A stretch of DNA of 64,000 nt from positions 4,704,001 through 4,768,000 of the forward strand of contig OY762209.1 of the NCBI GenBank assembly GCA_963665295.1, in the 5' to 3' direction. The stretch's first letter is position 1. Every line of letters starts with the position of its first letter. Below the pieces are notes generated by a model. That model was not told the origin of the DNA. It saw only the letters and a program-made list of their open reading frames with translations, and searched no databases. The position numbers were made by a program, and so were the translations under genes. Of this stretch, positions 1 through 64,000 are shown piece by piece. Origin of the DNA: Syntrophorhabdaceae bacterium (GTDB lineage: Bacteria > Desulfobacterota > Syntrophorhabdia > Syntrophorhabdales > Syntrophorhabdaceae).

Positions 1-391
1 CATCCACTTCCATCACGGGTCCCAGAGCACAACAACCGAGGCAGTTCACGGTCTGGAGGCTGAACTTCAGATCCAGGTCCGTCTCTCCCGGCTTGATCCC
101 CGTCAGGTCCTGAAGCGCGTCGAGGACGCGGGTCGCTCCGCGGACGTGGCAGGCGGTGCCCACACACACGTGGATCTCGTGGCGTCCCTTGGGAACCAGG
201 CTGAAGGCTTTGTAAAAGGTGGCGATGTGCTGAACCCGGGTCAGGGGGACCTCAAGCTTTTGGGCTACCCTCTCCAGGGCCTCTTTGGGGAGCCAGTGGT
301 TCTCGCTTTGGATCTCAAGGAGTACCTGAATGAGGGAGCTCGCCTCTCCGTGATGCTTTTCAATGATCTGATCGATTCTCTCGTTATCCAT
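1..391 (-). CDS. bamG: NuoE-like [2Fe-2S] subunit of class II benzoyl-CoA reductase (truncated by window edge)
   Basis: Manual translation from ATG at 391: MDNERIDQIIEKHHGEASSLIQVLL...HVCVGTACHVRG...VNCLGCCALGP, the NuoE Cys pattern; directly downstream of bamF. Confidence 0.85.
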   Translation of the reverse strand, partial: MDNERIDQIIEKHHGEASSLIQVLLEIQSENHWLPKEALERVAQKLEVPLTRVQHIATFYKAFSLVPKGRHEIHVCVGTACHVRGATRVLDALQDLTGIKPGETDLDLKFSLQTVNCLGCCALGPVMEVD

Positions 392-401
392 ATAATCTTC
401 C

Positions 402-1169
402 TTATGCAAGGGTATAGCACTTCTCGTTTACATCATACCTGACCAGTCCGTGTCGTGAAGAGGTGTTCATGTGCCGTGATACCTCGGAGGGGGTCAGGCC
501 CAGCTTTTCTGCCATCATGCCTGTGGAGAGGGGTTTCTCCTTGAGGAGCAGGAGAATCTCGCTCATGGCAAGCTTATCGAGGACCAGGGTATTGAAGAGC
601 TTGCCGAACTCGTCGCTCGAAAAGAACTGCTGGTATGCTTCTTTCGATTTGACGGGCAGCCTCAGCCTCTCCCTTTCCACCAGCCTGAGATACGGCACCA
701 GGCTCGATACTGCGTCGAGTTTGGCCTTGAGGGCCGCCTTGTCCAATCCCTCGCTTTTGCCGAGGGGTCCTAAGTCTTTTATCTGCTTGCCGAACTCGTT
801 CATGGTCTCGGCAAAAAGGATGCCTTCGCCGCCCGACATGAACTCGATCTTCAGCCTGTCGGGATTGAGGCCTATGTGTTTCATGAGCCTCTTGCCCAGG
901 TAGGCCATGCTCAGTGCATGGAAATTCCCGTGGGTGATGTAGTTGCACTCGTTAAGATGGCACCCGACGATGAATACCCCGTCCGCCCCTTTCGAGAAGG
1001 CCCGTACTACGTAGGACAGATCGAGTCTGCCCGTGCACATGACGCGGATAAGTCGTATATCAGTGTTATATTGTAGTCTGGAAACTCCAGCCAGGTCAGC
1101 CGCCCCGTAGCCTCACCAGTGACAGACAAAGCCTATTATTTTCGGTTTGAATTTCAGCGCTGCACTCAT
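402..1169 (-). CDS. bamF: MvhD-like Fe-S selenoprotein (U19) with C-terminal winged-HTH extension
   Basis: ORF 402..1040 extends in frame through TGA 1113-1115 to ATG 1169: MSAALKFKPKIIGFVCHW-U-GYGAADLAG...MCTGR...GCHLNEC, with UGA at the conserved CxWC Cys. Confidence 0.9.
1078..1090 (-). promoter_or_regulatory. putative bacterial SECIS hairpin of bamF
   Basis: CUGGA-GUU-UCCAG hairpin with G in the loop, starting 22 nt after the UGA. Confidence 0.55.
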
Positions 1170-1199
1170 TAGTTCCCACCTCCCTTGATAAAATTCCTG

Positions 1200-4100
1200 C
1201 TACGCATCTCCCACCGCCTCGTCCTCCGGGAGGGCCGCATCGATCTGGCTTATGATCTCCTCGTCGGTAAAGTGTTTCAGTGAAATGGCCTCTGTTCCGC
1301 ACACGGTGTTGCAGAGACCGTCTCCCTTGCAGAGCACGGGGTTGACCCTCGCCTTTCTGCCGTCCGGTGTGTCATAGAAATCTATGGCGCCGTACTCGCA
1401 CACGGTGATGCATGCGCCGCACGAGATGCACTTGTTCTCATCCACCTCACATATGGAGCCCGAGGCGGTGACGATGTCGCGGGAGAGGAGCGTTAAGGCC
1501 CGGCCCGCGGCGCCGTAGGACTGGTTGATCGTCTCCTGGATGAACTTCGGGTAGTGGGCGATGCCGCAGAGGTAGACACCGTCCGTGCCGAATTCGACGG
1601 GCCGCAATTTTACGTGGGCTTCCTTGAACCAGTCGTCGGGTCCCAAAGAGACCTTGAACTGGAGGGAGATGTCCTTGTTCCCCGCGGAGGGGACGATGGC
1701 CGCGGCGAGGGCGAGCACATCGGCGTCGAGTTCGAGTTCCTTGCCCAGGATATAATCGACGGCAGTGACTTTGAGCACGGGACGTCCGTCCTCGGCCTCA
1801 CCGGGCTCCACCCGGGGCGGGGCTTCCGGCTCGTAGCGGATGAACCTCACGTCCTTGTTTGCCGCTTCCCGGTAATAGTCTTCCCTGAACCCGTAGGTCC
1901 TCATATCCCTGAAGAGGACGTAAATGTCCATGGCGGGATTGAGCGCCTTCAGGCTGAGGGCGTTCTTCACGGACTGGCTGCAGCAGATCCTCGCGCAGTA
2001 GTTCCTGTCCTCGTTCCTGCAGCCCACGCACTGGATCATGACCAGGCTCTGGGCCTTGGTTACCTTCTCATCGGCGGCGGTGATCTTCTCTTCCAGCTCG
2101 AGGCCGGTCATTACCCGCTCGTCTTCACCGTAGAGGTACTCGGTGGGCTTGTATTCATCGGCGCCTGTCGCGATGACCGCGGCGCCGTGCTTTATCTCGG
2201 TTATTCCCCTGTCGGACTTTATCTTCGTCACGAAGTTACCCACGTAACCCGTGCCTTCCAGGATCACGGCGTTCGTATATACGTGGATCAGGGGGTTCTT
2301 GAATACCTTGTCCATGGTCTCGCGGAGGAAGGCCTGGACATCGAGTCCTTCCAGGGTGGTGCTGATCCTTCTCGCGATACCGCCTAATTCCTTTTCTCTC
2401 TCCAGGAGGTAGACCTCGTGGCCCTGGTCCGCGATGGAGAGGGAACATGTCATGCCCGCGATGCCTCCGCCTACTACCAGGGCGGTCTTGTTGACGGGCA
2501 GGTCGATCTCTTGTAAGGGCGCCAGATGGCGGGCCCGCGCCACGGACATGCGGATAATGTCCTTGGCCTTTTCCGTGGCTTCTTCCTTTTCACGGGCGTG
2601 CACCCAGGAGCAGTGCTCCCTGATGTTTGCCATGTCGTAGTAGTACTGGTTGATCCCCGCCTCGCGGAGGGTGTCCCTGAACAGGGGTTCGAGGGTCCTG
2701 GGCGAGCAGGCGGCAACGATCACGCGGTTGAGTCCCTTCTCTTTGGTCACGTCCGTGATCTCTCGCGCGGAGTTGGTGGCGCAGGAGAATATCTGCTGCT
2801 GGGCGTGGACCACGTTGGGGAGGCTCAAGGCGTATTCCACCGCCGAGGGAACGCTTACGATCCTGCTGATGTTGGCGCCGCAGTGACATACGAAGACGCC
2901 GATCCTCGGCTCTTCCTGGGAGACGTCTCTCTCGGGAGGATAGATCCTCTCTTTGGCGAGGTCGCCTCTGCGGTAGTCAAGGAGCGCGCCTACCTGGGAA
3001 CCGGCGCCGCTTGCGGAGAATACCGACTCGGGTATATCCACGGGACCCTGGAAACCGCCGCTTACAAAGATGCCGGGCCTGCTCGTCTCCATGGGGTTCA
3101 CGGGATTGATCTTGCAGAATTCATGGTCGTTGAGCTCGATGCCGAACTTCTCCGCCAGGCCCTTCACATCCTTGGGAGGATTGAGGCCCACGGAGAGGAC
3201 GACCATCTCGAACTCTTCTTCCTTTACCCCGTCATCGGGGGTGGAGTACCGTATGCTTACGTTCTTCGTGACAGGGTCTTCCTTCCCTATGGACACGTAG
3301 CTTCTGAAGAAGCGCACGCCGGGAAGTTTGTCCGTTCTCTCGAAGAAGCGCTCGAAGTCCTTGCCGTAGGAACGGACGTCATTATGGAAAATGGTGCACT
3401 CCGCACCTGCGTCATGCTCCTTGGTGAGGATCACCTGTTTCTGCGTGTAGGTACAGCAGACAGCCGAACAATAGCTGTTGCCGCCCTCGATTACCTGACG
3501 GGAACCGACGCACTGAATCCAGGCAATCTTGTGGGGGTGCTTCTTGTCGGAAGCACGGAGTATCTCGCCCTGGTAGGGGCCCGTGGCGGACAGAAGACGC
3601 TCGAAGTCCATGCTCGTGACCACGTTCTCGAACTTCCCGTATCCGTAGTCTTCACGGAGCTTGGGATCGAAGGGCTCAAGACCGGAGGAGAGAATGATGG
3701 CGCCTACGTTGATGTCCACCTTCTCCGCCGTCTGGTTGAAATCTATGGCGTCGTTCTTACATACCGCCTCGCAGATGCGGCACTTTTTCTCCTTGAGGTA
3801 AAGACAGCTCTCATCTATATACGTGATAAGGGGAATCGCCTGGGCGAAATAAACGTGAACCGCCTTGTTCTTGGATATATCCTGGTTGAACTGATCAGGG
3901 TATTTGACGGGGCAGTACTCCACACAGACCGTACAACCCGTGCACTTGTCCTCCCGGATGTACCGGGGCTTCCTGTTCAGTGTTACGTTAAAGTTACCTT
4001 CCTCGCCAATGACGTTCTCTACATCAGTGTACGTCAGTACTTCTATATTCGGATGCCGGCCGACCTCGACCAGTTTAGGTGCGAGTATTCACATCGAGCA

Positions 4101-4319
4101 GTCGTTGGTCGGAAAGGTCTTGTCAAGCTGAGCCATGTGGCCGCCGATGGACGGCGACTTCTCAACAAGGTAGACCTTGAAACCCGCAGTGCCGAGATCG
4201 AGGGCGGCCTGAATACCGCTGATCCCGCCACCGACTACCAGGACATCTCCGAAATTACTCTCCTCGAAGCTCTTGCACAGAATATCGACTTGTTCTTTTT
4301 CAGAAAATTGTTTTTCCAC
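1200..4319 (-). CDS. bamE: HdrA-like flavin/Fe-S selenoprotein (U77), 1039 aa, of class II benzoyl-CoA reductase
   Basis: ORFs 4089..4319 and 1200..3923 are in frame, joined by one TGA (4089-4091) in [17 protein letters not shown]; two GGGxxG FAD sites, CVGSR/CSAVCC, ferredoxin motifs. Confidence 0.92.
4056..4073 (-). promoter_or_regulatory. putative bacterial SECIS hairpin of bamE
   Basis: CUGGUCG-AGGU-CGGCCGG stem-loop starting 15 nt after the UGA. Confidence 0.6.
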
Positions 4320-4354
4320 TTTCTACCACCTCATCAGGTTTTATATACCCGTAC

Positions 4355-4384
4355 TACCATGGAGCGCTTTCACGCTCCATGGTA
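4355..4384. repeat. perfect 12-bp inverted repeat in the bamD-bamE spacer
   Basis: TACCATGGAGCG-ctttca-CGCTCCATGGTA. Confidence 0.8.
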
Positions 4385-4400
4385 TCCTCTGAATAACTCT

Positions 4401-5552
4401 TTAAATGACTTCCGCGAGAATCTCCGTAATATCCTTGACCTCTATGGCCTCACCGTAACCCATGACCAGTCTGCTGTCTTCAAGGGCGGTGATGCAATAG
4501 GGACACGCGGTGGCCAGTACGTCGGCCTTGAGCCCCACGGCCTGATCGAGCCTCAGGTTCGAGAACCGGTCGTCCTTCAGTGTTTCCATCCAGACCCTGC
4601 CTCCACCCATACCGCAGCAGAGACTCTCTTCCCGTATCTCGGGCAACTCGACAAACTCCAGTCCGGGTATCTTCTTAAGGACGTCCCGGGGCTCATCATA
4701 TATACCATTGTGGCGGCCCAGGTAGCAAGGATCATGGTAGGTTATCCTCTTCGCATATTCCTTGTCGATCTCGAGCCTTCCCTCGTTAATGAGCTCAAAG
4801 AGAAACTGGGAGATGTGGACCACCTCGAAGTTGACCTTGAACTGGGCATACTCGTTTTTGAATGTATGATAACAATGGGGGGAGGACACAAGGATCTTCT
4901 TCACCCCGTTATCGATGAAAGTCTTGATGTTTTCCTTGGCAAGGCGTTTGAAGAGATCCTCGTTGCCGGTCTTCCGGATGCTCTCTCCGCAGCAGCTTTC
5001 CTTCTCGCCGAGTATCCCGAAATCCACCCCTGCCTTGTTGAGGATACGGACCGTGGCCTGAGCCACCTTCTTCAACCTCGGGTCATAACTGCAGTAGCAG
5101 TCCGGGAAATAGAGAATCTCCATGCCTTCTTTAAAGGCCTTTACATTGAGGCCCTCTGCCCACTCCGCCCTTTTTGACCGGTCTTCGCCGAAGGGGTTGC
5201 CCTGGGCGGCAAGGCCGGACGCTACGGCGCGCACGGGTTTTACATGGGCGGGGAACACGCCGTATCCCGTGGCCATTCTCCTCAACGCTACCATGTTGTC
5301 TATCTGCTTCACGTCCCTCGGGCACCGCTGGGGGCACTTTCCGCAGGTCGTGCAGCGCCAGATCTCCTCGCGCTCTATCTCACTCAACCCGAATGTAGCC
5401 TCTCGGATCAGCTTGCGCATGCTAAAGGTTCTTACCCTGTTCCAGGGACAGACGGTGTCGCACTTTCCGCATTGGTAGCAGAATTTTACGGCCTCTCCAC
5501 CCTTTTCCTTTACCTCATCTATTACCTCTTTGAAGGGGGCTACAGTTTCCAC
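4401..5552 (-). CDS. bamD: HdrC/HdrD-like Fe-S protein with CCG domains
   Basis: CYQCGKCDTVCP and CTTCGKCPQRCP, ESCCG, YHDPCYLGR, CCGMGGG; position in the bam cluster. Confidence 0.88.
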   Translation of the reverse strand: METVAPFKEVIDEVKEKGGEAVKFCYQCGKCDTVCPWNRVRTFSMRKLIREATFGLSEIEREEIWRCTTCGKCPQRCPRDVKQIDNMVALRRMATGYGVFPAHVKPVRAVASGLAAQGNPFGEDRSKRAEWAEGLNVKAFKEGMEILYFPDCYCSYDPRLKKVAQATVRILNKAGVDFGILGEKESCCGESIRKTGNEDLFKRLAKENIKTFIDNGVKKILVSSPHCYHTFKNEYAQFKVNFEVVHISQFLFELINEGRLEIDKEYAKRITYHDPCYLGRHNGIYDEPRDVLKKIPGLEFVELPEIREESLCCGMGGGRVWMETLKDDRFSNLRLDQAVGLKADVLATACPYCITALEDSRLVMGYGEAIEVKDITEILAEVI

Positions 5553-5575
5553 GTTATTTATCCTCTTCTTTTGCC

Positions 5576-6121
5576 TTAGTTGGTTTCTTTCTGTGACATG
5601 CGGGCAATGGCATCGATCACTTTTTCTCTGCCAAACTTGTCAATCATTGACTCAAGCCCCAGCACCACGTCCTCTACCTTCTCGTCTTCCTCTACCTCTT
5701 CTTCCCGTTCCTCGTACTTCAGGACATCATTCATGCACACCTGAACACAAAGGGGCAACTCGCCTTCCGCCTCGTCTTCACACATATCACACTTGAGAGG
5801 CAGGCCTGAATCAGGCTCTTTGAAGAAGTCTCTGGACGGACACGCGGCTCTACAGAAGGTACATTCCTCGTATTCCTTGCCGTCGATGATATACTGATCT
5901 CTGCCCATACACTCCGCCGGCGTATACTCGCCTGCAAACACCGGAAGCCATATGTCCTTTGTCCGGTGAGTGACCACCTGGATACGAGACCTTGCCGGAT
6001 TAACACTGCTGTATTTCGGCGTTGCGTGAGCCGTCGAGCAAACTATCTCGCATCCCCGGCAACCATTGCACTTATCCGCATCAATCTTGATTGTCTTGAC
6101 TTTCTTCTTAATCTTGGCCAT
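5576..6121 (-). CDS. bamC: benzoyl-CoA reductase Fe-S subunit
   Basis: CNGCRGCEIVC, CTFCRAACP, CDMC..CVQVC; overlaps the bamB stop. Confidence 0.9.
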   Translation of the reverse strand: MAKIKKKVKTIKIDADKCNGCRGCEIVCSTAHATPKYSSVNPARSRIQVVTHRTKDIWLPVFAGEYTPAECMGRDQYIIDGKEYEECTFCRAACPSRDFFKEPDSGLPLKCDMCEDEAEGELPLCVQVCMNDVLKYEEREEEVEEDEKVEDVVLGLESMIDKFGREKVIDAIARMSQKETN

Positions 6122-8078
6122 TTTTCAATATACCTCTCTGTTCTAAGTCGTCTGCGACGTATCCTAAATCCAACTCCTCCAACCTTTCTCGTGTGGGGAT
6201 ACCGTCGTCATTCCAGCCTTTATATTTGTAGTACGTACTCAAGAGTTGCTGCTCGAGCTCGGGGAATCTCTTCTTCCAGTGGTCTTCCGGTGGCTTCTCA
6301 TCGGCTCTCCTCAGACCCAATCTCACGTTATACGCCCTGTGCAGATTCCGGCTCCTGTTGACTATCTTCTTCAGCCCGGCTTCGTCTATGTCCATGCCCG
6401 TGGCCGCGGAAATCAAAAGCGGGAAATTATGTATATGATATGGAGGTTTCAGACAGAACGACGACATACCTGCGCACATTCCGACTGCGTCATCGATGTT
6501 GTGGAGCATTTCCATCCAATCTACAATCTCCGAACACATGTCAGGAGTCGGGAAATAGGGGATGGCCTTTTCTCCACGAGGCTCCCAATCCAGCAAGTAT
6601 TGCTTCATATGTTCACTCGGAAGCTGAGGCCAATCCTTAACGAAACCTTCTCTCTGCTCCATTGTGGGGAAAGCTGCCTGAGGCCAGTTACCTTCGATCT
6701 GGGTGATACTTATCTTTTCGTTGGTAGCATACATGAGGAAATAGAGAGGATCCAGGACGCCCAGCTTCAAAGGAAGCTGCTCGTGTTTCTTGATGGTATT
6801 ATGATCAAACGCCTCTGCGCCGTTCCCGATCTTTCGGGCCGCGGCATAGACGCCGTCCGCAAGAATATCTCCAATTCCCTCGCGGCGGACGACCCTGTCA
6901 AGAAGCCAGAAGAATCTCCCTTCCTTATCCTGCGGGCACCCTTCGAAGTCCTTGTCGGTCAGAATTCCGGCTTCATAGAGCTCAACGGCGAAGGCCAGAA
7001 TCTGTGGGGTCGAAAATGAATCCACTCCATACTCCGTGGCACGCTGAAGGATTCTGAAGTTAAAACCCAAGTCGTCTACATAGGATGCCATACAATAGGT
7101 GAGCTTGCCGAAGCACTTTGCCATGTACCGCGGGGTATCCTGGTAGGAGATCAATGCGCCGCAATGCTGGGGACAGTTGAAGCAGCTTATCAACCGCTTT
7201 ATGGCGCTTAATTGGGTCGACGGCCATTGCACGTTGATATTCTCGTCCCAGAATCCCCTTCTACGGGTACGGGCATTTCCCCACATGAAGTTCTCTGTGT
7301 GCCACTTCTCATCAGTGTGCACCATCTCCTGGGGCGACCCGATTCCGGACAGAATGGTCATTACGTCAGGAATGGGGTTTGTGTTCCGATACTTTATGTA
7401 GTCCGTCACGCCTTTCATGTGCTCCATGAACTCGGCGCCGCGGGCAAGGTTCAGGTCCTTCGTTCCGCGTACGGCTATGGCCTTTATCTTCTTGTCTCCC
7501 ATGACCGCGCCGCCGCCGAGCCTGCTGGCGCTTGACCTCGACTGCTCGATGGAAGCCGTGAAGCACCTGTTTTCACCGGCCAAACCGATGGCGGCCACCT
7601 GGGCATTGGGCTCGTTCAGTTCCTTCCGGATCAGGTCCTGCGTTTCCACAGCCCCTCTACCTTTCAGATGGGAAGCATCACGGAGTTCTACCTTGTCGTT
7701 GTGTATCCATAAGTAAACCCACTTAGGCGACTTGTTGCGAAAAACCACCTTATCGTACCCGGCGTACTTCAGTTCCGCCGACCAGAACCCTCCCATCATG
7801 GGATACGCCAGATACCCCGACTCAGGAGAAATAAAGGTGACAACAGTCCGGTTGGCGCTGAAAGCGGGGGTGCCGTTGAATAAACCGGTGCTGAATATCA
7901 AAAGATTCTCAGGATCAAATGGTTTAGTCTCAGGCGGAACCCTATCCCAGTGCATCTTGACGCTGGTTCCCAGCCCCCCGAGATGAAGTTCGGTTAGTTT
8001 CGGGTCGGTTTCTACCCTCTCGATGTTCCCTGTGGCTAGATCAATTTCTAAGTTATACCCAGTTTCTGCGTATCTCAT
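6108..8078 (-). CDS. bamB: tungsten-dependent class II benzoyl-CoA reductase catalytic subunit (AOR family)
   Basis: N-terminus MRYAETGY, DEKWHTENF, CFNCPQHC, KCFGK (C322), KKHEQLPLKL match my recollection of Geobacter BamB. Confidence 0.93.
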   Translation of the reverse strand: MRYAETGYNLEIDLATGNIERVETDPKLTELHLGGLGTSVKMHWDRVPPETKPFDPENLLIFSTGLFNGTPAFSANRTVVTFISPESGYLAYPMMGGFWSAELKYAGYDKVVFRNKSPKWVYLWIHNDKVELRDASHLKGRGAVETQDLIRKELNEPNAQVAAIGLAGENRCFTASIEQSRSSASRLGGGAVMGDKKIKAIAVRGTKDLNLARGAEFMEHMKGVTDYIKYRNTNPIPDVMTILSGIGSPQEMVHTDEKWHTENFMWGNARTRRRGFWDENINVQWPSTQLSAIKRLISCFNCPQHCGALISYQDTPRYMAKCFGKLTYCMASYVDDLGFNFRILQRATEYGVDSFSTPQILAFAVELYEAGILTDKDFEGCPQDKEGRFFWLLDRVVRREGIGDILADGVYAAARKIGNGAEAFDHNTIKKHEQLPLKLGVLDPLYFLMYATNEKISITQIEGNWPQAAFPTMEQREGFVKDWPQLPSEHMKQYLLDWEPRGEKAIPYFPTPDMCSEIVDWMEMLHNIDDAVGMCAGMSSFCLKPPYHIHNFPLLISAATGMDIDEAGLKKIVNRSRNLHRAYNVRLGLRRADEKPPEDHWKKRFPELEQQLLSTYYKYKGWNDDGIPTRERLEELDLGYVADDLEQRGILKNGQD

Positions 8079-8118
8079 TTTTGGCTCCTATAATACCTGT
8101 GGTTGATCATTCTCTACT

Positions 8119-8180
8119 ATTGTGAATAAAATATCAAAACGAAACTTTCCTGTCAAGACAAATAGGAAAAAATTCACAAT
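8119..8180 (-). promoter_or_regulatory. sigma70-like bam promoter flanked by a 9-bp inverted repeat
   Basis: Minus strand TTGACA(8156-8151)-17 nt-TATTTT; ATTGTGAAT 8119-8127 and ATTCACAAT 8172-8180. Confidence 0.55.
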
Positions 8181-8469
8181 GAAAAACTACGATCAGGTAT
8201 AATACAACTCAAATGTCTTATAACAACTTCCACTACGACTTATGATACCCTTTTGATCCATATCCGCGGCGGGCATGACGGTTCGGACAGCCTGTATCTG
8301 CCGCCCTATTCCGGCCATCGCCCCTTCAGTCGAATGCGTCCCTTGCACAGCGCCGGCAAGCAATGATCGGGTGATCCGGGCGCATCGAGGGAGAGGGAAC
8401 GTGCAACCGACCCGGGTCGAAGAACGATGACCATAAGGAATTTATGTTCCCATTTCGATCGCGGTAGCG

Positions 8470-8498
8470 TTGACAATGTCGTGCATTTCATCTATCAT
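8470..8498 (+). promoter_or_regulatory. sigma70 promoter
   Basis: TTGACA-17 nt-TATCAT, 55 nt before ORF 8554. Confidence 0.65.
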
Positions 8499-8553
8499 TA
8501 ATTGACTTATCAGGAGTTAGCCTGTTGTCAATCAACATTTCAGGAGACCAGCA

Positions 8554-8739
8554 ATGAGCGAAAATGAAAAACTCGTACTAGACACAGCCCGGTTACGCGA
8601 AGACAACAAGAAGATACTTGCCTGTGCGCAGGCAGTGAAGTTATCAAAGGAACACGACATCTCTTTGAAGGAGATCGGCGAGATATGTAACCGCCTCGGA
8701 GTCAAGGTGATTGAATGTCAACTCGGCTGCTTCAAATAG
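8554..8739 (+). CDS. small Cys-containing protein (C..C..CQLGCF), probable metal binding
   Basis: AGGAG RBS, 61 aa, four Cys, C-terminal CQLGCF. Confidence 0.8.
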   Translation: MSENEKLVLDTARLREDNKKILACAQAVKLSKEHDISLKEIGEICNRLGVKVIECQLGCFK

Positions 8740-8740
8740 C

Positions 8741-9166
8741 ATGAAGATCATTGTCGTTTCGGGCGCTCGTTCAAATGTCGGGAAGACACATCTTTCGCGT
8801 GCGCTGTGCGACATGCTCCCTGGAGCCGTGCGGGTAAAAATAGGCCATCATGCGCGTAAACCGGGCGGCGACAGCAATCTGTACCCCATGGGAACCGGCC
8901 TTTCGACCATAGCCGCCCAGCACGGCGATGCAGATTTTCTCATTATCGAGAGCAACCGCATACTTGAGGAGATAAGCCCCGAGTGTGCGATTTACCTCGA
9001 GGCGGACAATGCGAAGCCGTCCGCCGAAATTGCGAGAAAGAAGGCCGATATCGTCCGGGGCGAACCCGTTCCTGCATCAAAAATATCCCTCCTTGCCAAA
9101 CGGACAGGGTGTGATGAATCAGTCATCCGGAAGATCGTGAAGCTATCGGGGGCGCGGGAAGAATAA
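8741..9166 (+). CDS. P-loop protein, MobB-like
   Basis: MKIIVVSGARSNVGKT Walker A; starts 1 nt after the previous stop. Confidence 0.7.
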   Translation: MKIIVVSGARSNVGKTHLSRALCDMLPGAVRVKIGHHARKPGGDSNLYPMGTGLSTIAAQHGDADFLIIESNRILEEISPECAIYLEADNAKPSAEIARKKADIVRGEPVPASKISLLAKRTGCDESVIRKIVKLSGAREE

Positions 9167-9225
9167 CGCGGGACTTAGTTTGCGCAACTTATAACAAGGG
9201 GTATAAAGCTCAATCGACGTTCCTG

Positions 9226-10659
9226 TCAGCTGGAACAATTCATGGGTGATTTCGTGAGTATCCTGTTCAAAGGCCGCGTGACAAAATACTCAAGAAGGTA
9301 TTTGTTCAATCCCTTTTCGGGATTCGCGCCTATGCATTCTCCCCTTATAAAAGGAAGAAAAGGACAGCTCCAGCCGGAAAGATCCGCTTCTTCCCCCTTT
9401 GCCCTCTCCATCACGCTATCATAGAGATCGGCGGTCCAATTGTTGTAACTTCCGCATTGGCCGTCCATCAATCTCTCCCAAAAACCTTCATCGAATGTCC
9501 CGAAATGCATCTTTGTTCCTGCAAACCGCTGGCAGGGATAGATGACGCCGTCCGCGGAAAAAACCAATTGTTTTATCCCGGCGGGACATGAAAAATGGGC
9601 GCCTGTGATCATCTGAACAACGGCAAATTTCCACTCGCCATCAAACTCAATGCCGTACTTTTCCGTTGCCAGGTCCATCCTTTTTATGGCTTCGAACTTT
9701 TCCGATTCAGTCAGCTCCATTCGCAACTCGTCCTCGGAATGGCCACAGAAGATGTTCGCGGTAATGCTCTTAACTCCGATGGCGTTCATCTCATCCACAA
9801 ACTTCTCAATGTTCGTAAAATTCAGCTTGCTCAAGACCGTCAAAACACCGCAACCGACACCGGTGGCAATTATCCTCTTCAGGTTTTCGACGACCCTGTC
9901 ATATGTGCCTTTGCCGCAGGGATCTACTCTTCTTTTGTCGTTGTCTTCCCTGATGCCGTCAAGGCTGACCATAATCCCGAGTCTCAACCTGTTCTCTTCC
10001 ATCCACCTGTATATTTCCTCATTCAGGCTAAAAGCATTTGTGTGTATTCTAAATGAAGTCCTTATACCATACTCGTCGCCCATGCGGCACGCCTGGTCGT
10101 AAATCTTCCTCAACGTTTCAAAATTCAATAAAGGTTCGTAGCCAAGAAAGGATATGAGCAACCCGGGAATCCCCCTCTTCTTCAGGTAAGGGAACAATCC
10201 CTCCAGGATCCGGCCCGCAAAGTCGGCGGTCATATTGGCGCTCTTAAAATCGAAGAAGTTGTGGTAGCACCCCTTGCACGCCAGATTGCATTTGGCGGAA
10301 GTAAGAAAGGTAACCTTGGAGACTCTTGGAATCCTATTGTTGCTTCTCACTGTCTCAACATATTCCGAAAATATGTCTTTCCCTGCCTTATCTTCCTCTA
10401 TGAGAAACCGTTTTTCATACAGTTCCTGAATCAAGGCCGAAGGCTCACACCCGCACACCTCCGACACCTTGTCCATCGCATCTTCGGGGTTAACCCAGGA
10501 GTCAAACAGGTTCAGGACTTCGCTGATATCAAAATCGAAAGACGTGAGATTGCCATGCAGTTTACTATAGACCCTTACTTCTCTATCGTTTAGTCGGTTC
10601 ACGACCAAAAAAGGTGATTTCTTTAGTGAAACGCCTGGTTGCAGACCTTTTGGACGCAT
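9226..10659 (-). CDS. radical SAM protein with SPASM/Twitch domain and N-terminal wHTH/RRE-like region
   Basis: CNLACKGCY; SLDG; CPAG...DGVIYPC. Confidence 0.88.
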   Translation of the reverse strand: MRPKGLQPGVSLKKSPFLVVNRLNDREVRVYSKLHGNLTSFDFDISEVLNLFDSWVNPEDAMDKVSEVCGCEPSALIQELYEKRFLIEEDKAGKDIFSEYVETVRSNNRIPRVSKVTFLTSAKCNLACKGCYHNFFDFKSANMTADFAGRILEGLFPYLKKRGIPGLLISFLGYEPLLNFETLRKIYDQACRMGDEYGIRTSFRIHTNAFSLNEEIYRWMEENRLRLGIMVSLDGIREDNDKRRVDPCGKGTYDRVVENLKRIIATGVGCGVLTVLSKLNFTNIEKFVDEMNAIGVKSITANIFCGHSEDELRMELTESEKFEAIKRMDLATEKYGIEFDGEWKFAVVQMITGAHFSCPAGIKQLVFSADGVIYPCQRFAGTKMHFGTFDEGFWERLMDGQCGSYNNWTADLYDSVMERAKGEEADLSGWSCPFLPFIRGECIGANPEKGLNKYLLEYFVTRPLNRILTKSPMNCSS

Positions 10660-10925
10660 TTGCAGTCTCCCGTAGCTTTAATGGTTTACTGACTGTCCGC
10701 CTGACAAAGGGACTTTTTCAACCTGTTTGTTCGTTTGGCGACCCTTTCGGATCATCGGTTCCACCACAAAAAAGTATGCTCCGCCGATGTTACCAGGCAT
10801 GATGCGAGGCGTAAGGCCGTACTGAAGTGATGCGTTCATCTCTTGCCGGCAAACCAACGAGGGCATTGACACTGCCGCCCGATCCAACGTCCGAGGATCG
10901 TTCCGCTACCTCCAAAAAATATCTG

Positions 10926-12173
10926 CTATATCTCGTCATGATGAATCAACTGAATTGCTACTTTTTCACCCGCCTTTATCCTCGTGGTCTCTTCCGGAAT
11001 GATAATCAGGCAGTTCGCATCGCTCATCGAACGAAGCACGCATGAGTTTTGATTACCCGTGGTCGAAACATAAAAATCATTATCCCTGATCGCAAAATAG
11101 CCCCTCATAAAATGGACCTTACCTGCAGGCTTCTTGATATCCTCTTCAAGGAATGCGTTCACAACCGGCTTCCTAAGCCTTCTTGCGCCCATCAGTCCGA
11201 GCAAGGCCGGTCTGACAAATTGAATAAACGACGTAAGGGTGGAAACGGGATTTCCCGGCAGACCGAAAATCAGTTTGTTGCCCTTCTTCCCGAATGTGCA
11301 CGGCCTCCCCGGTTTCACTTTGATCCATTCGAACTGTATCTCGATATCAAGATCACCGTAACTTTCTTTAACGAAGTCGTACTTCCCCATGGATACACCC
11401 CCCGTGGATATGACCACGTCGGATTTCAGGGCCCTTAGAAATATCTCCTTCGTATCCTCCAGGGTATCTTTGGCAATCCCCAGATAATCAGGGGTGATGC
11501 CATATTTTCCTATTTCGGAATACAACGTATAGGCATTGACGTTTCTGATCTGACCGTTTTGGATTTCTTCGCCCATATCAGCCAGCTCATCACCAGTGGA
11601 GATAATTGAAACGGTCGGCCGTTTATACACCTTTACGGGATTGTGATTCAGGGATGCAAGAATACCCACGTCGGCGGATCTCAGGCGATCCCCCTTCAGC
11701 AGCACCCTGTCACCTTTCTTTATGTTCTCTCCTGCTGACCTGCAATTCTTGTATTTGGCCATTTCGGCAAATATCTTTGCATAACCGGCTTCTTCTTCAG
11801 TGTCTTCAAAGGGGATTACCGAATCAGCGCCCTCCGGTAAGGGAGCACCGGTCATTATTCTTATTGCCGTTCCTTTTGAGACCTGTTTGCCGGCACTGGA
11901 ACCGCCTGCCTGCACTTCTCCCACAATTCGAAGTCTTACGGGTTCTTCTCTTGACGCCCCCCGCGTGTCATTTGCGATTACCGCATAACCGTCCATGGCG
12001 GAATCATCCACGGGAGGTATCATCGTGTCCGATACGATATCCTCGTATAAGACACGATTGAATGCTTCCATAATAGAAACATCTTCAAATCCAAGAGGGC
12101 TGACGGCATTCAGGATGATCTCTTGAGCTTCCTCGACGGACACCGTTAGATTTCTATTTCTCATCATAAACAA
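10926..12173 (-). CDS. moeA: molybdopterin/tungstopterin metal insertase
   Basis: SAMDGYAV, IMTGAPLPEGAD, STGDEL, TGGVSMG, KPGRP, GLPGNPVS. Confidence 0.95.
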   Translation of the reverse strand: MFMMRNRNLTVSVEEAQEIILNAVSPLGFEDVSIMEAFNRVLYEDIVSDTMIPPVDDSAMDGYAVIANDTRGASREEPVRLRIVGEVQAGGSSAGKQVSKGTAIRIMTGAPLPEGADSVIPFEDTEEEAGYAKIFAEMAKYKNCRSAGENIKKGDRVLLKGDRLRSADVGILASLNHNPVKVYKRPTVSIISTGDELADMGEEIQNGQIRNVNAYTLYSEIGKYGITPDYLGIAKDTLEDTKEIFLRALKSDVVISTGGVSMGKYDFVKESYGDLDIEIQFEWIKVKPGRPCTFGKKGNKLIFGLPGNPVSTLTSFIQFVRPALLGLMGARRLRKPVVNAFLEEDIKKPAGKVHFMRGYFAIRDNDFYVSTTGNQNSCVLRSMSDANCLIIIPEETTRIKAGEKVAIQLIHHDEI

Positions 12174-12211
12174 TATGTATGGGACTCAATTTGGTCCTTT
12201 ATTGTATCATA

Positions 12212-12237
12212 AGACGGTTTAAAAAGAAATATTTTCT
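12212..12237 (-). promoter_or_regulatory. ECF-type promoter motif copy upstream of moeA
   Basis: AGAA-N16-CCGTCT-TATGATA; the overlapping TATGAT could instead be a sigma70 -10. Confidence 0.5.
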
Positions 12238-12470
12238 TCGTTTTGGTCGCTTATTAGTTCTATTTGTCACAAACATAGGTCATAATACCCTTTTTTTGCC
12301 TCATGGTCATCGGGTTCAATCTTTGATATGTGAAAATATGCACAGCCTGTTTTGGCAAAAGTCACATAATAACCGATTCACGATTGAACGAACCATTATG
12401 GCCGATGCAATGGGTAAAAAAACCGTTAAAAGAGAATGGCAGGTCTAGGCCGCGCACAGGGCCTTGTGCC

Positions 12471-12515
12471 CGACTTTTTTGTCGCACCTCCCTTCCCGGA
12501 ACGACAAAAATGTGG
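12471..12515. promoter_or_regulatory. tandem palindromes, putative enhancer-binding protein sites
   Basis: CGAC-TTTTTT-GTCG (12471-12484) and CGAC-AAAAAT-GTGG (12502-12515), 31 bp apart, upstream of a sigma54 site. Confidence 0.5.
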
Positions 12516-12577
12516 GCGCCTCAAGGCGGCCACTTTTGTTTACCGCATTATTTCAATGTCTTACATGGCAGATCGAG

Positions 12578-12593
12578 AGGCACGGATATTGCT
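12578..12593 (+). promoter_or_regulatory. sigma54 (-24/-12) promoter
   Basis: aGGCACG-GATA-TTGCT. Confidence 0.7.
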
Positions 12594-12657
12594 TTTATAA
12601 TCCATGAGGCCTGAAGGCAACAGGAACATGGGCCACAACATTGGAATGGAGGGATTT

Positions 12658-12792
12658 ATGAAGAGACTTATCCTGGCACTTATTGCGCTCACCCTGTTCA
12701 CGGGATGCGCGGTTGTTCCCCTCGGCCATTATAGAGGACACGGGCCATCATACCATCATTACAACTCGCACGGCTACCACCGTGGCTACTGA
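12658..12792 (+). CDS. small His/Tyr/Gly-rich lipoprotein (44 aa)
   Basis: GGAGG RBS; MKRLILALIALTLFTG-C lipobox; mature part HYRGHGPSYHHYNSHGYHRGY. Confidence 0.7.
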   Translation: MKRLILALIALTLFTGCAVVPLGHYRGHGPSYHHYNSHGYHRGY

Positions 12793-13054
12793 TGTGGGGG
12801 ATCGACCGGCATAGCGCCTGCAAACGCCTGCCGGTCCCATGTCTCCTTATTCCTTTTTCCCGTACATCGACAATTGACGATCACCGGGGATTGTTCAAAA
12901 TGCCAGGATAACTAAAATGTGAGGAAAGGGCCCGGGATTGGGCCTGTTACGCCCTACCTGCTATCCAAGAAGGCGGGTAGCTTCTGCGGGGCCACAAACA
13001 ACCTCGTAATGGATGGATGCGAAGGTCAGGACCCGGATCGATCTGCCCCATATA

Positions 13055-14668
13055 TTACAGGCTTGCATAGATCTTCAACTGCTGCCGCGGATAAATCTGT
13101 GCCTTTTCAATGTTGTTCCACCTCATCACGTCCTTCGGGTATACATTGAACTTGTCCGATATCCCCGCCAGACTGTCACCTTTCTTTACCATGTATATAA
13201 GGGGCTTCTTCGCCTGAGTCCGGTAGACCGTGAGCGTCCGGCCTTCTCTTATGTCCAGTCCGTTCTTCAACCCGTTTCCTGCAATCACGTCCTTGGGCCT
13301 AACCCTGAAGCTCTGGCATATCTCCGTTATCGTATCCCCTTTCTTCACCTTGTAGACTACCGTATCCATAGCAACGGGCGGATATACCTTCAGTTTCTGC
13401 CCCAACACGACCCTCTGGTCCTTCATTTTGTTCCACTTCCTGATATCGTCCTTATCCACCTGGAACATGTCCGCCACCGTGGAAAGGCTATTGTTCTTCT
13501 TAACAACATAGATGAGGGGTTTTACCTCGGGCGTCTTTGTTCTTGCCGACGCCGCCACGCCTTTTCCTTTACTCACACCCTTGTGGACCGCTTCCGGAGA
13601 CCGGCGAGGCTCCCCCGCCCCCATGTCAGGCTCCGGCGACCTGTAACCGGCGAAAGCGGCGCTGATCTCAAGGATTTCATTTTGGTTTTCAAACCTTCGG
13701 AACCCGAACACCTCGGGATTGCTCCCAATCACTGCGGCAGCGATGACCTTGGGAGGATATTCCCTCGTTTCCTTTGCAAGACAGGTGCGAATGTGCCAGA
13801 AAGTTCTTTCTTCCATGGGATTGTCTATCCGTTTGAGGCACGATATGATCCTCCCTTCGCCGCAGTTATAGGCGGCGAGAGCAAGAAGAAAAGACCTCGG
13901 ACCGAAGATGGCGATCAGGTCGTGAAAGTATTCGACAGCGGCAAAGGTTGATTTTACCGGGTCCAGCCTGTCGTCAACACGGTCGGACACGCGAAGCGAA
14001 TACCTTTTGGCCGTACCCGACATGAACTGCCACATACCTACGGCCCCTGCATGGCTGCGGGCATTGGGGTTGAAACCCGATTCAAGGAACGCGATAAATG
14101 CCATGTCTTCCGGTATGTTCCTCTTTTTGAAGACCTCCTTCACGGCAGGCATATATCCTGCCGACCTTCTAAGGGAACTGTTCATGAACCGCCTGTACTG
14201 GTCGTTCGTCTGAAAGGCCTTCACGTAGAGCTTCACCTCGTTGAGAAAAACCGTTTCCACTTTATCGTCCTTTTCTCCGAACTCGCCGAGAAGCCGCTTA
14301 AGTTCCCGCTCAATCAGAGCGTCATGGCCCACCGTGGTGGCCCTGCCCAGGGAGCGTTCGTCAATCTGAATGCGGGGAAGGTCCCGGAAAGGGATATTGT
14401 CTTCCCTGCCGGCGAGGCCCGTCTGACTGCTCTTCCCATTGGCCACAGTCCTTTCCCCGGCAGGGCGGGCCATATCTTCCACACTGATCCTGTTCTCGCC
14501 CTGGCCGGAAGATACGGGACCCTTCAGTGCGTCTTCATGGGCCGACGCGACGGGCGCCTCACGCCTCCCCTGAACGCCGCTTACATAGGACATGGAGGTG
14601 CATGAGGCGCAGAGAACCACGAGTACTGCCGCGAAAGACAGCGTAATCACCTGTTTTGTTTTTTTCAT
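13055..14668 (-). CDS. mltD: MltD-like lytic transglycosylase lipoprotein with 3 LysM domains
   Basis: Lipobox LCASC; SLT motifs ESGFNP, AVGMWQFM, AAYNCG; YxVKKGD LysM repeats; start re-placed at ATG 14668. Confidence 0.88.
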   Translation of the reverse strand: MKKTKQVITLSFAAVLVVLCASCTSMSYVSGVQGRREAPVASAHEDALKGPVSSGQGENRISVEDMARPAGERTVANGKSSQTGLAGREDNIPFRDLPRIQIDERSLGRATTVGHDALIERELKRLLGEFGEKDDKVETVFLNEVKLYVKAFQTNDQYRRFMNSSLRRSAGYMPAVKEVFKKRNIPEDMAFIAFLESGFNPNARSHAGAVGMWQFMSGTAKRYSLRVSDRVDDRLDPVKSTFAAVEYFHDLIAIFGPRSFLLALAAYNCGEGRIISCLKRIDNPMEERTFWHIRTCLAKETREYPPKVIAAAVIGSNPEVFGFRRFENQNEILEISAAFAGYRSPEPDMGAGEPRRSPEAVHKGVSKGKGVAASARTKTPEVKPLIYVVKKNNSLSTVADMFQVDKDDIRKWNKMKDQRVVLGQKLKVYPPVAMDTVVYKVKKGDTITEICQSFRVRPKDVIAGNGLKNGLDIREGRTLTVYRTQAKKPLIYMVKKGDSLAGISDKFNVYPKDVMRWNNIEKAQIYPRQQLKIYASL

Positions 14669-14736
14669 CCGGACCTCCCGCCCGGTCGTTTTCTCCCGCG
14701 AGGGGGTGCAATTCGGCATATCGGGCTATATAATAA

Positions 14737-14761
14737 AGACGGATGTGGACACCGTTTTTCT
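14737..14761 (-). promoter_or_regulatory. ECF-type promoter motif upstream of mltD
   Basis: AGAA-N15-CCGTCT-TTATTATA. Confidence 0.75.
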
Positions 14762-14781
14762 CACTCCCTTCCCCGGCTGGC

Positions 14782-16551
14782 CTACGGTGGGCCGCCGGTC
14801 CTGCCGTCAAGACCCGTGAGCGCCCTCGCGAGCACGTCTACAGCCATGGGGGCCGCCACTTCGCCCCCCTTGCCCTTGTTCTCTGCAATGACCGCAATGG
14901 CAAGGCGAGGATTACCGGCCGGGGCAAATCCGATGAACCACGAATGTGCCTTTTCGTCTCTTCCTGTCTCCGCCGTCCCGGTCTTTCCTGCCACGTGGAC
15001 TGCAACGGCACGGGGACCCGTTGGTTCCGTGGTATACCTTCCATTTTCGAAGTAGAGCTTCTTCACGTGTTTTCCCGTGCCTTCGAGCATAACCCTTTCC
15101 ATGAGGTTTCTCGCGGTTTTTGCGGTCGCCTCGCCTAGCGCCCTGTCCTTCATCACCACTGGACCGCCGGAGACCATCATTCTTTCCCCCCTTGCCGTCC
15201 TTATCTGACGCACCACATAGGGGTTCAGGACCCTGCCCCCGTTTGCCACGGTGGCCGCTACCATGGCCATCTGGAGCGGGGTCGCGGCTACAAGGTTCTG
15301 TCCTATGGAGCACTGGGCCACTATTCCCTTGTTCCTCGTAAAATCACGTTTCGTAAACGTGCGGAGCGTCTTCGTCCCCTCCTTGTTTTCATAGTAAGAG
15401 AAGGCAAGGCTCCTGGTGGCCTCGTATTTGTGTCCCTCTATCTGAGGGACCAGGTTCACGGGGTTGTTAAACCCCAACTTCACCGCATAGTCATACAACG
15501 CAGGCCCCATGGAAACCCCGATTTCACTGAAGAACGGATTGCATGACTGAATAAAGCCCTTTTCCAGGGTTACCGTGCCATGGCCGTGTTCTTTGTACTC
15601 GTCGGCAATATTATACTGATTCCTCCTTCCGTTGCAGAGGATGGAGAAATCCCGGCGCCCTTCATTTCCGTGGCCTGTATCGAGCCACGTAAGCATAACC
15701 ACGGTCTTGAAGGTGGACCCCAGGGGATAAAGCACGGAGAATGCCCTGTTTTCATAGAGCTTATCCTCCGTGTCCCTGACCACCCTGTCCCACATATGCC
15801 TGTCTCGGGTGTTGGGGTCATAGGAAGGGGCGCTCACCGCGGCGATCACCTCTCCTGTTTTTACGTCCATCACCACAATGGCGCCCTTCATTTTACCCAT
15901 GAGTTCGTAACCGTATCTCTGGAGTCCGCTGTCTATGGTGAGAAACACGTCGTCCCCGAGGACTATTCGCTTAAAAGGATTGCTCATGTCATGATATATG
16001 GGGTTATGTGCCCGTCCGGCCAGATAGGGATCCAACTCCTTCTCGAGGTTACGCACGCCGTAAACGGCATTAAAATGGCCTATGAGGGGAGAAAATTCCG
16101 GGCCGTAGGCATATTCCCTCTTCGTGGGAAAAAACTTGTCGTTAATCACCGTTTTGGTGAGAGGCACACCGCTGCGGTCAAAAAACGAGCCCCGCCATAC
16201 GATCTCCTCCTTCTTGGGGTTCGCCTTCGCGCAGAATTGAGTGTTGAACACCACCTTCCCGTCGGCCCCGAATAGTGCCCCCGAATTGATTGCCTGCCTG
16301 ACCTTTTCCGCCGTATCCCTGCTCAGCTTTCTCCGGCCCATGGCATCCTCGTCTATCCCTACCAGGCGACCGTTTACCACAAATACTCCATCACTCTCAA
16401 GGCCGGCCACGACCTCAACGAACCTCTTGTCTACGTACCGCGATGTAGCGTATTTCTTATTGTTGACGACCATACGGTCGAAAAGGAGGTATGCGACGAA
16501 AAGACCGCTGACGACCAATACGAGGGCAACGATCTTCATTCTGCCGTTCAT
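14782..16551 (-). CDS. class B penicillin-binding transpeptidase, PbpA-like
   Basis: N-terminal TM, RGSFFDRSG, SxxK (STFK), SCN, KTGT. Confidence 0.92.
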   Translation of the reverse strand: MNGRMKIVALVLVVSGLFVAYLLFDRMVVNNKKYATSRYVDKRFVEVVAGLESDGVFVVNGRLVGIDEDAMGRRKLSRDTAEKVRQAINSGALFGADGKVVFNTQFCAKANPKKEEIVWRGSFFDRSGVPLTKTVINDKFFPTKREYAYGPEFSPLIGHFNAVYGVRNLEKELDPYLAGRAHNPIYHDMSNPFKRIVLGDDVFLTIDSGLQRYGYELMGKMKGAIVVMDVKTGEVIAAVSAPSYDPNTRDRHMWDRVVRDTEDKLYENRAFSVLYPLGSTFKTVVMLTWLDTGHGNEGRRDFSILCNGRRNQYNIADEYKEHGHGTVTLEKGFIQSCNPFFSEIGVSMGPALYDYAVKLGFNNPVNLVPQIEGHKYEATRSLAFSYYENKEGTKTLRTFTKRDFTRNKGIVAQCSIGQNLVAATPLQMAMVAATVANGGRVLNPYVVRQIRTARGERMMVSGGPVVMKDRALGEATAKTARNLMERVMLEGTGKHVKKLYFENGRYTTEPTGPRAVAVHVAGKTGTAETGRDEKAHSWFIGFAPAGNPRLAIAVIAENKGKGGEVAAPMAVDVLARALTGLDGRTGGPP

Positions 16552-17927
16552 CGTTCCTCCCCCGAAACCCGTATCGCTATTCCGGCCATTATGAAGCTTA
16601 TGACAATGGAACTGCCTCCGTAACTGCAGAAGGGCAGGGTAATTCCCGTGAGAGGGATTCCGTTCAGGTTTCCCGCGAGGATAATGAAGGACTGCACTGC
16701 GATCATGAGTGCGACGCCGACAGCGAGCATCCTCTTGTAGACATTGTTGTTCCTGAAGGCCCCGAGGATAATCCTGTGGAGTAGGACGGCGTATGCAAAG
16801 AGGAGGGAAAGACCCCCCATAAGACCCATTTCTTCACAGATAGCGGCAAAATTGAAATCGGACTGCACCTCAGGTATCCTGTGGGCAAGTCCGAAGCCGA
16901 TCCCATTCCCGAATATACCCCCTGTCGAGATGGACCACAAAACCGTTGTTATAGCCTCCCCTCTGCCGAAGGGATCGAGGAACATGTCTACCCTTTGCCT
17001 CAGGACGTGGGGAAAGTTCATCGTGTAACACGCCCAGCCCACGAAGGCAATGGCGGAAGCGACAAGGAGGGTAATATAGATCTTGTTACCTGCAAGGTGA
17101 AGCATTATAAAACAGACGACAAAGAGGAGGATGGTCGCCCCATAGTCGCCCTGGAGCACGGTCGGGCCTATTGCGAAGACGCATGCGAAGGCATAGGGAA
17201 TAGTATACCTGCACCACGTGAGGAACCTGCCCCTTCCATGAAAGGTAATCCCCTTCCCCTCGTTATAGAGGTACCCCGCAATAAAGAAGAGGACAAAAAG
17301 CTTTATGGGCTCTATCACCTGAAACCCGAAGAGCCAGAGTTTTCTTCCGTTTATGGTGGTGCCGAAAAACCATGTGACCGCAAAGAGCACCAATGAACAG
17401 ACTATCCACAGGTACCGTCTGCCGGACATCCAGGCGAAGAAAGATTTGCTGAAGACCTTTGTGGTAACTACGAGGGCGAGGACCCCCGCGGCGATATTCA
17501 CGAAGTGACTCGTTCCAAGTTGGGCGAGAGTTCGCACGTTGTCGGTCACCTTTGCCGAAGGGTTCGCGCCGACAATACCCTGCAAGGCATCGCTTCTCAT
17601 GATGGCAAGGTCGGGCGCCAGGCGGAGGATCATAATGAACCCTATGCCCGATATGAATGCCACGGTCGGCAGGACATAGGGGTCCGCCCCGGGGATGGCG
17701 ACCCTCAGATGAAAATGAGCCAACATGAATACGCTCACGAAAAGGGCAAAATAAAGGGCGTTCGGAATTGGGCTCAAGATGAGGGAGACAAGGTCCATGT
17801 CGCCGGATAGGGTTTTGACGGAAAAGGGCAAACCTCTCGTCACAAGGTGGTGGTGAAGGAGAAAGAACCCTAGCCCGAGGGACGTAAAGACCAGAAGAAG
17901 GTATTTCAGCTCAAGTGTGCGCCTCAT
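16548..17927 (-). CDS. SEDS peptidoglycan glycosyltransferase (RodA/FtsW family)
   Basis: Multi-TM; QGDYG, PEVQSDFNFAAICEE, PLTGITLPFCSYGGSS; 4-nt overlap with the PBP gene. Confidence 0.92.
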   Translation of the reverse strand: MRRTLELKYLLLVFTSLGLGFFLLHHHLVTRGLPFSVKTLSGDMDLVSLILSPIPNALYFALFVSVFMLAHFHLRVAIPGADPYVLPTVAFISGIGFIMILRLAPDLAIMRSDALQGIVGANPSAKVTDNVRTLAQLGTSHFVNIAAGVLALVVTTKVFSKSFFAWMSGRRYLWIVCSLVLFAVTWFFGTTINGRKLWLFGFQVIEPIKLFVLFFIAGYLYNEGKGITFHGRGRFLTWCRYTIPYAFACVFAIGPTVLQGDYGATILLFVVCFIMLHLAGNKIYITLLVASAIAFVGWACYTMNFPHVLRQRVDMFLDPFGRGEAITTVLWSISTGGIFGNGIGFGLAHRIPEVQSDFNFAAICEEMGLMGGLSLLFAYAVLLHRIILGAFRNNNVYKRMLAVGVALMIAVQSFIILAGNLNGIPLTGITLPFCSYGGSSIVISFIMAGIAIRVSGEER

Positions 17928-17953
17928 TGCTCTCCTTATTGTTTTATATAGGT

Positions 17954-17978
17954 AGACGGATAAACCCCGAAAACTTCT
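17954..17978 (-). promoter_or_regulatory. ECF-type promoter motif upstream of rodA-pbpA
   Basis: AGAA-N15-CCGTCT-ACCTATATA. Confidence 0.72.
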
Positions 17979-18057
17979 TGGTCCCGTGTCTCTTTTTCAG
18001 CCGGATTCAAAGGAAATGTGAAGGAATTGCGTGTTACGTCCCGGGTGGGATTTCTCT

Positions 18058-20010
18058 TTAGCGCTCCTGACCGGTCATGGTTCCGCCGTAGTCATGTCCC
18101 AGTCTCGCCGCTATGCCGAAATCGGAGTCAGCCTCCATATGCCTGCCGAGCTTGTGATAGCAAGCACCCCGCCACCGGTAATCGACGTTGTTGGGCCGGA
18201 GCCTGATGGCATTGGTGAAATCATCGGCGGCCATGTAATAGTTGTTCAGCCGGAAATAGGTCACTCCCCGCCAGTGAAAATAGATATCCGCCGGTCTCAG
18301 CCTGATGGCATTGGTGAAATCCTTGAGGGCCCCCGGATAGCTGCCGACCCTGTAATACGCCACGCCCCGCCAGTAATAGCTCAACTCGTGGGAGGGGTTC
18401 AACTCAAGGGCACGGGAAAACTCGGCCACCGCTTGGAGAAACTGTTTATGTTTCAGGGATCGAAGGCCCTTCTGGTAATAATAGTCGGCCGAGGACCGCG
18501 GAGAGACCGGTGGCCTCCCTTCGTTCAGGGCCTGCGGTGCGGGCGCCGGTGCGACGGCGGTCTCCTGTTTCGTTTGTGTCTCTCGCGGCCCGGGCTCCGG
18601 TTCTTTCGGCTGCCACGGGACAGGCGCGGGCATCTCCGCTTTGCTTTCCTTTTCCGCGAAGCTGGTTGGGGGTGCGGGAGTAATCCTCACCGGGGTTTCG
18701 AGTTTCTTTATATTCATTGACCGGTGCGGAGCCGCGGCAGCCTTGGGCGGCGTCGCCGGTTTCGCTTTAGCGGAAGGTACTGGCGGAAGAGTCGGCTTTG
18801 CCTGTTCGACTGCCCGTTTTTCCTTTTCGGCAGCATCCCTCGCTTTCCCGGCTTCCTCCTCCTTCCTCGCGTCGGCATCCCTTTGCGCCTCTTTGCGCTT
18901 CTGTTCCAGATCCTGCCTTTCTTTCGCTTCCTTCTCCCGCTGCGTCACCATTGCCGTATGATATCGGCCAGTGTCGGGCTGCCAGTTCCGGTATACCACG
19001 TAACCGGCGGCCGCACCTGCGAGGACAAGGAAGACTATCACCGCACAGGTGACCACCTTGAATCCTTTCCTTCCTTCCGGCTCCCCCGCCTTCTCCCGAG
19101 CGGGTCCCGCCCCCCGGGTGGTCCCGCCATGGCTCGGTTCATTTTCCACTTCTCTCCTGAGATCGTCGGAAAGGGCCTTGATACTCTGATAACGCTGCTC
19201 GACCCTCGGAGCCACCGCCTTCTTGTAGATGCTGTCCATACCCTTTGGAGCGGACCGGTTAAGCTCGCTCGGGCAAAACGGTCCTATGGTGCTGTCCAGC
19301 GTAAAAAGTTCATAGAGGACCACGCCTGTTGAGTATATATCCGTCCGATGGTCCACCTCGGGACTGCCGGACTTCAGTTCGGGAGACATGTAGGGGGATA
19401 CGCCGAAAGGGGTACTCACGGCAGTAAGGTCCCGGAGGTTGAGTATCTTCGCAATCCCGAAATCGGCCAGCTTAACCGAAAGGGTCGCCTCGTCGGTAAC
19501 AAGGATATTTTCCGGTTTTATATCCCGATGTATCACCTTCTCCTTGTGGTCATGGGCGTAGGTGAGGGCAGCGGCGATCTGGGAAATAACCCTCAGGGCC
19601 TCTTCGGCGCTAAAGGGATTGTTGATCTTTCTCCTGTCGTTTATGAGGTCCCTGAGATTTCTCCCTTCGACCCATTCCATAAGAAGGTAGTGCCATACAA
19701 CCCCGTTCTCGTCTTCCCACTGGTCGTCATGATAGATCCTGACGATGTTCGGGTGGTGCAACACATCACGGGAAATGGACGCTTCGTGCTGGAATCGCTC
19801 TATCGCGTCCTTCGAGTCCAGGAGCCGTGGCTGCATAAGCTTGAGGGCGACGTCCCTCAACCTCGAATGCCTCGTATCCCTGCATTTGTAGACCATCCCC
19901 ATACCGCCCATCTTGCCTTCCGACAAAATCTCGTAACGGTTGTGTATCAGGGTGCCTACAGGGAATAAGCCCTTAAAACCCTGGTCTTCTTTTATCGCAG
20001 TGGGCGCCAT
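18058..20010 (-). CDS. membrane Hanks-type Ser/Thr kinase with extracytoplasmic coiled-coil/Pro linker and TPR repeats
   Basis: GGMGMVY, VALK, HRDIKPEN, DFG, YMSPE; one TM; C-terminal TPRs. Confidence 0.92.
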   Translation of the reverse strand: MAPTAIKEDQGFKGLFPVGTLIHNRYEILSEGKMGGMGMVYKCRDTRHSRLRDVALKLMQPRLLDSKDAIERFQHEASISRDVLHHPNIVRIYHDDQWEDENGVVWHYLLMEWVEGRNLRDLINDRRKINNPFSAEEALRVISQIAAALTYAHDHKEKVIHRDIKPENILVTDEATLSVKLADFGIAKILNLRDLTAVSTPFGVSPYMSPELKSGSPEVDHRTDIYSTGVVLYELFTLDSTIGPFCPSELNRSAPKGMDSIYKKAVAPRVEQRYQSIKALSDDLRREVENEPSHGGTTRGAGPAREKAGEPEGRKGFKVVTCAVIVFLVLAGAAAGYVVYRNWQPDTGRYHTAMVTQREKEAKERQDLEQKRKEAQRDADARKEEEAGKARDAAEKEKRAVEQAKPTLPPVPSAKAKPATPPKAAAAPHRSMNIKKLETPVRITPAPPTSFAEKESKAEMPAPVPWQPKEPEPGPRETQTKQETAVAPAPAPQALNEGRPPVSPRSSADYYYQKGLRSLKHKQFLQAVAEFSRALELNPSHELSYYWRGVAYYRVGSYPGALKDFTNAIRLRPADIYFHWRGVTYFRLNNYYMAADDFTNAIRLRPNNVDYRWRGACYHKLGRHMEADSDFGIAARLGHDYGGTMTGQER

Positions 20011-20028
20011 ATGGTCTCTTTGATGATA

Positions 20029-20823
20029 TCACAAACTCAACCCCTTGTGGAGCATAAACCTTCGTTTCATGCCGGAGAAGAGCCGGGAAAAGGGTCCGGG
20101 CGCCTCCACCACGATGACGGAAACATTGTCGGGCGCGCCCCTCAGAAGTGCCATATTGACGAGGACCTTGCACTTCTCTTCCGGGCCGATCTCTTTCACA
20201 AGCACCTCCCTCGCCTCGTCCGGGCTCACCACACGGAAAAGGCCGTCGGAGGAAAGGAGGTAGATATCCCCGTCCTTCACCAAATGGGCGCTCAAATCGG
20301 GTGTCGTGTTTTCAGACGATCCAAGGGCCCTTGTGAGAACGTGGCTCAGGCTATGGTTTTCCTCCTTTTCGGGGTCAAGGACGCCCGCCTTCACGAGGTC
20401 CCGCGCTTCGGTATGATCTTCGGTGAGTTTCTCCATGCATTTTCTTCTCAGGCGGTATATGCGGCTATCTCCTATGTGGGCGATATAGAGCTTGCCGTTG
20501 GTAAAATGGGCGGAGGAAAAGGTCGTACCCATGACCTCGCCCCTGGCATACTCGTATATCTCCCGGTTGGCAGTAGATACGGCCTCCCTGATGATGCTCA
20601 GCACGGGCTCATCCTGCTTGAGCGACTCGTTGTCATAGGAGGTGATATTCTGATGGATCACCGCGGTGACGGTGGTCACTGCCTTTCTGCTCGCCACTTC
20701 TCCCTTTGCATGTCCGCCCATGCCGTCGGCCACGACATAAAGCATGATCCCATGGTCCAGGACAATGGCGTCCTGGTTCATCTCCCTCTCGACGCCCCTG
20801 TCCGTTATGCCGAAAGCGTCCAT
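20029..20823 (-). CDS. PP2C/PPM Ser/Thr phosphatase (PstP/PrpC-like)
   Basis: REMNQD, VADGMGGH, HIGDSR, SSDGL, DNVS. Confidence 0.93.
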   Translation of the reverse strand: MDAFGITDRGVEREMNQDAIVLDHGIMLYVVADGMGGHAKGEVASRKAVTTVTAVIHQNITSYDNESLKQDEPVLSIIREAVSTANREIYEYARGEVMGTTFSSAHFTNGKLYIAHIGDSRIYRLRRKCMEKLTEDHTEARDLVKAGVLDPEKEENHSLSHVLTRALGSSENTTPDLSAHLVKDGDIYLLSSDGLFRVVSPDEAREVLVKEIGPEEKCKVLVNMALLRGAPDNVSVIVVEAPGPFSRLFSGMKRRFMLHKGLSL

Positions 20824-20826
20824 GGC

Positions 20827-21228
20827 CTAGTTGCTCTCCACTTTCATGGAATAGTCGCAAAACCCTATTTCGTCCCCCGGCATGAGTTCAAATTCCGGGG
20901 AGGTCATCCTCCGGTTCTTCGTCACCGGTTGCCCTGAAAGACTCCTGAAGAAGAGTGTGTTCGTTGCGAGGAGTTCGCCCGCCACTACAGGTATTCCCGC
21001 GCCTTCGAGAAGGATGTCACACTCGTTGCCCCTGCCGATGCGGTACCGGCCCTTCCCTACAGGTATTCTCCGGAACAATACCCCGCCTTTCCGGACGCTC
21101 AGGAAAAGTTCTGCCCTTTTTAACGGCGAAGGCCTTCGCACCGAACCGGCGAAGAGCAGGAGGGCAACAAAACCCAGGGACGATGAAAACACCAGGTTGA
21201 GAAGCATTATCTCCTTCGGGGAAAACAT
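20827..21228 (-). CDS. membrane-anchored FHA protein (FhaB-like), degenerate FHA
   Basis: N-terminal TM followed by IGRGNECDI; SxxH motif absent. Confidence 0.75.
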   Translation of the reverse strand: MFSPKEIMLLNLVFSSSLGFVALLLFAGSVRRPSPLKRAELFLSVRKGGVLFRRIPVGKGRYRIGRGNECDILLEGAGIPVVAGELLATNTLFFRSLSGQPVTKNRRMTSPEFELMPGDEIGFCDYSMKVESN

Positions 21229-21229
21229 G

Positions 21230-22075
21230 TTACGCCACCCTGAGAAGCGTCTTTCCGGCTCTTATGGTATCCCCCTTGGTCAAAGATGCCTCGGCTATTT
21301 CTATATCATTGAGAAAGGTCTTGTTCTTCCCGCCAAGGTCGCGGATCTTCGCGAGGTCCTTGGCTACCACAACCTTGAAGTGTTTCCGCGAGATAAACTC
21401 CTCCGGGTCATTGAGGAGGACATCCGCGTCTCTGGCCCTTCCAAATACATATTCCCCTTCTTTCAGTGCCAGTTTTATCCCTTTATCCTGACCTTCTATC
21501 ACCTCGAGGTTGACGACTGGAATTTCAAGGCATTTCGTGACCCGCTCCTCCCTGGCGACAGTCTCTCTTTCCTCGATCACCTTGGTCCCCTTACCCGCAA
21601 ACATGCCGGGGATAGGCTCCTTGTCTTTCGGTTCCGTGACCTTGTGAGGTGTGGAAAAAATACCCATGGGGGCCCCCGGTTCGGGGAGCTTGAACAGGTC
21701 GGCCGGGCTCTCTTTCACTTCGAGAAAGGAGGATTTGATGACGAGCTGGTTCCTGAGAAGGCTTTCGTCCTTCCGTATATCGATATAGAGAGACGGGGAG
21801 AGGATGGTGTACTTCTTCTTTTTGATCCTGTCCAGCACCTTGTGTTTCAGCTGTTCCCCCGCGTGGGCAAGAAAGGGTGATATGTCTTCGTAATCAAAAG
21901 GGTTGAGGTAGAGCGTATACCGGTTGGGCACCAGAAACTTGCGGTCAAATCCGCCCATCTTTCTGTCTTCCATGCTCCTAAGGAGCCTGTCCAGTATGTC
22001 TCTTGGTTGAAGGTCTTTCTGCTTTGCGCCGAAGAGGCGGGCAAGCGCTTTCTTGATGCTCCTCATTAAACTCAT
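21230..22075 (-). CDS. FhaA-like protein (DUF3662 + FHA)
   Basis: QPRDI...VPNRYTLYLNPFD N-domain; FGR, SRKH FHA motifs. Confidence 0.88.
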   Translation of the reverse strand: MSLMRSIKKALARLFGAKQKDLQPRDILDRLLRSMEDRKMGGFDRKFLVPNRYTLYLNPFDYEDISPFLAHAGEQLKHKVLDRIKKKKYTILSPSLYIDIRKDESLLRNQLVIKSSFLEVKESPADLFKLPEPGAPMGIFSTPHKVTEPKDKEPIPGMFAGKGTKVIEERETVAREERVTKCLEIPVVNLEVIEGQDKGIKLALKEGEYVFGRARDADVLLNDPEEFISRKHFKVVVAKDLAKIRDLGGKNKTFLNDIEIAEASLTKGDTIRAGKTLLRVA

Positions 22076-22115
22076 GGTCTCCTCCTCCTGTCTCGAATAT
22101 TGACTCTGTTATATA

Positions 22116-22140
22116 AGACGGAAGGAGGACCGGCTTTTCT
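22116..22140 (-). promoter_or_regulatory. ECF-type promoter motif upstream of fhaA
   Basis: AGAA-N15-CCGTCT-TATATAA. Confidence 0.78.
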
Positions 22141-22202
22141 TACGCGATCTCTCGTAAATTCAGGGCGGTCGGGAATCCCGCTGCACACCTTGTCCGGACC
22201 TT

Positions 22203-22631
22203 CTACTTCTCCGGGTCGTCGGCCCCCTCTTTCTTGCTTTTGCCTTTCTTCGGTCTCGTAATGTCTCTCGGGACGGCCGCGTATGCCATGGGGGTGGGGG
22301 TGGATTCGCCGGAGGCGCTCCCCGTCTTCCTTGCGGGCCGCTCCAGGGGTCTTATCTTTCTGTCTCCGGCCCCTTCGCCTCCGGCTTCCCTGAGCATTTC
22401 CTCGATGCCCGGAGGCAGGTGGCGAACCTTCTTTTCGTCGAAAGATTTCATGTGCTCGTCAAGGCTTTCGAGGAGCCTCTTTCCTTCCCTGTAGCCGGGG
22501 AGCACTTTTCGATACACCGCCAGTTCGCGAATCGCCTCGCTGCATTCCCTGCAGGCGCCTATATGCATCTTTGCTTCCTCGCCGGCATTTCCTTCGAGGA
22601 ATCTCAAGAGGTCTTCATCATTACATTTCAT
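22203..22631 (-). CDS. soluble zinc-binding anti-sigma factor (ZAS)
   Basis: MKC...HIGACREC (HxxxCxxC); no TM; directly after the sigma gene. Confidence 0.78.
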   Translation of the reverse strand: MKCNDEDLLRFLEGNAGEEAKMHIGACRECSEAIRELAVYRKVLPGYREGKRLLESLDEHMKSFDEKKVRHLPPGIEEMLREAGGEGAGDRKIRPLERPARKTGSASGESTPTPMAYAAVPRDITRPKKGKSKKEGADDPEK

Positions 22632-22642
22632 CTCTTTCTCCT

Positions 22643-23224
22643 TTAAATGGACTCGCTCAAGCTTTTCAGTTCGCCCATAGTGGCAAGCTTCTTCAGGCAG
22701 TTCACGATGTTCCCGTATATGGTCTTCGAGTTTTTCTTAAGCACGTTGGCCAGTTCCTCGTAAGTTCCGTATACACCCTCAAGGTATTGCAGATAACCGT
22801 TGATAAGCTCCTTGCATTTTTCGGGGAGCTTGTTGACTGCGTCTCTTACCCGGGAGGCGACATCGATCATATAGAGGACATCGATGAGGTTCCTGTCGTC
22901 CGCGATGGCCGCCTGGTCGTCGATGGAGACGACAATCGTCTGGGGATGATTTCTCCGGTAATGATTGGTTATCTCATTTCTCAAGACCCATTGGGCATAA
23001 CCCCTTATTTCCCTTATTTCCTCGATGTCCCGCCGGTGGACCCTCTTGATCAGGGCGGCGATCGCCTCGGCCGATATATCCTCCACTTCTTCATCCGAGA
23101 GACGCCATTCCTTCCACCTGCATGCCTTAAGGAATTTGTTGTACATATAGGTCCACGCGCCCCGGTCGTTCCTCTTCAGTTCTTCGTACAGCTTTTCGCT
23201 TTCCATGGACTCATATTCTTTCAT
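22643..23224 (-). CDS. ECF RNA polymerase sigma factor
   Basis: Region 2 (AWTYMY..EEVEDI..RNEITNHYRR) and region 4 (KLPEKCKELI..YEELANVL); start re-placed at ATG 23224. Confidence 0.85.
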   Translation of the reverse strand: MKEYESMESEKLYEELKRNDRGAWTYMYNKFLKACRWKEWRLSDEEVEDISAEAIAALIKRVHRRDIEEIREIRGYAQWVLRNEITNHYRRNHPQTIVVSIDDQAAIADDRNLIDVLYMIDVASRVRDAVNKLPEKCKELINGYLQYLEGVYGTYEELANVLKKNSKTIYGNIVNCLKKLATMGELKSLSESI

Positions 23225-23268
23225 ACCCGGTCCCCCCGGTTGGGCTTGTCGGCCATTTATCCCCCTCT

Positions 23269-24087
23269 CTAAAATATTCTGTCTCCCTGCCGGGAGTTCT
23301 CCATAATCTTCTTCCTCGCCCATTTCTCCATGTCGCCCTGAATGAGGTCGTAGTCCAGGCAAAGTTCGAAAAGGGCGTCCCTCATCTCCCGTTTGCCCGC
23401 TTCCCTCAGGAGGGCATTTACTTTCTCCCACCCGTAGAGGGGACTATTTACCATGCATTCCACTACGCATGCCGCCTCGGCATAGGCGAGCCTTCTCCCC
23501 GCTTCCGTCTCCATGACCAGATTCCCCGGCCTTTCAAGCTCTTCGAGGAGAAGAACCGGCCCCCTCTCCCCCATCGCCTCCCGAAGGGCATCGAGATAGG
23601 AGTCGGGAAGCTCCTGGGAAAGATAGACGCTTAAACCTTCGTCCAGCCAGAACGGGCAGCGGCCCCGTCCTATTTCGTGGACCGCGAGGTGTATGATTTC
23701 GTGGGTGAGGTAGATGTAAAACGACTGTGTTTCTTCCTCGTCGTCCTCCTCCGATACGATAGTTATCTCCCCGTCAAAGAAACCCGCCGCCCACGAACCG
23801 CAGGCGTTCTTGCGATCGCCTTCACGGAGCGCCTCTTCGCCGGACCGGTAGACGTTTACCCTGATATCGGTAAGTTCGTGTCCGAGTTTGTCGCGTACTA
23901 TCTTCTGCGTCCTCTTTATCGTCCGGAACAGGTTGATAATATCGAGTTTCTCGTGCTTCAAATGAAAATTGACCCTTATTCCGTGCTGGGTCAACCGCAC
24001 AAGGTCGTCTTCTCCGATATAGGTAGACCTGTTTTCCTGACGGACGATCGATTTGACTTTTCTGAAGATTCTTTCCTCTTCGTCCAT
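23269..24087 (-). CDS. peptidase MA-like zincin, cytoplasmic
   Basis: HEIIH...PFWLDEGL gluzincin motif; no signal peptide. Confidence 0.8.
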   Translation of the reverse strand: MDEEERIFRKVKSIVRQENRSTYIGEDDLVRLTQHGIRVNFHLKHEKLDIINLFRTIKRTQKIVRDKLGHELTDIRVNVYRSGEEALREGDRKNACGSWAAGFFDGEITIVSEEDDEEETQSFYIYLTHEIIHLAVHEIGRGRCPFWLDEGLSVYLSQELPDSYLDALREAMGERGPVLLLEELERPGNLVMETEAGRRLAYAEAACVVECMVNSPLYGWEKVNALLREAGKREMRDALFELCLDYDLIQGDMEKWARKKIMENSRQGDRIF

Positions 24088-24161
24088 TACATATCTCCGT
24101 GTTTCACCTGCAAGACCCTGTCATCCGGCACCTCACGCCGGACTTACCCCACGTCCCACGG

Positions 24162-25373
24162 TCAGCCGAATAATCCCCGCTTAACCTCACTTATGTCTTT
24201 GAAGCGCTTTTCTCTTTCCTTTTCGATGCACCTGCCTATCACCCGACTCATGGTCTCCGGAAAAGGGGCGACCATTTCGCGCGTTATCCCGTCGCCTTCT
24301 ACCCTGCCCCCCAGCATTTCGTAGAATACGACACCCAGAGAGTAAATATCGTCCCTCTCGTCCACATCATTGAAGTCCTCCCGCTGCTGTGGCGACGTAT
24401 AGGGTACATTATAGCCCCGGAAGCCGGGGGGCGGCATAAAACCGCCGGTCTTGTCCAGTGCCAGCCCGAAGTCTATGATTTTCAGGCCTACGGGCGAAGA
24501 TGAATGGTCGACCATGATATTCCTCGGGTTGATGTCCCTGTGTATCACGCGCTCCTTGTGGATGTATTCGAGGGCGCTCAATATAAGACGGGCCGTTTCC
24601 CTGAACCGGCCAATGCCGTAAGGCGTTTTCCGGATCACATCATAGAGGGACCCGCCCTCGATATACTCGAGCACGATGTAATAGTCGCCATCTGCGACGC
24701 CGTAATCGAACCCCTTTACCACGTTCGGGTGGTCGAACCTTTCCGTGAGGAGCTTTCCCTCGTTCCGGAAGAGGGCGGTCAACGTCTTCGCTGTCGCATA
24801 CCGCTCGAGCTTTTCGAGCATGAGGTACTTGAAGGCCACCGGCCTGCTGTCCGAGCGCCTCATCCCCTTCAGTATCCGCGCCATCCCGCCCTTGCCTATC
24901 TCCATATCAAAGACCACATATTTCTCGTCGAAGGCACCGGGTTTCTCTTTGGACTTATCGTAGACGGTCCTTAACCGCCCGATCGCTTCATAAAGCTTCA
25001 CCTCTTCCCCGGGGGTCAGCTTCGGGTCGTAATACGCGGTAGGATCATGGTCAAGAAGCTTTCTGAACCCGAGCTTATTCGTAACCCGCCGGAGCTTGTT
25101 GCGGACCGACTGATCCTTTTCGCCGCGCCAGAGGTCCTTTACTAAAATCTCATCCACTTCTTTCCCATCATCGATGAGTTTAAGGAGGTGGACTGCCGCG
25201 TCCTCGCGCAGTTCGGGGTCGGCATTGGTCCTTATGATCTCGTAGCAGGCCTCGGGTAACGCGGCCACGGGGACGACCGACGCCGATGCAACTACCCGCT
25301 CAGCCGGGTCAAGGAGTTTCGTTTCGTTCTCCCCCGCAACCCTGTCCTTTTCCCTGAAAGATCCTTCTGTCAC
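24162..25373 (-). CDS. soluble Ser/Thr protein kinase with N-terminal helical domain
   Basis: GKGGMA, VAFK, HRDINPRN, DFG, DIYSLG. Confidence 0.88.
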   Translation of the reverse strand: MTEGSFREKDRVAGENETKLLDPAERVVASASVVPVAALPEACYEIIRTNADPELREDAAVHLLKLIDDGKEVDEILVKDLWRGEKDQSVRNKLRRVTNKLGFRKLLDHDPTAYYDPKLTPGEEVKLYEAIGRLRTVYDKSKEKPGAFDEKYVVFDMEIGKGGMARILKGMRRSDSRPVAFKYLMLEKLERYATAKTLTALFRNEGKLLTERFDHPNVVKGFDYGVADGDYYIVLEYIEGGSLYDVIRKTPYGIGRFRETARLILSALEYIHKERVIHRDINPRNIMVDHSSSPVGLKIIDFGLALDKTGGFMPPPGFRGYNVPYTSPQQREDFNDVDERDDIYSLGVVFYEMLGGRVEGDGITREMVAPFPETMSRVIGRCIEKEREKRFKDISEVKRGLFG

Positions 25374-25389
25374 GCCCGTCTCTCCACGC

Positions 25390-26733
25390 TCAATTCTGCT
25401 CCATTACCCTGCCCGAGCATTTCGGGCACCTGTACATGGCTGCCCGGTCCCCGGCTTTTACGCTGAAGGCGGTATTGCAGCCTGGATTCACGCACCTGAG
25501 TGTCACGAAATCATCGTCCCGGCTTTCCTCCGCCGCGTCCCTTTTTCCGGGCGACGAAGGCTCCCCGTAGATGGTCCCCGCTTCCGGCGCGGCCTGCCCC
25601 GTCGGGACTCCTGTAGCCCTCGGGAGGCCGGCTTCAATCTCCTTTTCTCTGAGTCTCATTTCGAGTTGTTCTTTTTCCCTGAAGAGCTCGTTCTCAATGG
25701 CGTCCCGGTCCTTTTTCTTCTTGAGCTCGATTAAAGCCCCCATGGCCTTCAGGTTGCTTTCCTCTTTGAGACCGGTCATTTCTATCTCCGCAAGGTTTTT
25801 CACCTTTTGATCGGCTATTTCGTTTTCGAGACGCAACCTCTCTATCCCCGCCTCCACCTCGATCACCGCGTACCTCGCTTCCGCGACCTCACGGTCAATC
25901 CCCGCCTTTCCCAGGAGCTTCCTCCGTTCGTAGTCAAGTTCCTGGTCAAGCTCCAGTTTGCGGATTATCCAATCCCTTTTCGTCTTGCGGTCCATGTCCC
26001 GCTCTTCGAGGGCCGCTTTCAGGTCTTCAAGTTCCCGGCTTCTGAGGAGCTTCGCCTTTTCCTCTTCGAGGAGGTACTCCTCGATCTTATCGTCGGACAG
26101 AGACAGGTCTCCGAGGAGAGAAAGGGTCTTACGTCTCATGAGAATCCTTTTCTCAAGCTCCTTCGCTTCCACCTCGTCCATCTCGTTGCGGATGAACCCC
26201 TTTTCCTCCGCATCGATCACACCGGAATAATTCCTGAAGTCGTACTCCACCGACTTCAACTCGTTAAGGTAAAGCCCCGCTGCGTCGAGGGTATTCTTCA
26301 GGTAATGTTCCACCCGCACCTCGAATTCCTTCCTCAGCCCGGAGCCGGCGCCATCACTCTCAAGCTCTTTTATGGATCTCTTGCCCAGCATGTCGCGAAA
26401 TGCATTGTACACCCCTTCCCGGAGGAAATCATGCAACTCATTCGTCCCCGGGGCGTCCTCCCCGTGTGCGACATGCTCGAGGAACCGGTCCCGTTTCACG
26501 ACAAGAACCACAATGCGGACGGTTACATCTATCTTTACCGGGTCCACGGTGCGCACATCTTCGAGGTGAAACGTAAGGGGTATGAGTTCTCCCGCGTATT
26601 CCTCCCCGGCGACAAAGTCCTCCCTCACCAGTCCTACATCGACACGGAGTACGGACCGGCAGTTGCTGCAATACCGCGCTTCCCGGTCTACCTTCACCCC
26701 GCACCGGGGGCAACGTTCCGCCTCTTCTCTCAT
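25390..26733 (-). CDS. Zn-ribbon + SPFH/Band7-like + long coiled-coil + C-terminal Zn-ribbon protein
   Basis: CPRC..CSNC at N-terminus, SPFH-like middle, E/K/R-rich coil, CVNPGC..CPKC at C-terminus; start re-placed at ATG 26733. Confidence 0.7.
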   Translation of the reverse strand: MREEAERCPRCGVKVDREARYCSNCRSVLRVDVGLVREDFVAGEEYAGELIPLTFHLEDVRTVDPVKIDVTVRIVVLVVKRDRFLEHVAHGEDAPGTNELHDFLREGVYNAFRDMLGKRSIKELESDGAGSGLRKEFEVRVEHYLKNTLDAAGLYLNELKSVEYDFRNYSGVIDAEEKGFIRNEMDEVEAKELEKRILMRRKTLSLLGDLSLSDDKIEEYLLEEEKAKLLRSRELEDLKAALEERDMDRKTKRDWIIRKLELDQELDYERRKLLGKAGIDREVAEARYAVIEVEAGIERLRLENEIADQKVKNLAEIEMTGLKEESNLKAMGALIELKKKKDRDAIENELFREKEQLEMRLREKEIEAGLPRATGVPTGQAAPEAGTIYGEPSSPGKRDAAEESRDDDFVTLRCVNPGCNTAFSVKAGDRAAMYRCPKCSGRVMEQN

Positions 26734-26810
26734 GTTCTCACGTTCCGTGCAAAACGGGGCATTTCCCTCTGTCCACGACACCTCTCCAGCCCATGGCATT
26801 TCATCTACTC

Positions 26811-27809
26811 CTAATATTGTACTCTTCTCAGCTTCAAGTCGCCATCCACTTTTAGTACTCCTGCCCTTAAAGCGCCTATTTCCGGGCCCACATCGTCCGG
26901 ACAGGGCGATGATGCCATGCGGCAAATCCTTTCGGACAAACGCTCCAGGTCTTCCAGCTTCCAGAATATTTCCATGTCAAAACACACGGCGCCGGAAGAC
27001 CCGCGCCGACTGTCCAAACCCGCGCCGCCGGGGGGAGCCTTCGCCACGGAACGCTTCATTTCCATGAGGTTTCTCTCTATGTCCTTAAGCTCCACCGCGA
27101 CCCTGGTCTGTCCCGTTTCCACGAGCCTCGATTTCGCCTCCGACACGTGAACAATGATCTTGTCGATCTCTCCTGTCACACCTTTCCTGTTACCCCCGAC
27201 TCCTTCGAAAATCCTCGCCCCTCCGCTTCGTCTTCCACGCTTCAAATTAAGGAAAAGGAGGAGACAGAGGACAAGGAGAAGCGCCGCGGCCGGTATGCCC
27301 CAGATCACATACTTTCTCAAGGGCGATACAGCAGAGACCTCGAAATCCCGGGACAGGACTATTTCACCTTTTTCCACGTCCACAAGCTTTACATGAGCCT
27401 TTACATGGTATGACATAAACCCCGCCCGGGAGCGGTATACGTCACCCGTGAGAAATCCCTGGACCCCTTTCAGCCTTCCGTGCCGGACCCTCGTATTTCC
27501 GTCCATAATGTCCTTGAGCTGAAGACCCTGCTCCGCGAGGACCCTGTCAAAGTCCGCCCGCTCCATGACCTTGCAGGATGTCCTTTCTTTAATGGCGGAT
27601 ACTATCCCGTTCTTCACCATATTGTTGTCGCCCTTGAAATCGAGTACTGCCATGCGGCTCATCTTCCTGTCAACAGGCAATGCCTTCACCACTGCTTCCT
27701 GAAGGCTGTTCATGGCCTGTGACTGGAGGGTCTCCGCAAGACAGGAGGAATACCAGATAAAGGCCATAACCGCGCCCGCGAGAATGCCTATAACCGCGTG
27801 TCTTCTCAT
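26811..27809 (-). CDS. CsgG/HfaB-like domain protein with internal TM and C-terminal helical domain
   Basis: Signal peptide; MAVLDF, VMERADFDRVLAEQGL, KLVDVEKGEIV; TM WGIPAAALLLVLCLLLFL. Confidence 0.75.
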   Translation of the reverse strand: MRRHAVIGILAGAVMAFIWYSSCLAETLQSQAMNSLQEAVVKALPVDRKMSRMAVLDFKGDNNMVKNGIVSAIKERTSCKVMERADFDRVLAEQGLQLKDIMDGNTRVRHGRLKGVQGFLTGDVYRSRAGFMSYHVKAHVKLVDVEKGEIVLSRDFEVSAVSPLRKYVIWGIPAAALLLVLCLLLFLNLKRGRRSGGARIFEGVGGNRKGVTGEIDKIIVHVSEAKSRLVETGQTRVAVELKDIERNLMEMKRSVAKAPPGGAGLDSRRGSSGAVCFDMEIFWKLEDLERLSERICRMASSPCPDDVGPEIGALRAGVLKVDGDLKLRRVQY

Positions 27810-27941
27810 GTCAACACCCTCCCGGACCATATGACGGGTCTTCGCCGCAAATCCGCCATAGAATTAGATGATAAGTAAAACGGAATACAAAAACAATCAA
27901 ATACGAAAAACCGTTGCTCTGCCCCGCACAAAGGTATGTAT

Positions 27942-28874
27942 TCATTTTTTCTTCTGCCCTCCCGAAAGGGATTTCATCGTTTTCGACGCGAGGATTGCCG
28001 ACGCCTTTCCTATGGCGTCCGTTCCTGATTTCTTCTCGTTGCTCCCGAAACCCAGCACATCCCTTACCGCGAACGATCCCGCCCCTCCACGAGCTTTATA
28101 CACGCGGATTGTCCCTTCGGCCCGCGAGGAATATATCTGTCTCGTCTCCTCGCTGAACACGGCTCCTACCCTTCCTTCAACTACGGCGCTTACGAGAAAA
28201 TAGACGAGAAACCGGTCCACAGCCTCGGCATCGCCGGAATGGAGAGCAGGCAGAACACCTCCCGAATGGCCGTCGGTCAACGCTCCCGGATCCACCCTCC
28301 CGTATCCCTTCTTGATTGCCAGGGATGCAAGGTGACGGTCCAGGGTTCGGCTGTCGGATGGTTTCCCGTCCCACCTGTCCGACGTAATTATGATCACCCG
28401 TTTTGCGAGAGGAAGTCCCCTGATAAGAATGTCCTCCGCACGGTCCCTTGCGAGCTTTGTCTTCATAAAGACCGTATACAGGTCCGGTTCGGGCTGCTGT
28501 TCGCCCGTTATCTCTGTTTCCGTGAGAATAGAACCCTTTTTCGGTATGAGGATCCTGAGAACCGTTTCCTTTTCCCGGGAGAGCACCACCGGATGAATCA
28601 ACGGTCGTACCGCTTCGATAAGGGCATTCCGTTGTGCATCTTCCACGGCTCTCACCCGCGCATGGGGTCCGTTTTCCCCCTGCCTCACCCGCGCTTTCCC
28701 TTCGACGGTGACCGTTTCAGGAACCAGATGGGAACCTCCGGGACTCTGAACAAAAACCTCTTGCCCGACGTTCGCCCGGCACAGGGCAAAATAACCGGTA
28801 CACAGGAATAAGGCCACCGTCAGAATAACCCGGAACCTCAATCCCTTACTTCTTGATTTCTCGTCCATGCTCAC
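27942..28874 (-). CDS. exported protein with FlgT-N/LPP20-like domain
   Basis: Signal/TM; VTVEGKA...RAVEDAQRNAL. Confidence 0.6.
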   Translation of the reverse strand: MSMDEKSRSKGLRFRVILTVALFLCTGYFALCRANVGQEVFVQSPGGSHLVPETVTVEGKARVRQGENGPHARVRAVEDAQRNALIEAVRPLIHPVVLSREKETVLRILIPKKGSILTETEITGEQQPEPDLYTVFMKTKLARDRAEDILIRGLPLAKRVIIITSDRWDGKPSDSRTLDRHLASLAIKKGYGRVDPGALTDGHSGGVLPALHSGDAEAVDRFLVYFLVSAVVEGRVGAVFSEETRQIYSSRAEGTIRVYKARGGAGSFAVRDVLGFGSNEKKSGTDAIGKASAILASKTMKSLSGGQKKK

Positions 28875-28966
28875 GCCCTTTGAAGTCTTTATGGATATCC
28901 GCGGAGGCGCCTGAGGGTCGGCAACCCCATCGCCCCTTTCCTCCGGAACTTCCGCTCTTAATGAGA

Positions 28967-28991
28967 AGACGGTTTAGTCCCCTGTTTTTCT
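28967..28991 (-). promoter_or_regulatory. ECF-type promoter motif upstream of the operon that contains the ECF sigma
   Basis: AGAA-N15-CCGTCT-TCTCATTAA. Confidence 0.72.
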
Positions 28992-29098
28992 CGAATTATT
29001 CTTTGATTGGTGGTTACAGCTTTGAACAGAAGAAAAGGTGTGGAAAATTCCCCAATGATGCTTATAGTCTTTATAAAACCACGAAGGAGGCGTTCAAA

Positions 29099-29284
29099 AT
29101 GAGAGTGAAGATATTTACCGGCAACGGCATCGTGCGCGATTTGGAGAATGAAATCAACCAGTGGTTATCCACGAACCCGGTCAAGGTGGTCGACATAAAG
29201 CAAAGCTACACCTGCGACAGCAAGTCCTGTTACGCCATGATGTCGGTCTGGTTTGAGAGCACCGAGAATATCAACGAGATATAG
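29099..29284 (+). CDS. small protein, Cse60/DUF2758-like
   Basis: AAGGAGG RBS; MRVKIF...LENEINQWL...VVDIKQS. Confidence 0.7.
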   Translation: MRVKIFTGNGIVRDLENEINQWLSTNPVKVVDIKQSYTCDSKSCYAMMSVWFESTENINEI

Positions 29285-29343
29285 AGAACGGACATGTACA
29301 AGCTGCCCGGGACGGTTCCCCGTCTCCGGGCGGCTTGTACCGG

Positions 29344-29718
29344 CTATCCCCCGGAAAGCATCGTGAAACGCGGAGCCTCCAGCATCTCAATCTCTTCCAT
29401 GCCTTTCTCCTGTTTCTGGCGGAGAAGAGAAACCAGCATACCGTAGCTCGTAATCTGCCAACCGTTGATCACCCTCCACACTTCGGGGTTATTCCAATCC
29501 CACGATTTTGTGTCCCCGATCTCCACAACCCTGGTTTGTTTTGTCTCGCCATCGAGCACCCTTAACCTGATGCTGAGGTCCGCAATCCCCGAGATCCCAC
29601 TCTCCGCGCCTTTACCGTCCACCACCGTGGACACCATCCTGAGGTCGTCGCCCTCATCCGCGCCTTTCACACCGAAGAAACTGTCTTTTGTCTCCGCCAC
29701 GTAGATCCTCCGTTTCAT
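29344..29718 (-). CDS. hypothetical protein ending in Gly-Gly; possible divergent MoaD/ThiS/ubiquitin-like carrier
   Basis: C-terminus INGWQI...EEIEMLEAPRFTMLSGG*; directly downstream of moeB; start uncertain. Confidence 0.6.
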   Translation of the reverse strand: MKRRIYVAETKDSFFGVKGADEGDDLRMVSTVVDGKGAESGISGIADLSIRLRVLDGETKQTRVVEIGDTKSWDWNNPEVWRVINGWQITSYGMLVSLLRQKQEKGMEEIEMLEAPRFTMLSGG

Positions 29719-29803
29719 TAATGGGGCCTGCGACAACCCGTGCCGTCGGCAAGACCGGCAAACCCTTTTTCTTTTCCACCGGCTTGCGCCGTTTTCTTCC
29801 TGG

Positions 29804-30955
29804 TCAGCCCTTTTGACATTCACCGCCGCCCGCGTCCGCGAGTCCGGTTATCTCGGGTTTTGTCCCGCAGAGGGGACAGGCCGGGTTCTTCCCGGTTTCT
29901 ATAATCCTCACCGTGAGGTTAAGGGCGTTATATACGTAGAACTTTCCTATCATCAACGTTCCCGTTTCAAGGATTATCTTTATTACCTCCGTGGCCTGAA
30001 CCAGGCCGATCTGTCCGGGGACAACCCCAAGGACCCCTGCCTCGCTTCAGGTAGGCGCGAGGTGACGGGGAGGAGGCTTGGGGAACAGGCACCTCAGGCA
30101 CGGCCCTTCCTTTTGCGGCCAGAATACGCCTGCCTGCCCGTCAAACCCTACAGCCCCACCGAAAACGAAGGGCTTGCCCGCAAAGTAACACGCGTCATTG
30201 AGGAGGAACTTCGTGTCCAGACTGTCCGTCGCGTCCATGACAACATCGAATTTATTCATGATTTCGAGGGCGTTCTCCCGAGTAAGACGTTCCCTGAAGG
30301 GGATGACTTTTACGTCGGGATTAATCCGCTCCATTGCATCCTTCGCGGAGTCCACTTTGAGCCTGCCCACATCGCCTGATCCGTGGATTACCTGCCTGTT
30401 GAGGTTCGAGAGGTCCACCCTGTCGAAATCGACTATGCCTATAGTCCCCACGCCGCACGCGGCAAGATAGAGCAGGGCCGAGGACGCAAGGCCACCCGCG
30501 CCCACTACAAGGACTTTGGCATTCCAGAGTTTCAACTGGCCTTCTTCACCGACCTCCTTAAGGAGCATGTTCCTGCTGTAGCGGTTGAGTTGGTGGACAT
30601 TGAATCGGCTGTCCGATACAATCTCACCGCCGCCGCCCAGCCACGCATCATAGCCTCCGGCGAGGGAGCGGGCGTTGCCGAAGCCCATCTTTCTCAGTTT
30701 CTCCGCGGCAAGAATCGAACGGTCGCCTACAGCGCAATACACCACGATGGGTACGCTCCTGTCGCCCGACAGCTTGTTCGACTCTCCTTCGATGAGGCCG
30801 GGGGCCACAAAACGGGCGCCTTTGATATAGCCCAGGTAAATCTCCCTGCTTCCTCTGATGTCTATGGGTATCACCCGTTCATCCGAATTAAAAAGGTCCA
30901 TCGCCTCTTCAACGGAAATCTCAAGATCGGGTATGGTGGTTTCGGACTTATCCAT
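29804..30955 (-). CDS. moeB: rhodanese-MoeB/ThiF adenylyltransferase, selenoprotein (U303), 383 aa
   Basis: Rhodanese YCAVGDRS; GAGGL, SNLNRQ, CLRC; TGA 30047-30049 reads into SEAGVLGVVPG..QATE..CPLCG, the conserved MoeB C-terminus. Confidence 0.9.
30013..30034 (-). promoter_or_regulatory. putative SECIS hairpin of moeB
   Basis: GUCC-UU-GGGG-UUGU-CCCC-GGAC starting 12 nt after the UGA. Confidence 0.55.
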
Positions 30956-31170
30956 AGTTCACACCTCGTCCAAGGCAGCACCCCGACCCGGCTGCCTTCA
31001 TAGTTCCGGCTCCGCGGGCTCCCCTCGGGAATGTATATTTTTATCCTCTTGGTGCGGGCAGAGAGGCGAAGCGGTCGGCAGTTGCCTCAATGTGATGTTC
31101 TCCGATCCGCTGAATTGCGAGGATACTGTCAGGACCTCCTGAAGAATGATATGGCCCCAAGGCCGTAATC

Positions 31171-31199
31171 TTTATACCAGTTTCACGGGTCACTGTCAA
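31171..31199 (-). promoter_or_regulatory. sigma70 promoter for moeB
   Basis: TTGACA-17 nt-TATAAA. Confidence 0.65.
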
Positions 31200-31225
31200 C
31201 TAATACTATGGCGCCACTATACTAT

Positions 31226-31603
31226 TCAAATGGACGGCACGAGCCATTCTCTGGCCCTCCGGGTATTATCAAAAGCCTTTACCTGGAAGCCTCTGTTTAT
31301 GCATACCGTTTCGTAGAATTGAAAATCGCCGTAATCTTCCTTCAGACCCGACGCAACCACTGCGATCATCATGGTTGCGGGAATGCCCAGGGATTCATAA
31401 AGCTTTGGCAGACCATATATATCCACCAGATTGACCGCGGGCTCCAGTTGACCGATCTCGACAAGGGCCTTGCAGGATTCATGACTCTTGATTAAGCGAC
31501 TTCCTTCGATGGTGGCAGTCTCCACATCGTCAATAGTTATCTTTCCGTGGCACTTCAGGAGTATCATCTTCTCCTCACGGGAATAGTCAACTTCAATAGG
31601 CAT
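31226..31603 (-). CDS. STAS/SpoIIAA-like hypothetical protein
   Basis: FYETVCINRGFQVKAF...AREWL C-terminus; TTGACA-18-TATCAT upstream. Confidence 0.7.
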   Translation of the reverse strand: MPIEVDYSREEKMILLKCHGKITIDDVETATIEGSRLIKSHESCKALVEIGQLEPAVNLVDIYGLPKLYESLGIPATMMIAVVASGLKEDYGDFQFYETVCINRGFQVKAFDNTRRAREWLVPSI

Positions 31604-31697
31604 TACCGTCCCCCTCAGGTTTCAAACGTTTCGGCTTGAGACAATTTTTGTGTGCGAAGAATGAATGATAACAGGTAAAAACGGGTTATGTCAATTG

Positions 31698-33395
31698 TCA
31701 GGCGGAGGGGTGTTTGACCTCAAAGTGAATTGCCGTGTCTCCCACGGTAATTACGGCGGCCTCCGAAAGGGGGTATTCGACCCCGGGGTCCAACCTGTAT
31801 TCGTTCACAAAGGTGCCGTGGAGCGAGTTAAGGTCTTCAACAGCGTATAAACCGTCGCGGAAGGATATTTTCATGTGTATGTCTGAAATGTTCTCCCCCT
31901 TGAGGATGACGGCGTTCGTGCTTCTTGTGCCGGCGGTAATCTCTCTCATGAGAATAATGTATTCGTCCCTCACCACGGGGTTTCCGGACTTCACGGTCAT
32001 TGCGTTGATAATGCCCCACTTGTCGATGCCGAAGCAGGTGTCCGAGTGTTCACCTGTGACCGTAAAACACCCGGAAGGAGTTCCTCGACGGTCGGGTCTG
32101 TCCTTTCCCGGACCCCAGAGAAACCGACAGAACAGGCCCAGACTCCGGCCCAGGTTCAAAATTGTTCCGTCATGAAGGGGGTAATCCTTCCCGGGGGTGA
32201 TTCTCTTGCCGTTGCCGTTAAGAAATGTTCCGTTTCTGCTCCCCAGCCCGTCCGTTCCCGTGTCCCTTACGAAGAATTCTCCAAGCCTGTTGACCTTGAT
32301 GACGGCGTGAGCATTGCTGATATATTCTATCTCAGGGATTGCTATATCGTTCGATTCCCCTGCACCGATCCATATGTTCTCTTTCGAGAAAAGGAACACC
32401 TTTCTGGTCATTCCGTGGCGGACTATGCGAAGGGTACAGGAGTCAAATCTCCCATGGCAGGTCTTCTCTTTCTTGCGCGCTTTCTCCATGCCCGGTCTAC
32501 CGAGCATCTCCCTGATCTTTTCGATAAAATGGAGAGATTCCTCGTGATCCGGGTCCTCCTGCCTCACGTGCATAAACCTCTCCCGCGCTTTTGAAAGAAG
32601 GTCGAGTCCCCCCAGGGGCACTTCATTATCACCGCTCTTCCGGTCCCGCACTGCCTCGATGAGGTCCCTGCCCTCTTCGAAGAATCTCCCGCCCTCCGTC
32701 ATCAGGCGTCCTATGAGCATTTCTCTCCGTATCCGCCTGGTCTCCATGTCGTTATAGAGCGGTTCCAGCATTATCATCCGTGGCTCTTCATTGCGAAGGG
32801 CATCGGCGGTCCGTGGTTTGCTCGCACCGAGGGATACGGCGGCCGTGCTGAAGATGTCTCCTATATTGTAGGTGGTATGTGTTTCTCCTTCTTCCGCTTC
32901 GTCAACGGTGAAGACGAAATCCTCCGTGTCAAAGACGGTGGGATTGCCCTTTATGTCGTGAAAGAGAACGGTCAGCCTGCCCGCATGCCTCCCTGCCGTT
33001 TCGGGCTTGAACGTAAAATACATCCTCGTCTTCTTTTCGATCCGGGGTAACGCATCCCTTTCGATCACAAGGTCCAGGCTCGGGACCTTCACCTTGACGG
33101 ACAGGTTCTTCAGTTCCTCCCCGGGCACAAGATCGATTTCGAGGGTATTGCTCCTCTTTTGCCTGTAAGCCTCCTCTTTCCAGTATATCTCGAAGGGCGA
33201 ATCCGGGACAGTCCCGGGTACGGGGTCATCAGGAACGGACTCCACATCCGCCCTGGTTTCCTGTCTCTCCTCACGCCCGGGAGACCCGCTTCTCCCCGCC
33301 GGTATCTCTTCGGGAAAAGCGCTGTTGCAAAGAGGACAAAACTTATAGATGTACTTGAACCCGCTCAGGTCCCGGCGACACGTTGGGCACTCCAT
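31698..33395 (-). CDS. Zn-ribbon + Ig-like + tandem FHA domain protein
   Basis: CPTC..CPLC; ISNAH..SRNGTFLNG and ISDIH..SLHGTFVN FHA motifs; start re-placed at ATG 33395. Confidence 0.82.
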   Translation of the reverse strand: MECPTCRRDLSGFKYIYKFCPLCNSAFPEEIPAGRSGSPGREERQETRADVESVPDDPVPGTVPDSPFEIYWKEEAYRQKRSNTLEIDLVPGEELKNLSVKVKVPSLDLVIERDALPRIEKKTRMYFTFKPETAGRHAGRLTVLFHDIKGNPTVFDTEDFVFTVDEAEEGETHTTYNIGDIFSTAAVSLGASKPRTADALRNEEPRMIMLEPLYNDMETRRIRREMLIGRLMTEGGRFFEEGRDLIEAVRDRKSGDNEVPLGGLDLLSKARERFMHVRQEDPDHEESLHFIEKIREMLGRPGMEKARKKEKTCHGRFDSCTLRIVRHGMTRKVFLFSKENIWIGAGESNDIAIPEIEYISNAHAVIKVNRLGEFFVRDTGTDGLGSRNGTFLNGNGKRITPGKDYPLHDGTILNLGRSLGLFCRFLWGPGKDRPDRRGTPSGCFTVTGEHSDTCFGIDKWGIINAMTVKSGNPVVRDEYIILMREITAGTRSTNAVILKGENISDIHMKISFRDGLYAVEDLNSLHGTFVNEYRLDPGVEYPLSEAAVITVGDTAIHFEVKHPSA

Positions 33396-33445
33396 TCTAT
33401 CTCCTGCAAGGTGTGATTTCTTACGATTATACCACACACTGCCCC

Positions 33446-34228
33446 TTATTTATCTCCACCTCGGTGAAGAATGATTCCACTCCCGCTCCTCCGCCACGAA
33501 GGCACCTTTCCGTTTATGAGCGGCAGACTTGATGCGGACTCCGTGCCGGCAGGGTTAATCAGGCGAAACGTGATGCCCACACTGCCCAGGAAGATTTTAT
33601 CGCCGTCACCGAGCACGGCCTTCCGGACCCTTTTCAGGTTTACCCGCGTTCCGTTGGTGCTCGACAGGTCTTCCAGAGTGACCCTCCCATATTCGACACG
33701 CAGTCGTGCGTGGCTGTCCGAAACCGTGTCATCCCATATCCTTATGTCGCACTCTTCCCCCCTCCCCATGAGGGCCCCTTTGTCCGTCAGAGGATAGACT
33801 CTTTCACCCTCCACAAGCTCCGCAACGGGGGTATCGCACTCTTCGCCTTTCACGGCCTTACCTCCCTCTCCATCGGGCATGGACGGCCCGGTATCGCGGG
33901 CCTCCCCGGATATCCTTTTTCCGATCACTTGATACGACACCCGGACAAGAAAGCCCTTCTTCTGGGTATCTCCCTTCTCGAACAGGACCTGTATCCCCCC
34001 ATCGCTTTGGTACCCCTTGTCCTGAATCCACGCATCTATCGATTCACCAAGCATCCTGCCCAGAGTATGGAGGAGGTCCCCATACTCGTCATACACGGAC
34101 TCATCCATCACCACCGTGTACGTGGGGGGGACAAGTTTGGTCCCGATAAAGTTGAGTTTGTTCTTTTCTATAGTCCTTCTGAGGCTGAGTTCAATCTCCA
34201 CCGGGTCAAGATTATAGCCCTTTTCCAT
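33446..34228 (-). CDS. second FhaA-like protein (DUF3662 + FHA)
   Basis: DPVEI...VPPTYTVVM; MGR..VSDSH..STNGTRVN; start re-placed at ATG 34228. Confidence 0.85.
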   Translation of the reverse strand: MEKGYNLDPVEIELSLRRTIEKNKLNFIGTKLVPPTYTVVMDESVYDEYGDLLHTLGRMLGESIDAWIQDKGYQSDGGIQVLFEKGDTQKKGFLVRVSYQVIGKRISGEARDTGPSMPDGEGGKAVKGEECDTPVAELVEGERVYPLTDKGALMGRGEECDIRIWDDTVSDSHARLRVEYGRVTLEDLSSTNGTRVNLKRVRKAVLGDGDKIFLGSVGITFRLINPAGTESASSLPLINGKVPSWRRSGSGIILHRGGDK

Positions 34229-34263
34229 GAGACCCCCTGTATACCCATCTATCCATATATTAA

Positions 34264-34289
34264 AGACGGGAATTCGGATCGTTTTTTCT
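34264..34289 (-). promoter_or_regulatory. ECF-type promoter motif upstream of the second FHA operon
   Basis: AGAA-N16-CCGTCT-TTAATATAT. Confidence 0.72.
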
Positions 34290-34380
34290 TTTTTTTCTGA
34301 AAAAATAAATAACCCTTTCCCACGGGCTCTTGATGAACGATCGCGGCAGAAACCGGGACCCCGGGAACGGTATATGCCTT

Positions 34381-34421
34381 GAAAGAATAAGGGCAAGAGG
34401 ACGACGCTTTTCCTCTTGCCC
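34381..34421 (-). terminator. Rho-independent terminator
   Basis: 11-bp stem GGGCAAGAGGA/TCCTCTTGCCC followed on the minus strand by TTATTCTTTC. Confidence 0.7.
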
Positions 34422-34500
34422 GAATGTCGGCGATCATGTTTTTCTGCCTTACCGGCAGGCCCTGCGTATAAAAGACCCGACCTCCCTGAAGCCGGCAGTC

Positions 34501-35310
34501 CTATCTCCCGTGTCCTCCGCCCCCTCCTCCTTCATGCTGACCCTGAGGCTGCATGTGTTGACCTTGGGGCTGCATGTGTTGACCTTGAGGTTGCATGTGC
34601 TGACCTTGAGGTTGCATGTGCTGACCTTGGGGCTGCTTGTGTTGACCTTGAGGTTGCATATGCTGGCCTTGAGGCTGCATATGCTGACCCTGAGGCTGCA
34701 TGTGCTGACCCTGGGGCTGTATGTGCTGACCCTGCGGGCCTCGTGGAGGCTGTCCCGGCGGCTGATGCCGCTGAACCTCCGGCCTCTGCCGATATTGCTC
34801 TTGTCTTTGATGCCTTAACTCCTGTCTCTGGGCTTGCGGTCGGGGACGATACCCCTCGACGCCCCAGGTCCTCTGTCTCTCCCAATGCCGGTTATTATGC
34901 CAAGTCCTCCAGTTGCGCTGAAGGTGCCCGTAAGGAATCCGTTCATACTGCCACCGGTGCCCATACCAGTCATGATTTCTGTAGTATCCTCTCCATCCCG
35001 GGTCCACATCATAATAGAAGCTTGGGACATTGCGGTAGTAAGCCCAGCCCCGGTCATAGTAGCGGGAGCGATACCAACGCCCCTCCCACGGACGCCACCA
35101 AAAACCATTCCAGAAGAACAGATCTACGTCCACGTCCGGAACAACATAAACATCAGGCGTATCCGGCATGACTATCACTTCCGGAGGCGCCGCGAACGCC
35201 ACAGGCGGCGGTAAGCCTACATTGACGCTCACGCTGACCTGCGCTCCCGCCGGAATGGAAAGACCGATCCCCAGCGCAAGCACCATCATTCCCAAAAATA
35301 GTCTTTTCAT
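34501..35310 (-). CDS. secreted Trp/Tyr/Arg-rich (YXWGXW-like) protein with QPQGQHM repeat tail
   Basis: Signal peptide ending AGA-Q; VSVSVNVGLPPP; aromatic-rich core; 10 heptads; AAGGAGG RBS. Confidence 0.85.
   Translation of the reverse strand: MKRLFLGMMVLALGIGLSIPAGAQVSVSVNVGLPPPVAFAAPPEVIVMPDTPDVYVVPDVDVDLFFWNGFWWRPWEGRWYRSRYYDRGWAYYRNVPSFYYDVDPGWRGYYRNHDWYGHRWQYERIPYGHLQRNWRTWHNNRHWERQRTWGVEGYRPRPQAQRQELRHQRQEQYRQRPEVQRHQPPGQPPRGPQGQHIQPQGQHMQPQGQHMQPQGQHMQPQGQHKQPQGQHMQPQGQHMQPQGQHMQPQGQHMQPQGQHEGGGGGGHGR
34531..34740. repeat. 21-bp coding tandem repeat x10
   Basis: Units such as catgtgctgaccttgaggttg encode QPQGQH(M/I/K/E). Confidence 0.92.
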
Positions 35311-35453
35311 ATTGTTGCCTCCTTATTGTCCTCACTCCAGCCGGATACACAGCAACACGCGTGGTTTCTCCGACGCATACCCGCCTGTTCCCAATGTAAC
35401 GCATCATCGGCAAAGGTGTCAACGCCGAATGAGACCGGCCCCTTATTATATGC

Positions 35454-35478
35454 AGACGCCAATGGACCTCCGTTTTCT
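35454..35478 (-). promoter_or_regulatory. ECF-type promoter motif (variant) upstream of the repeat protein
   Basis: AGAA-N15-GCGTCT-GCATATAAT. Confidence 0.6.
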
Positions 35479-35652
35479 CGGGCAAAGGAGGGGACAAACG
35501 CCATGACCGGCTGCGGCTGGATTTGGGCTGTACACTTCCCCTTCGCTTTTTTTTCAAATCTGCTATAATATGGGTATCGCAAGGATGGTTTAAGATTCTT
35601 CGGAGCCTTGACGATAAAAGAACAGGGTTCAAATCCATTTGCGGGGGATAGT

Positions 35653-36108
35653 ATGAAAGTCACCAGAGAAGACATTATACGGATTGCGGCCTCACAGAAT
35701 ACTCCCAAGGACGGGAAGGCGGATGCAGCCAAGTTCGATGCGGCGCTTCGCGCTGCGTTCGAAGAGGAAAAGGCCTGCCATGCCTGTCCGGTGCAGACCG
35801 TCGCTGCCACTTCCGGGGCTCCCATGATCGACACTGCTTCCTTCCTCGCCATGGACACTTCACGGATCGTGGACGGCGCCGACCGGCTCCTCGGACTGCT
35901 TGAAGAGTTTCAGACCAAGCTGGCCAATACCGCCATCCCCCTTGGCGAACTCTCTCCTCTGGCCGAGAAAATAGGCAACGAGACGAACCTCCTCCAGTCC
36001 TCCCTCGACGTCCTCCCGGAGACGGACCCTCTCAAGGACATGCTCAACAGGGTGCTCATAACCTGTTCGGTGGAAACGGAGAAATTCAAACGGGGCGATT
36101 ACCTATAG
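35653..36108 (+). CDS. hypothetical protein
   Basis: GGGGGA RBS, helical protein ending ETEKFKRGDYL. Confidence 0.7.
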   Translation: MKVTREDIIRIAASQNTPKDGKADAAKFDAALRAAFEEEKACHACPVQTVAATSGAPMIDTASFLAMDTSRIVDGADRLLGLLEEFQTKLANTAIPLGELSPLAEKIGNETNLLQSSLDVLPETDPLKDMLNRVLITCSVETEKFKRGDYL

Positions 36109-36142
36109 CAGAGGACTCCCGCAAACCCATTAGATGGGGACA

Positions 36143-37321
36143 TCAACTCCCTTCAGCCGGGGCCGCACCCTGTCTCTTCGCGGACTTTCTCGGCTTCACC
36201 GCCATATTCCTGGTCAGATAACGCAGGTCCCCGGTAATATTCTTTCCTGTGATGATAAAGGGCGGCATTTGCGTCTTCTCCTTACCGGGGTTCGACGCGT
36301 CGTACTCCACCTTCAGGATGGTGAGACCTTCCCTTGCGCCCTTGTACCGGTCCAACTCGAAGTACTGGTTATCCCATAAGAAACAGAAGCGCTCCTTCTC
36401 GACGATATCCGTCTTTGGGTCTATCAGGTTCTTGAGCGTGAGGTATTCCTGCTCGACGATCAACTCTTCCTCTTCGATCCATCCTCCGGGCTGCCTCGTA
36501 GGCCTTCTTCTGAAAAGAAAATAGAGATACGCGCCGTGCTGTCCTCTCTTTCTGATGTGGACCTCTTCCGTCTTGCTCTTGGACCTGAGATGGATTTCCT
36601 CTATCTGTATCACCTGGTGGATGGGGAGCATGCCGTATTCGACGGAGGTCACTATATATTTCTCTTTCCTCTCAAGGGGGGCACGGATGCCGAGGAGTTG
36701 GGAGATGGTCTCGAAGGTCCGGGCAATCTTCCCCTTAAAGTCGGTCCGGTTGTCGATGATCTTGAAGTGGGGATGGCCGAGCCAGCTCTCCCTCGTCTTC
36801 TGGTCGATGAAGCGCGCCTCTTCCGGAGACTCGATCCTCGCAGTGTTATTCTCTCCCGTATAGTATTCCTCGGCCCCCTCCGCCGCGGTAACGAGGTGGA
36901 TAACGCCGTTATACCGGTCCCGTACGTTCACCTCACTCAGACCTTTACGCCTGAGCATCCCCCTGAAGTCTTCATGGGGGATAAAGGCCTTGATATCCAT
37001 TATGCCCCTGTCGAGGAGGATCACCTTCTTCCTGTCCGGAAAAATGGAGGCCACCGCCTTCTTGTAGGTCTCCTCGAAGGCGAGTTGCATGTCGAAAATG
37101 GTCTCCTCGAACATGACCACCTGTCTCGCCTTGTCCATCTTCCTCCTGTCTATGCCATTGTTGGTGATAAGGGTGGCTGTCTCGGGGATCACGAAAACCA
37201 TGAACCCGTGGTCGGAGAGTTTCTCGGTGAGATAGGCAAGGGACGAGCTTTTGCCCGAGCAGGGTCCGCCCGTGAGGACGATCATGTTTACCGGCTGTAT
37301 CAGTCTGGCGGTCGCTATCAT
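36143..37321 (-). CDS. AAA_28/NadR-type P-loop kinase fused to a CYTH-like domain
   Basis: LTGGPCSGKS, LLDRG, HLVTAA; ERKEKY..RKRG..FELD. Confidence 0.82.
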   Translation of the reverse strand: MIATARLIQPVNMIVLTGGPCSGKSSSLAYLTEKLSDHGFMVFVIPETATLITNNGIDRRKMDKARQVVMFEETIFDMQLAFEETYKKAVASIFPDRKKVILLDRGIMDIKAFIPHEDFRGMLRRKGLSEVNVRDRYNGVIHLVTAAEGAEEYYTGENNTARIESPEEARFIDQKTRESWLGHPHFKIIDNRTDFKGKIARTFETISQLLGIRAPLERKEKYIVTSVEYGMLPIHQVIQIEEIHLRSKSKTEEVHIRKRGQHGAYLYFLFRRRPTRQPGGWIEEEELIVEQEYLTLKNLIDPKTDIVEKERFCFLWDNQYFELDRYKGAREGLTILKVEYDASNPGKEKTQMPPFIITGKNITGDLRYLTRNMAVKPRKSAKRQGAAPAEGS

Positions 37322-37601
37322 GGGTCTCTGCCTTCCCTCTCAGTCCTTTAGTACCACAAACAGGATGTCTTTTCAATGATGCAATTTCCGGTCTCTGCGA
37401 GGGACAAAGACGCTCCCCGACAAGTCGCCGTAACGGGAACGGATACTCCCGGTCGGGGGGGTCTGTACGAACAAGTGTAAATTGGTGTACAATATGCGGT
37501 CCTTACGCAGCATGGTCGGACCCGGCTGGAGAGACCCGCCGGGGTCCGCAGCAGGCAGGAACACAGTCTATGATACCTGCCGTCTTGAAAGGAGAATATA
37601 G

Positions 37602-39020
37602 GTGACGAAACCCACGGCTTCAACCGGAATAAGAGCTTCACGCAGGACATCCCCGGCGTGGCTTCTCGCTTTTCTGTTGCTCTTCGTCTTCACGTCCGGG
37701 CCCGGCGTCGCATCCCAGGATAGGGGGAAGAAGACGGAAGCGGACATAGAGGCGACCCTTTCCAGAATGGCGGAACTCTACAAGGCAAAAGATGTGGCGG
37801 GACTCATGACCATTACGGCGAAAGAAAAGGACGTGACGGTCGTCGGCATATTGGAAGAAGAACCTCTGGTCGGTTACGACCGGATCAGGGCAGGACTCGA
37901 AAGGACCTTCGCGGGGCTTACAGAGATCAAATCCATGGAGGTGAAACCCTACGCCGTCTCTGAATCGGGTGGCGTCGCCTGGCTTGCCGCGGACGTGCGT
38001 CTCATAGCCGTAACAAAGGGGAAGGGCGTGGACCTTCACGGGAACATGACGGCAGTCCTCAGGAAAATTTCAGGAAGATGGCTCTTCGCGCAGAGCCATT
38101 TCTCTTTTCCCCGGCAGGCCGAGGAAAAAGAAACTGTCTCGCTCGCTGTTCCTCCCGTCCTCGGCAGAGTACAGAAGAAGGTGACCACCATGCTCAACGT
38201 AATCGACGCGGAGCTTGCCCAGGCAGCCTCGGAGCTGTCAAAAACAGGCCTCACCGGTCCGGCTGCCCGTGGGGTCGTCCAGGACCTCTGCAAAAGGACC
38301 GCTCATGCCGTTGATTGTGCCGCAGTGGACGGGAAAGGCAGAATGGTGATCGTGGAGCCGAAGGGCTACGCGAAAGTTGAAGGCTCCGACATAAGCGCGC
38401 AGGAACAGGTGGTGCGGCTTCGGCAGACGGGTCAGCCGGTCTTGAGCGAAGTCTTCCTCACCGTCGAGGGTCTTGAGGCAGTGGATCTGGAACACCCGGT
38501 TTTTTCCCGGAAAAAGGAGTCTCTCGGTTCAGTGAGCGTGCTGATGAAGCCCGAATCGCTTCTTAAAAGGGCCATCCTTGCCGAGGCCCGAAAAACACCC
38601 TTCGAGGTATGGGTCATGCAGGCGAACGGACGCATCCTCTATAACCAGGAGTACAAAGAAATCGGCAAAATCCTTTTCACGGACGCCCTATACAAGCCAT
38701 ACCCCGAACTCCTCTCCCTGGGACGGCGGATCGCGAGCGAAAAGAACGGCCAGGGAGCCTACAGGTTTCCGGCCCCGGGTAGCGACAAACCCGTAACCAA
38801 GGTGGCCTTCTGGACCACTGTGAGCCTCCACGGCGCCCAATGGCGCATAGTGGCGAGCCGGGTACTCGACCCGGCGGGGGTGATAGCAGGGAAACCTTCC
38901 GAAAGGCAGGGCGGCCGCAGCACTCTCCGTGAAGGCGGGAAGGTCCCGCAAGTCTCATCGGCAGGGCCCATCGGAGGATTGCCTGCACCGAAGGGCGACA
39001 ACGAGGGAATACGGAAATAG
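37602..39020 (+). CDS. exported SnoaL/NTF2-like + dCache-like domain protein
   Basis: Signal peptide; MTAVLRKISGRWLFAQSHFS; GSDISAQEQV..PVLSEVF..WVMQANGRILY; no downstream TM. Confidence 0.7.
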   Translation: MTKPTASTGIRASRRTSPAWLLAFLLLFVFTSGPGVASQDRGKKTEADIEATLSRMAELYKAKDVAGLMTITAKEKDVTVVGILEEEPLVGYDRIRAGLERTFAGLTEIKSMEVKPYAVSESGGVAWLAADVRLIAVTKGKGVDLHGNMTAVLRKISGRWLFAQSHFSFPRQAEEKETVSLAVPPVLGRVQKKVTTMLNVIDAELAQAASELSKTGLTGPAARGVVQDLCKRTAHAVDCAAVDGKGRMVIVEPKGYAKVEGSDISAQEQVVRLRQTGQPVLSEVFLTVEGLEAVDLEHPVFSRKKESLGSVSVLMKPESLLKRAILAEARKTPFEVWVMQANGRILYNQEYKEIGKILFTDALYKPYPELLSLGRRIASEKNGQGAYRFPAPGSDKPVTKVAFWTTVSLHGAQWRIVASRVLDPAGVIAGKPSERQGGRSTLREGGKVPQVSSAGPIGGLPAPKGDNEGIRK

Positions 39021-39034
39021 GAGACAGATTTCAT

Positions 39035-39469
39035 ATGGTGCAAAAGAGCGGGTATGAATGTAAGGAATGCGGATTCACCGTTCCCGCGGAACCGGACGAT
39101 CATTTCTACGTGACAAACGACTGCGGTGAACGCATCCCGTGCGAGGCCCACCGCGAGCACGAGGTCATCGCCCAAGTCCTGGGCATCGGTGAGGAGGCAC
39201 TGTGCGCCTGTTCCTGGAACCCTTTGGCGAGAGACGTCCCCGTGGACCTTCTCGAGGAGAGGATCGGCTACGAGTCGCAGTGCATCTGCTTCCATTGTTT
39301 TGCGGTATTCGGCCTTGACCTGAGGCGTGACATGAGAATCTGCCCTTCCTGCGGCTCTCAGGAAGTGAAGACCCGCCTGGAAACTGAGGGCCTGCCCTGC
39401 CCCCGGTGCAAGGAAGGAAGGATTGGACATCCTTCCGCCCGTGACGGCTCCGTGGGAGCGCATGGATGA
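39035..39469 (+). CDS. multi Zn-ribbon protein
   Basis: CKEC, CFHC, CPSC, CPRC. Confidence 0.7.
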   Translation: MVQKSGYECKECGFTVPAEPDDHFYVTNDCGERIPCEAHREHEVIAQVLGIGEEALCACSWNPLARDVPVDLLEERIGYESQCICFHCFAVFGLDLRRDMRICPSCGSQEVKTRLETEGLPCPRCKEGRIGHPSARDGSVGAHG

Positions 39470-39492
39470 CATTGAATGAAGGTGATACTACC

Positions 39493-39984
39493 ATGGCAAT
39501 AGATTCAAAGGGATTTGAAAGACAGGGGACATCCTCGGAGGCGGTCTTTGAGGACGCGACGGTTTACCCTGTATCATTGCAGGCGCTCAGGTTCACGAGG
39601 GCCTGGACCACCCTCGGGTTTGTCCTGGTGGGAGCGATCACTTACCTGTCTCTCGCGCCCGCGCCCTCCTTTAGCGGCCCCTCTTTCCCTCACTCCGACA
39701 AGATGGGGCATATAGCTGCCTATGCGGCCATGATGATCTGGTTCGGCCAGGTGTCCCGCAAACGGGTTGTCTCGGTTCTCGTTGCCTGTGGTCTCGCCCT
39801 GCTGGGCGTGGCCCTTGAGTTCCTCCAGGATACAACCGGGTACAGGACCTTTGAATACCTGGATATGGCGGCCAACGCCACCGGTGTGACGATCGGCCTT
39901 TTTCTCTCCTGGACAAAACTCGGCACCTTGCTCCAGGGCTTTGAAAGCCTTTTTACCAAACCTTCAGACCGCAAGGGGACATAA
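39493..39984 (+). CDS. VanZ-family membrane protein
   Basis: DKMGHIAAYA, LEFLQ, RTFEYLDMAAN. Confidence 0.8.
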   Translation: MAIDSKGFERQGTSSEAVFEDATVYPVSLQALRFTRAWTTLGFVLVGAITYLSLAPAPSFSGPSFPHSDKMGHIAAYAAMMIWFGQVSRKRVVSVLVACGLALLGVALEFLQDTTGYRTFEYLDMAANATGVTIGLFLSWTKLGTLLQGFESLFTKPSDRKGT

Positions 39985-40031
39985 ACTCTTTCCCGCAGCG
40001 GTCCTCTCATGGTAAGATTCTTCCGTTCGCT

Positions 40032-40469
40032 ATGAAAACGGTAATCGCCGCAATTATTGTGAGAAACGGAAAAGTCCTCATCGGCAGAAGGAAGGGGGAC
40101 TCTTCCATGGCCCTGAAATGGGAGTTCCCGGGCGGCAAACCGGAACCCGGAGAGACGCACGAGGCATGTCTGAGGAGGGAACTCCTGGAGGAATTGGAGA
40201 TTGAAGCGGAAATAGGCAATTTCTACTGCTCCGGTACGTCCGTGTCCGATTCCCCGGAGGGTATCATGCTCCGTACATATGTCGCTTCATACTGTTCAGG
40301 CGATATCATGAGACTTCACGCCCATGAAGAGGTAAGATGGGTGACGCCCGTAGACCTCATGACCTATGATTTCCCCGAGGCCGACAGGCCTGTGATCCTG
40401 AAACTGATAAATGACTATGGGCGGCGGATCGAGAGACCGGTGATGCCCGTGATTGAGGAGAAACGATAA
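40032..40469 (+). CDS. MutT-like NUDIX hydrolase
   Basis: WEFPGGKPEPGETHEACLRRELLEEL Nudix box. Confidence 0.9.
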   Translation: MKTVIAAIIVRNGKVLIGRRKGDSSMALKWEFPGGKPEPGETHEACLRRELLEELEIEAEIGNFYCSGTSVSDSPEGIMLRTYVASYCSGDIMRLHAHEEVRWVTPVDLMTYDFPEADRPVILKLINDYGRRIERPVMPVIEEKR

Positions 40470-40864
40470 TGACTTCCCGCTTTGAAACAGATTGTACCTG
40501 CCCGCCGGAAAACAGCGAGATCGTGCTGAATACGTGGCCCATAAACCGTGTGGCCCTCACAATGCTCACGGAGGCAGGCGAAACGCCCGATCCGGGTTGC
40601 CTCTATATTCTACAGCTTGTCCTGTGGGCACTCAGGACAGGGAAGGCCGAAGCAGAACCCGATGTCTACGAGACCGTCAACGCAATGACAACGTGGAGGC
40701 CCGAAAGGCTTATGAACTTCCTTTTACTCCGGGAAGACGGCGTATATGAGCCCCCGGCCTGGAGAGAGGCGGAAGATGCTTCCTGCCTGGCGCTTTTACT
40801 TCTTGAAGACCTCGAGAGAAAAATGGTGATACATTTTCCCTGGTACCGGAGTCTGGAACAGTAG
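40469..40864 (+). CDS. hypothetical protein
   Basis: Coupled (TAATG) to the NUDIX gene. Confidence 0.6.
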   Translation: MTSRFETDCTCPPENSEIVLNTWPINRVALTMLTEAGETPDPGCLYILQLVLWALRTGKAEAEPDVYETVNAMTTWRPERLMNFLLLREDGVYEPPAWREAEDASCLALLLLEDLERKMVIHFPWYRSLEQ

Positions 40865-40878
40865 AGGGGCGGGGCGGA

Positions 40879-41586
40879 TCAGATCCGGAGCAGGTGGCCG
40901 TTCTCCTTCAGCCAACACCTCTGCTTCTTCCAGTCGGGGCAGATCGTTTCGAGGAAATCCCAGAACCGCCTTGAATGGTTTTTTTCCTTTATATGGGCAA
41001 GTTCGTGGAGAATCACGTAATCTATGACCGGATAAGGGGCCATGAGAATCCGCCAACTGAATGACAGTCTGTCAGCGTGCGAACAGGAACCGTAGCGGGA
41101 ACGGGCGCTGGTGATGGTAATACCCGTGGGTACAAGGTTGGTGCGAGCGCTGTAGCGGGCGACCCGTTCTGCGAGCTCGCGGCGCGCCTGCAGCTTGTAC
41201 CATCCCGCGAATACCTCCGGCGCTCTGTCCGCTTCATCGCACCTCAGGCAGAACGTGCCATATAAGAGCGTAAGGGGGAGCCGGCTGTCCGACCCTACGA
41301 TCTCCAGAGGGTAGGCCTCTCCCAGGTACAGGAATTCTTCCCCCGGGAGAAATTTCCTTTCCCTGTCCGGGTCCGGGGAGTTTGCCCTTTCCTTCAGTTT
41401 CCTCCTGATCCATCCTTCCTTGTCCGCAAGAAAACCGTCTGCCTCTTCCCTCGTTATACGCTGGGGCACGAGGAGCACGATGGTCCCGTCCCGCTTGATC
41501 TGGAGACTGAGGGTCTTTTTTCTCTTCCTGCTCCGTACAAGCTCGTACTCGATACCGGAGGCGCGCCTAGATGCCAATCTCCTCAC
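40879..41586 (-). CDS. YgjP/DUF45 (M48-like) metallopeptidase-domain protein
   Basis: RYGSCS, DYVILHELAH..NHSRRFW. Confidence 0.88.
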   Translation of the reverse strand: MRRLASRRASGIEYELVRSRKRKKTLSLQIKRDGTIVLLVPQRITREEADGFLADKEGWIRRKLKERANSPDPDRERKFLPGEEFLYLGEAYPLEIVGSDSRLPLTLLYGTFCLRCDEADRAPEVFAGWYKLQARRELAERVARYSARTNLVPTGITITSARSRYGSCSHADRLSFSWRILMAPYPVIDYVILHELAHIKEKNHSRRFWDFLETICPDWKKQRCWLKENGHLLRI

Positions 41587-42955
41587 CCTTATGGGGCACG
41601 TACGTTTTGAGGCCCAGCTTTTGCCTCACGATAGACTCAAACTCGAGGCAAACTGCTTCTTCGCCGTGGACAATGAAGACTTCCGGATCCTGGCTGAAAA
41701 AGCCGAGCCACTCGAGCAGTTCCTTCTGGTCCGCATGGGCGGAAAAACCGTTTATGGTATATATCTTTGCCCTTACGGCAATTTCCTCACCGAGGACGCG
41801 GACCGACCTCGCCCCGTCAACGATATATCTGCCCAGGGTGCCCTTGACCTGGAAGCCGGTGAATATTATGCTGCACTCCGACCGCCAGAGGTTGTGCTTG
41901 AAGTGGTGGCGTATGCGGCCCCCTTCACACATGCCGCTGCCCGCGATGATGATCGCCCCGGATTTTATCTTGTTGAGGGCCTGTGATTCCTCGGGGGTCT
42001 TCGTAAAATGGAGTTTCATCCCGTCGGTGCCGCGGGCCTTGAACATGCTTACTGCTCCGGGATCGAAGTATTCGGGGTGATGGAGGTATATCTGGGTAGC
42101 TTTGTCCGCGAGAGGGCTATCCACGTATACGTCGATATTGGGAAGTCTTCCTTCCCTTGTAAGCTGAGCGAGTATATAGAGGATATCCTGGGTCCTTCCC
42201 ACGGCAAAGGCGGGAATAAGGACGTTGCCTCTCCTCCTCAGGGTATCCTTGATGGCCTGCGCAAGTTCGTCGACGCTTTCGCTGACCCCTTTGTGGAGCC
42301 TGTTCCCGTAGGTCGATTCGACCAGCACGTAGTTCGCTTCCTTCATATAATGGGGATCATTGATGATAAAGTTCTCTTTCTTGCCCACATCCCCTGAAAA
42401 GACAATTTTTCTTTCCCCTTCGGGACCGTCATACCAGAGTTCGAGGGAACTGGAACCGAGTATGTGACCCGCATCGACAAAACCGTACTTTATACCCCCC
42501 TTCAACTCCTGGGGCGCTCCATAGTTCGCCCTCTCGATAAGGGCCACCACCTTCTTCACGTCCTCTTCCCTGTAAAGAGGTTCTATTATCTGGTCCTTCC
42601 CCATTCTGAAGGATTTCTTGGTCGCCCATTCCGCGTCTTTTTCCTGAATATGGGCCGAATCGTAAAGCATGATCTCCACAAGGTCGGCAGTACCGGCTGT
42701 GGCGATAATCTTGCCTTTGAACCCCTCCATGACCAGTTTCGGCAGGAGGCCCGAATGGTCGAGATGGGCATGGGTAAGGAGTACATAGTCAATCTCTTCG
42801 GGGTTGAAGGCAAAGGGAGCCCTGTTTACCTCATCGGCATTCTTCCCCTGATACATACCGCAATCCACAAGGATCTGGGTATCTCCCGTGGACAGATGAT
42901 AGCAGGAACCGGTCACAACCCGGGCAGCTCCCAGAAACCGTATCTTCATATACAC
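41567..42955 (-). CDS. MBL-fold beta-CASP ribonuclease
   Basis: THAHLDHSG, AGHILGS, ESTYG, FSAHAD, VHGE. Confidence 0.92.
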   Translation of the reverse strand: MYMKIRFLGAARVVTGSCYHLSTGDTQILVDCGMYQGKNADEVNRAPFAFNPEEIDYVLLTHAHLDHSGLLPKLVMEGFKGKIIATAGTADLVEIMLYDSAHIQEKDAEWATKKSFRMGKDQIIEPLYREEDVKKVVALIERANYGAPQELKGGIKYGFVDAGHILGSSSLELWYDGPEGERKIVFSGDVGKKENFIINDPHYMKEANYVLVESTYGNRLHKGVSESVDELAQAIKDTLRRRGNVLIPAFAVGRTQDILYILAQLTREGRLPNIDVYVDSPLADKATQIYLHHPEYFDPGAVSMFKARGTDGMKLHFTKTPEESQALNKIKSGAIIIAGSGMCEGGRIRHHFKHNLWRSECSIIFTGFQVKGTLGRYIVDGARSVRVLGEEIAVRAKIYTINGFSAHADQKELLEWLGFFSQDPEVFIVHGEEAVCLEFESIVRQKLGLKTYVPHKGEEIGI

Positions 42956-43080
42956 ACCTCGGTTTTCAGTTTTTTACAGACAAAAAAATGGTGATGGGGA
43001 CATTATATATTGACAGGCCTCGTTTTACAAGGGACATGGACGTCCCGGACCCGAAACTACATCGATAACTCCGTCAAGAC

Positions 43081-43299
43081 CTAAGCTGTTTTGACCTTGC
43101 TCTTTTTGTCCATTTTCATGGCGTGAATCTTGACGGCCTTCAACTCCTGGTCTTCCCACCTTCTCTGGGCCCTCTCCCCTTTCCGGGTGGGGTAGCCGTC
43201 ATACACCCTTCGACCGCAGATCACGCACGCGTGAACCATGATCAGGTTGCCCAGGTCGTCATCCCTGTACATCTCGATCTTGCATTTGGGACATAACAT
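43081..43299 (-). CDS. small Zn-ribbon protein
   Basis: GGAGG RBS; MLCPKC...CVICG. Confidence 0.65.
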   Translation of the reverse strand: MLCPKCKIEMYRDDDLGNLIMVHACVICGRRVYDGYPTRKGERAQRRWEDQELKAVKIHAMKMDKKSKVKTA

Positions 43300-43312
43300 G
43301 ACACCCTCCTGT

Positions 43313-43582
43313 CTATTGGCCGGCGCCCTGCGGGGGCCGTCGCCTGTTTCTTCCGTCGATCCAGAGGTTCCCGTTTTGAAGCATCTGCCACGCCCTTTCC
43401 TTGTCTCTTTCCTGCTCCCTGAGGTACTCGCTGTCATCGGAATCGATCACATACGCAGTCTTGTCTTTGTCCCTGATCACTTCCATGGTATCTTTCGCCA
43501 ATGCCGGTGATCCCGCGCCTCCCACGGCCACGCAGGACAGGGCGAACAAACTTCCGAGAAATAAAACGCTCAAGCTCTTCAT
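43313..43582 (-). CDS. small secreted hypothetical protein
   Basis: AAGGAG RBS, signal peptide. Confidence 0.65.
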   Translation of the reverse strand: MKSLSVLFLGSLFALSCVAVGGAGSPALAKDTMEVIRDKDKTAYVIDSDDSEYLREQERDKERAWQMLQNGNLWIDGRNRRRPPQGAGQ

Positions 43583-43904
43583 ACTCCTTCTCTACCTCCT
43601 ATCTCCATAATAATCATTATAGCAATCAACATCAAACATGGTGAGTCGCTCTCTATATGATCGGCAAAATAATTCCTTTATTAAGCTTCCCTGCCCGGCC
43701 GACAGCACCAACGCAGGTATGACGAAATCAAATGCAAATTGAATGCCGCGAAGAAACAAAGAAACCACCAGAAGGGAGCGGCCCTCCCGTGAGATGCAAG
43801 TTGACCTTCCCCTCTCACAGTAATTAAGATAGACTTGTAAGAAAAGCCCATCGCGCGGGTCACGCGGGTCCTATCACGGCCGGCCCGGTCACAAGGAGGT
43901 ATCC

Positions 43905-44423
43905 ATGGCCAAGAAGTTCCTGTCCGTGTCGCTGATTTTGCAGGTGATATTCCTCTGTATTGCCGCCGGTGGAGCCCTCGCCTTTAATGACACCGATCTT
44001 CAGAAACTTAAGAAGACGGGGCAATGTTCGGGTTGTGACCTCGCCGGGGCATACCTGACGGGTTCCAAACTGCCTCAGGCGAACCTGAGCGGGGCGAACT
44101 TGTCCAACGCGAGCCTGTCCAATGCGGACCTTGCCGGGGCGAACCTGAGCGGGGCGAACCTCTACGGCATAAATATGACCGCTTCGAAGTTGGACGGGGC
44201 GAATCTTACCGGGACGGACCTGAGTAAAGCGATCCTCACCGGCGCGAGCCTCACGAAAGCAAAACTCGCCAACGCAAACATGACGGGGACCGCCCTCTGG
44301 GATTCGAACCTGTCGGGCGCCGACCTGAGTGCGGCAAACCTGTCCAAAGCCAATATGGGCGGCGCAACATGGACCGACGGGATAAAATGTAAAGAAGATT
44401 CTGTGGGGGTCTGTGCCAGGTAG
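43905..44423 (+). CDS. secreted pentapeptide-repeat protein
   Basis: A(N/D)LSG repeats, signal peptide, CxxC and WTDG..C..C caps. Confidence 0.9.
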   Translation: MAKKFLSVSLILQVIFLCIAAGGALAFNDTDLQKLKKTGQCSGCDLAGAYLTGSKLPQANLSGANLSNASLSNADLAGANLSGANLYGINMTASKLDGANLTGTDLSKAILTGASLTKAKLANANMTGTALWDSNLSGADLSAANLSKANMGGATWTDGIKCKEDSVGVCAR

Positions 44424-44525
44424 ACGGCGGGAGGCGGATTATGCCGGATTGAAGGCATAGTATCCGCCCTGGTCTCCTCCGTAGTCCTATGTTCAGGCAG
44501 GCGCTTCACGCGCCCGCCTTCTTCC

Positions 44526-44831
44526 CTACTTCCCCTTTTTTGCTTTCCCTTTTACTACAACGTTGACTGTTTCTTTGAGGCTCTTTCCCGCGGTAAACTT
44601 CGGGGCTTTCTTGGCGGCTATCTTTATTTCCTGACCGGTTTTGGGGTTTCTGCCTTTTCTCGCCTTTCTCGTAGCTACGGAAAATGTCCCAAACCCCACG
44701 ATCGATACCTTATCTCCCTTTTGAAGCGCGTCTTTTACGGAACCGACGACTACTTCGAATGCTTTTGCTGCAGTACTCTTTGTTACCTTGATCTCTTTGG
44801 CAATCCTTTCTACAATCTCGGTTTTTGTCAT
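44526..44831 (-). CDS. hup: HU family DNA-binding protein
   Basis: MTKTE..GFGTF..GRNPKTG..PKFTAGKSLK. Confidence 0.93.
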   Translation of the reverse strand: MTKTEIVERIAKEIKVTKSTAAKAFEVVVGSVKDALQKGDKVSIVGFGTFSVATRKARKGRNPKTGQEIKIAAKKAPKFTAGKSLKETVNVVVKGKAKKGK

Positions 44832-45117
44832 CTACCCTTCCTCCTTGTACGTAATAATTTCAGGCAAAAAAGTTTGCCTGTACTGCAGACCGTTGTAGAA
44901 CAAGCATCTAGTTGAACATTATTACACAACTATTTATAAATGCAAGTTTTTTGTGCACAAATGACACAAATAATTTCAAATTTCACGAGGAGATGTTTCG
45001 TCATGTTCCGTCCGGCCCGCCTGAGTGGGCTTTCAAGAGGCCAAAAGCTGATAATTGTCTGGAAAGAAAGGAAGAAAATCTGGTACAACATACGAAATTC
45101 ACACAGGGAGGAAACAG

Positions 45118-46086
45118 GTGACGGACACAGGCAGGGATCAATGTTTCGAACGGCTCGCCCCTGAGATAAAGGCTTTTCTCGAACGGACTGCAAAAGCCGG
45201 GCAGCCGCCGTTGTCCCTTGAAAACTACGGGGCGCAACGCCTGTTTATCGAATCCATCTCCCGGAAAATGAAGAGCGGCGCTCACTCCACAGGAAAGGTG
45301 ACGGACAGGTCCATACCGGGTCCCTCGGGAGAAATACCGGTGCGAGTTTATACCCCGGAAGCCGGGGGACCGTTGCCCATGCTTCTCTTTTGTCACGGCG
45401 GAGGGTGGGTGGTAGGCAATCTCGACATGGGAGAAAACATCTGCCTTTCCCTCGCGGAGAAGACGCCCTGCATGGTCATTTCCGTGGACTACAGGCTTGC
45501 CCCGGAGCACCCCTTCCCTGCGGGCCTGAACGACTGCTATGCCGCGCTCCAGTGGGCCGCTGAAAGAGGGGGCTCTTTAGGAGGAGACCCCGGAAGGATC
45601 GCCGTCGCGGGCGAGAGTGCGGGCGCCAATCTTGTCGCCGCATCGACGCTTATGTCGAGGGAACGGGGCGGTCATGCCCCCGTCTTCCAGGTCCTCTTCT
45701 ACCCCGCATTGAACCTTGCCGATTTCAACGCGAGGTCGCACCGGGAATTCGGCGAAGGGTTTCTCCTTGCCCGCGCAGATATGGAGGCCACACGCGCCCT
45801 CTATGCGCCGGACGTGAAGATGTGGTCAAATCCCTACGTATCCCCGCTCCTTGCCTCTGACTTGAGAGGCCTTCCCCCGGCGCTTGTCATCACCTCGGGA
45901 TGCGACCCCTTGAGGGATGACGGTGAAGCATACGCGAAGCGTCTTCAGGATGCGGGAGTACCGGTGAGATATATTTGCTACGAGGATATGGTCCACGCGT
46001 TTCTTTACTTTTTCGCGTCCTCAAAAAGTGCAAAGAGCGCTCTGGAAGAGGCGTCGTCAGCGCTCCGTACGGCCTTCGGCAAGTAA
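45118..46086 (+). CDS. HSL-family alpha/beta hydrolase (esterase)
   Basis: HGGGW, DYRLAPEH, GESAG, DPLRD, H; GTG start after GGAGG. Confidence 0.9.
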   Translation: MTDTGRDQCFERLAPEIKAFLERTAKAGQPPLSLENYGAQRLFIESISRKMKSGAHSTGKVTDRSIPGPSGEIPVRVYTPEAGGPLPMLLFCHGGGWVVGNLDMGENICLSLAEKTPCMVISVDYRLAPEHPFPAGLNDCYAALQWAAERGGSLGGDPGRIAVAGESAGANLVAASTLMSRERGGHAPVFQVLFYPALNLADFNARSHREFGEGFLLARADMEATRALYAPDVKMWSNPYVSPLLASDLRGLPPALVITSGCDPLRDDGEAYAKRLQDAGVPVRYICYEDMVHAFLYFFASSKSAKSALEEASSALRTAFGK

Positions 46087-46114
46087 CCGGCATCTTCAGG
46101 CGGCGGGGCGTCTC

Positions 46115-46453
46115 CTAACCCTTCTCCCATTCTTTCCAGACCTCGGGCATGTAGCCCACTGTGGCCTTCTTTCCGTTCCTCACTATGGGGGTTTTGAAGA
46201 GGAGGGGGTCGTTAAGCAGTTCTTCCTCCACATTATGGGTAAGGTATTTGAGGTTTCGCCGGGAGTACTCCTTGCCTCCAGTGTCCATAAGGCTGTCCAG
46301 ACCGACTGCCGCCTTGATGTTTTGAAGTTCTCCCCTGCTCGGACCTTTCTCAGCCAGGTTGATGAACTGAAAAGGTATCCCTCTCTCTTTGAAATACCTT
46401 TGTGCCTTTTGCGTTTCCCGGCATTTAACCGTACCGAATATCTGGATATTCAT
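46115..46453 (-). CDS. ArsC/Spx-family thioredoxin-fold protein
   Basis: CRETQKAQRYF..LFKTPIVR. Confidence 0.85.
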   Translation of the reverse strand: MNIQIFGTVKCRETQKAQRYFKERGIPFQFINLAEKGPSRGELQNIKAAVGLDSLMDTGGKEYSRRNLKYLTHNVEEELLNDPLLFKTPIVRNGKKATVGYMPEVWKEWEKG

Positions 46454-46478
46454 AATCTTATGGGGTTCCGGGCCGTGG

Positions 46479-47360
46479 TCAGGCGTTTACTATGTTCTCC
46501 ATCTCCTCGATCTCATCGCTCGCATCGTCAAGGTCCCACACCAGCTTGAACACATCGACGTTCGCGATGTCACGGTTCCGTTTTTCGAGAACTTTGAAGG
46601 CATCCGTTTCGGAAAGGTCGATGCCGTTCATATCACCGCCGAACCCGAAGCCCTTGAGCCTTGCAAGTTGGTCGGCAAGGGAGACCATGGCGACCACGGA
46701 CCTGACTTGTTCCGGAGCTTCCGTTACGGCGTGGTGATAGCGGGCAACCTGACCGAATATTCCGGGCAGCCTCCATTTTTCCATGAGCCACCCTCCGACC
46801 GTGTCGTGGGATGCACCCATTACGGCCTTCTCGGCTTCGAGAATGGATATGTTCTCCTGGTAGGTCATATCGACGATCTTCTTGTACACATCATGAGTGA
46901 ACCTGTCGAGCACTATTTTCCCTACGTCATGGACAAGGCCGGCGAGATAGAGGCTATCCAATCTTCCCATGTTAAGTTTATTGCAGAGTATCTTTCCGAT
47001 CACGCCCGTGGCCACGGAATGGCGCCAGAACTGTTTCAGGTCCACCGTTATAACGCCTTTCGGAGGCCGGAGCGACCGACTCGCGCCGCAGGATATGCAG
47101 AGGGACGTGATCTCGTTTGTCCCCAGCATCCTCACCGCCTGTTCAATGCCGGTAACCTTGGTAGGCAGGCCGTAGAAGGCGGAGTTGGCGATTTTGAGAA
47201 CGTTCATAACCATCAGAGGATCTTTTGATATGATCTTACCAAGGGTCCTCAAATCGACATCTTCATCATTGAGCGCTTGAATGACCTCCATCATCACGGA
47301 GGGCATGGGCGGCAAGAAATTGATGGTTTCCTCAACCTTTTCTCTGAAATTCTCAATCAC
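46479..47360 (-). CDS. HDOD domain protein
   Basis: LPPMP, DP..ANSAFYG, FWRHS, GLVHDVGK. Confidence 0.9.
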   Translation of the reverse strand: MIENFREKVEETINFLPPMPSVMMEVIQALNDEDVDLRTLGKIISKDPLMVMNVLKIANSAFYGLPTKVTGIEQAVRMLGTNEITSLCISCGASRSLRPPKGVITVDLKQFWRHSVATGVIGKILCNKLNMGRLDSLYLAGLVHDVGKIVLDRFTHDVYKKIVDMTYQENISILEAEKAVMGASHDTVGGWLMEKWRLPGIFGQVARYHHAVTEAPEQVRSVVAMVSLADQLARLKGFGFGGDMNGIDLSETDAFKVLEKRNRDIANVDVFKLVWDLDDASDEIEEMENIVNA

Positions 47361-47479
47361 CTGTTCTCCCCCTTAAAATGATCCGGAAATATACATGATT
47401 GTATGCAATCATATTCTATACTATTATCGTTATCCATGGAAAAATCTTTAGTCCCCCCTGTTATGGCCTTCCTGCCGGG

Positions 47480-49099
47480 CTATCTTTCCTTTGCCTTCTT
47501 TCCCGTGACGGGTTCAAGGACAAAATGGCGCGCACTCACCCCTTCGTCGCCGCTCACAAAAGTACGGACGCGGTCAAGTATCTGTCTGTCGGATACGGTC
47601 AGGCGTTCGTGCTGTCTCAGATGTTCCACCCACGACTCCACAATGAACGACTCCACGTAGAGGTCGGGATGGGATACATCATGGAACAGGTTCCACCTGA
47701 TCGCCCCGTCCCGAAGGCGGATCGTCTTGAGCCCTGCGACGGCACTGAGGAATCCTTCCGCCTTATCTGAGGCGACACTATATTCCACCACAATCAGGAT
47801 GGGCTTCTCCTGAAGTTCCAGCCCCTCGGCTACCGTGGTTCTCGCGTTCCAGCCCCCGGACGGGCTGAGATCAAGCCCCTCACCTTCGGAGAGCTTGAGG
47901 GGCCACGTTACGACGCCGCCTATAACAAGACATCCGGAGGCTATTACAAGGGCGGCGGGAATGCCTGTCCATACCGCAATGGCGCCCCAGAGAGCGCTGC
48001 CGCCGGCCATGCCGCCAAAAAAGACCAGCATGAACACGGAGACCACCCTGCCCCTCACCCAGGAGGGGGTCACCGACTGCACGGCCGTGCTTAGAACAGA
48101 AAGGAGAACCATCCATCCCGTACCGCCCACACCCATCACCACGGCAAGGACGGGGAAATACCGGACATAGGACAAGGCGAGAAACACCAAGGCAAAGCTG
48201 AAGATCGTGCCTATGGTCAGCACGTTCAGGGACATGGCTATTCTCAAACGGGGAAGAAGGGTGGCGCCAAGAAGGCCGCCTGCTCCGAAGAACCCGAGGA
48301 GGCTCCCGTAGCCCACCGCGGTGAGCCCCAGGTAGGTACGGGCCACTATGGGAAGAAAGGCCCACAGGGCGCTGCTCACGATCGAGAATACCCCCATGTG
48401 GATGATGGCGGCCTGAGCCTCCGGCGCATTTCGCACATACCTGAGTCCCGCGCGCACGGCGCCCATGAGCCGCTCGGCGGGCAAGGCACTTTCGTGGGTC
48501 ACCCGCTGCCACCGCTTGAGCACGGTAAGTACCCCTGAGAAAGAGACTGCGTTGAGGAGGAATGTGCCCCCGGGGCCCACCATGGCCACTACGAAACCCC
48601 CTAGGGCAGGACCGAATACACGGGCTATATTGAACCCTACAGAACCCAGGGTAATGGCAGCGGGAAGTTCGTCCTTGTGAACGATTTCCGGTATTATGGC
48701 CTGCCAGGCGGGGGCATTCAGGGCTGCGCCGATACTGAGCAGGAAAGTGAACACAAGGAGGCTCCCCGGCGTGGTGAGATGGAGGACGGTACTGACGCCG
48801 AGGGCAAGGGCCGCCACAAACATCCACGCCTGGGCGAAGAGGAGTATTCTTCGCCGGTCCAGGATATCGGCAAGAGCGCCCGCGGGCAGGGCAAGAAGAA
48901 AGAAGGGGAGCATGGTGGCAGTCTGGACCATGGCGACCATAAACGGAGATGGGGTGAGGGAAGTCATGAGCCAGGAGACGCCCACATCGTGCATCCAGGT
49001 GCCGATGAGCGATACCACGTTGGCAATCCAGAGCGTCCTGAAGAAGGACTTGGATAACGGACTCCACGTGGACGAGGGCTTCTTTTCGTTAGAGGTCAT
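47480..49099 (-). CDS. MFS transporter (MFS_3/DitE-like, C-terminal soluble domain)
   Basis: GALADILDRR; about 12 TM; SWVEHLRQHER. Confidence 0.9.
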   Translation of the reverse strand: MTSNEKKPSSTWSPLSKSFFRTLWIANVVSLIGTWMHDVGVSWLMTSLTPSPFMVAMVQTATMLPFFLLALPAGALADILDRRRILLFAQAWMFVAALALGVSTVLHLTTPGSLLVFTFLLSIGAALNAPAWQAIIPEIVHKDELPAAITLGSVGFNIARVFGPALGGFVVAMVGPGGTFLLNAVSFSGVLTVLKRWQRVTHESALPAERLMGAVRAGLRYVRNAPEAQAAIIHMGVFSIVSSALWAFLPIVARTYLGLTAVGYGSLLGFFGAGGLLGATLLPRLRIAMSLNVLTIGTIFSFALVFLALSYVRYFPVLAVVMGVGGTGWMVLLSVLSTAVQSVTPSWVRGRVVSVFMLVFFGGMAGGSALWGAIAVWTGIPAALVIASGCLVIGGVVTWPLKLSEGEGLDLSPSGGWNARTTVAEGLELQEKPILIVVEYSVASDKAEGFLSAVAGLKTIRLRDGAIRWNLFHDVSHPDLYVESFIVESWVEHLRQHERLTVSDRQILDRVRTFVSGDEGVSARHFVLEPVTGKKAKER

Positions 49100-49201
49100 G
49101 TGCGCGGGTCGGCTCTTTCACAGGGTACCGACGTTAAGTATATCAGAGATTGGGGAAAAGTTAAAATTGCTTTCAAAATGACATCTTGTTATCCTATCCT
49201 G

Positions 49202-49981
49202 ATGAATTTCAGCAAAATGACGGGGCGCACGCCCTGGGCCCGCGCACCGCGCGGCTCAAAGGGAGACGGGAAGAGAAAAACGGGCGCCACAGTCGCAAGC
49301 GGAGCGGCGGCGGCATGGCCGATTTGCCTCGGCTATTTCCCAATAGGGCTCGCCTTCGGGGTTGTGGCGCAAAAGGCCGGGATCACCCCGGTGGAGATCG
49401 GGCTCATGTCCTGTCTGGTGTACGCGGGGAGCGCACAGTTCATCGCCGTTTCAATGCTCGCCTCCGGAGCGGGAACGTTTGCCGTTATACTCACCACCTT
49501 TACCATCAACCTGAGACACTTGCTCATGAGTTCCGCCCTGTCCGTTCACCTCGGTCTCAAGGATCGGCGTTGGATCGCTGTTTTCGGCTACGGTGTGACA
49601 GATGAGAGCTTCGCGGTGAACCTTGCCCGCTTCCGCTCCGGCAACTGGCACTGGCAGCAAGCCCTGGTGGTAAACCATGTCTCCAACGTGGCCTGGGTCA
49701 TGAGCACCGTCATCGGGGCATGTGCGGGGACCCTGATCCCTGCGGGGGCCTTCGGGATCGACTACGCTCTTATCGCCATGCTGATAAGCCTCCTCGTGTT
49801 CCAACTCCGCGGCAGGGTCTATATGCTTGTGGCAATCCTTTCCGGCATCATGGCTACCGGTATCTCTTTCCTGCTCCCCGGCAATCTCCATGTGGTGGTC
49901 GCCCCCGTGATTGCCGCCACCGTCGGACTTGTCCTCAGCCGGCGCCGTACCCTTCCCCCGGCAACGGAGGAGCGGTCATGA
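49202..49981 (+). CDS. azlC: AzlC family branched-chain amino acid exporter
   Basis: YAGSAQF, NLRHLLMS, TDESFA. Confidence 0.88.
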   Translation: MNFSKMTGRTPWARAPRGSKGDGKRKTGATVASGAAAAWPICLGYFPIGLAFGVVAQKAGITPVEIGLMSCLVYAGSAQFIAVSMLASGAGTFAVILTTFTINLRHLLMSSALSVHLGLKDRRWIAVFGYGVTDESFAVNLARFRSGNWHWQQALVVNHVSNVAWVMSTVIGACAGTLIPAGAFGIDYALIAMLISLLVFQLRGRVYMLVAILSGIMATGISFLLPGNLHVVVAPVIAATVGLVLSRRRTLPPATEERS

Positions 49982-50304
49982 CGATCGACCCGAAGTTTCT
50001 TATCCTGATATTGGGAATGGCGGCGGTCACTTACGTGCCGCGCTGGTTTCCACTCTTTTTCTTCTCCAGGCGAAGCCTCCCGCGCCGGCTCGAAATATGG
50101 CTGGACTTTGTCCCCGCTGCGGTGCTGGGCGCCCTCATATTGCCCGCTCTCGTGACATCGGGAGAACCCCGTCACCTTGACCTTTTTCGCCGGGAACTGA
50201 TGGTGGCGATCCCTACTCTCCTCATTGCCCTCAAGACAGGGTCCATGGGGGCCGCCGTATTCTCGGGCATGTTCCTCTTCTGGATCGCAGGTAAACTGAC
50301 CTGA
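49978..50304 (+). CDS. azlD: AzlD domain protein
   Basis: VTYVPR..FVPAAVL; ATGA overlap with azlC. Confidence 0.85.
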   Translation: MTIDPKFLILILGMAAVTYVPRWFPLFFFSRRSLPRRLEIWLDFVPAAVLGALILPALVTSGEPRHLDLFRRELMVAIPTLLIALKTGSMGAAVFSGMFLFWIAGKLT

Positions 50305-50361
50305 CCGACCATCCCCGTTACGTCTCCCTGACGTCCGGCGCCAGAAGCATCTCGATCGGGC

Positions 50362-50802
50362 CTAAAAGAGGCGGGCGCTTTTGCACTCCGAAACGGACCC
50401 CTCCACACACTTCTTCCCGTCTGTCCAGACAGCGCCCGTGAGGTCGGCGCCGTCGAGGTTGGCGTCCGACACTTCGGCGCCGTGCAGGTTGGCCTTGTTC
50501 AGAAACGCATTGCGCAGATTCACGCCCGTGAGGTCGGCGTTCCTGAAGTAGGCGCCTGCGAGGTTCGCGCCTGCGAGGTTCGCCTTGACGAGTTTCGCGC
50601 CGGAAAGGTTGGCCGAAGCGAGGTTCGCGCCTGCGAGGTCCGCTCCTTTGAGATCTGCCCCGTGCAGATCACACCACTGGCATTCCTTTGTTTTTAGAAG
50701 TTTATCCACATCGGCCTGTTTGAACGCGTACGAAGTGCCATATGCGAAAAACAACGCGGGGATAACGAGACTAACCGCCATAACTATGATTCTTGCTTTC
50801 AT
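50362..50802 (-). CDS. secreted pentapeptide-repeat protein (paralog of 43905)
   Basis: A(D/N)LxG repeats, CQWC and WTDGKKC caps. Confidence 0.88.
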   Translation of the reverse strand: MKARIIVMAVSLVIPALFFAYGTSYAFKQADVDKLLKTKECQWCDLHGADLKGADLAGANLASANLSGAKLVKANLAGANLAGAYFRNADLTGVNLRNAFLNKANLHGAEVSDANLDGADLTGAVWTDGKKCVEGSVSECKSARLF

Positions 50803-50834
50803 GAGACTGCCCCTCTCCCAAAAGTTTCGTGTAA

Positions 50835-52046
50835 TCAGTATCCATTCTTGAACATGCCGTTTTCGTAAATCACCCGCCTTTTTCCCGAAGCCAGATACGC
50901 GGTCACGGTCTTCTCCTCCGTGTTGATGAGATCCCAGTGGAGGGCGGAGTCATTGAAGCCGAGTTCCTGCTTCAGTTCTCTGGTCATTTCCTTCGGGTCG
51001 CCCGAGTAGGTGTCCGTGTAAGAAGACCCCAGGGCCACGTGAACGTTCCCGTATTCTCCCCCATAGTTCTCATCAAAGAGGGTATCCGCCATGAAGCGGT
51101 TGATCCTGGAAAAACGCTTGTCCGTGAGGGAGAACTCTCCCAGGCGGGAAGCGCCTTTATCCATAGCGATCTGTTTTGCCGCAAAATCACCGCCGGCCTC
51201 GGCTTCCACTTTCACTACCACGCCCTTTCTGAAGGAAAGGCGCACCCCTTCCACGTAGTTCCCGCTCCTGAAAGAAGGAAGGTTTGCATAATAAGCCCCC
51301 TCTGTCCCCCGCCAGTCAGGAGATAGAAACACCTCAAAACTGGGGATGTTGTGACCTGACACGCCTGCCCATTTCCTTCTCTCGCCGGGTCTCACCATGA
51401 GGTCCACATTTTCCGATTCCACGTGGAGACGCTCGATCTTGAGACCGTTAAGCCATTTCTTTATGCCCGATACATCGCGGTGGATTGCCTCCCACGCGCT
51501 TACCGGGTCGTCTTTATCGAGATAACACGCCTTTATGATCTGCGCGGTATATTGCTCGACAGTGGTCTTTGCCTGGTTCGCGAGTTCCGCGGTAGGGACG
51601 GTGCACAGGGTCCAGCCGTGGACTCCCTTCTCTTCCCTCTTTTCGAGAATGTCCCGGATCGGCTTCCTCGAAATCAGGAATTTCCCTATCTTTACGGGGT
51701 CTATCTCCTTGAGGTGGGTGAGCGATTCCGGCGCCCTGAGAAAGATCCTGCCGTGAAGGTTCTCATAGAATTCCTTCTCCCCGGGGGCGATAAATTTGAG
51801 CTGGCCTGGCGCCGCCAAATTGTAGAAGGTCTGCTCCATGCAATAGGTAAGGCCCATCCTTTGTACGGGGTTCATTCCAAGACCGAGTATCTTGCGGTAA
51901 ATGATCTCGGCGAGCGAGAGGGCCGGCGGGTCGTATTGAAGAAGGACCACGTCATTTCTGGCGAATTTTCCTCGTCGTGCGGTTTTGAGACCCCAGAGGA
52001 GTACGTCGGCGTATTTTTCGAGGTTCAGATCGGTAAGCATGGTCAT
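50835..52046 (-). CDS. M29 family aminopeptidase
   Basis: NIPSFEVF, LGEF, LFDEN, HVALG, SALHWD; start re-placed at ATG 52046. Confidence 0.9.
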   Translation of the reverse strand: MTMLTDLNLEKYADVLLWGLKTARRGKFARNDVVLLQYDPPALSLAEIIYRKILGLGMNPVQRMGLTYCMEQTFYNLAAPGQLKFIAPGEKEFYENLHGRIFLRAPESLTHLKEIDPVKIGKFLISRKPIRDILEKREEKGVHGWTLCTVPTAELANQAKTTVEQYTAQIIKACYLDKDDPVSAWEAIHRDVSGIKKWLNGLKIERLHVESENVDLMVRPGERRKWAGVSGHNIPSFEVFLSPDWRGTEGAYYANLPSFRSGNYVEGVRLSFRKGVVVKVEAEAGGDFAAKQIAMDKGASRLGEFSLTDKRFSRINRFMADTLFDENYGGEYGNVHVALGSSYTDTYSGDPKEMTRELKQELGFNDSALHWDLINTEEKTVTAYLASGKRRVIYENGMFKNGY

Positions 52047-52347
52047 TCTTCCCTCCCTGGAAAGGTCATTGAGAGAGACAACGACAGCCCGCCATCTCTC
52101 CACGAGGTTCATCGGGGAAAAGACCGGCTCCGGCTCCCATGGGTAGTATAAGCAATGTATAGTTGAATCGCAACTTCTTTCCCTCCCTATCGCCTTGCCA
52201 CGGCACATCGCTCGCAGGAGGTCCCGGGTGGACAATTCCCGGTACGGAGCCCCGGCCATATTTTGGGGATATGAAGGGGAAAATAGTTGACCCCTTTTGT
52301 ATTTCTTTGATAAGCTTTAAAAAAATCGCCACGGGGAGGATTTATAG

Positions 52348-52563
52348 ATGAGGTCGGATGGCAGAGTAGCGAGAGTTACGGAAATAATCGCGGGTTCCAC
52401 AAAAGGGTTCGATGATGCCGTCATGGTCGGTTTCAAGAGGGCGTCCAAAACCTTGAGAGGCATCACGGGCTTGAGAGTGAAAGATCATAGGTGCAGTGTG
52501 GAAGACGGAAAGATCACCGAGTTCCGGGTCACCCTGGACGTCATCTTCGTCCTGGAAAACTAA
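52348..52563 (+). CDS. dodecin family protein
   Basis: EIIAGSTKGFDDA..RASKTLRGI..EFRVTL. Confidence 0.88.
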   Translation: MRSDGRVARVTEIIAGSTKGFDDAVMVGFKRASKTLRGITGLRVKDHRCSVEDGKITEFRVTLDVIFVLEN

Positions 52564-52642
52564 GTGCGGTCCCGGGGCTGTCCCTTCGGGCCGCCCTGGA
52601 TTCCCGGTCCCCGCTGCTCCGTTCCGGAGAGGGAGATTTCTC

Positions 52643-53125
52643 ATGAGCAAGGACAAGCTTCCCACCACGCCCGCGGTACGCGTGCTCAGGGAAAATAGTG
52701 TTCCTTTTACCGAGCACCCTTACAAATACGAAGACAGAGGCGGGACGGCCGTGTCGGCGAGGGAGCTCAATGTAGACGAGCATGCGGTCGTGAAAACCCT
52801 CGTCATGGAGAACGAAGACAAGAGACCGCTTATCGTGCTCATGCACGGCGACAGAGAGGTTTCGACAAAAGAACTTGCCCGCATCGCGGGGGTAAAACGC
52901 ATCACCCCGTGTACTCCGGAGACCGCGCAAAAACATACGGGTTACATGGTTGGCGGCACGTCGCCCTTCGGCACCAGGAAGACAATGCCCGTTTACATGG
53001 AGGAGACTATCCTCGAACTTCCAAGGATATTTATAAATGGCGGGAGGCGGGGCTACCTTGTCGGCATCGACCCCGGGGAATTGGTGCGCATTCTGAAACC
53101 TGTAATCGTAAAGGTGGGAATTTAG
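52643..53125 (+). CDS. ybaK: Cys-tRNA(Pro) deacylase
   Basis: TPA..VKTLV..GYMVGGTSPFG..NGGRRG. Confidence 0.9.
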   Translation: MSKDKLPTTPAVRVLRENSVPFTEHPYKYEDRGGTAVSARELNVDEHAVVKTLVMENEDKRPLIVLMHGDREVSTKELARIAGVKRITPCTPETAQKHTGYMVGGTSPFGTRKTMPVYMEETILELPRIFINGGRRGYLVGIDPGELVRILKPVIVKVGI

Positions 53126-53157
53126 CGGGGGTCCCGTGTCCGGAACCCCGCCTTTTT
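53125..53157 (+). terminator. Rho-independent terminator
   Basis: GCGGGG...CCCCGC followed by CTTTTT. Confidence 0.6.
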
Positions 53158-53171
53158 GACTTGTAGGGATG

Positions 53172-53552
53172 TTACTTGATTTTCGCCTGAACGTTCTTGA
53201 GGTTGTCGGCGCATACGTCTTTCAAAAGCATGCCCTCATCCTCCTTAACGTTGGAGAGTGTTACACGGCTGTCACCCGCATTCGCGATGGCCTTCTTGTA
53301 AAATTCCACCGCCTCTTTGAATTTTCCATCCTGTTCGGCAATTGTCCCCATACCGTTCAGGGCATACGGATTGGCCGGGTCAGTCTGATACGCATCCTGC
53401 ACCGATGCTTTGTACCTGTCCATGTCGCCCTGATTCCGCCACTCGATGGCGGTCCTCATTTTCTGGTTGGCCAGCATGCTCGAGCAACTCACTACCGCAA
53501 ATGAAGCAATAACAACGAACATAACCAAAACAAGAGTCTGAGTCTTTTTCAT
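53172..53552 (-). CDS. TPR lipoprotein
   Basis: Lipobox VVSC; ALNGMG..AVEFYKKAI. Confidence 0.78.
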   Translation of the reverse strand: MKKTQTLVLVMFVVIASFAVVSCSSMLANQKMRTAIEWRNQGDMDRYKASVQDAYQTDPANPYALNGMGTIAEQDGKFKEAVEFYKKAIANAGDSRVTLSNVKEDEGMLLKDVCADNLKNVQAKIK

Positions 53553-53711
53553 GTAGTCCTCCCCTTCCGATTTTTAAGTTATCCTATGATACCTTTACAT
53601 GATTTTCAAGACTTATTTCAGAATATCGAATAATTCGACATTGTTCGCATCACTGCACAGGCATCCGGGGAAGGACTGCGGGAATGATCCCATGGAGGGC
53701 AGGAGCCGCCT

Positions 53712-54122
53712 TTACGTGTTCTCCTTTCCGAACTGCTCGACGTAGCAATCGTAACAACACCGCGATTCTTTCATATAATTGTGTTCCTTGCAGATATACT
53801 TCCCGCAGCGAACGCACTGGGCCACGCCGTCCGTGGACGGGCAGAACTGCTCATCACACACCCTGCGCCCTTTTTCGTCAAATTTCCTCTGGGTCAACCT
53901 CACCCACTCGTCGGCTTCCTTCTGTTTATCCTTGACGATCGCCTCCATGATGTCGGGACGCCAGGAATTCAGAAAATCGCCCACTTCGCCCTCGATCGTG
54001 GCATTGCGAATATCCTTATCCTTTTGCTGTTTCGTGATCCTCTCCACGATCCTGTCGATTTCATCCTGGTCTGCGGCTTCCAGCTTGAAGCCCAGTCTTT
54101 TAATGTCGTTCAGTATGGCCAT
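53712..54122 (-). CDS. hypothetical protein with C-terminal Zn finger
   Basis: CDEQFC..CVRCGKYICKEH..CYDC. Confidence 0.75.
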   Translation of the reverse strand: MAILNDIKRLGFKLEAADQDEIDRIVERITKQQKDKDIRNATIEGEVGDFLNSWRPDIMEAIVKDKQKEADEWVRLTQRKFDEKGRRVCDEQFCPSTDGVAQCVRCGKYICKEHNYMKESRCCYDCYVEQFGKENT

Positions 54123-54235
54123 ATTCCCTCCAGATTAATGCGGCCCCGTTGAGGCGGCATGCACAGTTTGTAATTTATACTTTTTCCGGAGCCCTGTCAA
54201 CGCCGCTACCAGGTTGGCTGATGCCGGAAAATGCA

Positions 54236-54264
54236 TTGACAAGAAGCCTCCAATGAGCTATTCT
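54236..54264 (+). promoter_or_regulatory. sigma70 promoter of the vor operon
   Basis: TTGACA-17 nt-TATTCT. Confidence 0.65.
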
Positions 54265-54297
54265 TAAACGTTTTAATAATCGGGATGACCAACTGAC

Positions 54298-54507
54298 ATG
54301 AAAGGAACTATCAAGATTGACCGCGAACGATGCAAAGGTTGTTGTTTTTGCATCGAATTCTGTCCGAAGAAGACCATATTACTCACGGATAAGTTGAATA
54401 TTAAAGGCTATTTTACCGCTGATTTTCAGGATAACGACCAGTGCACCGGATGCGCCACCTGCGCCCTTATGTGCCCTGAAGTGGCTATAGAGGTATTCCG
54501 GAGTTGA
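54298..54507 (+). CDS. 2-oxoacid:ferredoxin oxidoreductase delta (2x[4Fe-4S]) subunit
   Basis: CKGCCFCIEFCP, CTGCATCALMCP. Confidence 0.9.
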   Translation: MKGTIKIDRERCKGCCFCIEFCPKKTILLTDKLNIKGYFTADFQDNDQCTGCATCALMCPEVAIEVFRS

Positions 54508-55574
54508 AAAAGCTGATGAGCGGCAACGCAGCCTTGGGAGAAGCGGCAGTCCTTGCGGGATGCACGTGCTATTTCGGCTATCCCATTACCCCTCAGAACG
54601 AACTTACCGAGTACATGGCGAAACGGGTGCCGGAGGTGCCCGGGGGCGTCTTCATCCAGTCGGAAAGCGAGATCGCGGCGATCAACATGGTCCTTGGAGC
54701 GAGTGTTGCAGGAGCCAGGGCCATGACCTCTTCGAGCAGTCCCGGCATCAGCCTGAAGCAGGAAGGTATCTCCTACCTCGCGGCCGATGAGCTTCCCGCC
54801 GTTATAGTCGACATGGTACGAGGGGGACCGGGGATGGGCAATATCTCGCCGGCCCAGTCCGATTACTTGCAGGCGACCCGCGGCGGCGGACATGGAGATT
54901 ACAGGACAATCGCCCTCGCGCCCGCTTCGGTGCAGGAAGCGGCCGACCTCATGCCTCTTGCCTTCGATCTCGCCGATCAGTACAGGAACCCCGTGGTCGT
55001 ACTGGGAGACGGAATGCTCGGACAGATGATGGAGCCCGTGTCCTTCGACCACATCAAAAAAGAGCGTGATTTCCCCAAAGACTACATTCTGAACGGAGCC
55101 AAAGGGAGAGCGGCGCGCAAGATCCATTCCCTCCTTTTCGACACCAAGGAAGAGGAAGAACACAACTGGAAACTTTTCAGGAAGTTCCAGCGGATGGAAC
55201 AAAATGAGGTACGGTACGAAACCCTCCTCCTCGACGATGCGGAAATGGTCGTAATAGCCTACGGTACCTCCGCGAGGATTGCGAGAGGCGCAATTAAGAG
55301 GCTCCGGCAGGAGAACCTGAAAGTAGGCCTTATCCGGCCCATCACTGTGTGGCCCTTTCCCAAAAAGATCATCAAGGAGACGGCGGCCCGCGTAAAAGAC
55401 TTCTTCGTCTTTGAAATGAGCACCGGTCAACTGATCGAAGACGTGCAACTATCTCTCGAGGGCAAAGGACATATCCATTTCTACGGACGTCCCGGCGGCG
55501 TGATCCCCACCCCCCTTGAGCTTTACAGGATAATATCGCGCCATTACTATCAGGCGCAACGGGGGAAGAAGTAA
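54504..55574 (+). CDS. vorB: 2-oxoisovalerate-type oxidoreductase alpha subunit
   Basis: GYPITPQ, QSESE, SSSPG, RGGPG, GGGHGDY. Confidence 0.88.
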   Translation: MKKLMSGNAALGEAAVLAGCTCYFGYPITPQNELTEYMAKRVPEVPGGVFIQSESEIAAINMVLGASVAGARAMTSSSSPGISLKQEGISYLAADELPAVIVDMVRGGPGMGNISPAQSDYLQATRGGGHGDYRTIALAPASVQEAADLMPLAFDLADQYRNPVVVLGDGMLGQMMEPVSFDHIKKERDFPKDYILNGAKGRAARKIHSLLFDTKEEEEHNWKLFRKFQRMEQNEVRYETLLLDDAEMVVIAYGTSARIARGAIKRLRQENLKVGLIRPITVWPFPKKIIKETAARVKDFFVFEMSTGQLIEDVQLSLEGKGHIHFYGRPGGVIPTPLELYRIISRHYYQAQRGKK

Positions 55575-56314
55575 TGAAACAGGTATACGCAAGGCCCAGA
55601 TGCCTCAAGGAGGCCCATTTCCATTATTGTCCCGGGTGCGGTCACAGTATCGTTAACCGCCTCATCGCGGAAGTGGTGGATGAAATGGAGTTAAGGGACA
55701 GGATTATCTGCGTCGCTCCTGCGGGATGCGGTATGCTCCTTTACAACTATTTTGACGTGGACACTCTCGAATCGGCCCATGGCCGGGGTGCGGCAGTATC
55801 GACAGGCATAAAACGGGTGCTTCCCGACAATCTCGTCTTCTCCTACCAGGGGGATGGCGATCTGGCGGCTATAGGCACAGCGGAAGGCTTCCATGCAGCA
55901 AACCGCGGAGAACTCATCACCGTGATCTTCGTAAACAATGGAGTGTACGGCATGACGGGCGGACAGATGGCGCCCACCACCATGCTGAAACAAGTGACCA
56001 CCACGTGCCCCACGGGGAGAAACCCCCTCCACGCGGGCCATCCCGTGAAAGTCTGTGAAGTCTTCTCAGTCCTTGACGGCACGTCTTACCTCGAAAGAGT
56101 GGCGGTGAACAACCCCGCCAATGTGATAAAGGCAAAAAAGGCGATCGTGAAAGCCTTCCGGCATCAGATGGATAAAACAGGCTTCTCCCTTGTCGAGGTC
56201 CTCTCTCCCTGCCCCACTAATTGGAAGATGACCCCCATTCAGGCATGCAAATGGATCGACGATGTGATGACAAAGGAATTCCCTCTCGGGGTGATAAAAG
56301 AGGTCCAATGCTGA
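55574..56314 (+). CDS. 2-oxoacid:ferredoxin oxidoreductase beta (TPP-binding) subunit
   Basis: YCPGCGH, QGDGD..NN, YGMTGGQ, CPTNW. Confidence 0.92.
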   Translation: MKQVYARPRCLKEAHFHYCPGCGHSIVNRLIAEVVDEMELRDRIICVAPAGCGMLLYNYFDVDTLESAHGRGAAVSTGIKRVLPDNLVFSYQGDGDLAAIGTAEGFHAANRGELITVIFVNNGVYGMTGGQMAPTTMLKQVTTTCPTGRNPLHAGHPVKVCEVFSVLDGTSYLERVAVNNPANVIKAKKAIVKAFRHQMDKTGFSLVEVLSPCPTNWKMTPIQACKWIDDVMTKEFPLGVIKEVQC

Positions 56315-56847
56315 TAAAGACCATTTTCTCGGGCTTCGGAGGTCAGGGCGTCCTCTCCATGGGTTACACGGTGGCAAACACCGCCATGTTGGAGGGCAAT
56401 TATGTTACGTACTTTCCTTCTTACGGTGTGGAAGTGCGTGGCGGGACCGCAAACTGCACGGTGGTCGTTTCCGATGAAGAGATTGCGTCTCCCGTGGCGT
56501 CCGAGCCTGATTTCGTGGTAGCCATGAACCAGCCATCCTTTGCGCGGTTCCAGAGTATACTCCAGTCCGGCGGTCTCATATGTGTAAACTCATCGATCGT
56601 CGACACCTCGTCGGCGAGACATGACATAGAGGTCCTGTCGGTTCCCACAACAGAGCTTGCGGGGCAGGTAGGGTCGCCAAAAGTGGCCAATATGATTATG
56701 CTCGGCGCTTTTATCCGAGCGAGCAGCATCATCTCTTTCGAATTCATGATAAAGAACCTTTCCCAGATACTGGGGGAGGGAAAATCGAACCTTATAAAAC
56801 TGAACAAGCAGGCCCTCGAATTGGGCTTCAATTTCGTAAAGGAGTAA
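56308..56847 (+). CDS. 2-oxoacid:ferredoxin oxidoreductase gamma subunit
   Basis: SGFGGQG, YGVEVRGG, NMIMLGA. Confidence 0.92.
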   Translation: MLIKTIFSGFGGQGVLSMGYTVANTAMLEGNYVTYFPSYGVEVRGGTANCTVVVSDEEIASPVASEPDFVVAMNQPSFARFQSILQSGGLICVNSSIVDTSSARHDIEVLSVPTTELAGQVGSPKVANMIMLGAFIRASSIISFEFMIKNLSQILGEGKSNLIKLNKQALELGFNFVKE

Positions 56848-56853
56848 AACCCC

Positions 56854-57282
56854 ATGTTTATTAAACAGATATCCATCGTTCTGGATAACATCCCGGGAGC
56901 AATGTCCCACGTAAGTGAACTGCTCGGCAGGGAAGGGGTAAACATCAGGGCTATCTCGGTCGCAGACACGTCGGATATCAGCACGGTCCGTTTTGTGGTG
57001 GACGACCACGTAAAAGCAGTCAACATCCTGAAGGCAAACGGCTTCAACACAAAAGAGACGGACGTCCTTGCAGTAGAGACCCCGGACCATCCGGGCGGAT
57101 TGAACGCGGTGCTTAAGCCCCTCAAAGATGCGAACATCAACGTCCATTACCTCTATCCCCACTTAGGGAGAGTCGGTGGGCAGGCTATCGTAATCCTCGG
57201 CGTGGACAAGATCGAAAAAGCCCAGAAGACCCTGAAACAGAACTGGATAAGGACCCTCGGCAAGGAACTCTACAATATCTGA
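56854..57282 (+). CDS. tandem ACT domain protein
   Basis: QISIVLDNIPG..NIRA; DHPGGL. Confidence 0.85.
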   Translation: MFIKQISIVLDNIPGAMSHVSELLGREGVNIRAISVADTSDISTVRFVVDDHVKAVNILKANGFNTKETDVLAVETPDHPGGLNAVLKPLKDANINVHYLYPHLGRVGGQAIVILGVDKIEKAQKTLKQNWIRTLGKELYNI

Positions 57283-57457
57283 CCCCCTCCGGTTTCGTCA
57301 TAAGCCCTCATAGCTAGCGACATGACATGGCCACAGGTGCGCTGTTGCCGACAGTGTAACTCGTTTTTTCCTTCCCGGCTTACTCTCAAAACATGGGAAA
57401 CAACTCGAAGTAATGGTACGTAAGGCTTTAAAACTCATGGGTAATAAGGCACAGGTG

Positions 57458-58486
57458 TCAGCCTTTCAGGGCTATGTCTCTCGTCTTTATGCGGTAGAGT
57501 TTGATGAGGCGGAACATCTCTTTTGTGGAGATCGACCGTCGTTTGAGGATGGCCTTTCTTTTTGCGAGCATCTTCGGGAGACCTTTGATGCTGTCTTTGT
57601 AGGCTTTGAAGAGGATGCCCACCAGTTGGCCTCTGGAATGCTCCTTGGAGAACTCCCCTGACGCGCCCTTGCCCGCGAGGGCGCCGTAGGCCTGGCACGC
57701 GTAGCGCAAAAACGTGAAGAACTGGCCGTAGAAGACGAGGAGCAGAGGGAAATTCTTCACCATGAGCCACATCCTGTTGCGCTCCACGAGGTATGCCTTG
57801 AATGCGGAATAGGTCCCCGAGGAGGCGGAATGGAGGTGCCGGGCCCGCGCGGACGGGGCGTAAATGCAGCGCCACCCCCTGATCCGGGCGCGCCAGCCCA
57901 GGTCCGTATCGTCGGCATAGGCGAAGAAATCCTCGTCGTAATATTCCTTTCCCAGCCGGATATCTTCGAGCATCTCCTTCCTGTAAAGGGCGCAGCACCC
58001 GCTCGCAAAAAACACCTCCTCCTCCCGGTCATAGCGGCTTGCCGCCTCCAACCTGCCCCGTCCTATGGACAGGCCGTCGGGAAAGACCGTAATCCCCGCC
58101 GCGTCAAGGGCGTCAGGAGGGTCAGGAACGTAAATCTTCGACGCGCACGCGCCGAAGCGGGGGTCCTTATCGAGGGCTCTTTTCATTTCGCCGATACATA
58201 GGGGATCAAGTTCCGCGTCGTTGTTGAGGATGAGGATATAGTCGCCCCCGGCCCGGTCTATCCCGATGTTGTTCCCTCCCCCGAACCCGAGGTTCTTTCC
58301 TGTTTCAATGAGGACCACATTTTTGTAGCCCTCCCGTACGATATCGGGAGAGCCGTCCGACGAGCCGTTGTCCACTACAATCACTTCGAGGGCGGGGTAG
58401 TCCTGGGCGAAAACGCTGTCGAGGCAGCATCCTATGAAAGCCTTCCCGTTCCAGTTCAATATGATGACCGTGACCAGATCGTGCAT
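57458..58486 (-). CDS. GT2 family glycosyltransferase
   Basis: LNWNG, VDNGSSDG, LNND, FFAYADDTDL. Confidence 0.92.
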   Translation of the reverse strand: MHDLVTVIILNWNGKAFIGCCLDSVFAQDYPALEVIVVDNGSSDGSPDIVREGYKNVVLIETGKNLGFGGGNNIGIDRAGGDYILILNNDAELDPLCIGEMKRALDKDPRFGACASKIYVPDPPDALDAAGITVFPDGLSIGRGRLEAASRYDREEEVFFASGCCALYRKEMLEDIRLGKEYYDEDFFAYADDTDLGWRARIRGWRCIYAPSARARHLHSASSGTYSAFKAYLVERNRMWLMVKNFPLLLVFYGQFFTFLRYACQAYGALAGKGASGEFSKEHSRGQLVGILFKAYKDSIKGLPKMLAKRKAILKRRSISTKEMFRLIKLYRIKTRDIALKG

Positions 58487-58535
58487 CTGTCAAATGTAGT
58501 GTATAGGGCGACATGAAGTCAAGACAGATTTGGTG

Positions 58536-58940
58536 CTATTTCTTCCCCACGTAAGAATCGAAGAGGCTTTTCCCCACGAAAAAGTCCGCCCACGCCATAC
58601 CGATATCGGGCAGGGTCGAATTTATGATCCACTTCCCCGGGGGCACAGATTGGGCGACGAACTGGGCAATGGTGAAATGGGCCATGAAGACGGTCCCGTA
58701 AACAACGATCAGCCCGTTAAGGAGGTATCCGTACAAGGCCGTTCTCTTCGAAAGGAAGAGTCCTGTCACCACAAAAACGTCCACGAGGGGAAATATGAAG
58801 GCGAGAAAATTCGTGGCATTAAAAACGAGGATGTCAGGATGGAGTGCATCCTGGGGCGTCATGAAGGGATGAATCCTGTAGTGGAGAAGGAATCCCGCTA
58901 CGGCCATGATAAAGAGGGCGGCAATGAGGGCTCTTCTCAT
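58536..58940 (-). CDS. multi-TM hypothetical membrane protein with His residues
   Basis: 3-4 TM; LLHYRIHP, MAHF. Confidence 0.75.
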   Translation of the reverse strand: MRRALIAALFIMAVAGFLLHYRIHPFMTPQDALHPDILVFNATNFLAFIFPLVDVFVVTGLFLSKRTALYGYLLNGLIVVYGTVFMAHFTIAQFVAQSVPPGKWIINSTLPDIGMAWADFFVGKSLFDSYVGKK

Positions 58941-58944
58941 CCCG

Positions 58945-59052
58945 TCACCCTTTAAAGAAACCGGCGATGTGACCAAGATAAAGGGTAAATCCGACAGCGA
59001 AGGCGTGAAGTATCCACCACCCCGGCTTGTAACGCATGAAATACCGGATCAT
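58945..59052 (-). CDS. 35-aa membrane microprotein (PxWWxxH-x10-GH)
   Basis: GGAGG RBS; MIRYFMRYKPGWWILHAFAVGFTLYLGHIAGFFKG; absent from the ORF track. Confidence 0.7.
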   Translation of the reverse strand: MIRYFMRYKPGWWILHAFAVGFTLYLGHIAGFFKG

Positions 59053-59053
59053 C

Positions 59054-59167
59054 TCACCTCCACAACAGATGCCCTATGGTATAGACCACCGATATCCCTA
59101 TGAAGTGGATGACCCACCATAGGGGTCTCAAGAAACCGATCTTCCTGGAAATGCTTTCGTTTTCCAA
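59054..59167 (-). CDS. 37-aa membrane microprotein, paralog of the adjacent one
   Basis: TTG start; MENESISRKIGFLRPLWWVIHFIGISVVYTIGHLLWR; stop 1 nt before the next ATG. Confidence 0.65.
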   Translation of the reverse strand: MENESISRKIGFLRPLWWVIHFIGISVVYTIGHLLWR

Positions 59168-59270
59168 TCCCGCCCGCCGATATTAGTAATGTCTCTACTC
59201 CTATAAGCATGTCAGCAAAGCATTTCAAGACCGGGAGGTAATATTTGTGAAGGCAAGATCCGGCACGCGC

Positions 59271-59954
59271 TTACGCGGCAGGGAAAAGTTCCCCATCTAT
59301 CATATTGAATCTTCTCCTGCCTATCGCGCCTATCTCAGGGTCGTGAGTGACAAGGATAAGAGTGGAAGAGAGTTTTTCGTTCACGGAGAGAATGTAGTTG
59401 AGCACCTCGCGCCCCGTTTTCCGGTCCAGGTTGCCCGTCGGCTCATCGGCAAGGATCACCTCGGGCTGGCTCACAAGGGCCCGCGCGGTGGCAACACGCT
59501 GCTGTTCGCCTCCCGACAACTCCCCCGGTTTGTGGTTCTTCCTCGCGGCGAGGCCCATGATCTCAAGGAAGGCTTCGGACTTTGCCGTCGCCTCCGCCAT
59601 GGCCATGCGCCGGATCAAAAGGGGCATCCTGATATTCTCGATCACGTTGAAATCCTGAAGCAGATGATAGAACTGGAAGACAAACCCTATATTCTCATTC
59701 CTGAACCGGCTTGCCTCGTCTTCAGAAAAGCGATGGACGTTCCGTCCCCTGAACAGTATCTCCCCTTCCGTCGGCTGGTCGAGAGCGCCCAGTATATGGA
59801 GGAACGTGCTCTTCCCTGCGCCGGACGGCCCCATTATGGTAATCAAATCACCCTTTTCCACCTCAAGATCAACCCCTTTTATTACATTGATCTCTACGCC
59901 GTTCTTTTTGTATGTTTTTTGGAGCCCTTTTACGCTCAGTATCGTCTCACTCAT
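59271..59954 (-). CDS. lolD: lipoprotein-releasing ABC transporter ATPase
   Basis: [33 protein letters not shown]. Confidence 0.9.
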
Positions 59955-61149
59955 AACGCAGCGTCTCCACAGGGTCTATTTTTGCCGCCCTATAGGACGG
60001 GTAAAGAGTGGCGAGAATACAGATACATGTAGTCACGAGGGCCAGCAGAAACACGTCGAACACGCTGATCTTCATGGGCAGGGTGCTTATATAGTAGATG
60101 TCCTTCGGCAGCGTGATAATCTTGTACCTTTGCTGTATCTCGCAAAGCAGGTAACCGCTGAGGGACCCTATGAGGGCGCCGAAAATACCTATGGTTATAC
60201 CCTCCACCATGAATATCTTCATAATGCTCTTCTTTTTCGCCCCTATGGCCTTCAGGATGGCCACGTCTTTCCTCTTCTCCATGACGGTCATGATGAGGGA
60301 GCTTACGATATTGAAGCTTGCAACTACTATGATGAGGGCCAGGATGATGAACATGGCGATCTTTTCGAGCTTGAGCGCCGAGAAGAGGTTCCTGTTCATC
60401 TGTATCCATGTGCGGGCAAAATATCCCGGACCGAGACGCCTGATGATCTCCTTCTGTATCTCGTTGGCCTTGTACACGTCGGCAATCTTCACTTCTATAC
60501 CCGTCGGCCCAAGGCCGAACATGCTCTCCACATCGGCGAGAGACATGATAATGAGGGTATTGTCGATCTCATACATGCCCGTCTCGAATATACCGCCTAC
60601 CCGTACCTTAACCGTTTCCGGCACCGCCCCCATGGGAGAAACACCGCCGAAGGGCACCATAAGGGTAAAGGCATCTCCATTGAACAATCCCAGGTGACTT
60701 GCGATCTCCTTGCCGATAAGGATGGTGCCCGGCTTCGCCAGGGCGTCTATCCTGCCTTCCTTCACGAGTCCCGACATGAACCTTATCTCGTCGGGATTGA
60801 GGGACTTTACCGCCACCCCCGAAAGCTGGGCCCCTCTCTGGACGATAGCCTGAAAGGTGACATAGGGAAACACGTGGGTCACGCCAGGAATCTTCCTGAC
60901 TGTCTCGAGGGTCTCCTTTGAGGCCCCGGCCACGCCGCGCTGGTCCCAACCGATGACAATATGGGGGTTGATGCCCAGTATCCGTTCCCTGATCTCGTCC
61001 TGAAACCCCGTCATTACCGCAATGACCACGATCAGGGCCATTACTCCTATGGCGATACCCGCCACGGACATCCAGGTAGTGAAAGAGATGAACGCCTCTT
61101 TCCTCTTGGAGCGAAGATACCTTAATCCGACACTGGTCTCGTATTTCAT
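59947..61149 (-). CDS. lipoprotein-releasing ABC transporter permease LolC/E
   Basis: VMTGFQ..INPH, EK..VASFNI, YPSYRAAKIDP. Confidence 0.9.
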   Translation of the reverse strand: MKYETSVGLRYLRSKRKEAFISFTTWMSVAGIAIGVMALIVVIAVMTGFQDEIRERILGINPHIVIGWDQRGVAGASKETLETVRKIPGVTHVFPYVTFQAIVQRGAQLSGVAVKSLNPDEIRFMSGLVKEGRIDALAKPGTILIGKEIASHLGLFNGDAFTLMVPFGGVSPMGAVPETVKVRVGGIFETGMYEIDNTLIIMSLADVESMFGLGPTGIEVKIADVYKANEIQKEIIRRLGPGYFARTWIQMNRNLFSALKLEKIAMFIILALIIVVASFNIVSSLIMTVMEKRKDVAILKAIGAKKKSIMKIFMVEGITIGIFGALIGSLSGYLLCEIQQRYKIITLPKDIYYISTLPMKISVFDVFLLALVTTCICILATLYPSYRAAKIDPVETLRYE

Positions 61150-62609
61150 GGCCTCAAAAGCGGAAAGAGGATCACCTCGCGTATGGACTGGCTGTCGGTG
61201 AGAAGCATGGTAAGCCGGTCTATGCCTATGCCTTCCCCCGACGTGGGAGGCAGCCCGTATTCAAGGGCGGTAATGTAATCCTCGTCCATCATGGCCCCTT
61301 CTTCCTTTTCCCTGATCTGTTCGAGGAAACGGGCGGCCTGGTCCTCCGGGTCATTCAACTCATTGAAGCCGTTGGCGATTTCCATGCCGGAAATATAGAG
61401 TTCGAACCTTTCCGTAATCTCGGGCCTTTCCTTGCTCCGTTTTGCCAGAGGAGATACTTCCACGGGGTAGTGGGTGACGAATGTAGGCTGTATCAACTGT
61501 TTCTCGCACAATTCCTCGAAAATCCTCGTAATCAGCTTGCCCTTCGTGTCCTTGTCCACGTCCTCGATCTCCAGGCCTTTGGCAAAAGATACGAGAGTCT
61601 GCATGTCGTCGGCCTTTCCGAGATCGAACCCCCCGAATTCCTTCAGGGCGTCTTCCATGGCGATCTTCTTCCACGGGGGCGTGAAGTCTATCTCCCGGCC
61701 GCTGTACTCTATCTTGTAGCTCCCATACAGTTCAAGCACGAGGGAAGAGACCATATCCTCGGTAAGGGCCATATTGTCCTCGTAAGTTGCGTAGGCCTGG
61801 TAGAATTCAAGCATGGTGAATTCGGGGTTATGGCGAACCGAGATACCCTCGTTCCGAAAGTTCCTGTTTACCTCGAACACCCTCTCCATTCCTCCCACCA
61901 CGAGGCGTTTCAGGTAGAGTTCCGGCGCGATCCTCAGATAAAGGTCCATACCGAGGGCATTGTGATGGGTCACAAAAGGTTTGGCCACGGCCCCGCCCAG
62001 GATGGTGTGCATCATGGGGGTCTCCACTTCCACGAAATCCCTCTTGACGAAATAACTCCTTATGAATTCAATAATTTTCGCACGTTTTATAAAGACTTCC
62101 TTTACCTTTTCATTTACGATCAGATCAAGGTACCTTTTCCTGTACCGCTCCTCCACGTCCTTGAGACCATGCCATTTTTCCGGCAAGGGCCGAAGCGACT
62201 TGGTAAGGAGCTTCACCTCTTCCGCAAGGATGGTGAGTTCTCCCGTTTTGGTCTTGAAGACCTTGCCCGTTACGCCGATAATATCGGAGATGTCGAATTT
62301 CTTGAAGATATCGAAGGTAGGGCTTTTCAGGATGTCCTTCCTCACGTAAGCCTGTATCCGGCCTTTCCGGTCCTGGATGTGCAGGAAAGCGCTCTTGCCG
62401 AAATCCCTGAAGGCCATGATCCGGCCGGCTACAGCCACCCGTTCCTCCACCTTTTCAAGCTCGTCGTGATCCAGTGCGCCGAACCGGCTCTCCACGTCCA
62501 GGGTGGTCGTGTAAGGACCCCTGTCCTGCGGATAGGTCTCCACACCCTGTTCCCGCAACTGCTTTTCCTTATCTTTTCTTACCGCCACAAGTTCATTTAT
62601 CGGTTCCAT
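61146..62609 (-). CDS. lysS: lysine--tRNA ligase (class II)
   Basis: LPEKWHGL, RIAPELYLK, FRNEG, HNPEF, GIGIDR. Confidence 0.97.
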   Translation of the reverse strand: MEPINELVAVRKDKEKQLREQGVETYPQDRGPYTTTLDVESRFGALDHDELEKVEERVAVAGRIMAFRDFGKSAFLHIQDRKGRIQAYVRKDILKSPTFDIFKKFDISDIIGVTGKVFKTKTGELTILAEEVKLLTKSLRPLPEKWHGLKDVEERYRKRYLDLIVNEKVKEVFIKRAKIIEFIRSYFVKRDFVEVETPMMHTILGGAVAKPFVTHHNALGMDLYLRIAPELYLKRLVVGGMERVFEVNRNFRNEGISVRHNPEFTMLEFYQAYATYEDNMALTEDMVSSLVLELYGSYKIEYSGREIDFTPPWKKIAMEDALKEFGGFDLGKADDMQTLVSFAKGLEIEDVDKDTKGKLITRIFEELCEKQLIQPTFVTHYPVEVSPLAKRSKERPEITERFELYISGMEIANGFNELNDPEDQAARFLEQIREKEEGAMMDEDYITALEYGLPPTSGEGIGIDRLTMLLTDSQSIREVILFPLLRP

Positions 62610-63888
62610 TCTCTTCCTCCCGTATCTCCACTATAACATCATAATCCATAGTTTTCACTACTTTACCTTCTCTAATCTCTCCTATCTTCCCATTGCCCCT
62701 GACAAAGGCCAGTCCGTCGATATCCGGGGCCTGGGTGAGAAGCCTTCCCACCATGTGTTCACTCTCCTGCCCCTCTATGATGACCTTCACGGTCTTCCCC
62801 ATGAGACGGGTAAGGCGTTTCCTGGAAATCTCCTGCTGGACCTCCATAACCTTTCTGTACCTTTCCTGTTTGAGGCCCTTTCTTAACTGCCCCTTCATCT
62901 TGAAAGCAGGGGTGCCCTCTTCTTTCGAGTACATGAAGGCGCCCAGCATATCGAATTCCCATTTCCGCACAAAGGCCATGAGGTTCAGGAAATCGTCCTC
63001 CGTCTCTCCGGGAAATCCGAGAATAAGGGTAGTCCTGAGTGTCATGTCGGGCACTTTAGCCCTGATATTGTCCAGTAGTCCTTCAAGCTGGGCCTTGGTG
63101 TATCCCCTTCGCATCGCGCGGAGAATGGAATCTTCCGAGTGCTGGATGGGCATATCCATATAGGGGATGATCCTGTCTTCGCGGCCCATCATATCGATAA
63201 GCTCGCTGTCCACCCCCCTGGGATGCAGGTAAAGCAGCCTCAGATAATAATCCCCTTCCGTTTCGAGGAGGGATGCAAGGAGCCCTTTGAGGCTCGCACC
63301 CGTATGTCTTCCGAAAGAGGTGATATCCTGACCCACTATGTTGATCTCCTTGAAGCCCTCGGAAAGAAGCCAGAGGAACTCCTCTTTCACGCTTGCCGCG
63401 TCTCTGCTCACGAGGGGGCCGCGGATATCCGGCACCGTGCAGTAACTGCACCTGTTATCGCAACCCTCCTGTATCTTGAGATATGCCGACGGGCCGCTCG
63501 TCAGGACTTTCCGCGGGAAGGTCTCGGAGAAGGCGCCCTCTTTGATGATCATACCGTGTTCGCCCATGAGGCCGCCGATCTCGCGGTAAGAGCCTCTCCC
63601 CACAAAGAGGTCCACCTCGGGCATCAGGTCTTTCAGGCTATCCCTGTAGCGTTCCACAAGACATCCGGTGACTACCAGCTTCCTGCCGGTCCCCTGTCCT
63701 GCCTCGGCCTCCTGGAGGACGGTTTCTATCGATTCCTTTGCCGCATCGCTGATGAAGGCGCACGTGTTTACGATGACCGTGTCGCACTCTTCGGAAAGGA
63801 TATGACCCTCCTTTTCCAACTGATGTGCAATATATTCCGACTCCACAAGGTTCTTCGGACATCCGAGGCTTATTATCTTAAATCTCAA
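62593..63888 (-). CDS. rimO: ribosomal protein S12 methylthiotransferase
   Basis: SLGCPKN, NTCAFI, EGCDNRCSYC, QAPDIDG TRAM. Confidence 0.93.
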   Translation of the reverse strand: MRFKIISLGCPKNLVESEYIAHQLEKEGHILSEECDTVIVNTCAFISDAAKESIETVLQEAEAGQGTGRKLVVTGCLVERYRDSLKDLMPEVDLFVGRGSYREIGGLMGEHGMIIKEGAFSETFPRKVLTSGPSAYLKIQEGCDNRCSYCTVPDIRGPLVSRDAASVKEEFLWLLSEGFKEINIVGQDITSFGRHTGASLKGLLASLLETEGDYYLRLLYLHPRGVDSELIDMMGREDRIIPYMDMPIQHSEDSILRAMRRGYTKAQLEGLLDNIRAKVPDMTLRTTLILGFPGETEDDFLNLMAFVRKWEFDMLGAFMYSKEEGTPAFKMKGQLRKGLKQERYRKVMEVQQEISRKRLTRLMGKTVKVIIEGQESEHMVGRLLTQAPDIDGLAFVRGNGKIGEIREGKVVKTMDYDVIVEIREEENGTDK

Positions 63889-64000
63889 CTATTAACTCCT
63901 TCACCTTAAAATTATACACTTTTCCCCGCATTCTACCTTTCTCCTACCCGTACATCCCGCGCTGATGCCCACCTTATGGCAAAGGAGGAAATCGTATTTC

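Follow-up and report, generated by a model that had tools for sequence, protein, structure and literature searches.

A clustered bipartite motif in a kinase, FHA and cell-wall gene locus of a Syntrophorhabdaceae bacterium: candidate promoters for a locally encoded ECF-type sigma factor

The locus described here lies within a 64-kb window, the whole stretch of DNA that was analysed, and combines genes for cell-wall synthesis and Ser/Thr phosphorylation with a gene for an ECF-type sigma factor (Table 1). The gene calls of an earlier note, made from the sequence alone, were correct when compared with Pfam profiles. Both kinases are encoded by the only two Pkinase genes of the genome, and the locus rodA is one of two SEDS genes, the other of which adjoins a PBP gene at 3.33 Mb. 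Actinobacteria possess a cluster with the order fhaA-fhaB-pstP-rodA-pbpA-pknA-pknB. The present locus resembles it by having, side by side, a protein with FhaA_N and FHA domains, a small membrane FHA-like protein, a PP2C phosphatase, a Hanks kinase, a SEDS RodA and a class B PBP. It differs with respect to its host, a member of the Syntrophorhabdaceae, its gene order, and the presence of a candidate ECF-type promoter motif before each of its units. The locus kinase also differs in that it contains TPR repeats, with no PASTA domain reported by Pfam.

Table 1. Motif sites and genes of the locus, in order of position within the window.
Feature	Position	Strand	Remarks
Site 1	12212..12237	-	AGAA-N16-CCGTCT; about 40 nt before moeA; lineage-specific member
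mltD-like lytic transglycosylase with LysM domains	13055-14668	-	Pfam
Site 2	14737..14761	-	68 nt before the mltD start (14668), which is preceded by a Shine-Dalgarno sequence
Class B PBP (pbp2)	14782-16551	-	Pfam
rodA	16548-17927	-	Pfam
Site 3	17954..17978	-	26 nt before the rodA start (17927); heads rodA-pbp2
Hanks kinase with TPR repeats	18058-20010	-	Pfam
PP2C phosphatase	20029-20823	-	Pfam
133-aa membrane protein, weak FHA match	20827-21228	-	Pfam
fhaA	21230-22075	-	Pfam
Eighth exact match	21791..21816	-	Inside the fhaA frame; chance or lineage-specific internal promoter
Site 4	22116..22140	-	40 nt before the fhaA start (22075); heads fhaA / 133-aa FHA-like / PP2C / kinase-TPR
142-aa protein, position +1 of sigma	22203..22631	-	Conserved C/HxxxCxxC signature
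ECF-type sigma factor, 193 aa	22643..23224	-	TIGR02937, Pfam Sigma70_r2
Peptidase-MA-like protein	23269-24087	-	Pfam, translation
Hanks kinase of the sigma operon	24162-25373	-	Pfam, translation
Zinc-ribbon coiled-coil protein	25390-26925	-	Pfam, translation
CsgG/LpoB-like lipoprotein	26811-27830	-	Pfam, translation
310-aa secreted protein, first gene of the sigma operon	27942-28868	-	Translation
Site 5	28967..28991	-	98 nt before ATG 28868; heads a seven-gene run ending in sigma and likely anti-sigma
Inserted block, outside the candidate regulon	29344..31603	-	159-aa gene, ThiF-rhodanese gene, 125-aa SpoIIAA-like gene
Second FHA operon, 579-aa protein with two FHA domains	31698-33437	-	Pfam; G001 ortholog
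Second FHA operon, FhaA-like gene	33446-34228	-	Pfam; G001 ortholog
Site 6	34264..34289	-	N16 spacer; 35 nt before the FhaA-like start (34228); heads the second FHA operon
Site 7	35454..35478	-	GCGTCT; 143 nt before a 269-aa secreted protein with 9 QPQGQH repeats

The assignment of the sigma factor, already proposed in the earlier note, is upheld by a match to the NCBIfam sigma70-ECF profile TIGR02937, which scores 60.5 bits where the cut-off is 42.9 and covers positions 6-162 of the 165 in the profile. ECF (group 4) factors have regions 2 and 4 but neither 1.1 nor 3, in a length of about 200 aa; the present protein has 193 aa. Pfam recognizes region 2 (Sigma70_r2, 29.4 bits) but does not report region 4; Sigma70_r4 was matched only in the ortholog from the related genome G022, at 22.8 bits and under the cut-off of 24.1. 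The genome contains 13 matches to the sigma70-ECF profile above its cut-off, one of which is inside the locus. The clade of this sigma factor is small and rare: at E ≤ 1e-30, 11 representatives were counted out of 1.84 billion. The closest solved structure was found with a best PDB E-value of 8e-4. An acidic EEVED stretch is present, which we take to be region 2.2.

The gene in position +1 encodes a 142-aa protein and adjoins the sigma gene in all four genomes that have both, namely that of the window (G000), G001, G003 and G022. Residues C3, H23, C27 and C30 are invariant in the four orthologs, as is an A-x-P-x-D-x-T motif in the C-terminal tail (A119, P121, D123, T125). Zinc-binding anti-sigma (ZAS) factors are recognized by HxxxCxxC and an upstream Cys or His ligand in an N-terminal domain, encoded by a gene that adjoins the sigma gene. 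This signature is found in the 142-aa protein; the zf-HC2 profile (PF13490) was not matched at E ≤ 1, nor was any other Pfam or NCBIfam family, and an Atlas lead (score 0.92) pointed to a cluster whose members have zf-HC2 in 27% of cases. From its four conserved residues and its position, the protein is likely a soluble, ZAS-type anti-sigma factor.

A pattern search of the window with AGAA-N{15,16}-SCGTCT returned eight matches, all on the minus strand, which is the coding strand of the locus genes. Seven are intergenic and fall precisely where the earlier note had placed them; the eighth, within the fhaA reading frame, was absent from its list. In 100 dinucleotide-preserving shuffles of the window, a comparison that the note had proposed, the mean was 0.50 matches and the maximum 5, with none of the shuffles reaching 8. 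The whole genome (5,508,164 bases) has 54 matches compared to approximately 40 expected from base composition, and a single 50-kb bin has 8 while every other bin has 2 or fewer. If matches were as dense as elsewhere in the genome, the 23,267-base span would contain 0.195 of them, which gives a Poisson probability of 4.4e-11 for 8 or more. If a TAT within 8 nt of CGTCT is added to the pattern, 7 of 16 genome-wide matches are in the locus. The motif is real, largely confined to the 23-kb locus and co-oriented with its genes. With 54 matches across the genome, 8 of them in this one span, the motif is not a housekeeping promoter.

Other aspects of the earlier description were also borne out. An A+T-rich tract lies 3' of every site (for example TATATAA or TTATTATATA), and the spacers differ in sequence while being 15 or 16 nt in length. 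Start codons had been placed 25-145 nt past the motif; the six distances measured from CGTCT are 26-143 nt, each to a start preceded by a Shine-Dalgarno sequence. The moeA start, read by eye, is about 38-47 nt past CGTCT and has no clear Shine-Dalgarno sequence. The moeA site is among the best-scoring, and a weak sigma-70-like match (12310-12282) lies just upstream of it. Site 5 precedes a co-directional run from 28868 to 22203, making it a candidate target promoter before the sigma factor's own operon. The syntenic contig of G001 encodes no homolog of the 269-aa repeat protein downstream of site 7, and the two paralogs of this protein elsewhere in the genome have no motif in roughly 260 nt of upstream sequence read by eye. 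The match inside fhaA is followed 123 nt downstream by an in-frame ATG with a Shine-Dalgarno sequence, and no CGTCT is present at the corresponding place in G001.

The earlier note had united about 22 kb as one system. This stretch is not uniform: the block between the sigma operon and the second FHA operon has no counterpart of its genes on the syntenic G001 contig and two of its three genes have their own canonical promoters of the TTGACA-N17/18-TATAAA/TATCAT type (31171-31199 and 31665-31694). From these, the housekeeping promoter of the organism appears to be canonical, unlike the motif.

The motif was compared in three other genomes (G001, G003 and G022) that belong to one family and are thus kin rather than independent samples, together with G002, which lacks the sigma factor. 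In the congener G001, whose sigma factor is 74% identical, AGAA-N16-CGTCT and the A+T tract are kept in all four shared intergenic regions, that is, before rodA, fhaA, the sigma operon and the second FHA operon. The intergenic alignments are 26-47% identical overall and the motif blocks stand out as conserved islands. The mltD ortholog of G001, which is unlinked and found on another contig, also retains the motif upstream. Retention at orthologous loci, a check named in the earlier note, was thus observed for these five but failed for moeA, as the G001 ortholog has no motif upstream.

The sigma orthologs of G003 and G022 are reciprocal best hits with 28-30% identity. In these genomes, a variant motif, GCATAAA-N15/16-(C)GTCY, occurs in non-coding DNA before orthologous genes. 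In G003, it precedes the sigma gene, the first gene of the homologous operon, 102aa-rodA-pbp2, an FhaA-like gene and an SLT (mltD-like) gene; in G022, it precedes the sigma gene, 102aa-rodA and a 227-aa gene. Both FHA assignments are tentative; the 227-aa G022 protein appears FHA-like when its sequence is inspected by eye. Four sites, compared by eye, served to define the variant before the search, hence the invariance of GCATAAA is by construction. Its totals do not exceed those of a reversed-pattern control (11 against 8 in G003 and 11 against 12 in G022) and the argument rests on where the matches are located. Among the variant matches examined in G000, G001 and G002 (6 of 6, 6 of 8 and 5 of 5 listed, respectively), 16 of 17 are inside open frames of at least 250 aa. 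The upstream half of the motif therefore differs between the two sigma clades, AGAA in G000 and G001 versus GCATAAA in G003 and G022, and so does a helix (KT-YGNI--CL versus TISS-V-R) that is presumably the region 4.2 recognition helix. A candidate promoter is found directly before the sigma gene in G003 and G022, in contrast to G000. The genes upstream of sigma in its operon (23269..28868) have a homologous run in G003, and a Hanks kinase is encoded in the sigma operon of G000, G001 (by synteny) and G003. In G022, the motif is adjoined by the sigma/anti-sigma pair only, with no kinase, peptidase or lipoprotein genes beside it.

Taken together, the seven intergenic sites are probably promoters for RNA polymerase in complex with the ECF-type sigma factor of the locus, and site 5 is presumed to be the autoregulatory promoter of the sigma operon. 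That the motif would be the target of a locally encoded factor is suggested by its confinement to the locus, the site before the sigma operon, the islands in G001, the replacement of the upstream half where the sigma factor is only 30% identical, and the G022 arrangement. In the terms of the earlier note, a local ECF factor drives its own operon and the other motif-headed genes, and enrichment, conservation, covariation and geometry support this in silico. The usual −35 word of ECF promoters is GGAAC/AAC, from which AGAAAA or GCATAAA departs. The locus resembles autoregulated ECF (group 4) modules in its short sigma factor that passes the profile, a +1 gene with C...HxxxCxxC, and nearby targets. 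It also shares with them a bipartite, rigidly spaced motif upstream of its own operon, in which the −10 is of the CGTC type, and a promoter sequence that varies with the sigma clade. It differs from them in the distance of its sigma factor from solved ECFs, the small clade, and the location of the sigma gene at the end of a seven-gene operon. As outlined in PMC7826278, ECF factors usually control their own expression, and their promoter motifs vary by clade; the groups that it lists with a zinc-binding anti-sigma factor in position +1 include ECF11 (ChrR) and ECF14 (Casas-Pastor et al. 2021).

It is unlikely that the motif is a genuine site for another sigma factor, a DNA-binding regulator or a locus protein without a recognizable DNA-binding domain, with the local ECF factor as a target only. 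The other sigma70-ECF matches in the genome would supply candidates, and the link between sigma and motif is drawn from sequence. Such a factor would have to act on a motif largely restricted to the locus that encodes this sigma, with a −35 half that changes along with a divergent sigma ortholog and, in G022, with no conserved neighbours other than sigma and anti-sigma. The scanned proteins of the locus gave no hit to any other DNA-binding domain. G002, which lacks this sigma factor, also gave no match to the locus rodA at E ≤ 1e-20.

More improbable still is that the sites are sigma-70 promoters with a TATAAT-like −10 past CGTCT, where AGAA...CGTCT would be an activator or repressor site that overlaps the −35 region. 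Hexamers resembling TATGAT, TATATA, TATAAT or TATAAC do occur 0-4 nt past CGTCT at most sites in the window. A TTGACA-like −35 is missing at the right distance: of the seven intergenic spots, only the one near moeA gave a minus-strand match, a weak one, in a scan with the consensus TTGACA-N16-18-TATAAT. Nor does the motif look like the site of a dimeric regulator, being asymmetric and having a spacer fixed at 15/16 nt. In G003 and G022, the sigma start codon is 15-16 nt past GTCY and its Shine-Dalgarno sequence about 8 nt past, and at the G003 operon start TATATA abuts GGAGG. A −10 located past GTCT would place the RNA start inside or beyond the ribosome-binding site in these cases, so the A+T tract cannot be a TATAAT −10 and, judging from this spacing, GTCT must be the −10 element of the candidate promoters.

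The reading of the matches as chance, or as remnants of a dispersed repeat or promoter duplication with no common regulator, was rejected: the match inside fhaA may well be chance and about 0.2 such matches are expected in the span, but the shuffles, the genome-wide clustering (P about 4e-11) and the two motif blocks that are conserved islands in G001 contradict it, and spacers and flanks share no sequence as copies of a repeat would.

If the sites are read by the local sigma factor, AGAAAA would be the −35 and CGTCT the −10, and RNA synthesis would begin within the A+T-rich tract, about 6-8 nt past CGTCT. The sigma factor would be kept inactive by the 142-aa protein by way of the zinc-bound HxxxCxxC domain of the latter. 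Once released, the sigma factor would raise the expression of its own seven-gene operon, a positive feedback, and would also switch on fhaA with the FHA-like, PP2C and kinase genes, rodA-pbp2, mltD, the second FHA operon and the secreted repeat protein. Such a regulon could serve as an accessory peptidoglycan-synthesis and Ser/Thr-phosphorylation module. As a guess, the releasing signal may be the state of the envelope, sensed via the lipoproteins and the kinase of the operon.

The kinase in the sigma operon of three genomes is reminiscent of kinase-associated ECF pairs such as EcfP/PknT and EcfK/PknS. In the case of EcfP, phosphorylation reportedly stands in for a missing charge of the sigma factor; here the acidic EEVED is present and phosphorylation need not replace it. 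The kinase-associated groups named in PMC7826278 are ECF43, ECF59-62, ECF217, ECF267 and ECF283, which are described there as typically without an anti-sigma factor. An ECF43-like, kinase-regulated group with a conserved kinase and no anti-sigma was considered and rejected, as the ZAS-like +1 partner is conserved in 4/4 genomes and the G022 ortholog has no adjoining kinase. A possible though doubtful extension is that the locus is a laterally mobile morphogenesis circuit in which phosphorylation of the anti-sigma tail by the Hanks kinases of the locus, together with binding of this tail by the FHA proteins, frees the sigma factor. The sigma factor would then drive a dedicated SEDS-bPBP synthase with its lytic transglycosylase, FhaA-type scaffolds, a PP2C and the only kinases of the genome. 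If true, this would amount to an ECF sigma factor under a partner switch of the phospho-threonine/FHA type, coupled to a cell-wall module of the actinobacterial kind although the lineage is a syntrophic deltaproteobacterial one.

The autoregulated ECF regulon is already known as a kind; it is the cargo that is unusual here, as it includes the only two Hanks kinases in the genome along with a PP2C, FhaA-type proteins and a SEDS-bPBP pair. Should the sigma factor read these sites, the locus would constitute a self-contained and self-activating cell-envelope gene circuit.

A pattern search for AGAA-N15/16-(C/G)CGTCT returned eight matches in the 64-kb window, all eight on the minus strand, compared with a mean of 0.50 in 100 dinucleotide-preserving shuffles, none of which reached eight. 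Seven are the intergenic sites of the earlier note, each found at exactly the position that it had given. An A+T-rich tract follows every motif site, and start codons preceded by a Shine-Dalgarno sequence lie 26 to 143 nt downstream of CGTCT; the moeA start, placed by eye about 38–47 nt past CGTCT, has no clear Shine-Dalgarno. The gene names proposed earlier agree with the Pfam assignments, which include MoeA, a lytic transglycosylase (SLT+LysM), RodA, a class B PBP, FhaA (FhaA_N+FHA), PP2C, two Hanks kinases, a second FhaA-like protein and a two-FHA protein. The seven intergenic sites are quite probably promoters read by the local ECF-type sigma factor, a proposal of the earlier note that is supported in silico by enrichment, conservation and covariation.

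The eighth exact match, absent from the earlier list, is intragenic, lying in fhaA, and has no counterpart in G001, a genome of the same genus. Elsewhere in the locus, one motif site precedes the gene of a secreted repeat protein with two paralogs in the source genome; the motif was not seen by eye in the approximately 260 nt upstream of either paralog.

Coordinates of the features discussed (window positions unless stated otherwise)
Feature	Position (strand)	Description
Small ORF	12658-12792 (+)	44 aa, unannotated-looking; lipoprotein-type signal (LFTGC), His/Tyr-rich tail; within the 880 nt that separate mltD from moeA
Region syntenic with G001	14817-41167	Matched by a 24.4-kb G001 contig
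In-frame ATG in fhaA	~21667	Codon 137, SD-preceded, 123 nt 3' of the eighth match; would give an FHA-domain-only product
Eighth exact match	21791-21816 (-)	Within fhaA
Anti-sigma-like gene	22203-22631 (-)	142 aa
Sigma gene	22643-23224	193 aa
Motif site of the sigma operon	28967-28991	Heads a seven-gene operon
Inserted block	29344-31603 (-)	159-aa gene, ThiF-rhodanese gene, SpoIIAA-like 125-aa gene
Canonical promoter	31171-31199	TTGACA-N17-TATAAA
Canonical promoter	31665-31694	TTGACA-N18-TATCAT
Repeat protein gene	34501-35310 (-)	269 aa, secreted; Trp/Arg/Tyr-rich middle part, 9 QPQGQH repeats
Paralogs of the repeat protein	near 5,039,336 and 339,720 (source genome)	
Best candidate site outside the locus	1,634,358 (-) (source genome)	AGAA-N16-CGTCT and A+T tract
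Neighborhood of the sigma/anti-sigma pair in relative G022	4573-8088 (-) (L007, contig C151 of G022)	The pair directly follows a TPR-CHAT protease-like gene (1171 aa) and a DUF4384 gene

The source genome is a single contig of 5,508,164 bases, window included, and contains 54 matches to the motif against approximately 40 expected from composition. Eight of these fall in one 50-kb bin while every other bin has at most two. The rest-of-genome rate predicts 0.195 matches for the 23,267 bases of the locus (P(>=8) = 4.4e-11). When TAT is required within 8 nt downstream of CGTCT, the locus accounts for 7 of the 16 genome-wide matches. Since the motif is rare genome-wide and clustered in the locus, it is not the general promoter of the organism. 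Weight-matrix and wider-pattern scans of the source genome found no convincing further site outside the locus; the matrix, which was trained on the sites it ranks and carries a one-base spacer offset, was used only for this absence. The best outside candidate precedes, by about 60 nt, a gene of 229 aa that reads as BON-domain-like. It may be a member of the regulon or may be due to chance, since the wider pattern has 70 matches outside the locus.

G001 encodes a sigma factor that is 74% identical to that of the window. All four shared spacers, upstream of rodA, fhaA, the sigma operon and the second FHA operon, keep AGAA-N16-CGTCT and the A+T tract. In spacer alignments that are only 26–47% identical overall, AAGAAAA and CGTCT(T)ATATA / CCGTCTTCTCA form conserved islands. 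The mltD ortholog is on a separate contig and retains the motif. The moeA ortholog has no motif upstream, with sigma-70-like hexamers there instead, and neither the inserted block nor the 269-aa repeat protein has a homolog on the syntenic G001 contig. Genome-wide, AGAA-N16/17-CGTCT is not enriched over a reversed control in the relatives (69 vs 93 in G001); there, the positions of the hits carry the information and whole-genome counts do not.

Two more distant relatives, G003 and G022, encode sigma factors 28–30% identical to that of the window, whose sole match in the source genome is this sigma gene, and both encode the same protein immediately after it. A homologous operon in G003 encodes a secreted protein, a CsgG/LpoB-like lipoprotein, an SPFH protein, two kinases, a peptidase-MA-like protein, the sigma factor and the anti-sigma; downstream of it lie a 102-aa gene, rodA and pbp2. 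The G022 pair has no kinase, peptidase or lipoprotein genes alongside. Spacers in both genomes carry GCATAAA-N15/16-(C)GTCY with an A+T tract. In G003, these variant sites lie upstream of the first gene of the operon, the sigma gene, the 102aa-rodA-pbp2 genes, two genes that are putatively FhaA-like and SLT (mltD-like), and genes for two small secreted proteins. The G022 sites precede the sigma gene, 102aa-rodA, a glycine-zipper lipoprotein and a 227-aa gene that looks FHA-like by eye.

Because the variant motif was drawn up from four sites by eye before it served as a query, its invariance follows from how it was built. The totals for it do not exceed a reversed control (11 vs 8 in G003, 11 vs 12 in G022), and loose GCATAAA patterns show no genome-wide enrichment either. 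Among the matches listed for the variant pattern in the source genome, G001 and the congener G002, 16 of the 17 examined (6 of 6, 6 of 8 and 5 of 5, respectively) fall inside open frames of at least 250 aa. When the two motif classes are aligned on GTCT, an AAA about 20 nt upstream is common to both, and the bases just 5' of it are AGA in one and GCAT in the other. The putative recognition helix of the sigma factor, which we take to be that of region 4.2, differs in parallel between the two clades (KT-YGNI--CL vs TISS-V-R).

The sigma-70 reading, in which the -10 element is a TATAAT-like hexamer after CGTCT, was considered because such a hexamer is frequently present there, but the more distant relatives speak against it. 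In G003 and G022, the start codon of the sigma gene lies 15–16 nt past GTCY and its Shine-Dalgarno begins about 8 nt past GTCY; at the start of the G003 operon, TATATA abuts GGAGG. A -10 placed after GTCT would therefore have the RNA begin within or beyond the ribosome-binding site, while CGTC as the -10, with a start 6–8 nt later, would yield complete leaders. Typical ECF promoters combine a CGT-rich -10 with a rigid spacer and a -35 that contains AAC; CGTC as the -10 fits this pattern, and AAC is absent from the -35 of this motif. Two genes of the inserted block, which sits between two motif-headed operons, have canonical promoters, and in six of the seven motif-bearing spacers a consensus scan turned up no sigma-70 match on the minus strand. 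The idea that the motif is a housekeeping promoter was rejected on these two results and the genome-wide counts.

The reader favored here, the local sigma factor, scores 60.5 bits with NCBIfam TIGR02937 (sigma70-ECF), above the cut-off of 42.9. Pfam reports region 2 and not region 4, and the protein is divergent, its closest solved structure having E = 8e-4. Of the 13 matches over the ECF-profile cut-off in the source genome, it is the sole one inside the locus. At E<=1e-30, a profile of its clade matched 11 representatives out of 1.84 billion, and at E<=1e-10 it matched 62; near relatives make up 14 clusters of 67–100% identity. Sigma homologs P0006, P0010, P0011 and P0013 sit on metagenome contigs of roughly 70 kb.

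The gene directly after it encodes a protein with no family match. C3, H23, C27 and C30 are kept in all four orthologs, and C...HxxxCxxC is the signature of zinc-binding anti-sigma factors. No membrane segment was seen by eye, and the Atlas gives as a lead a cluster with zf-HC2 in 27% of its members. Judged from its sequence, this protein is likely the zinc-binding anti-sigma of the local sigma factor. In four orthologs, its C-terminal tail keeps an A-x-P-x-D-x-T pattern (A119, P121, D123, T125). The pattern is a candidate phospho-threonine site, and the locus is rich in kinases and FHA domains.

The sigma factor is present in 4 of 96 genomes of the class at E<=1e-12 and in 3 of 69 of the family at E<=1e-15, the source genome included in both counts. 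A scan of metagenome contigs yielded a single 1.6-kb locus at 25% identity; a genome-contig collection gave no match in a first scan and two loci only in a second. Because G002 has no match to the sigma factor (E<=1e-10) or to the rodA of the locus (E<=1e-20), the module looks accessory. The only two Pkinase genes of the source genome and both of its FhaA_N genes sit in the locus, as does one of its two SEDS genes, the other lying beside a PBP at 3.33 Mb. A tblastn search with the locus PP2C found no second copy in this genome, which has five moeA paralogs.

The gene set is similar to the actinobacterial cluster fhaA-fhaB-pstP-rodA-pbpA-pkn, here in a Syntrophorhabdaceae-type host. No comparable FhaA/ECF/RodA system was found in the literature searched, and searches on Syntrophorhabdus and sigma factors or on FhaA/ECF/RodA returned no description of cell-envelope regulation in this lineage of uncultured syntrophs. 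According to PMC7826278, ECFs usually autoregulate, and promoter motifs track ECF clades. The kinase-linked groups described there (ECF43, 59–62, 217, 267, 283) typically have no anti-sigma, and a kinase together with a ZAS-like anti-sigma is described as exceptional among such groups (PMC7826278); in contrast, the present locus has both a kinase and a ZAS-like anti-sigma. The part of its supplement examined has no FHA, Peptidase_MA or CsgG neighborhood, and its sole RodA neighborhood belongs to Bacillus ECF265 subgroups (PMC7826278). A new ECF group is not claimed, and a matching group may be found elsewhere in that supplement or in the ECF Hub.

The proposed circuit would work like other autoregulated ECF/anti-sigma modules. 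The anti-sigma would keep the sigma factor inactive until a signal sets it free. The freed sigma factor would boost its own operon and turn on the fhaA, FHA-like, PP2C and kinase genes, rodA-pbp2, mltD, the second FHA operon, the secreted repeat protein and, in this strain, one of the moeA paralogs. The cargo of this presumably autoregulated module is unusual: the circuit would couple the entire Hanks-kinase/PP2C/FHA apparatus of the organism, together with a lytic transglycosylase and a SEDS-bPBP peptidoglycan synthase, to an ECF sigma. The change from AGAAAA to GCATAAA would represent a natural specificity swap between two sigma clades, and a possible source of orthogonal sigma/promoter parts. 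The outcome is a complete predicted wiring diagram for an ECF-type sigma that is both rare and unstudied; it is composed of the sigma factor, its likely anti-sigma, a promoter word and seven target units.
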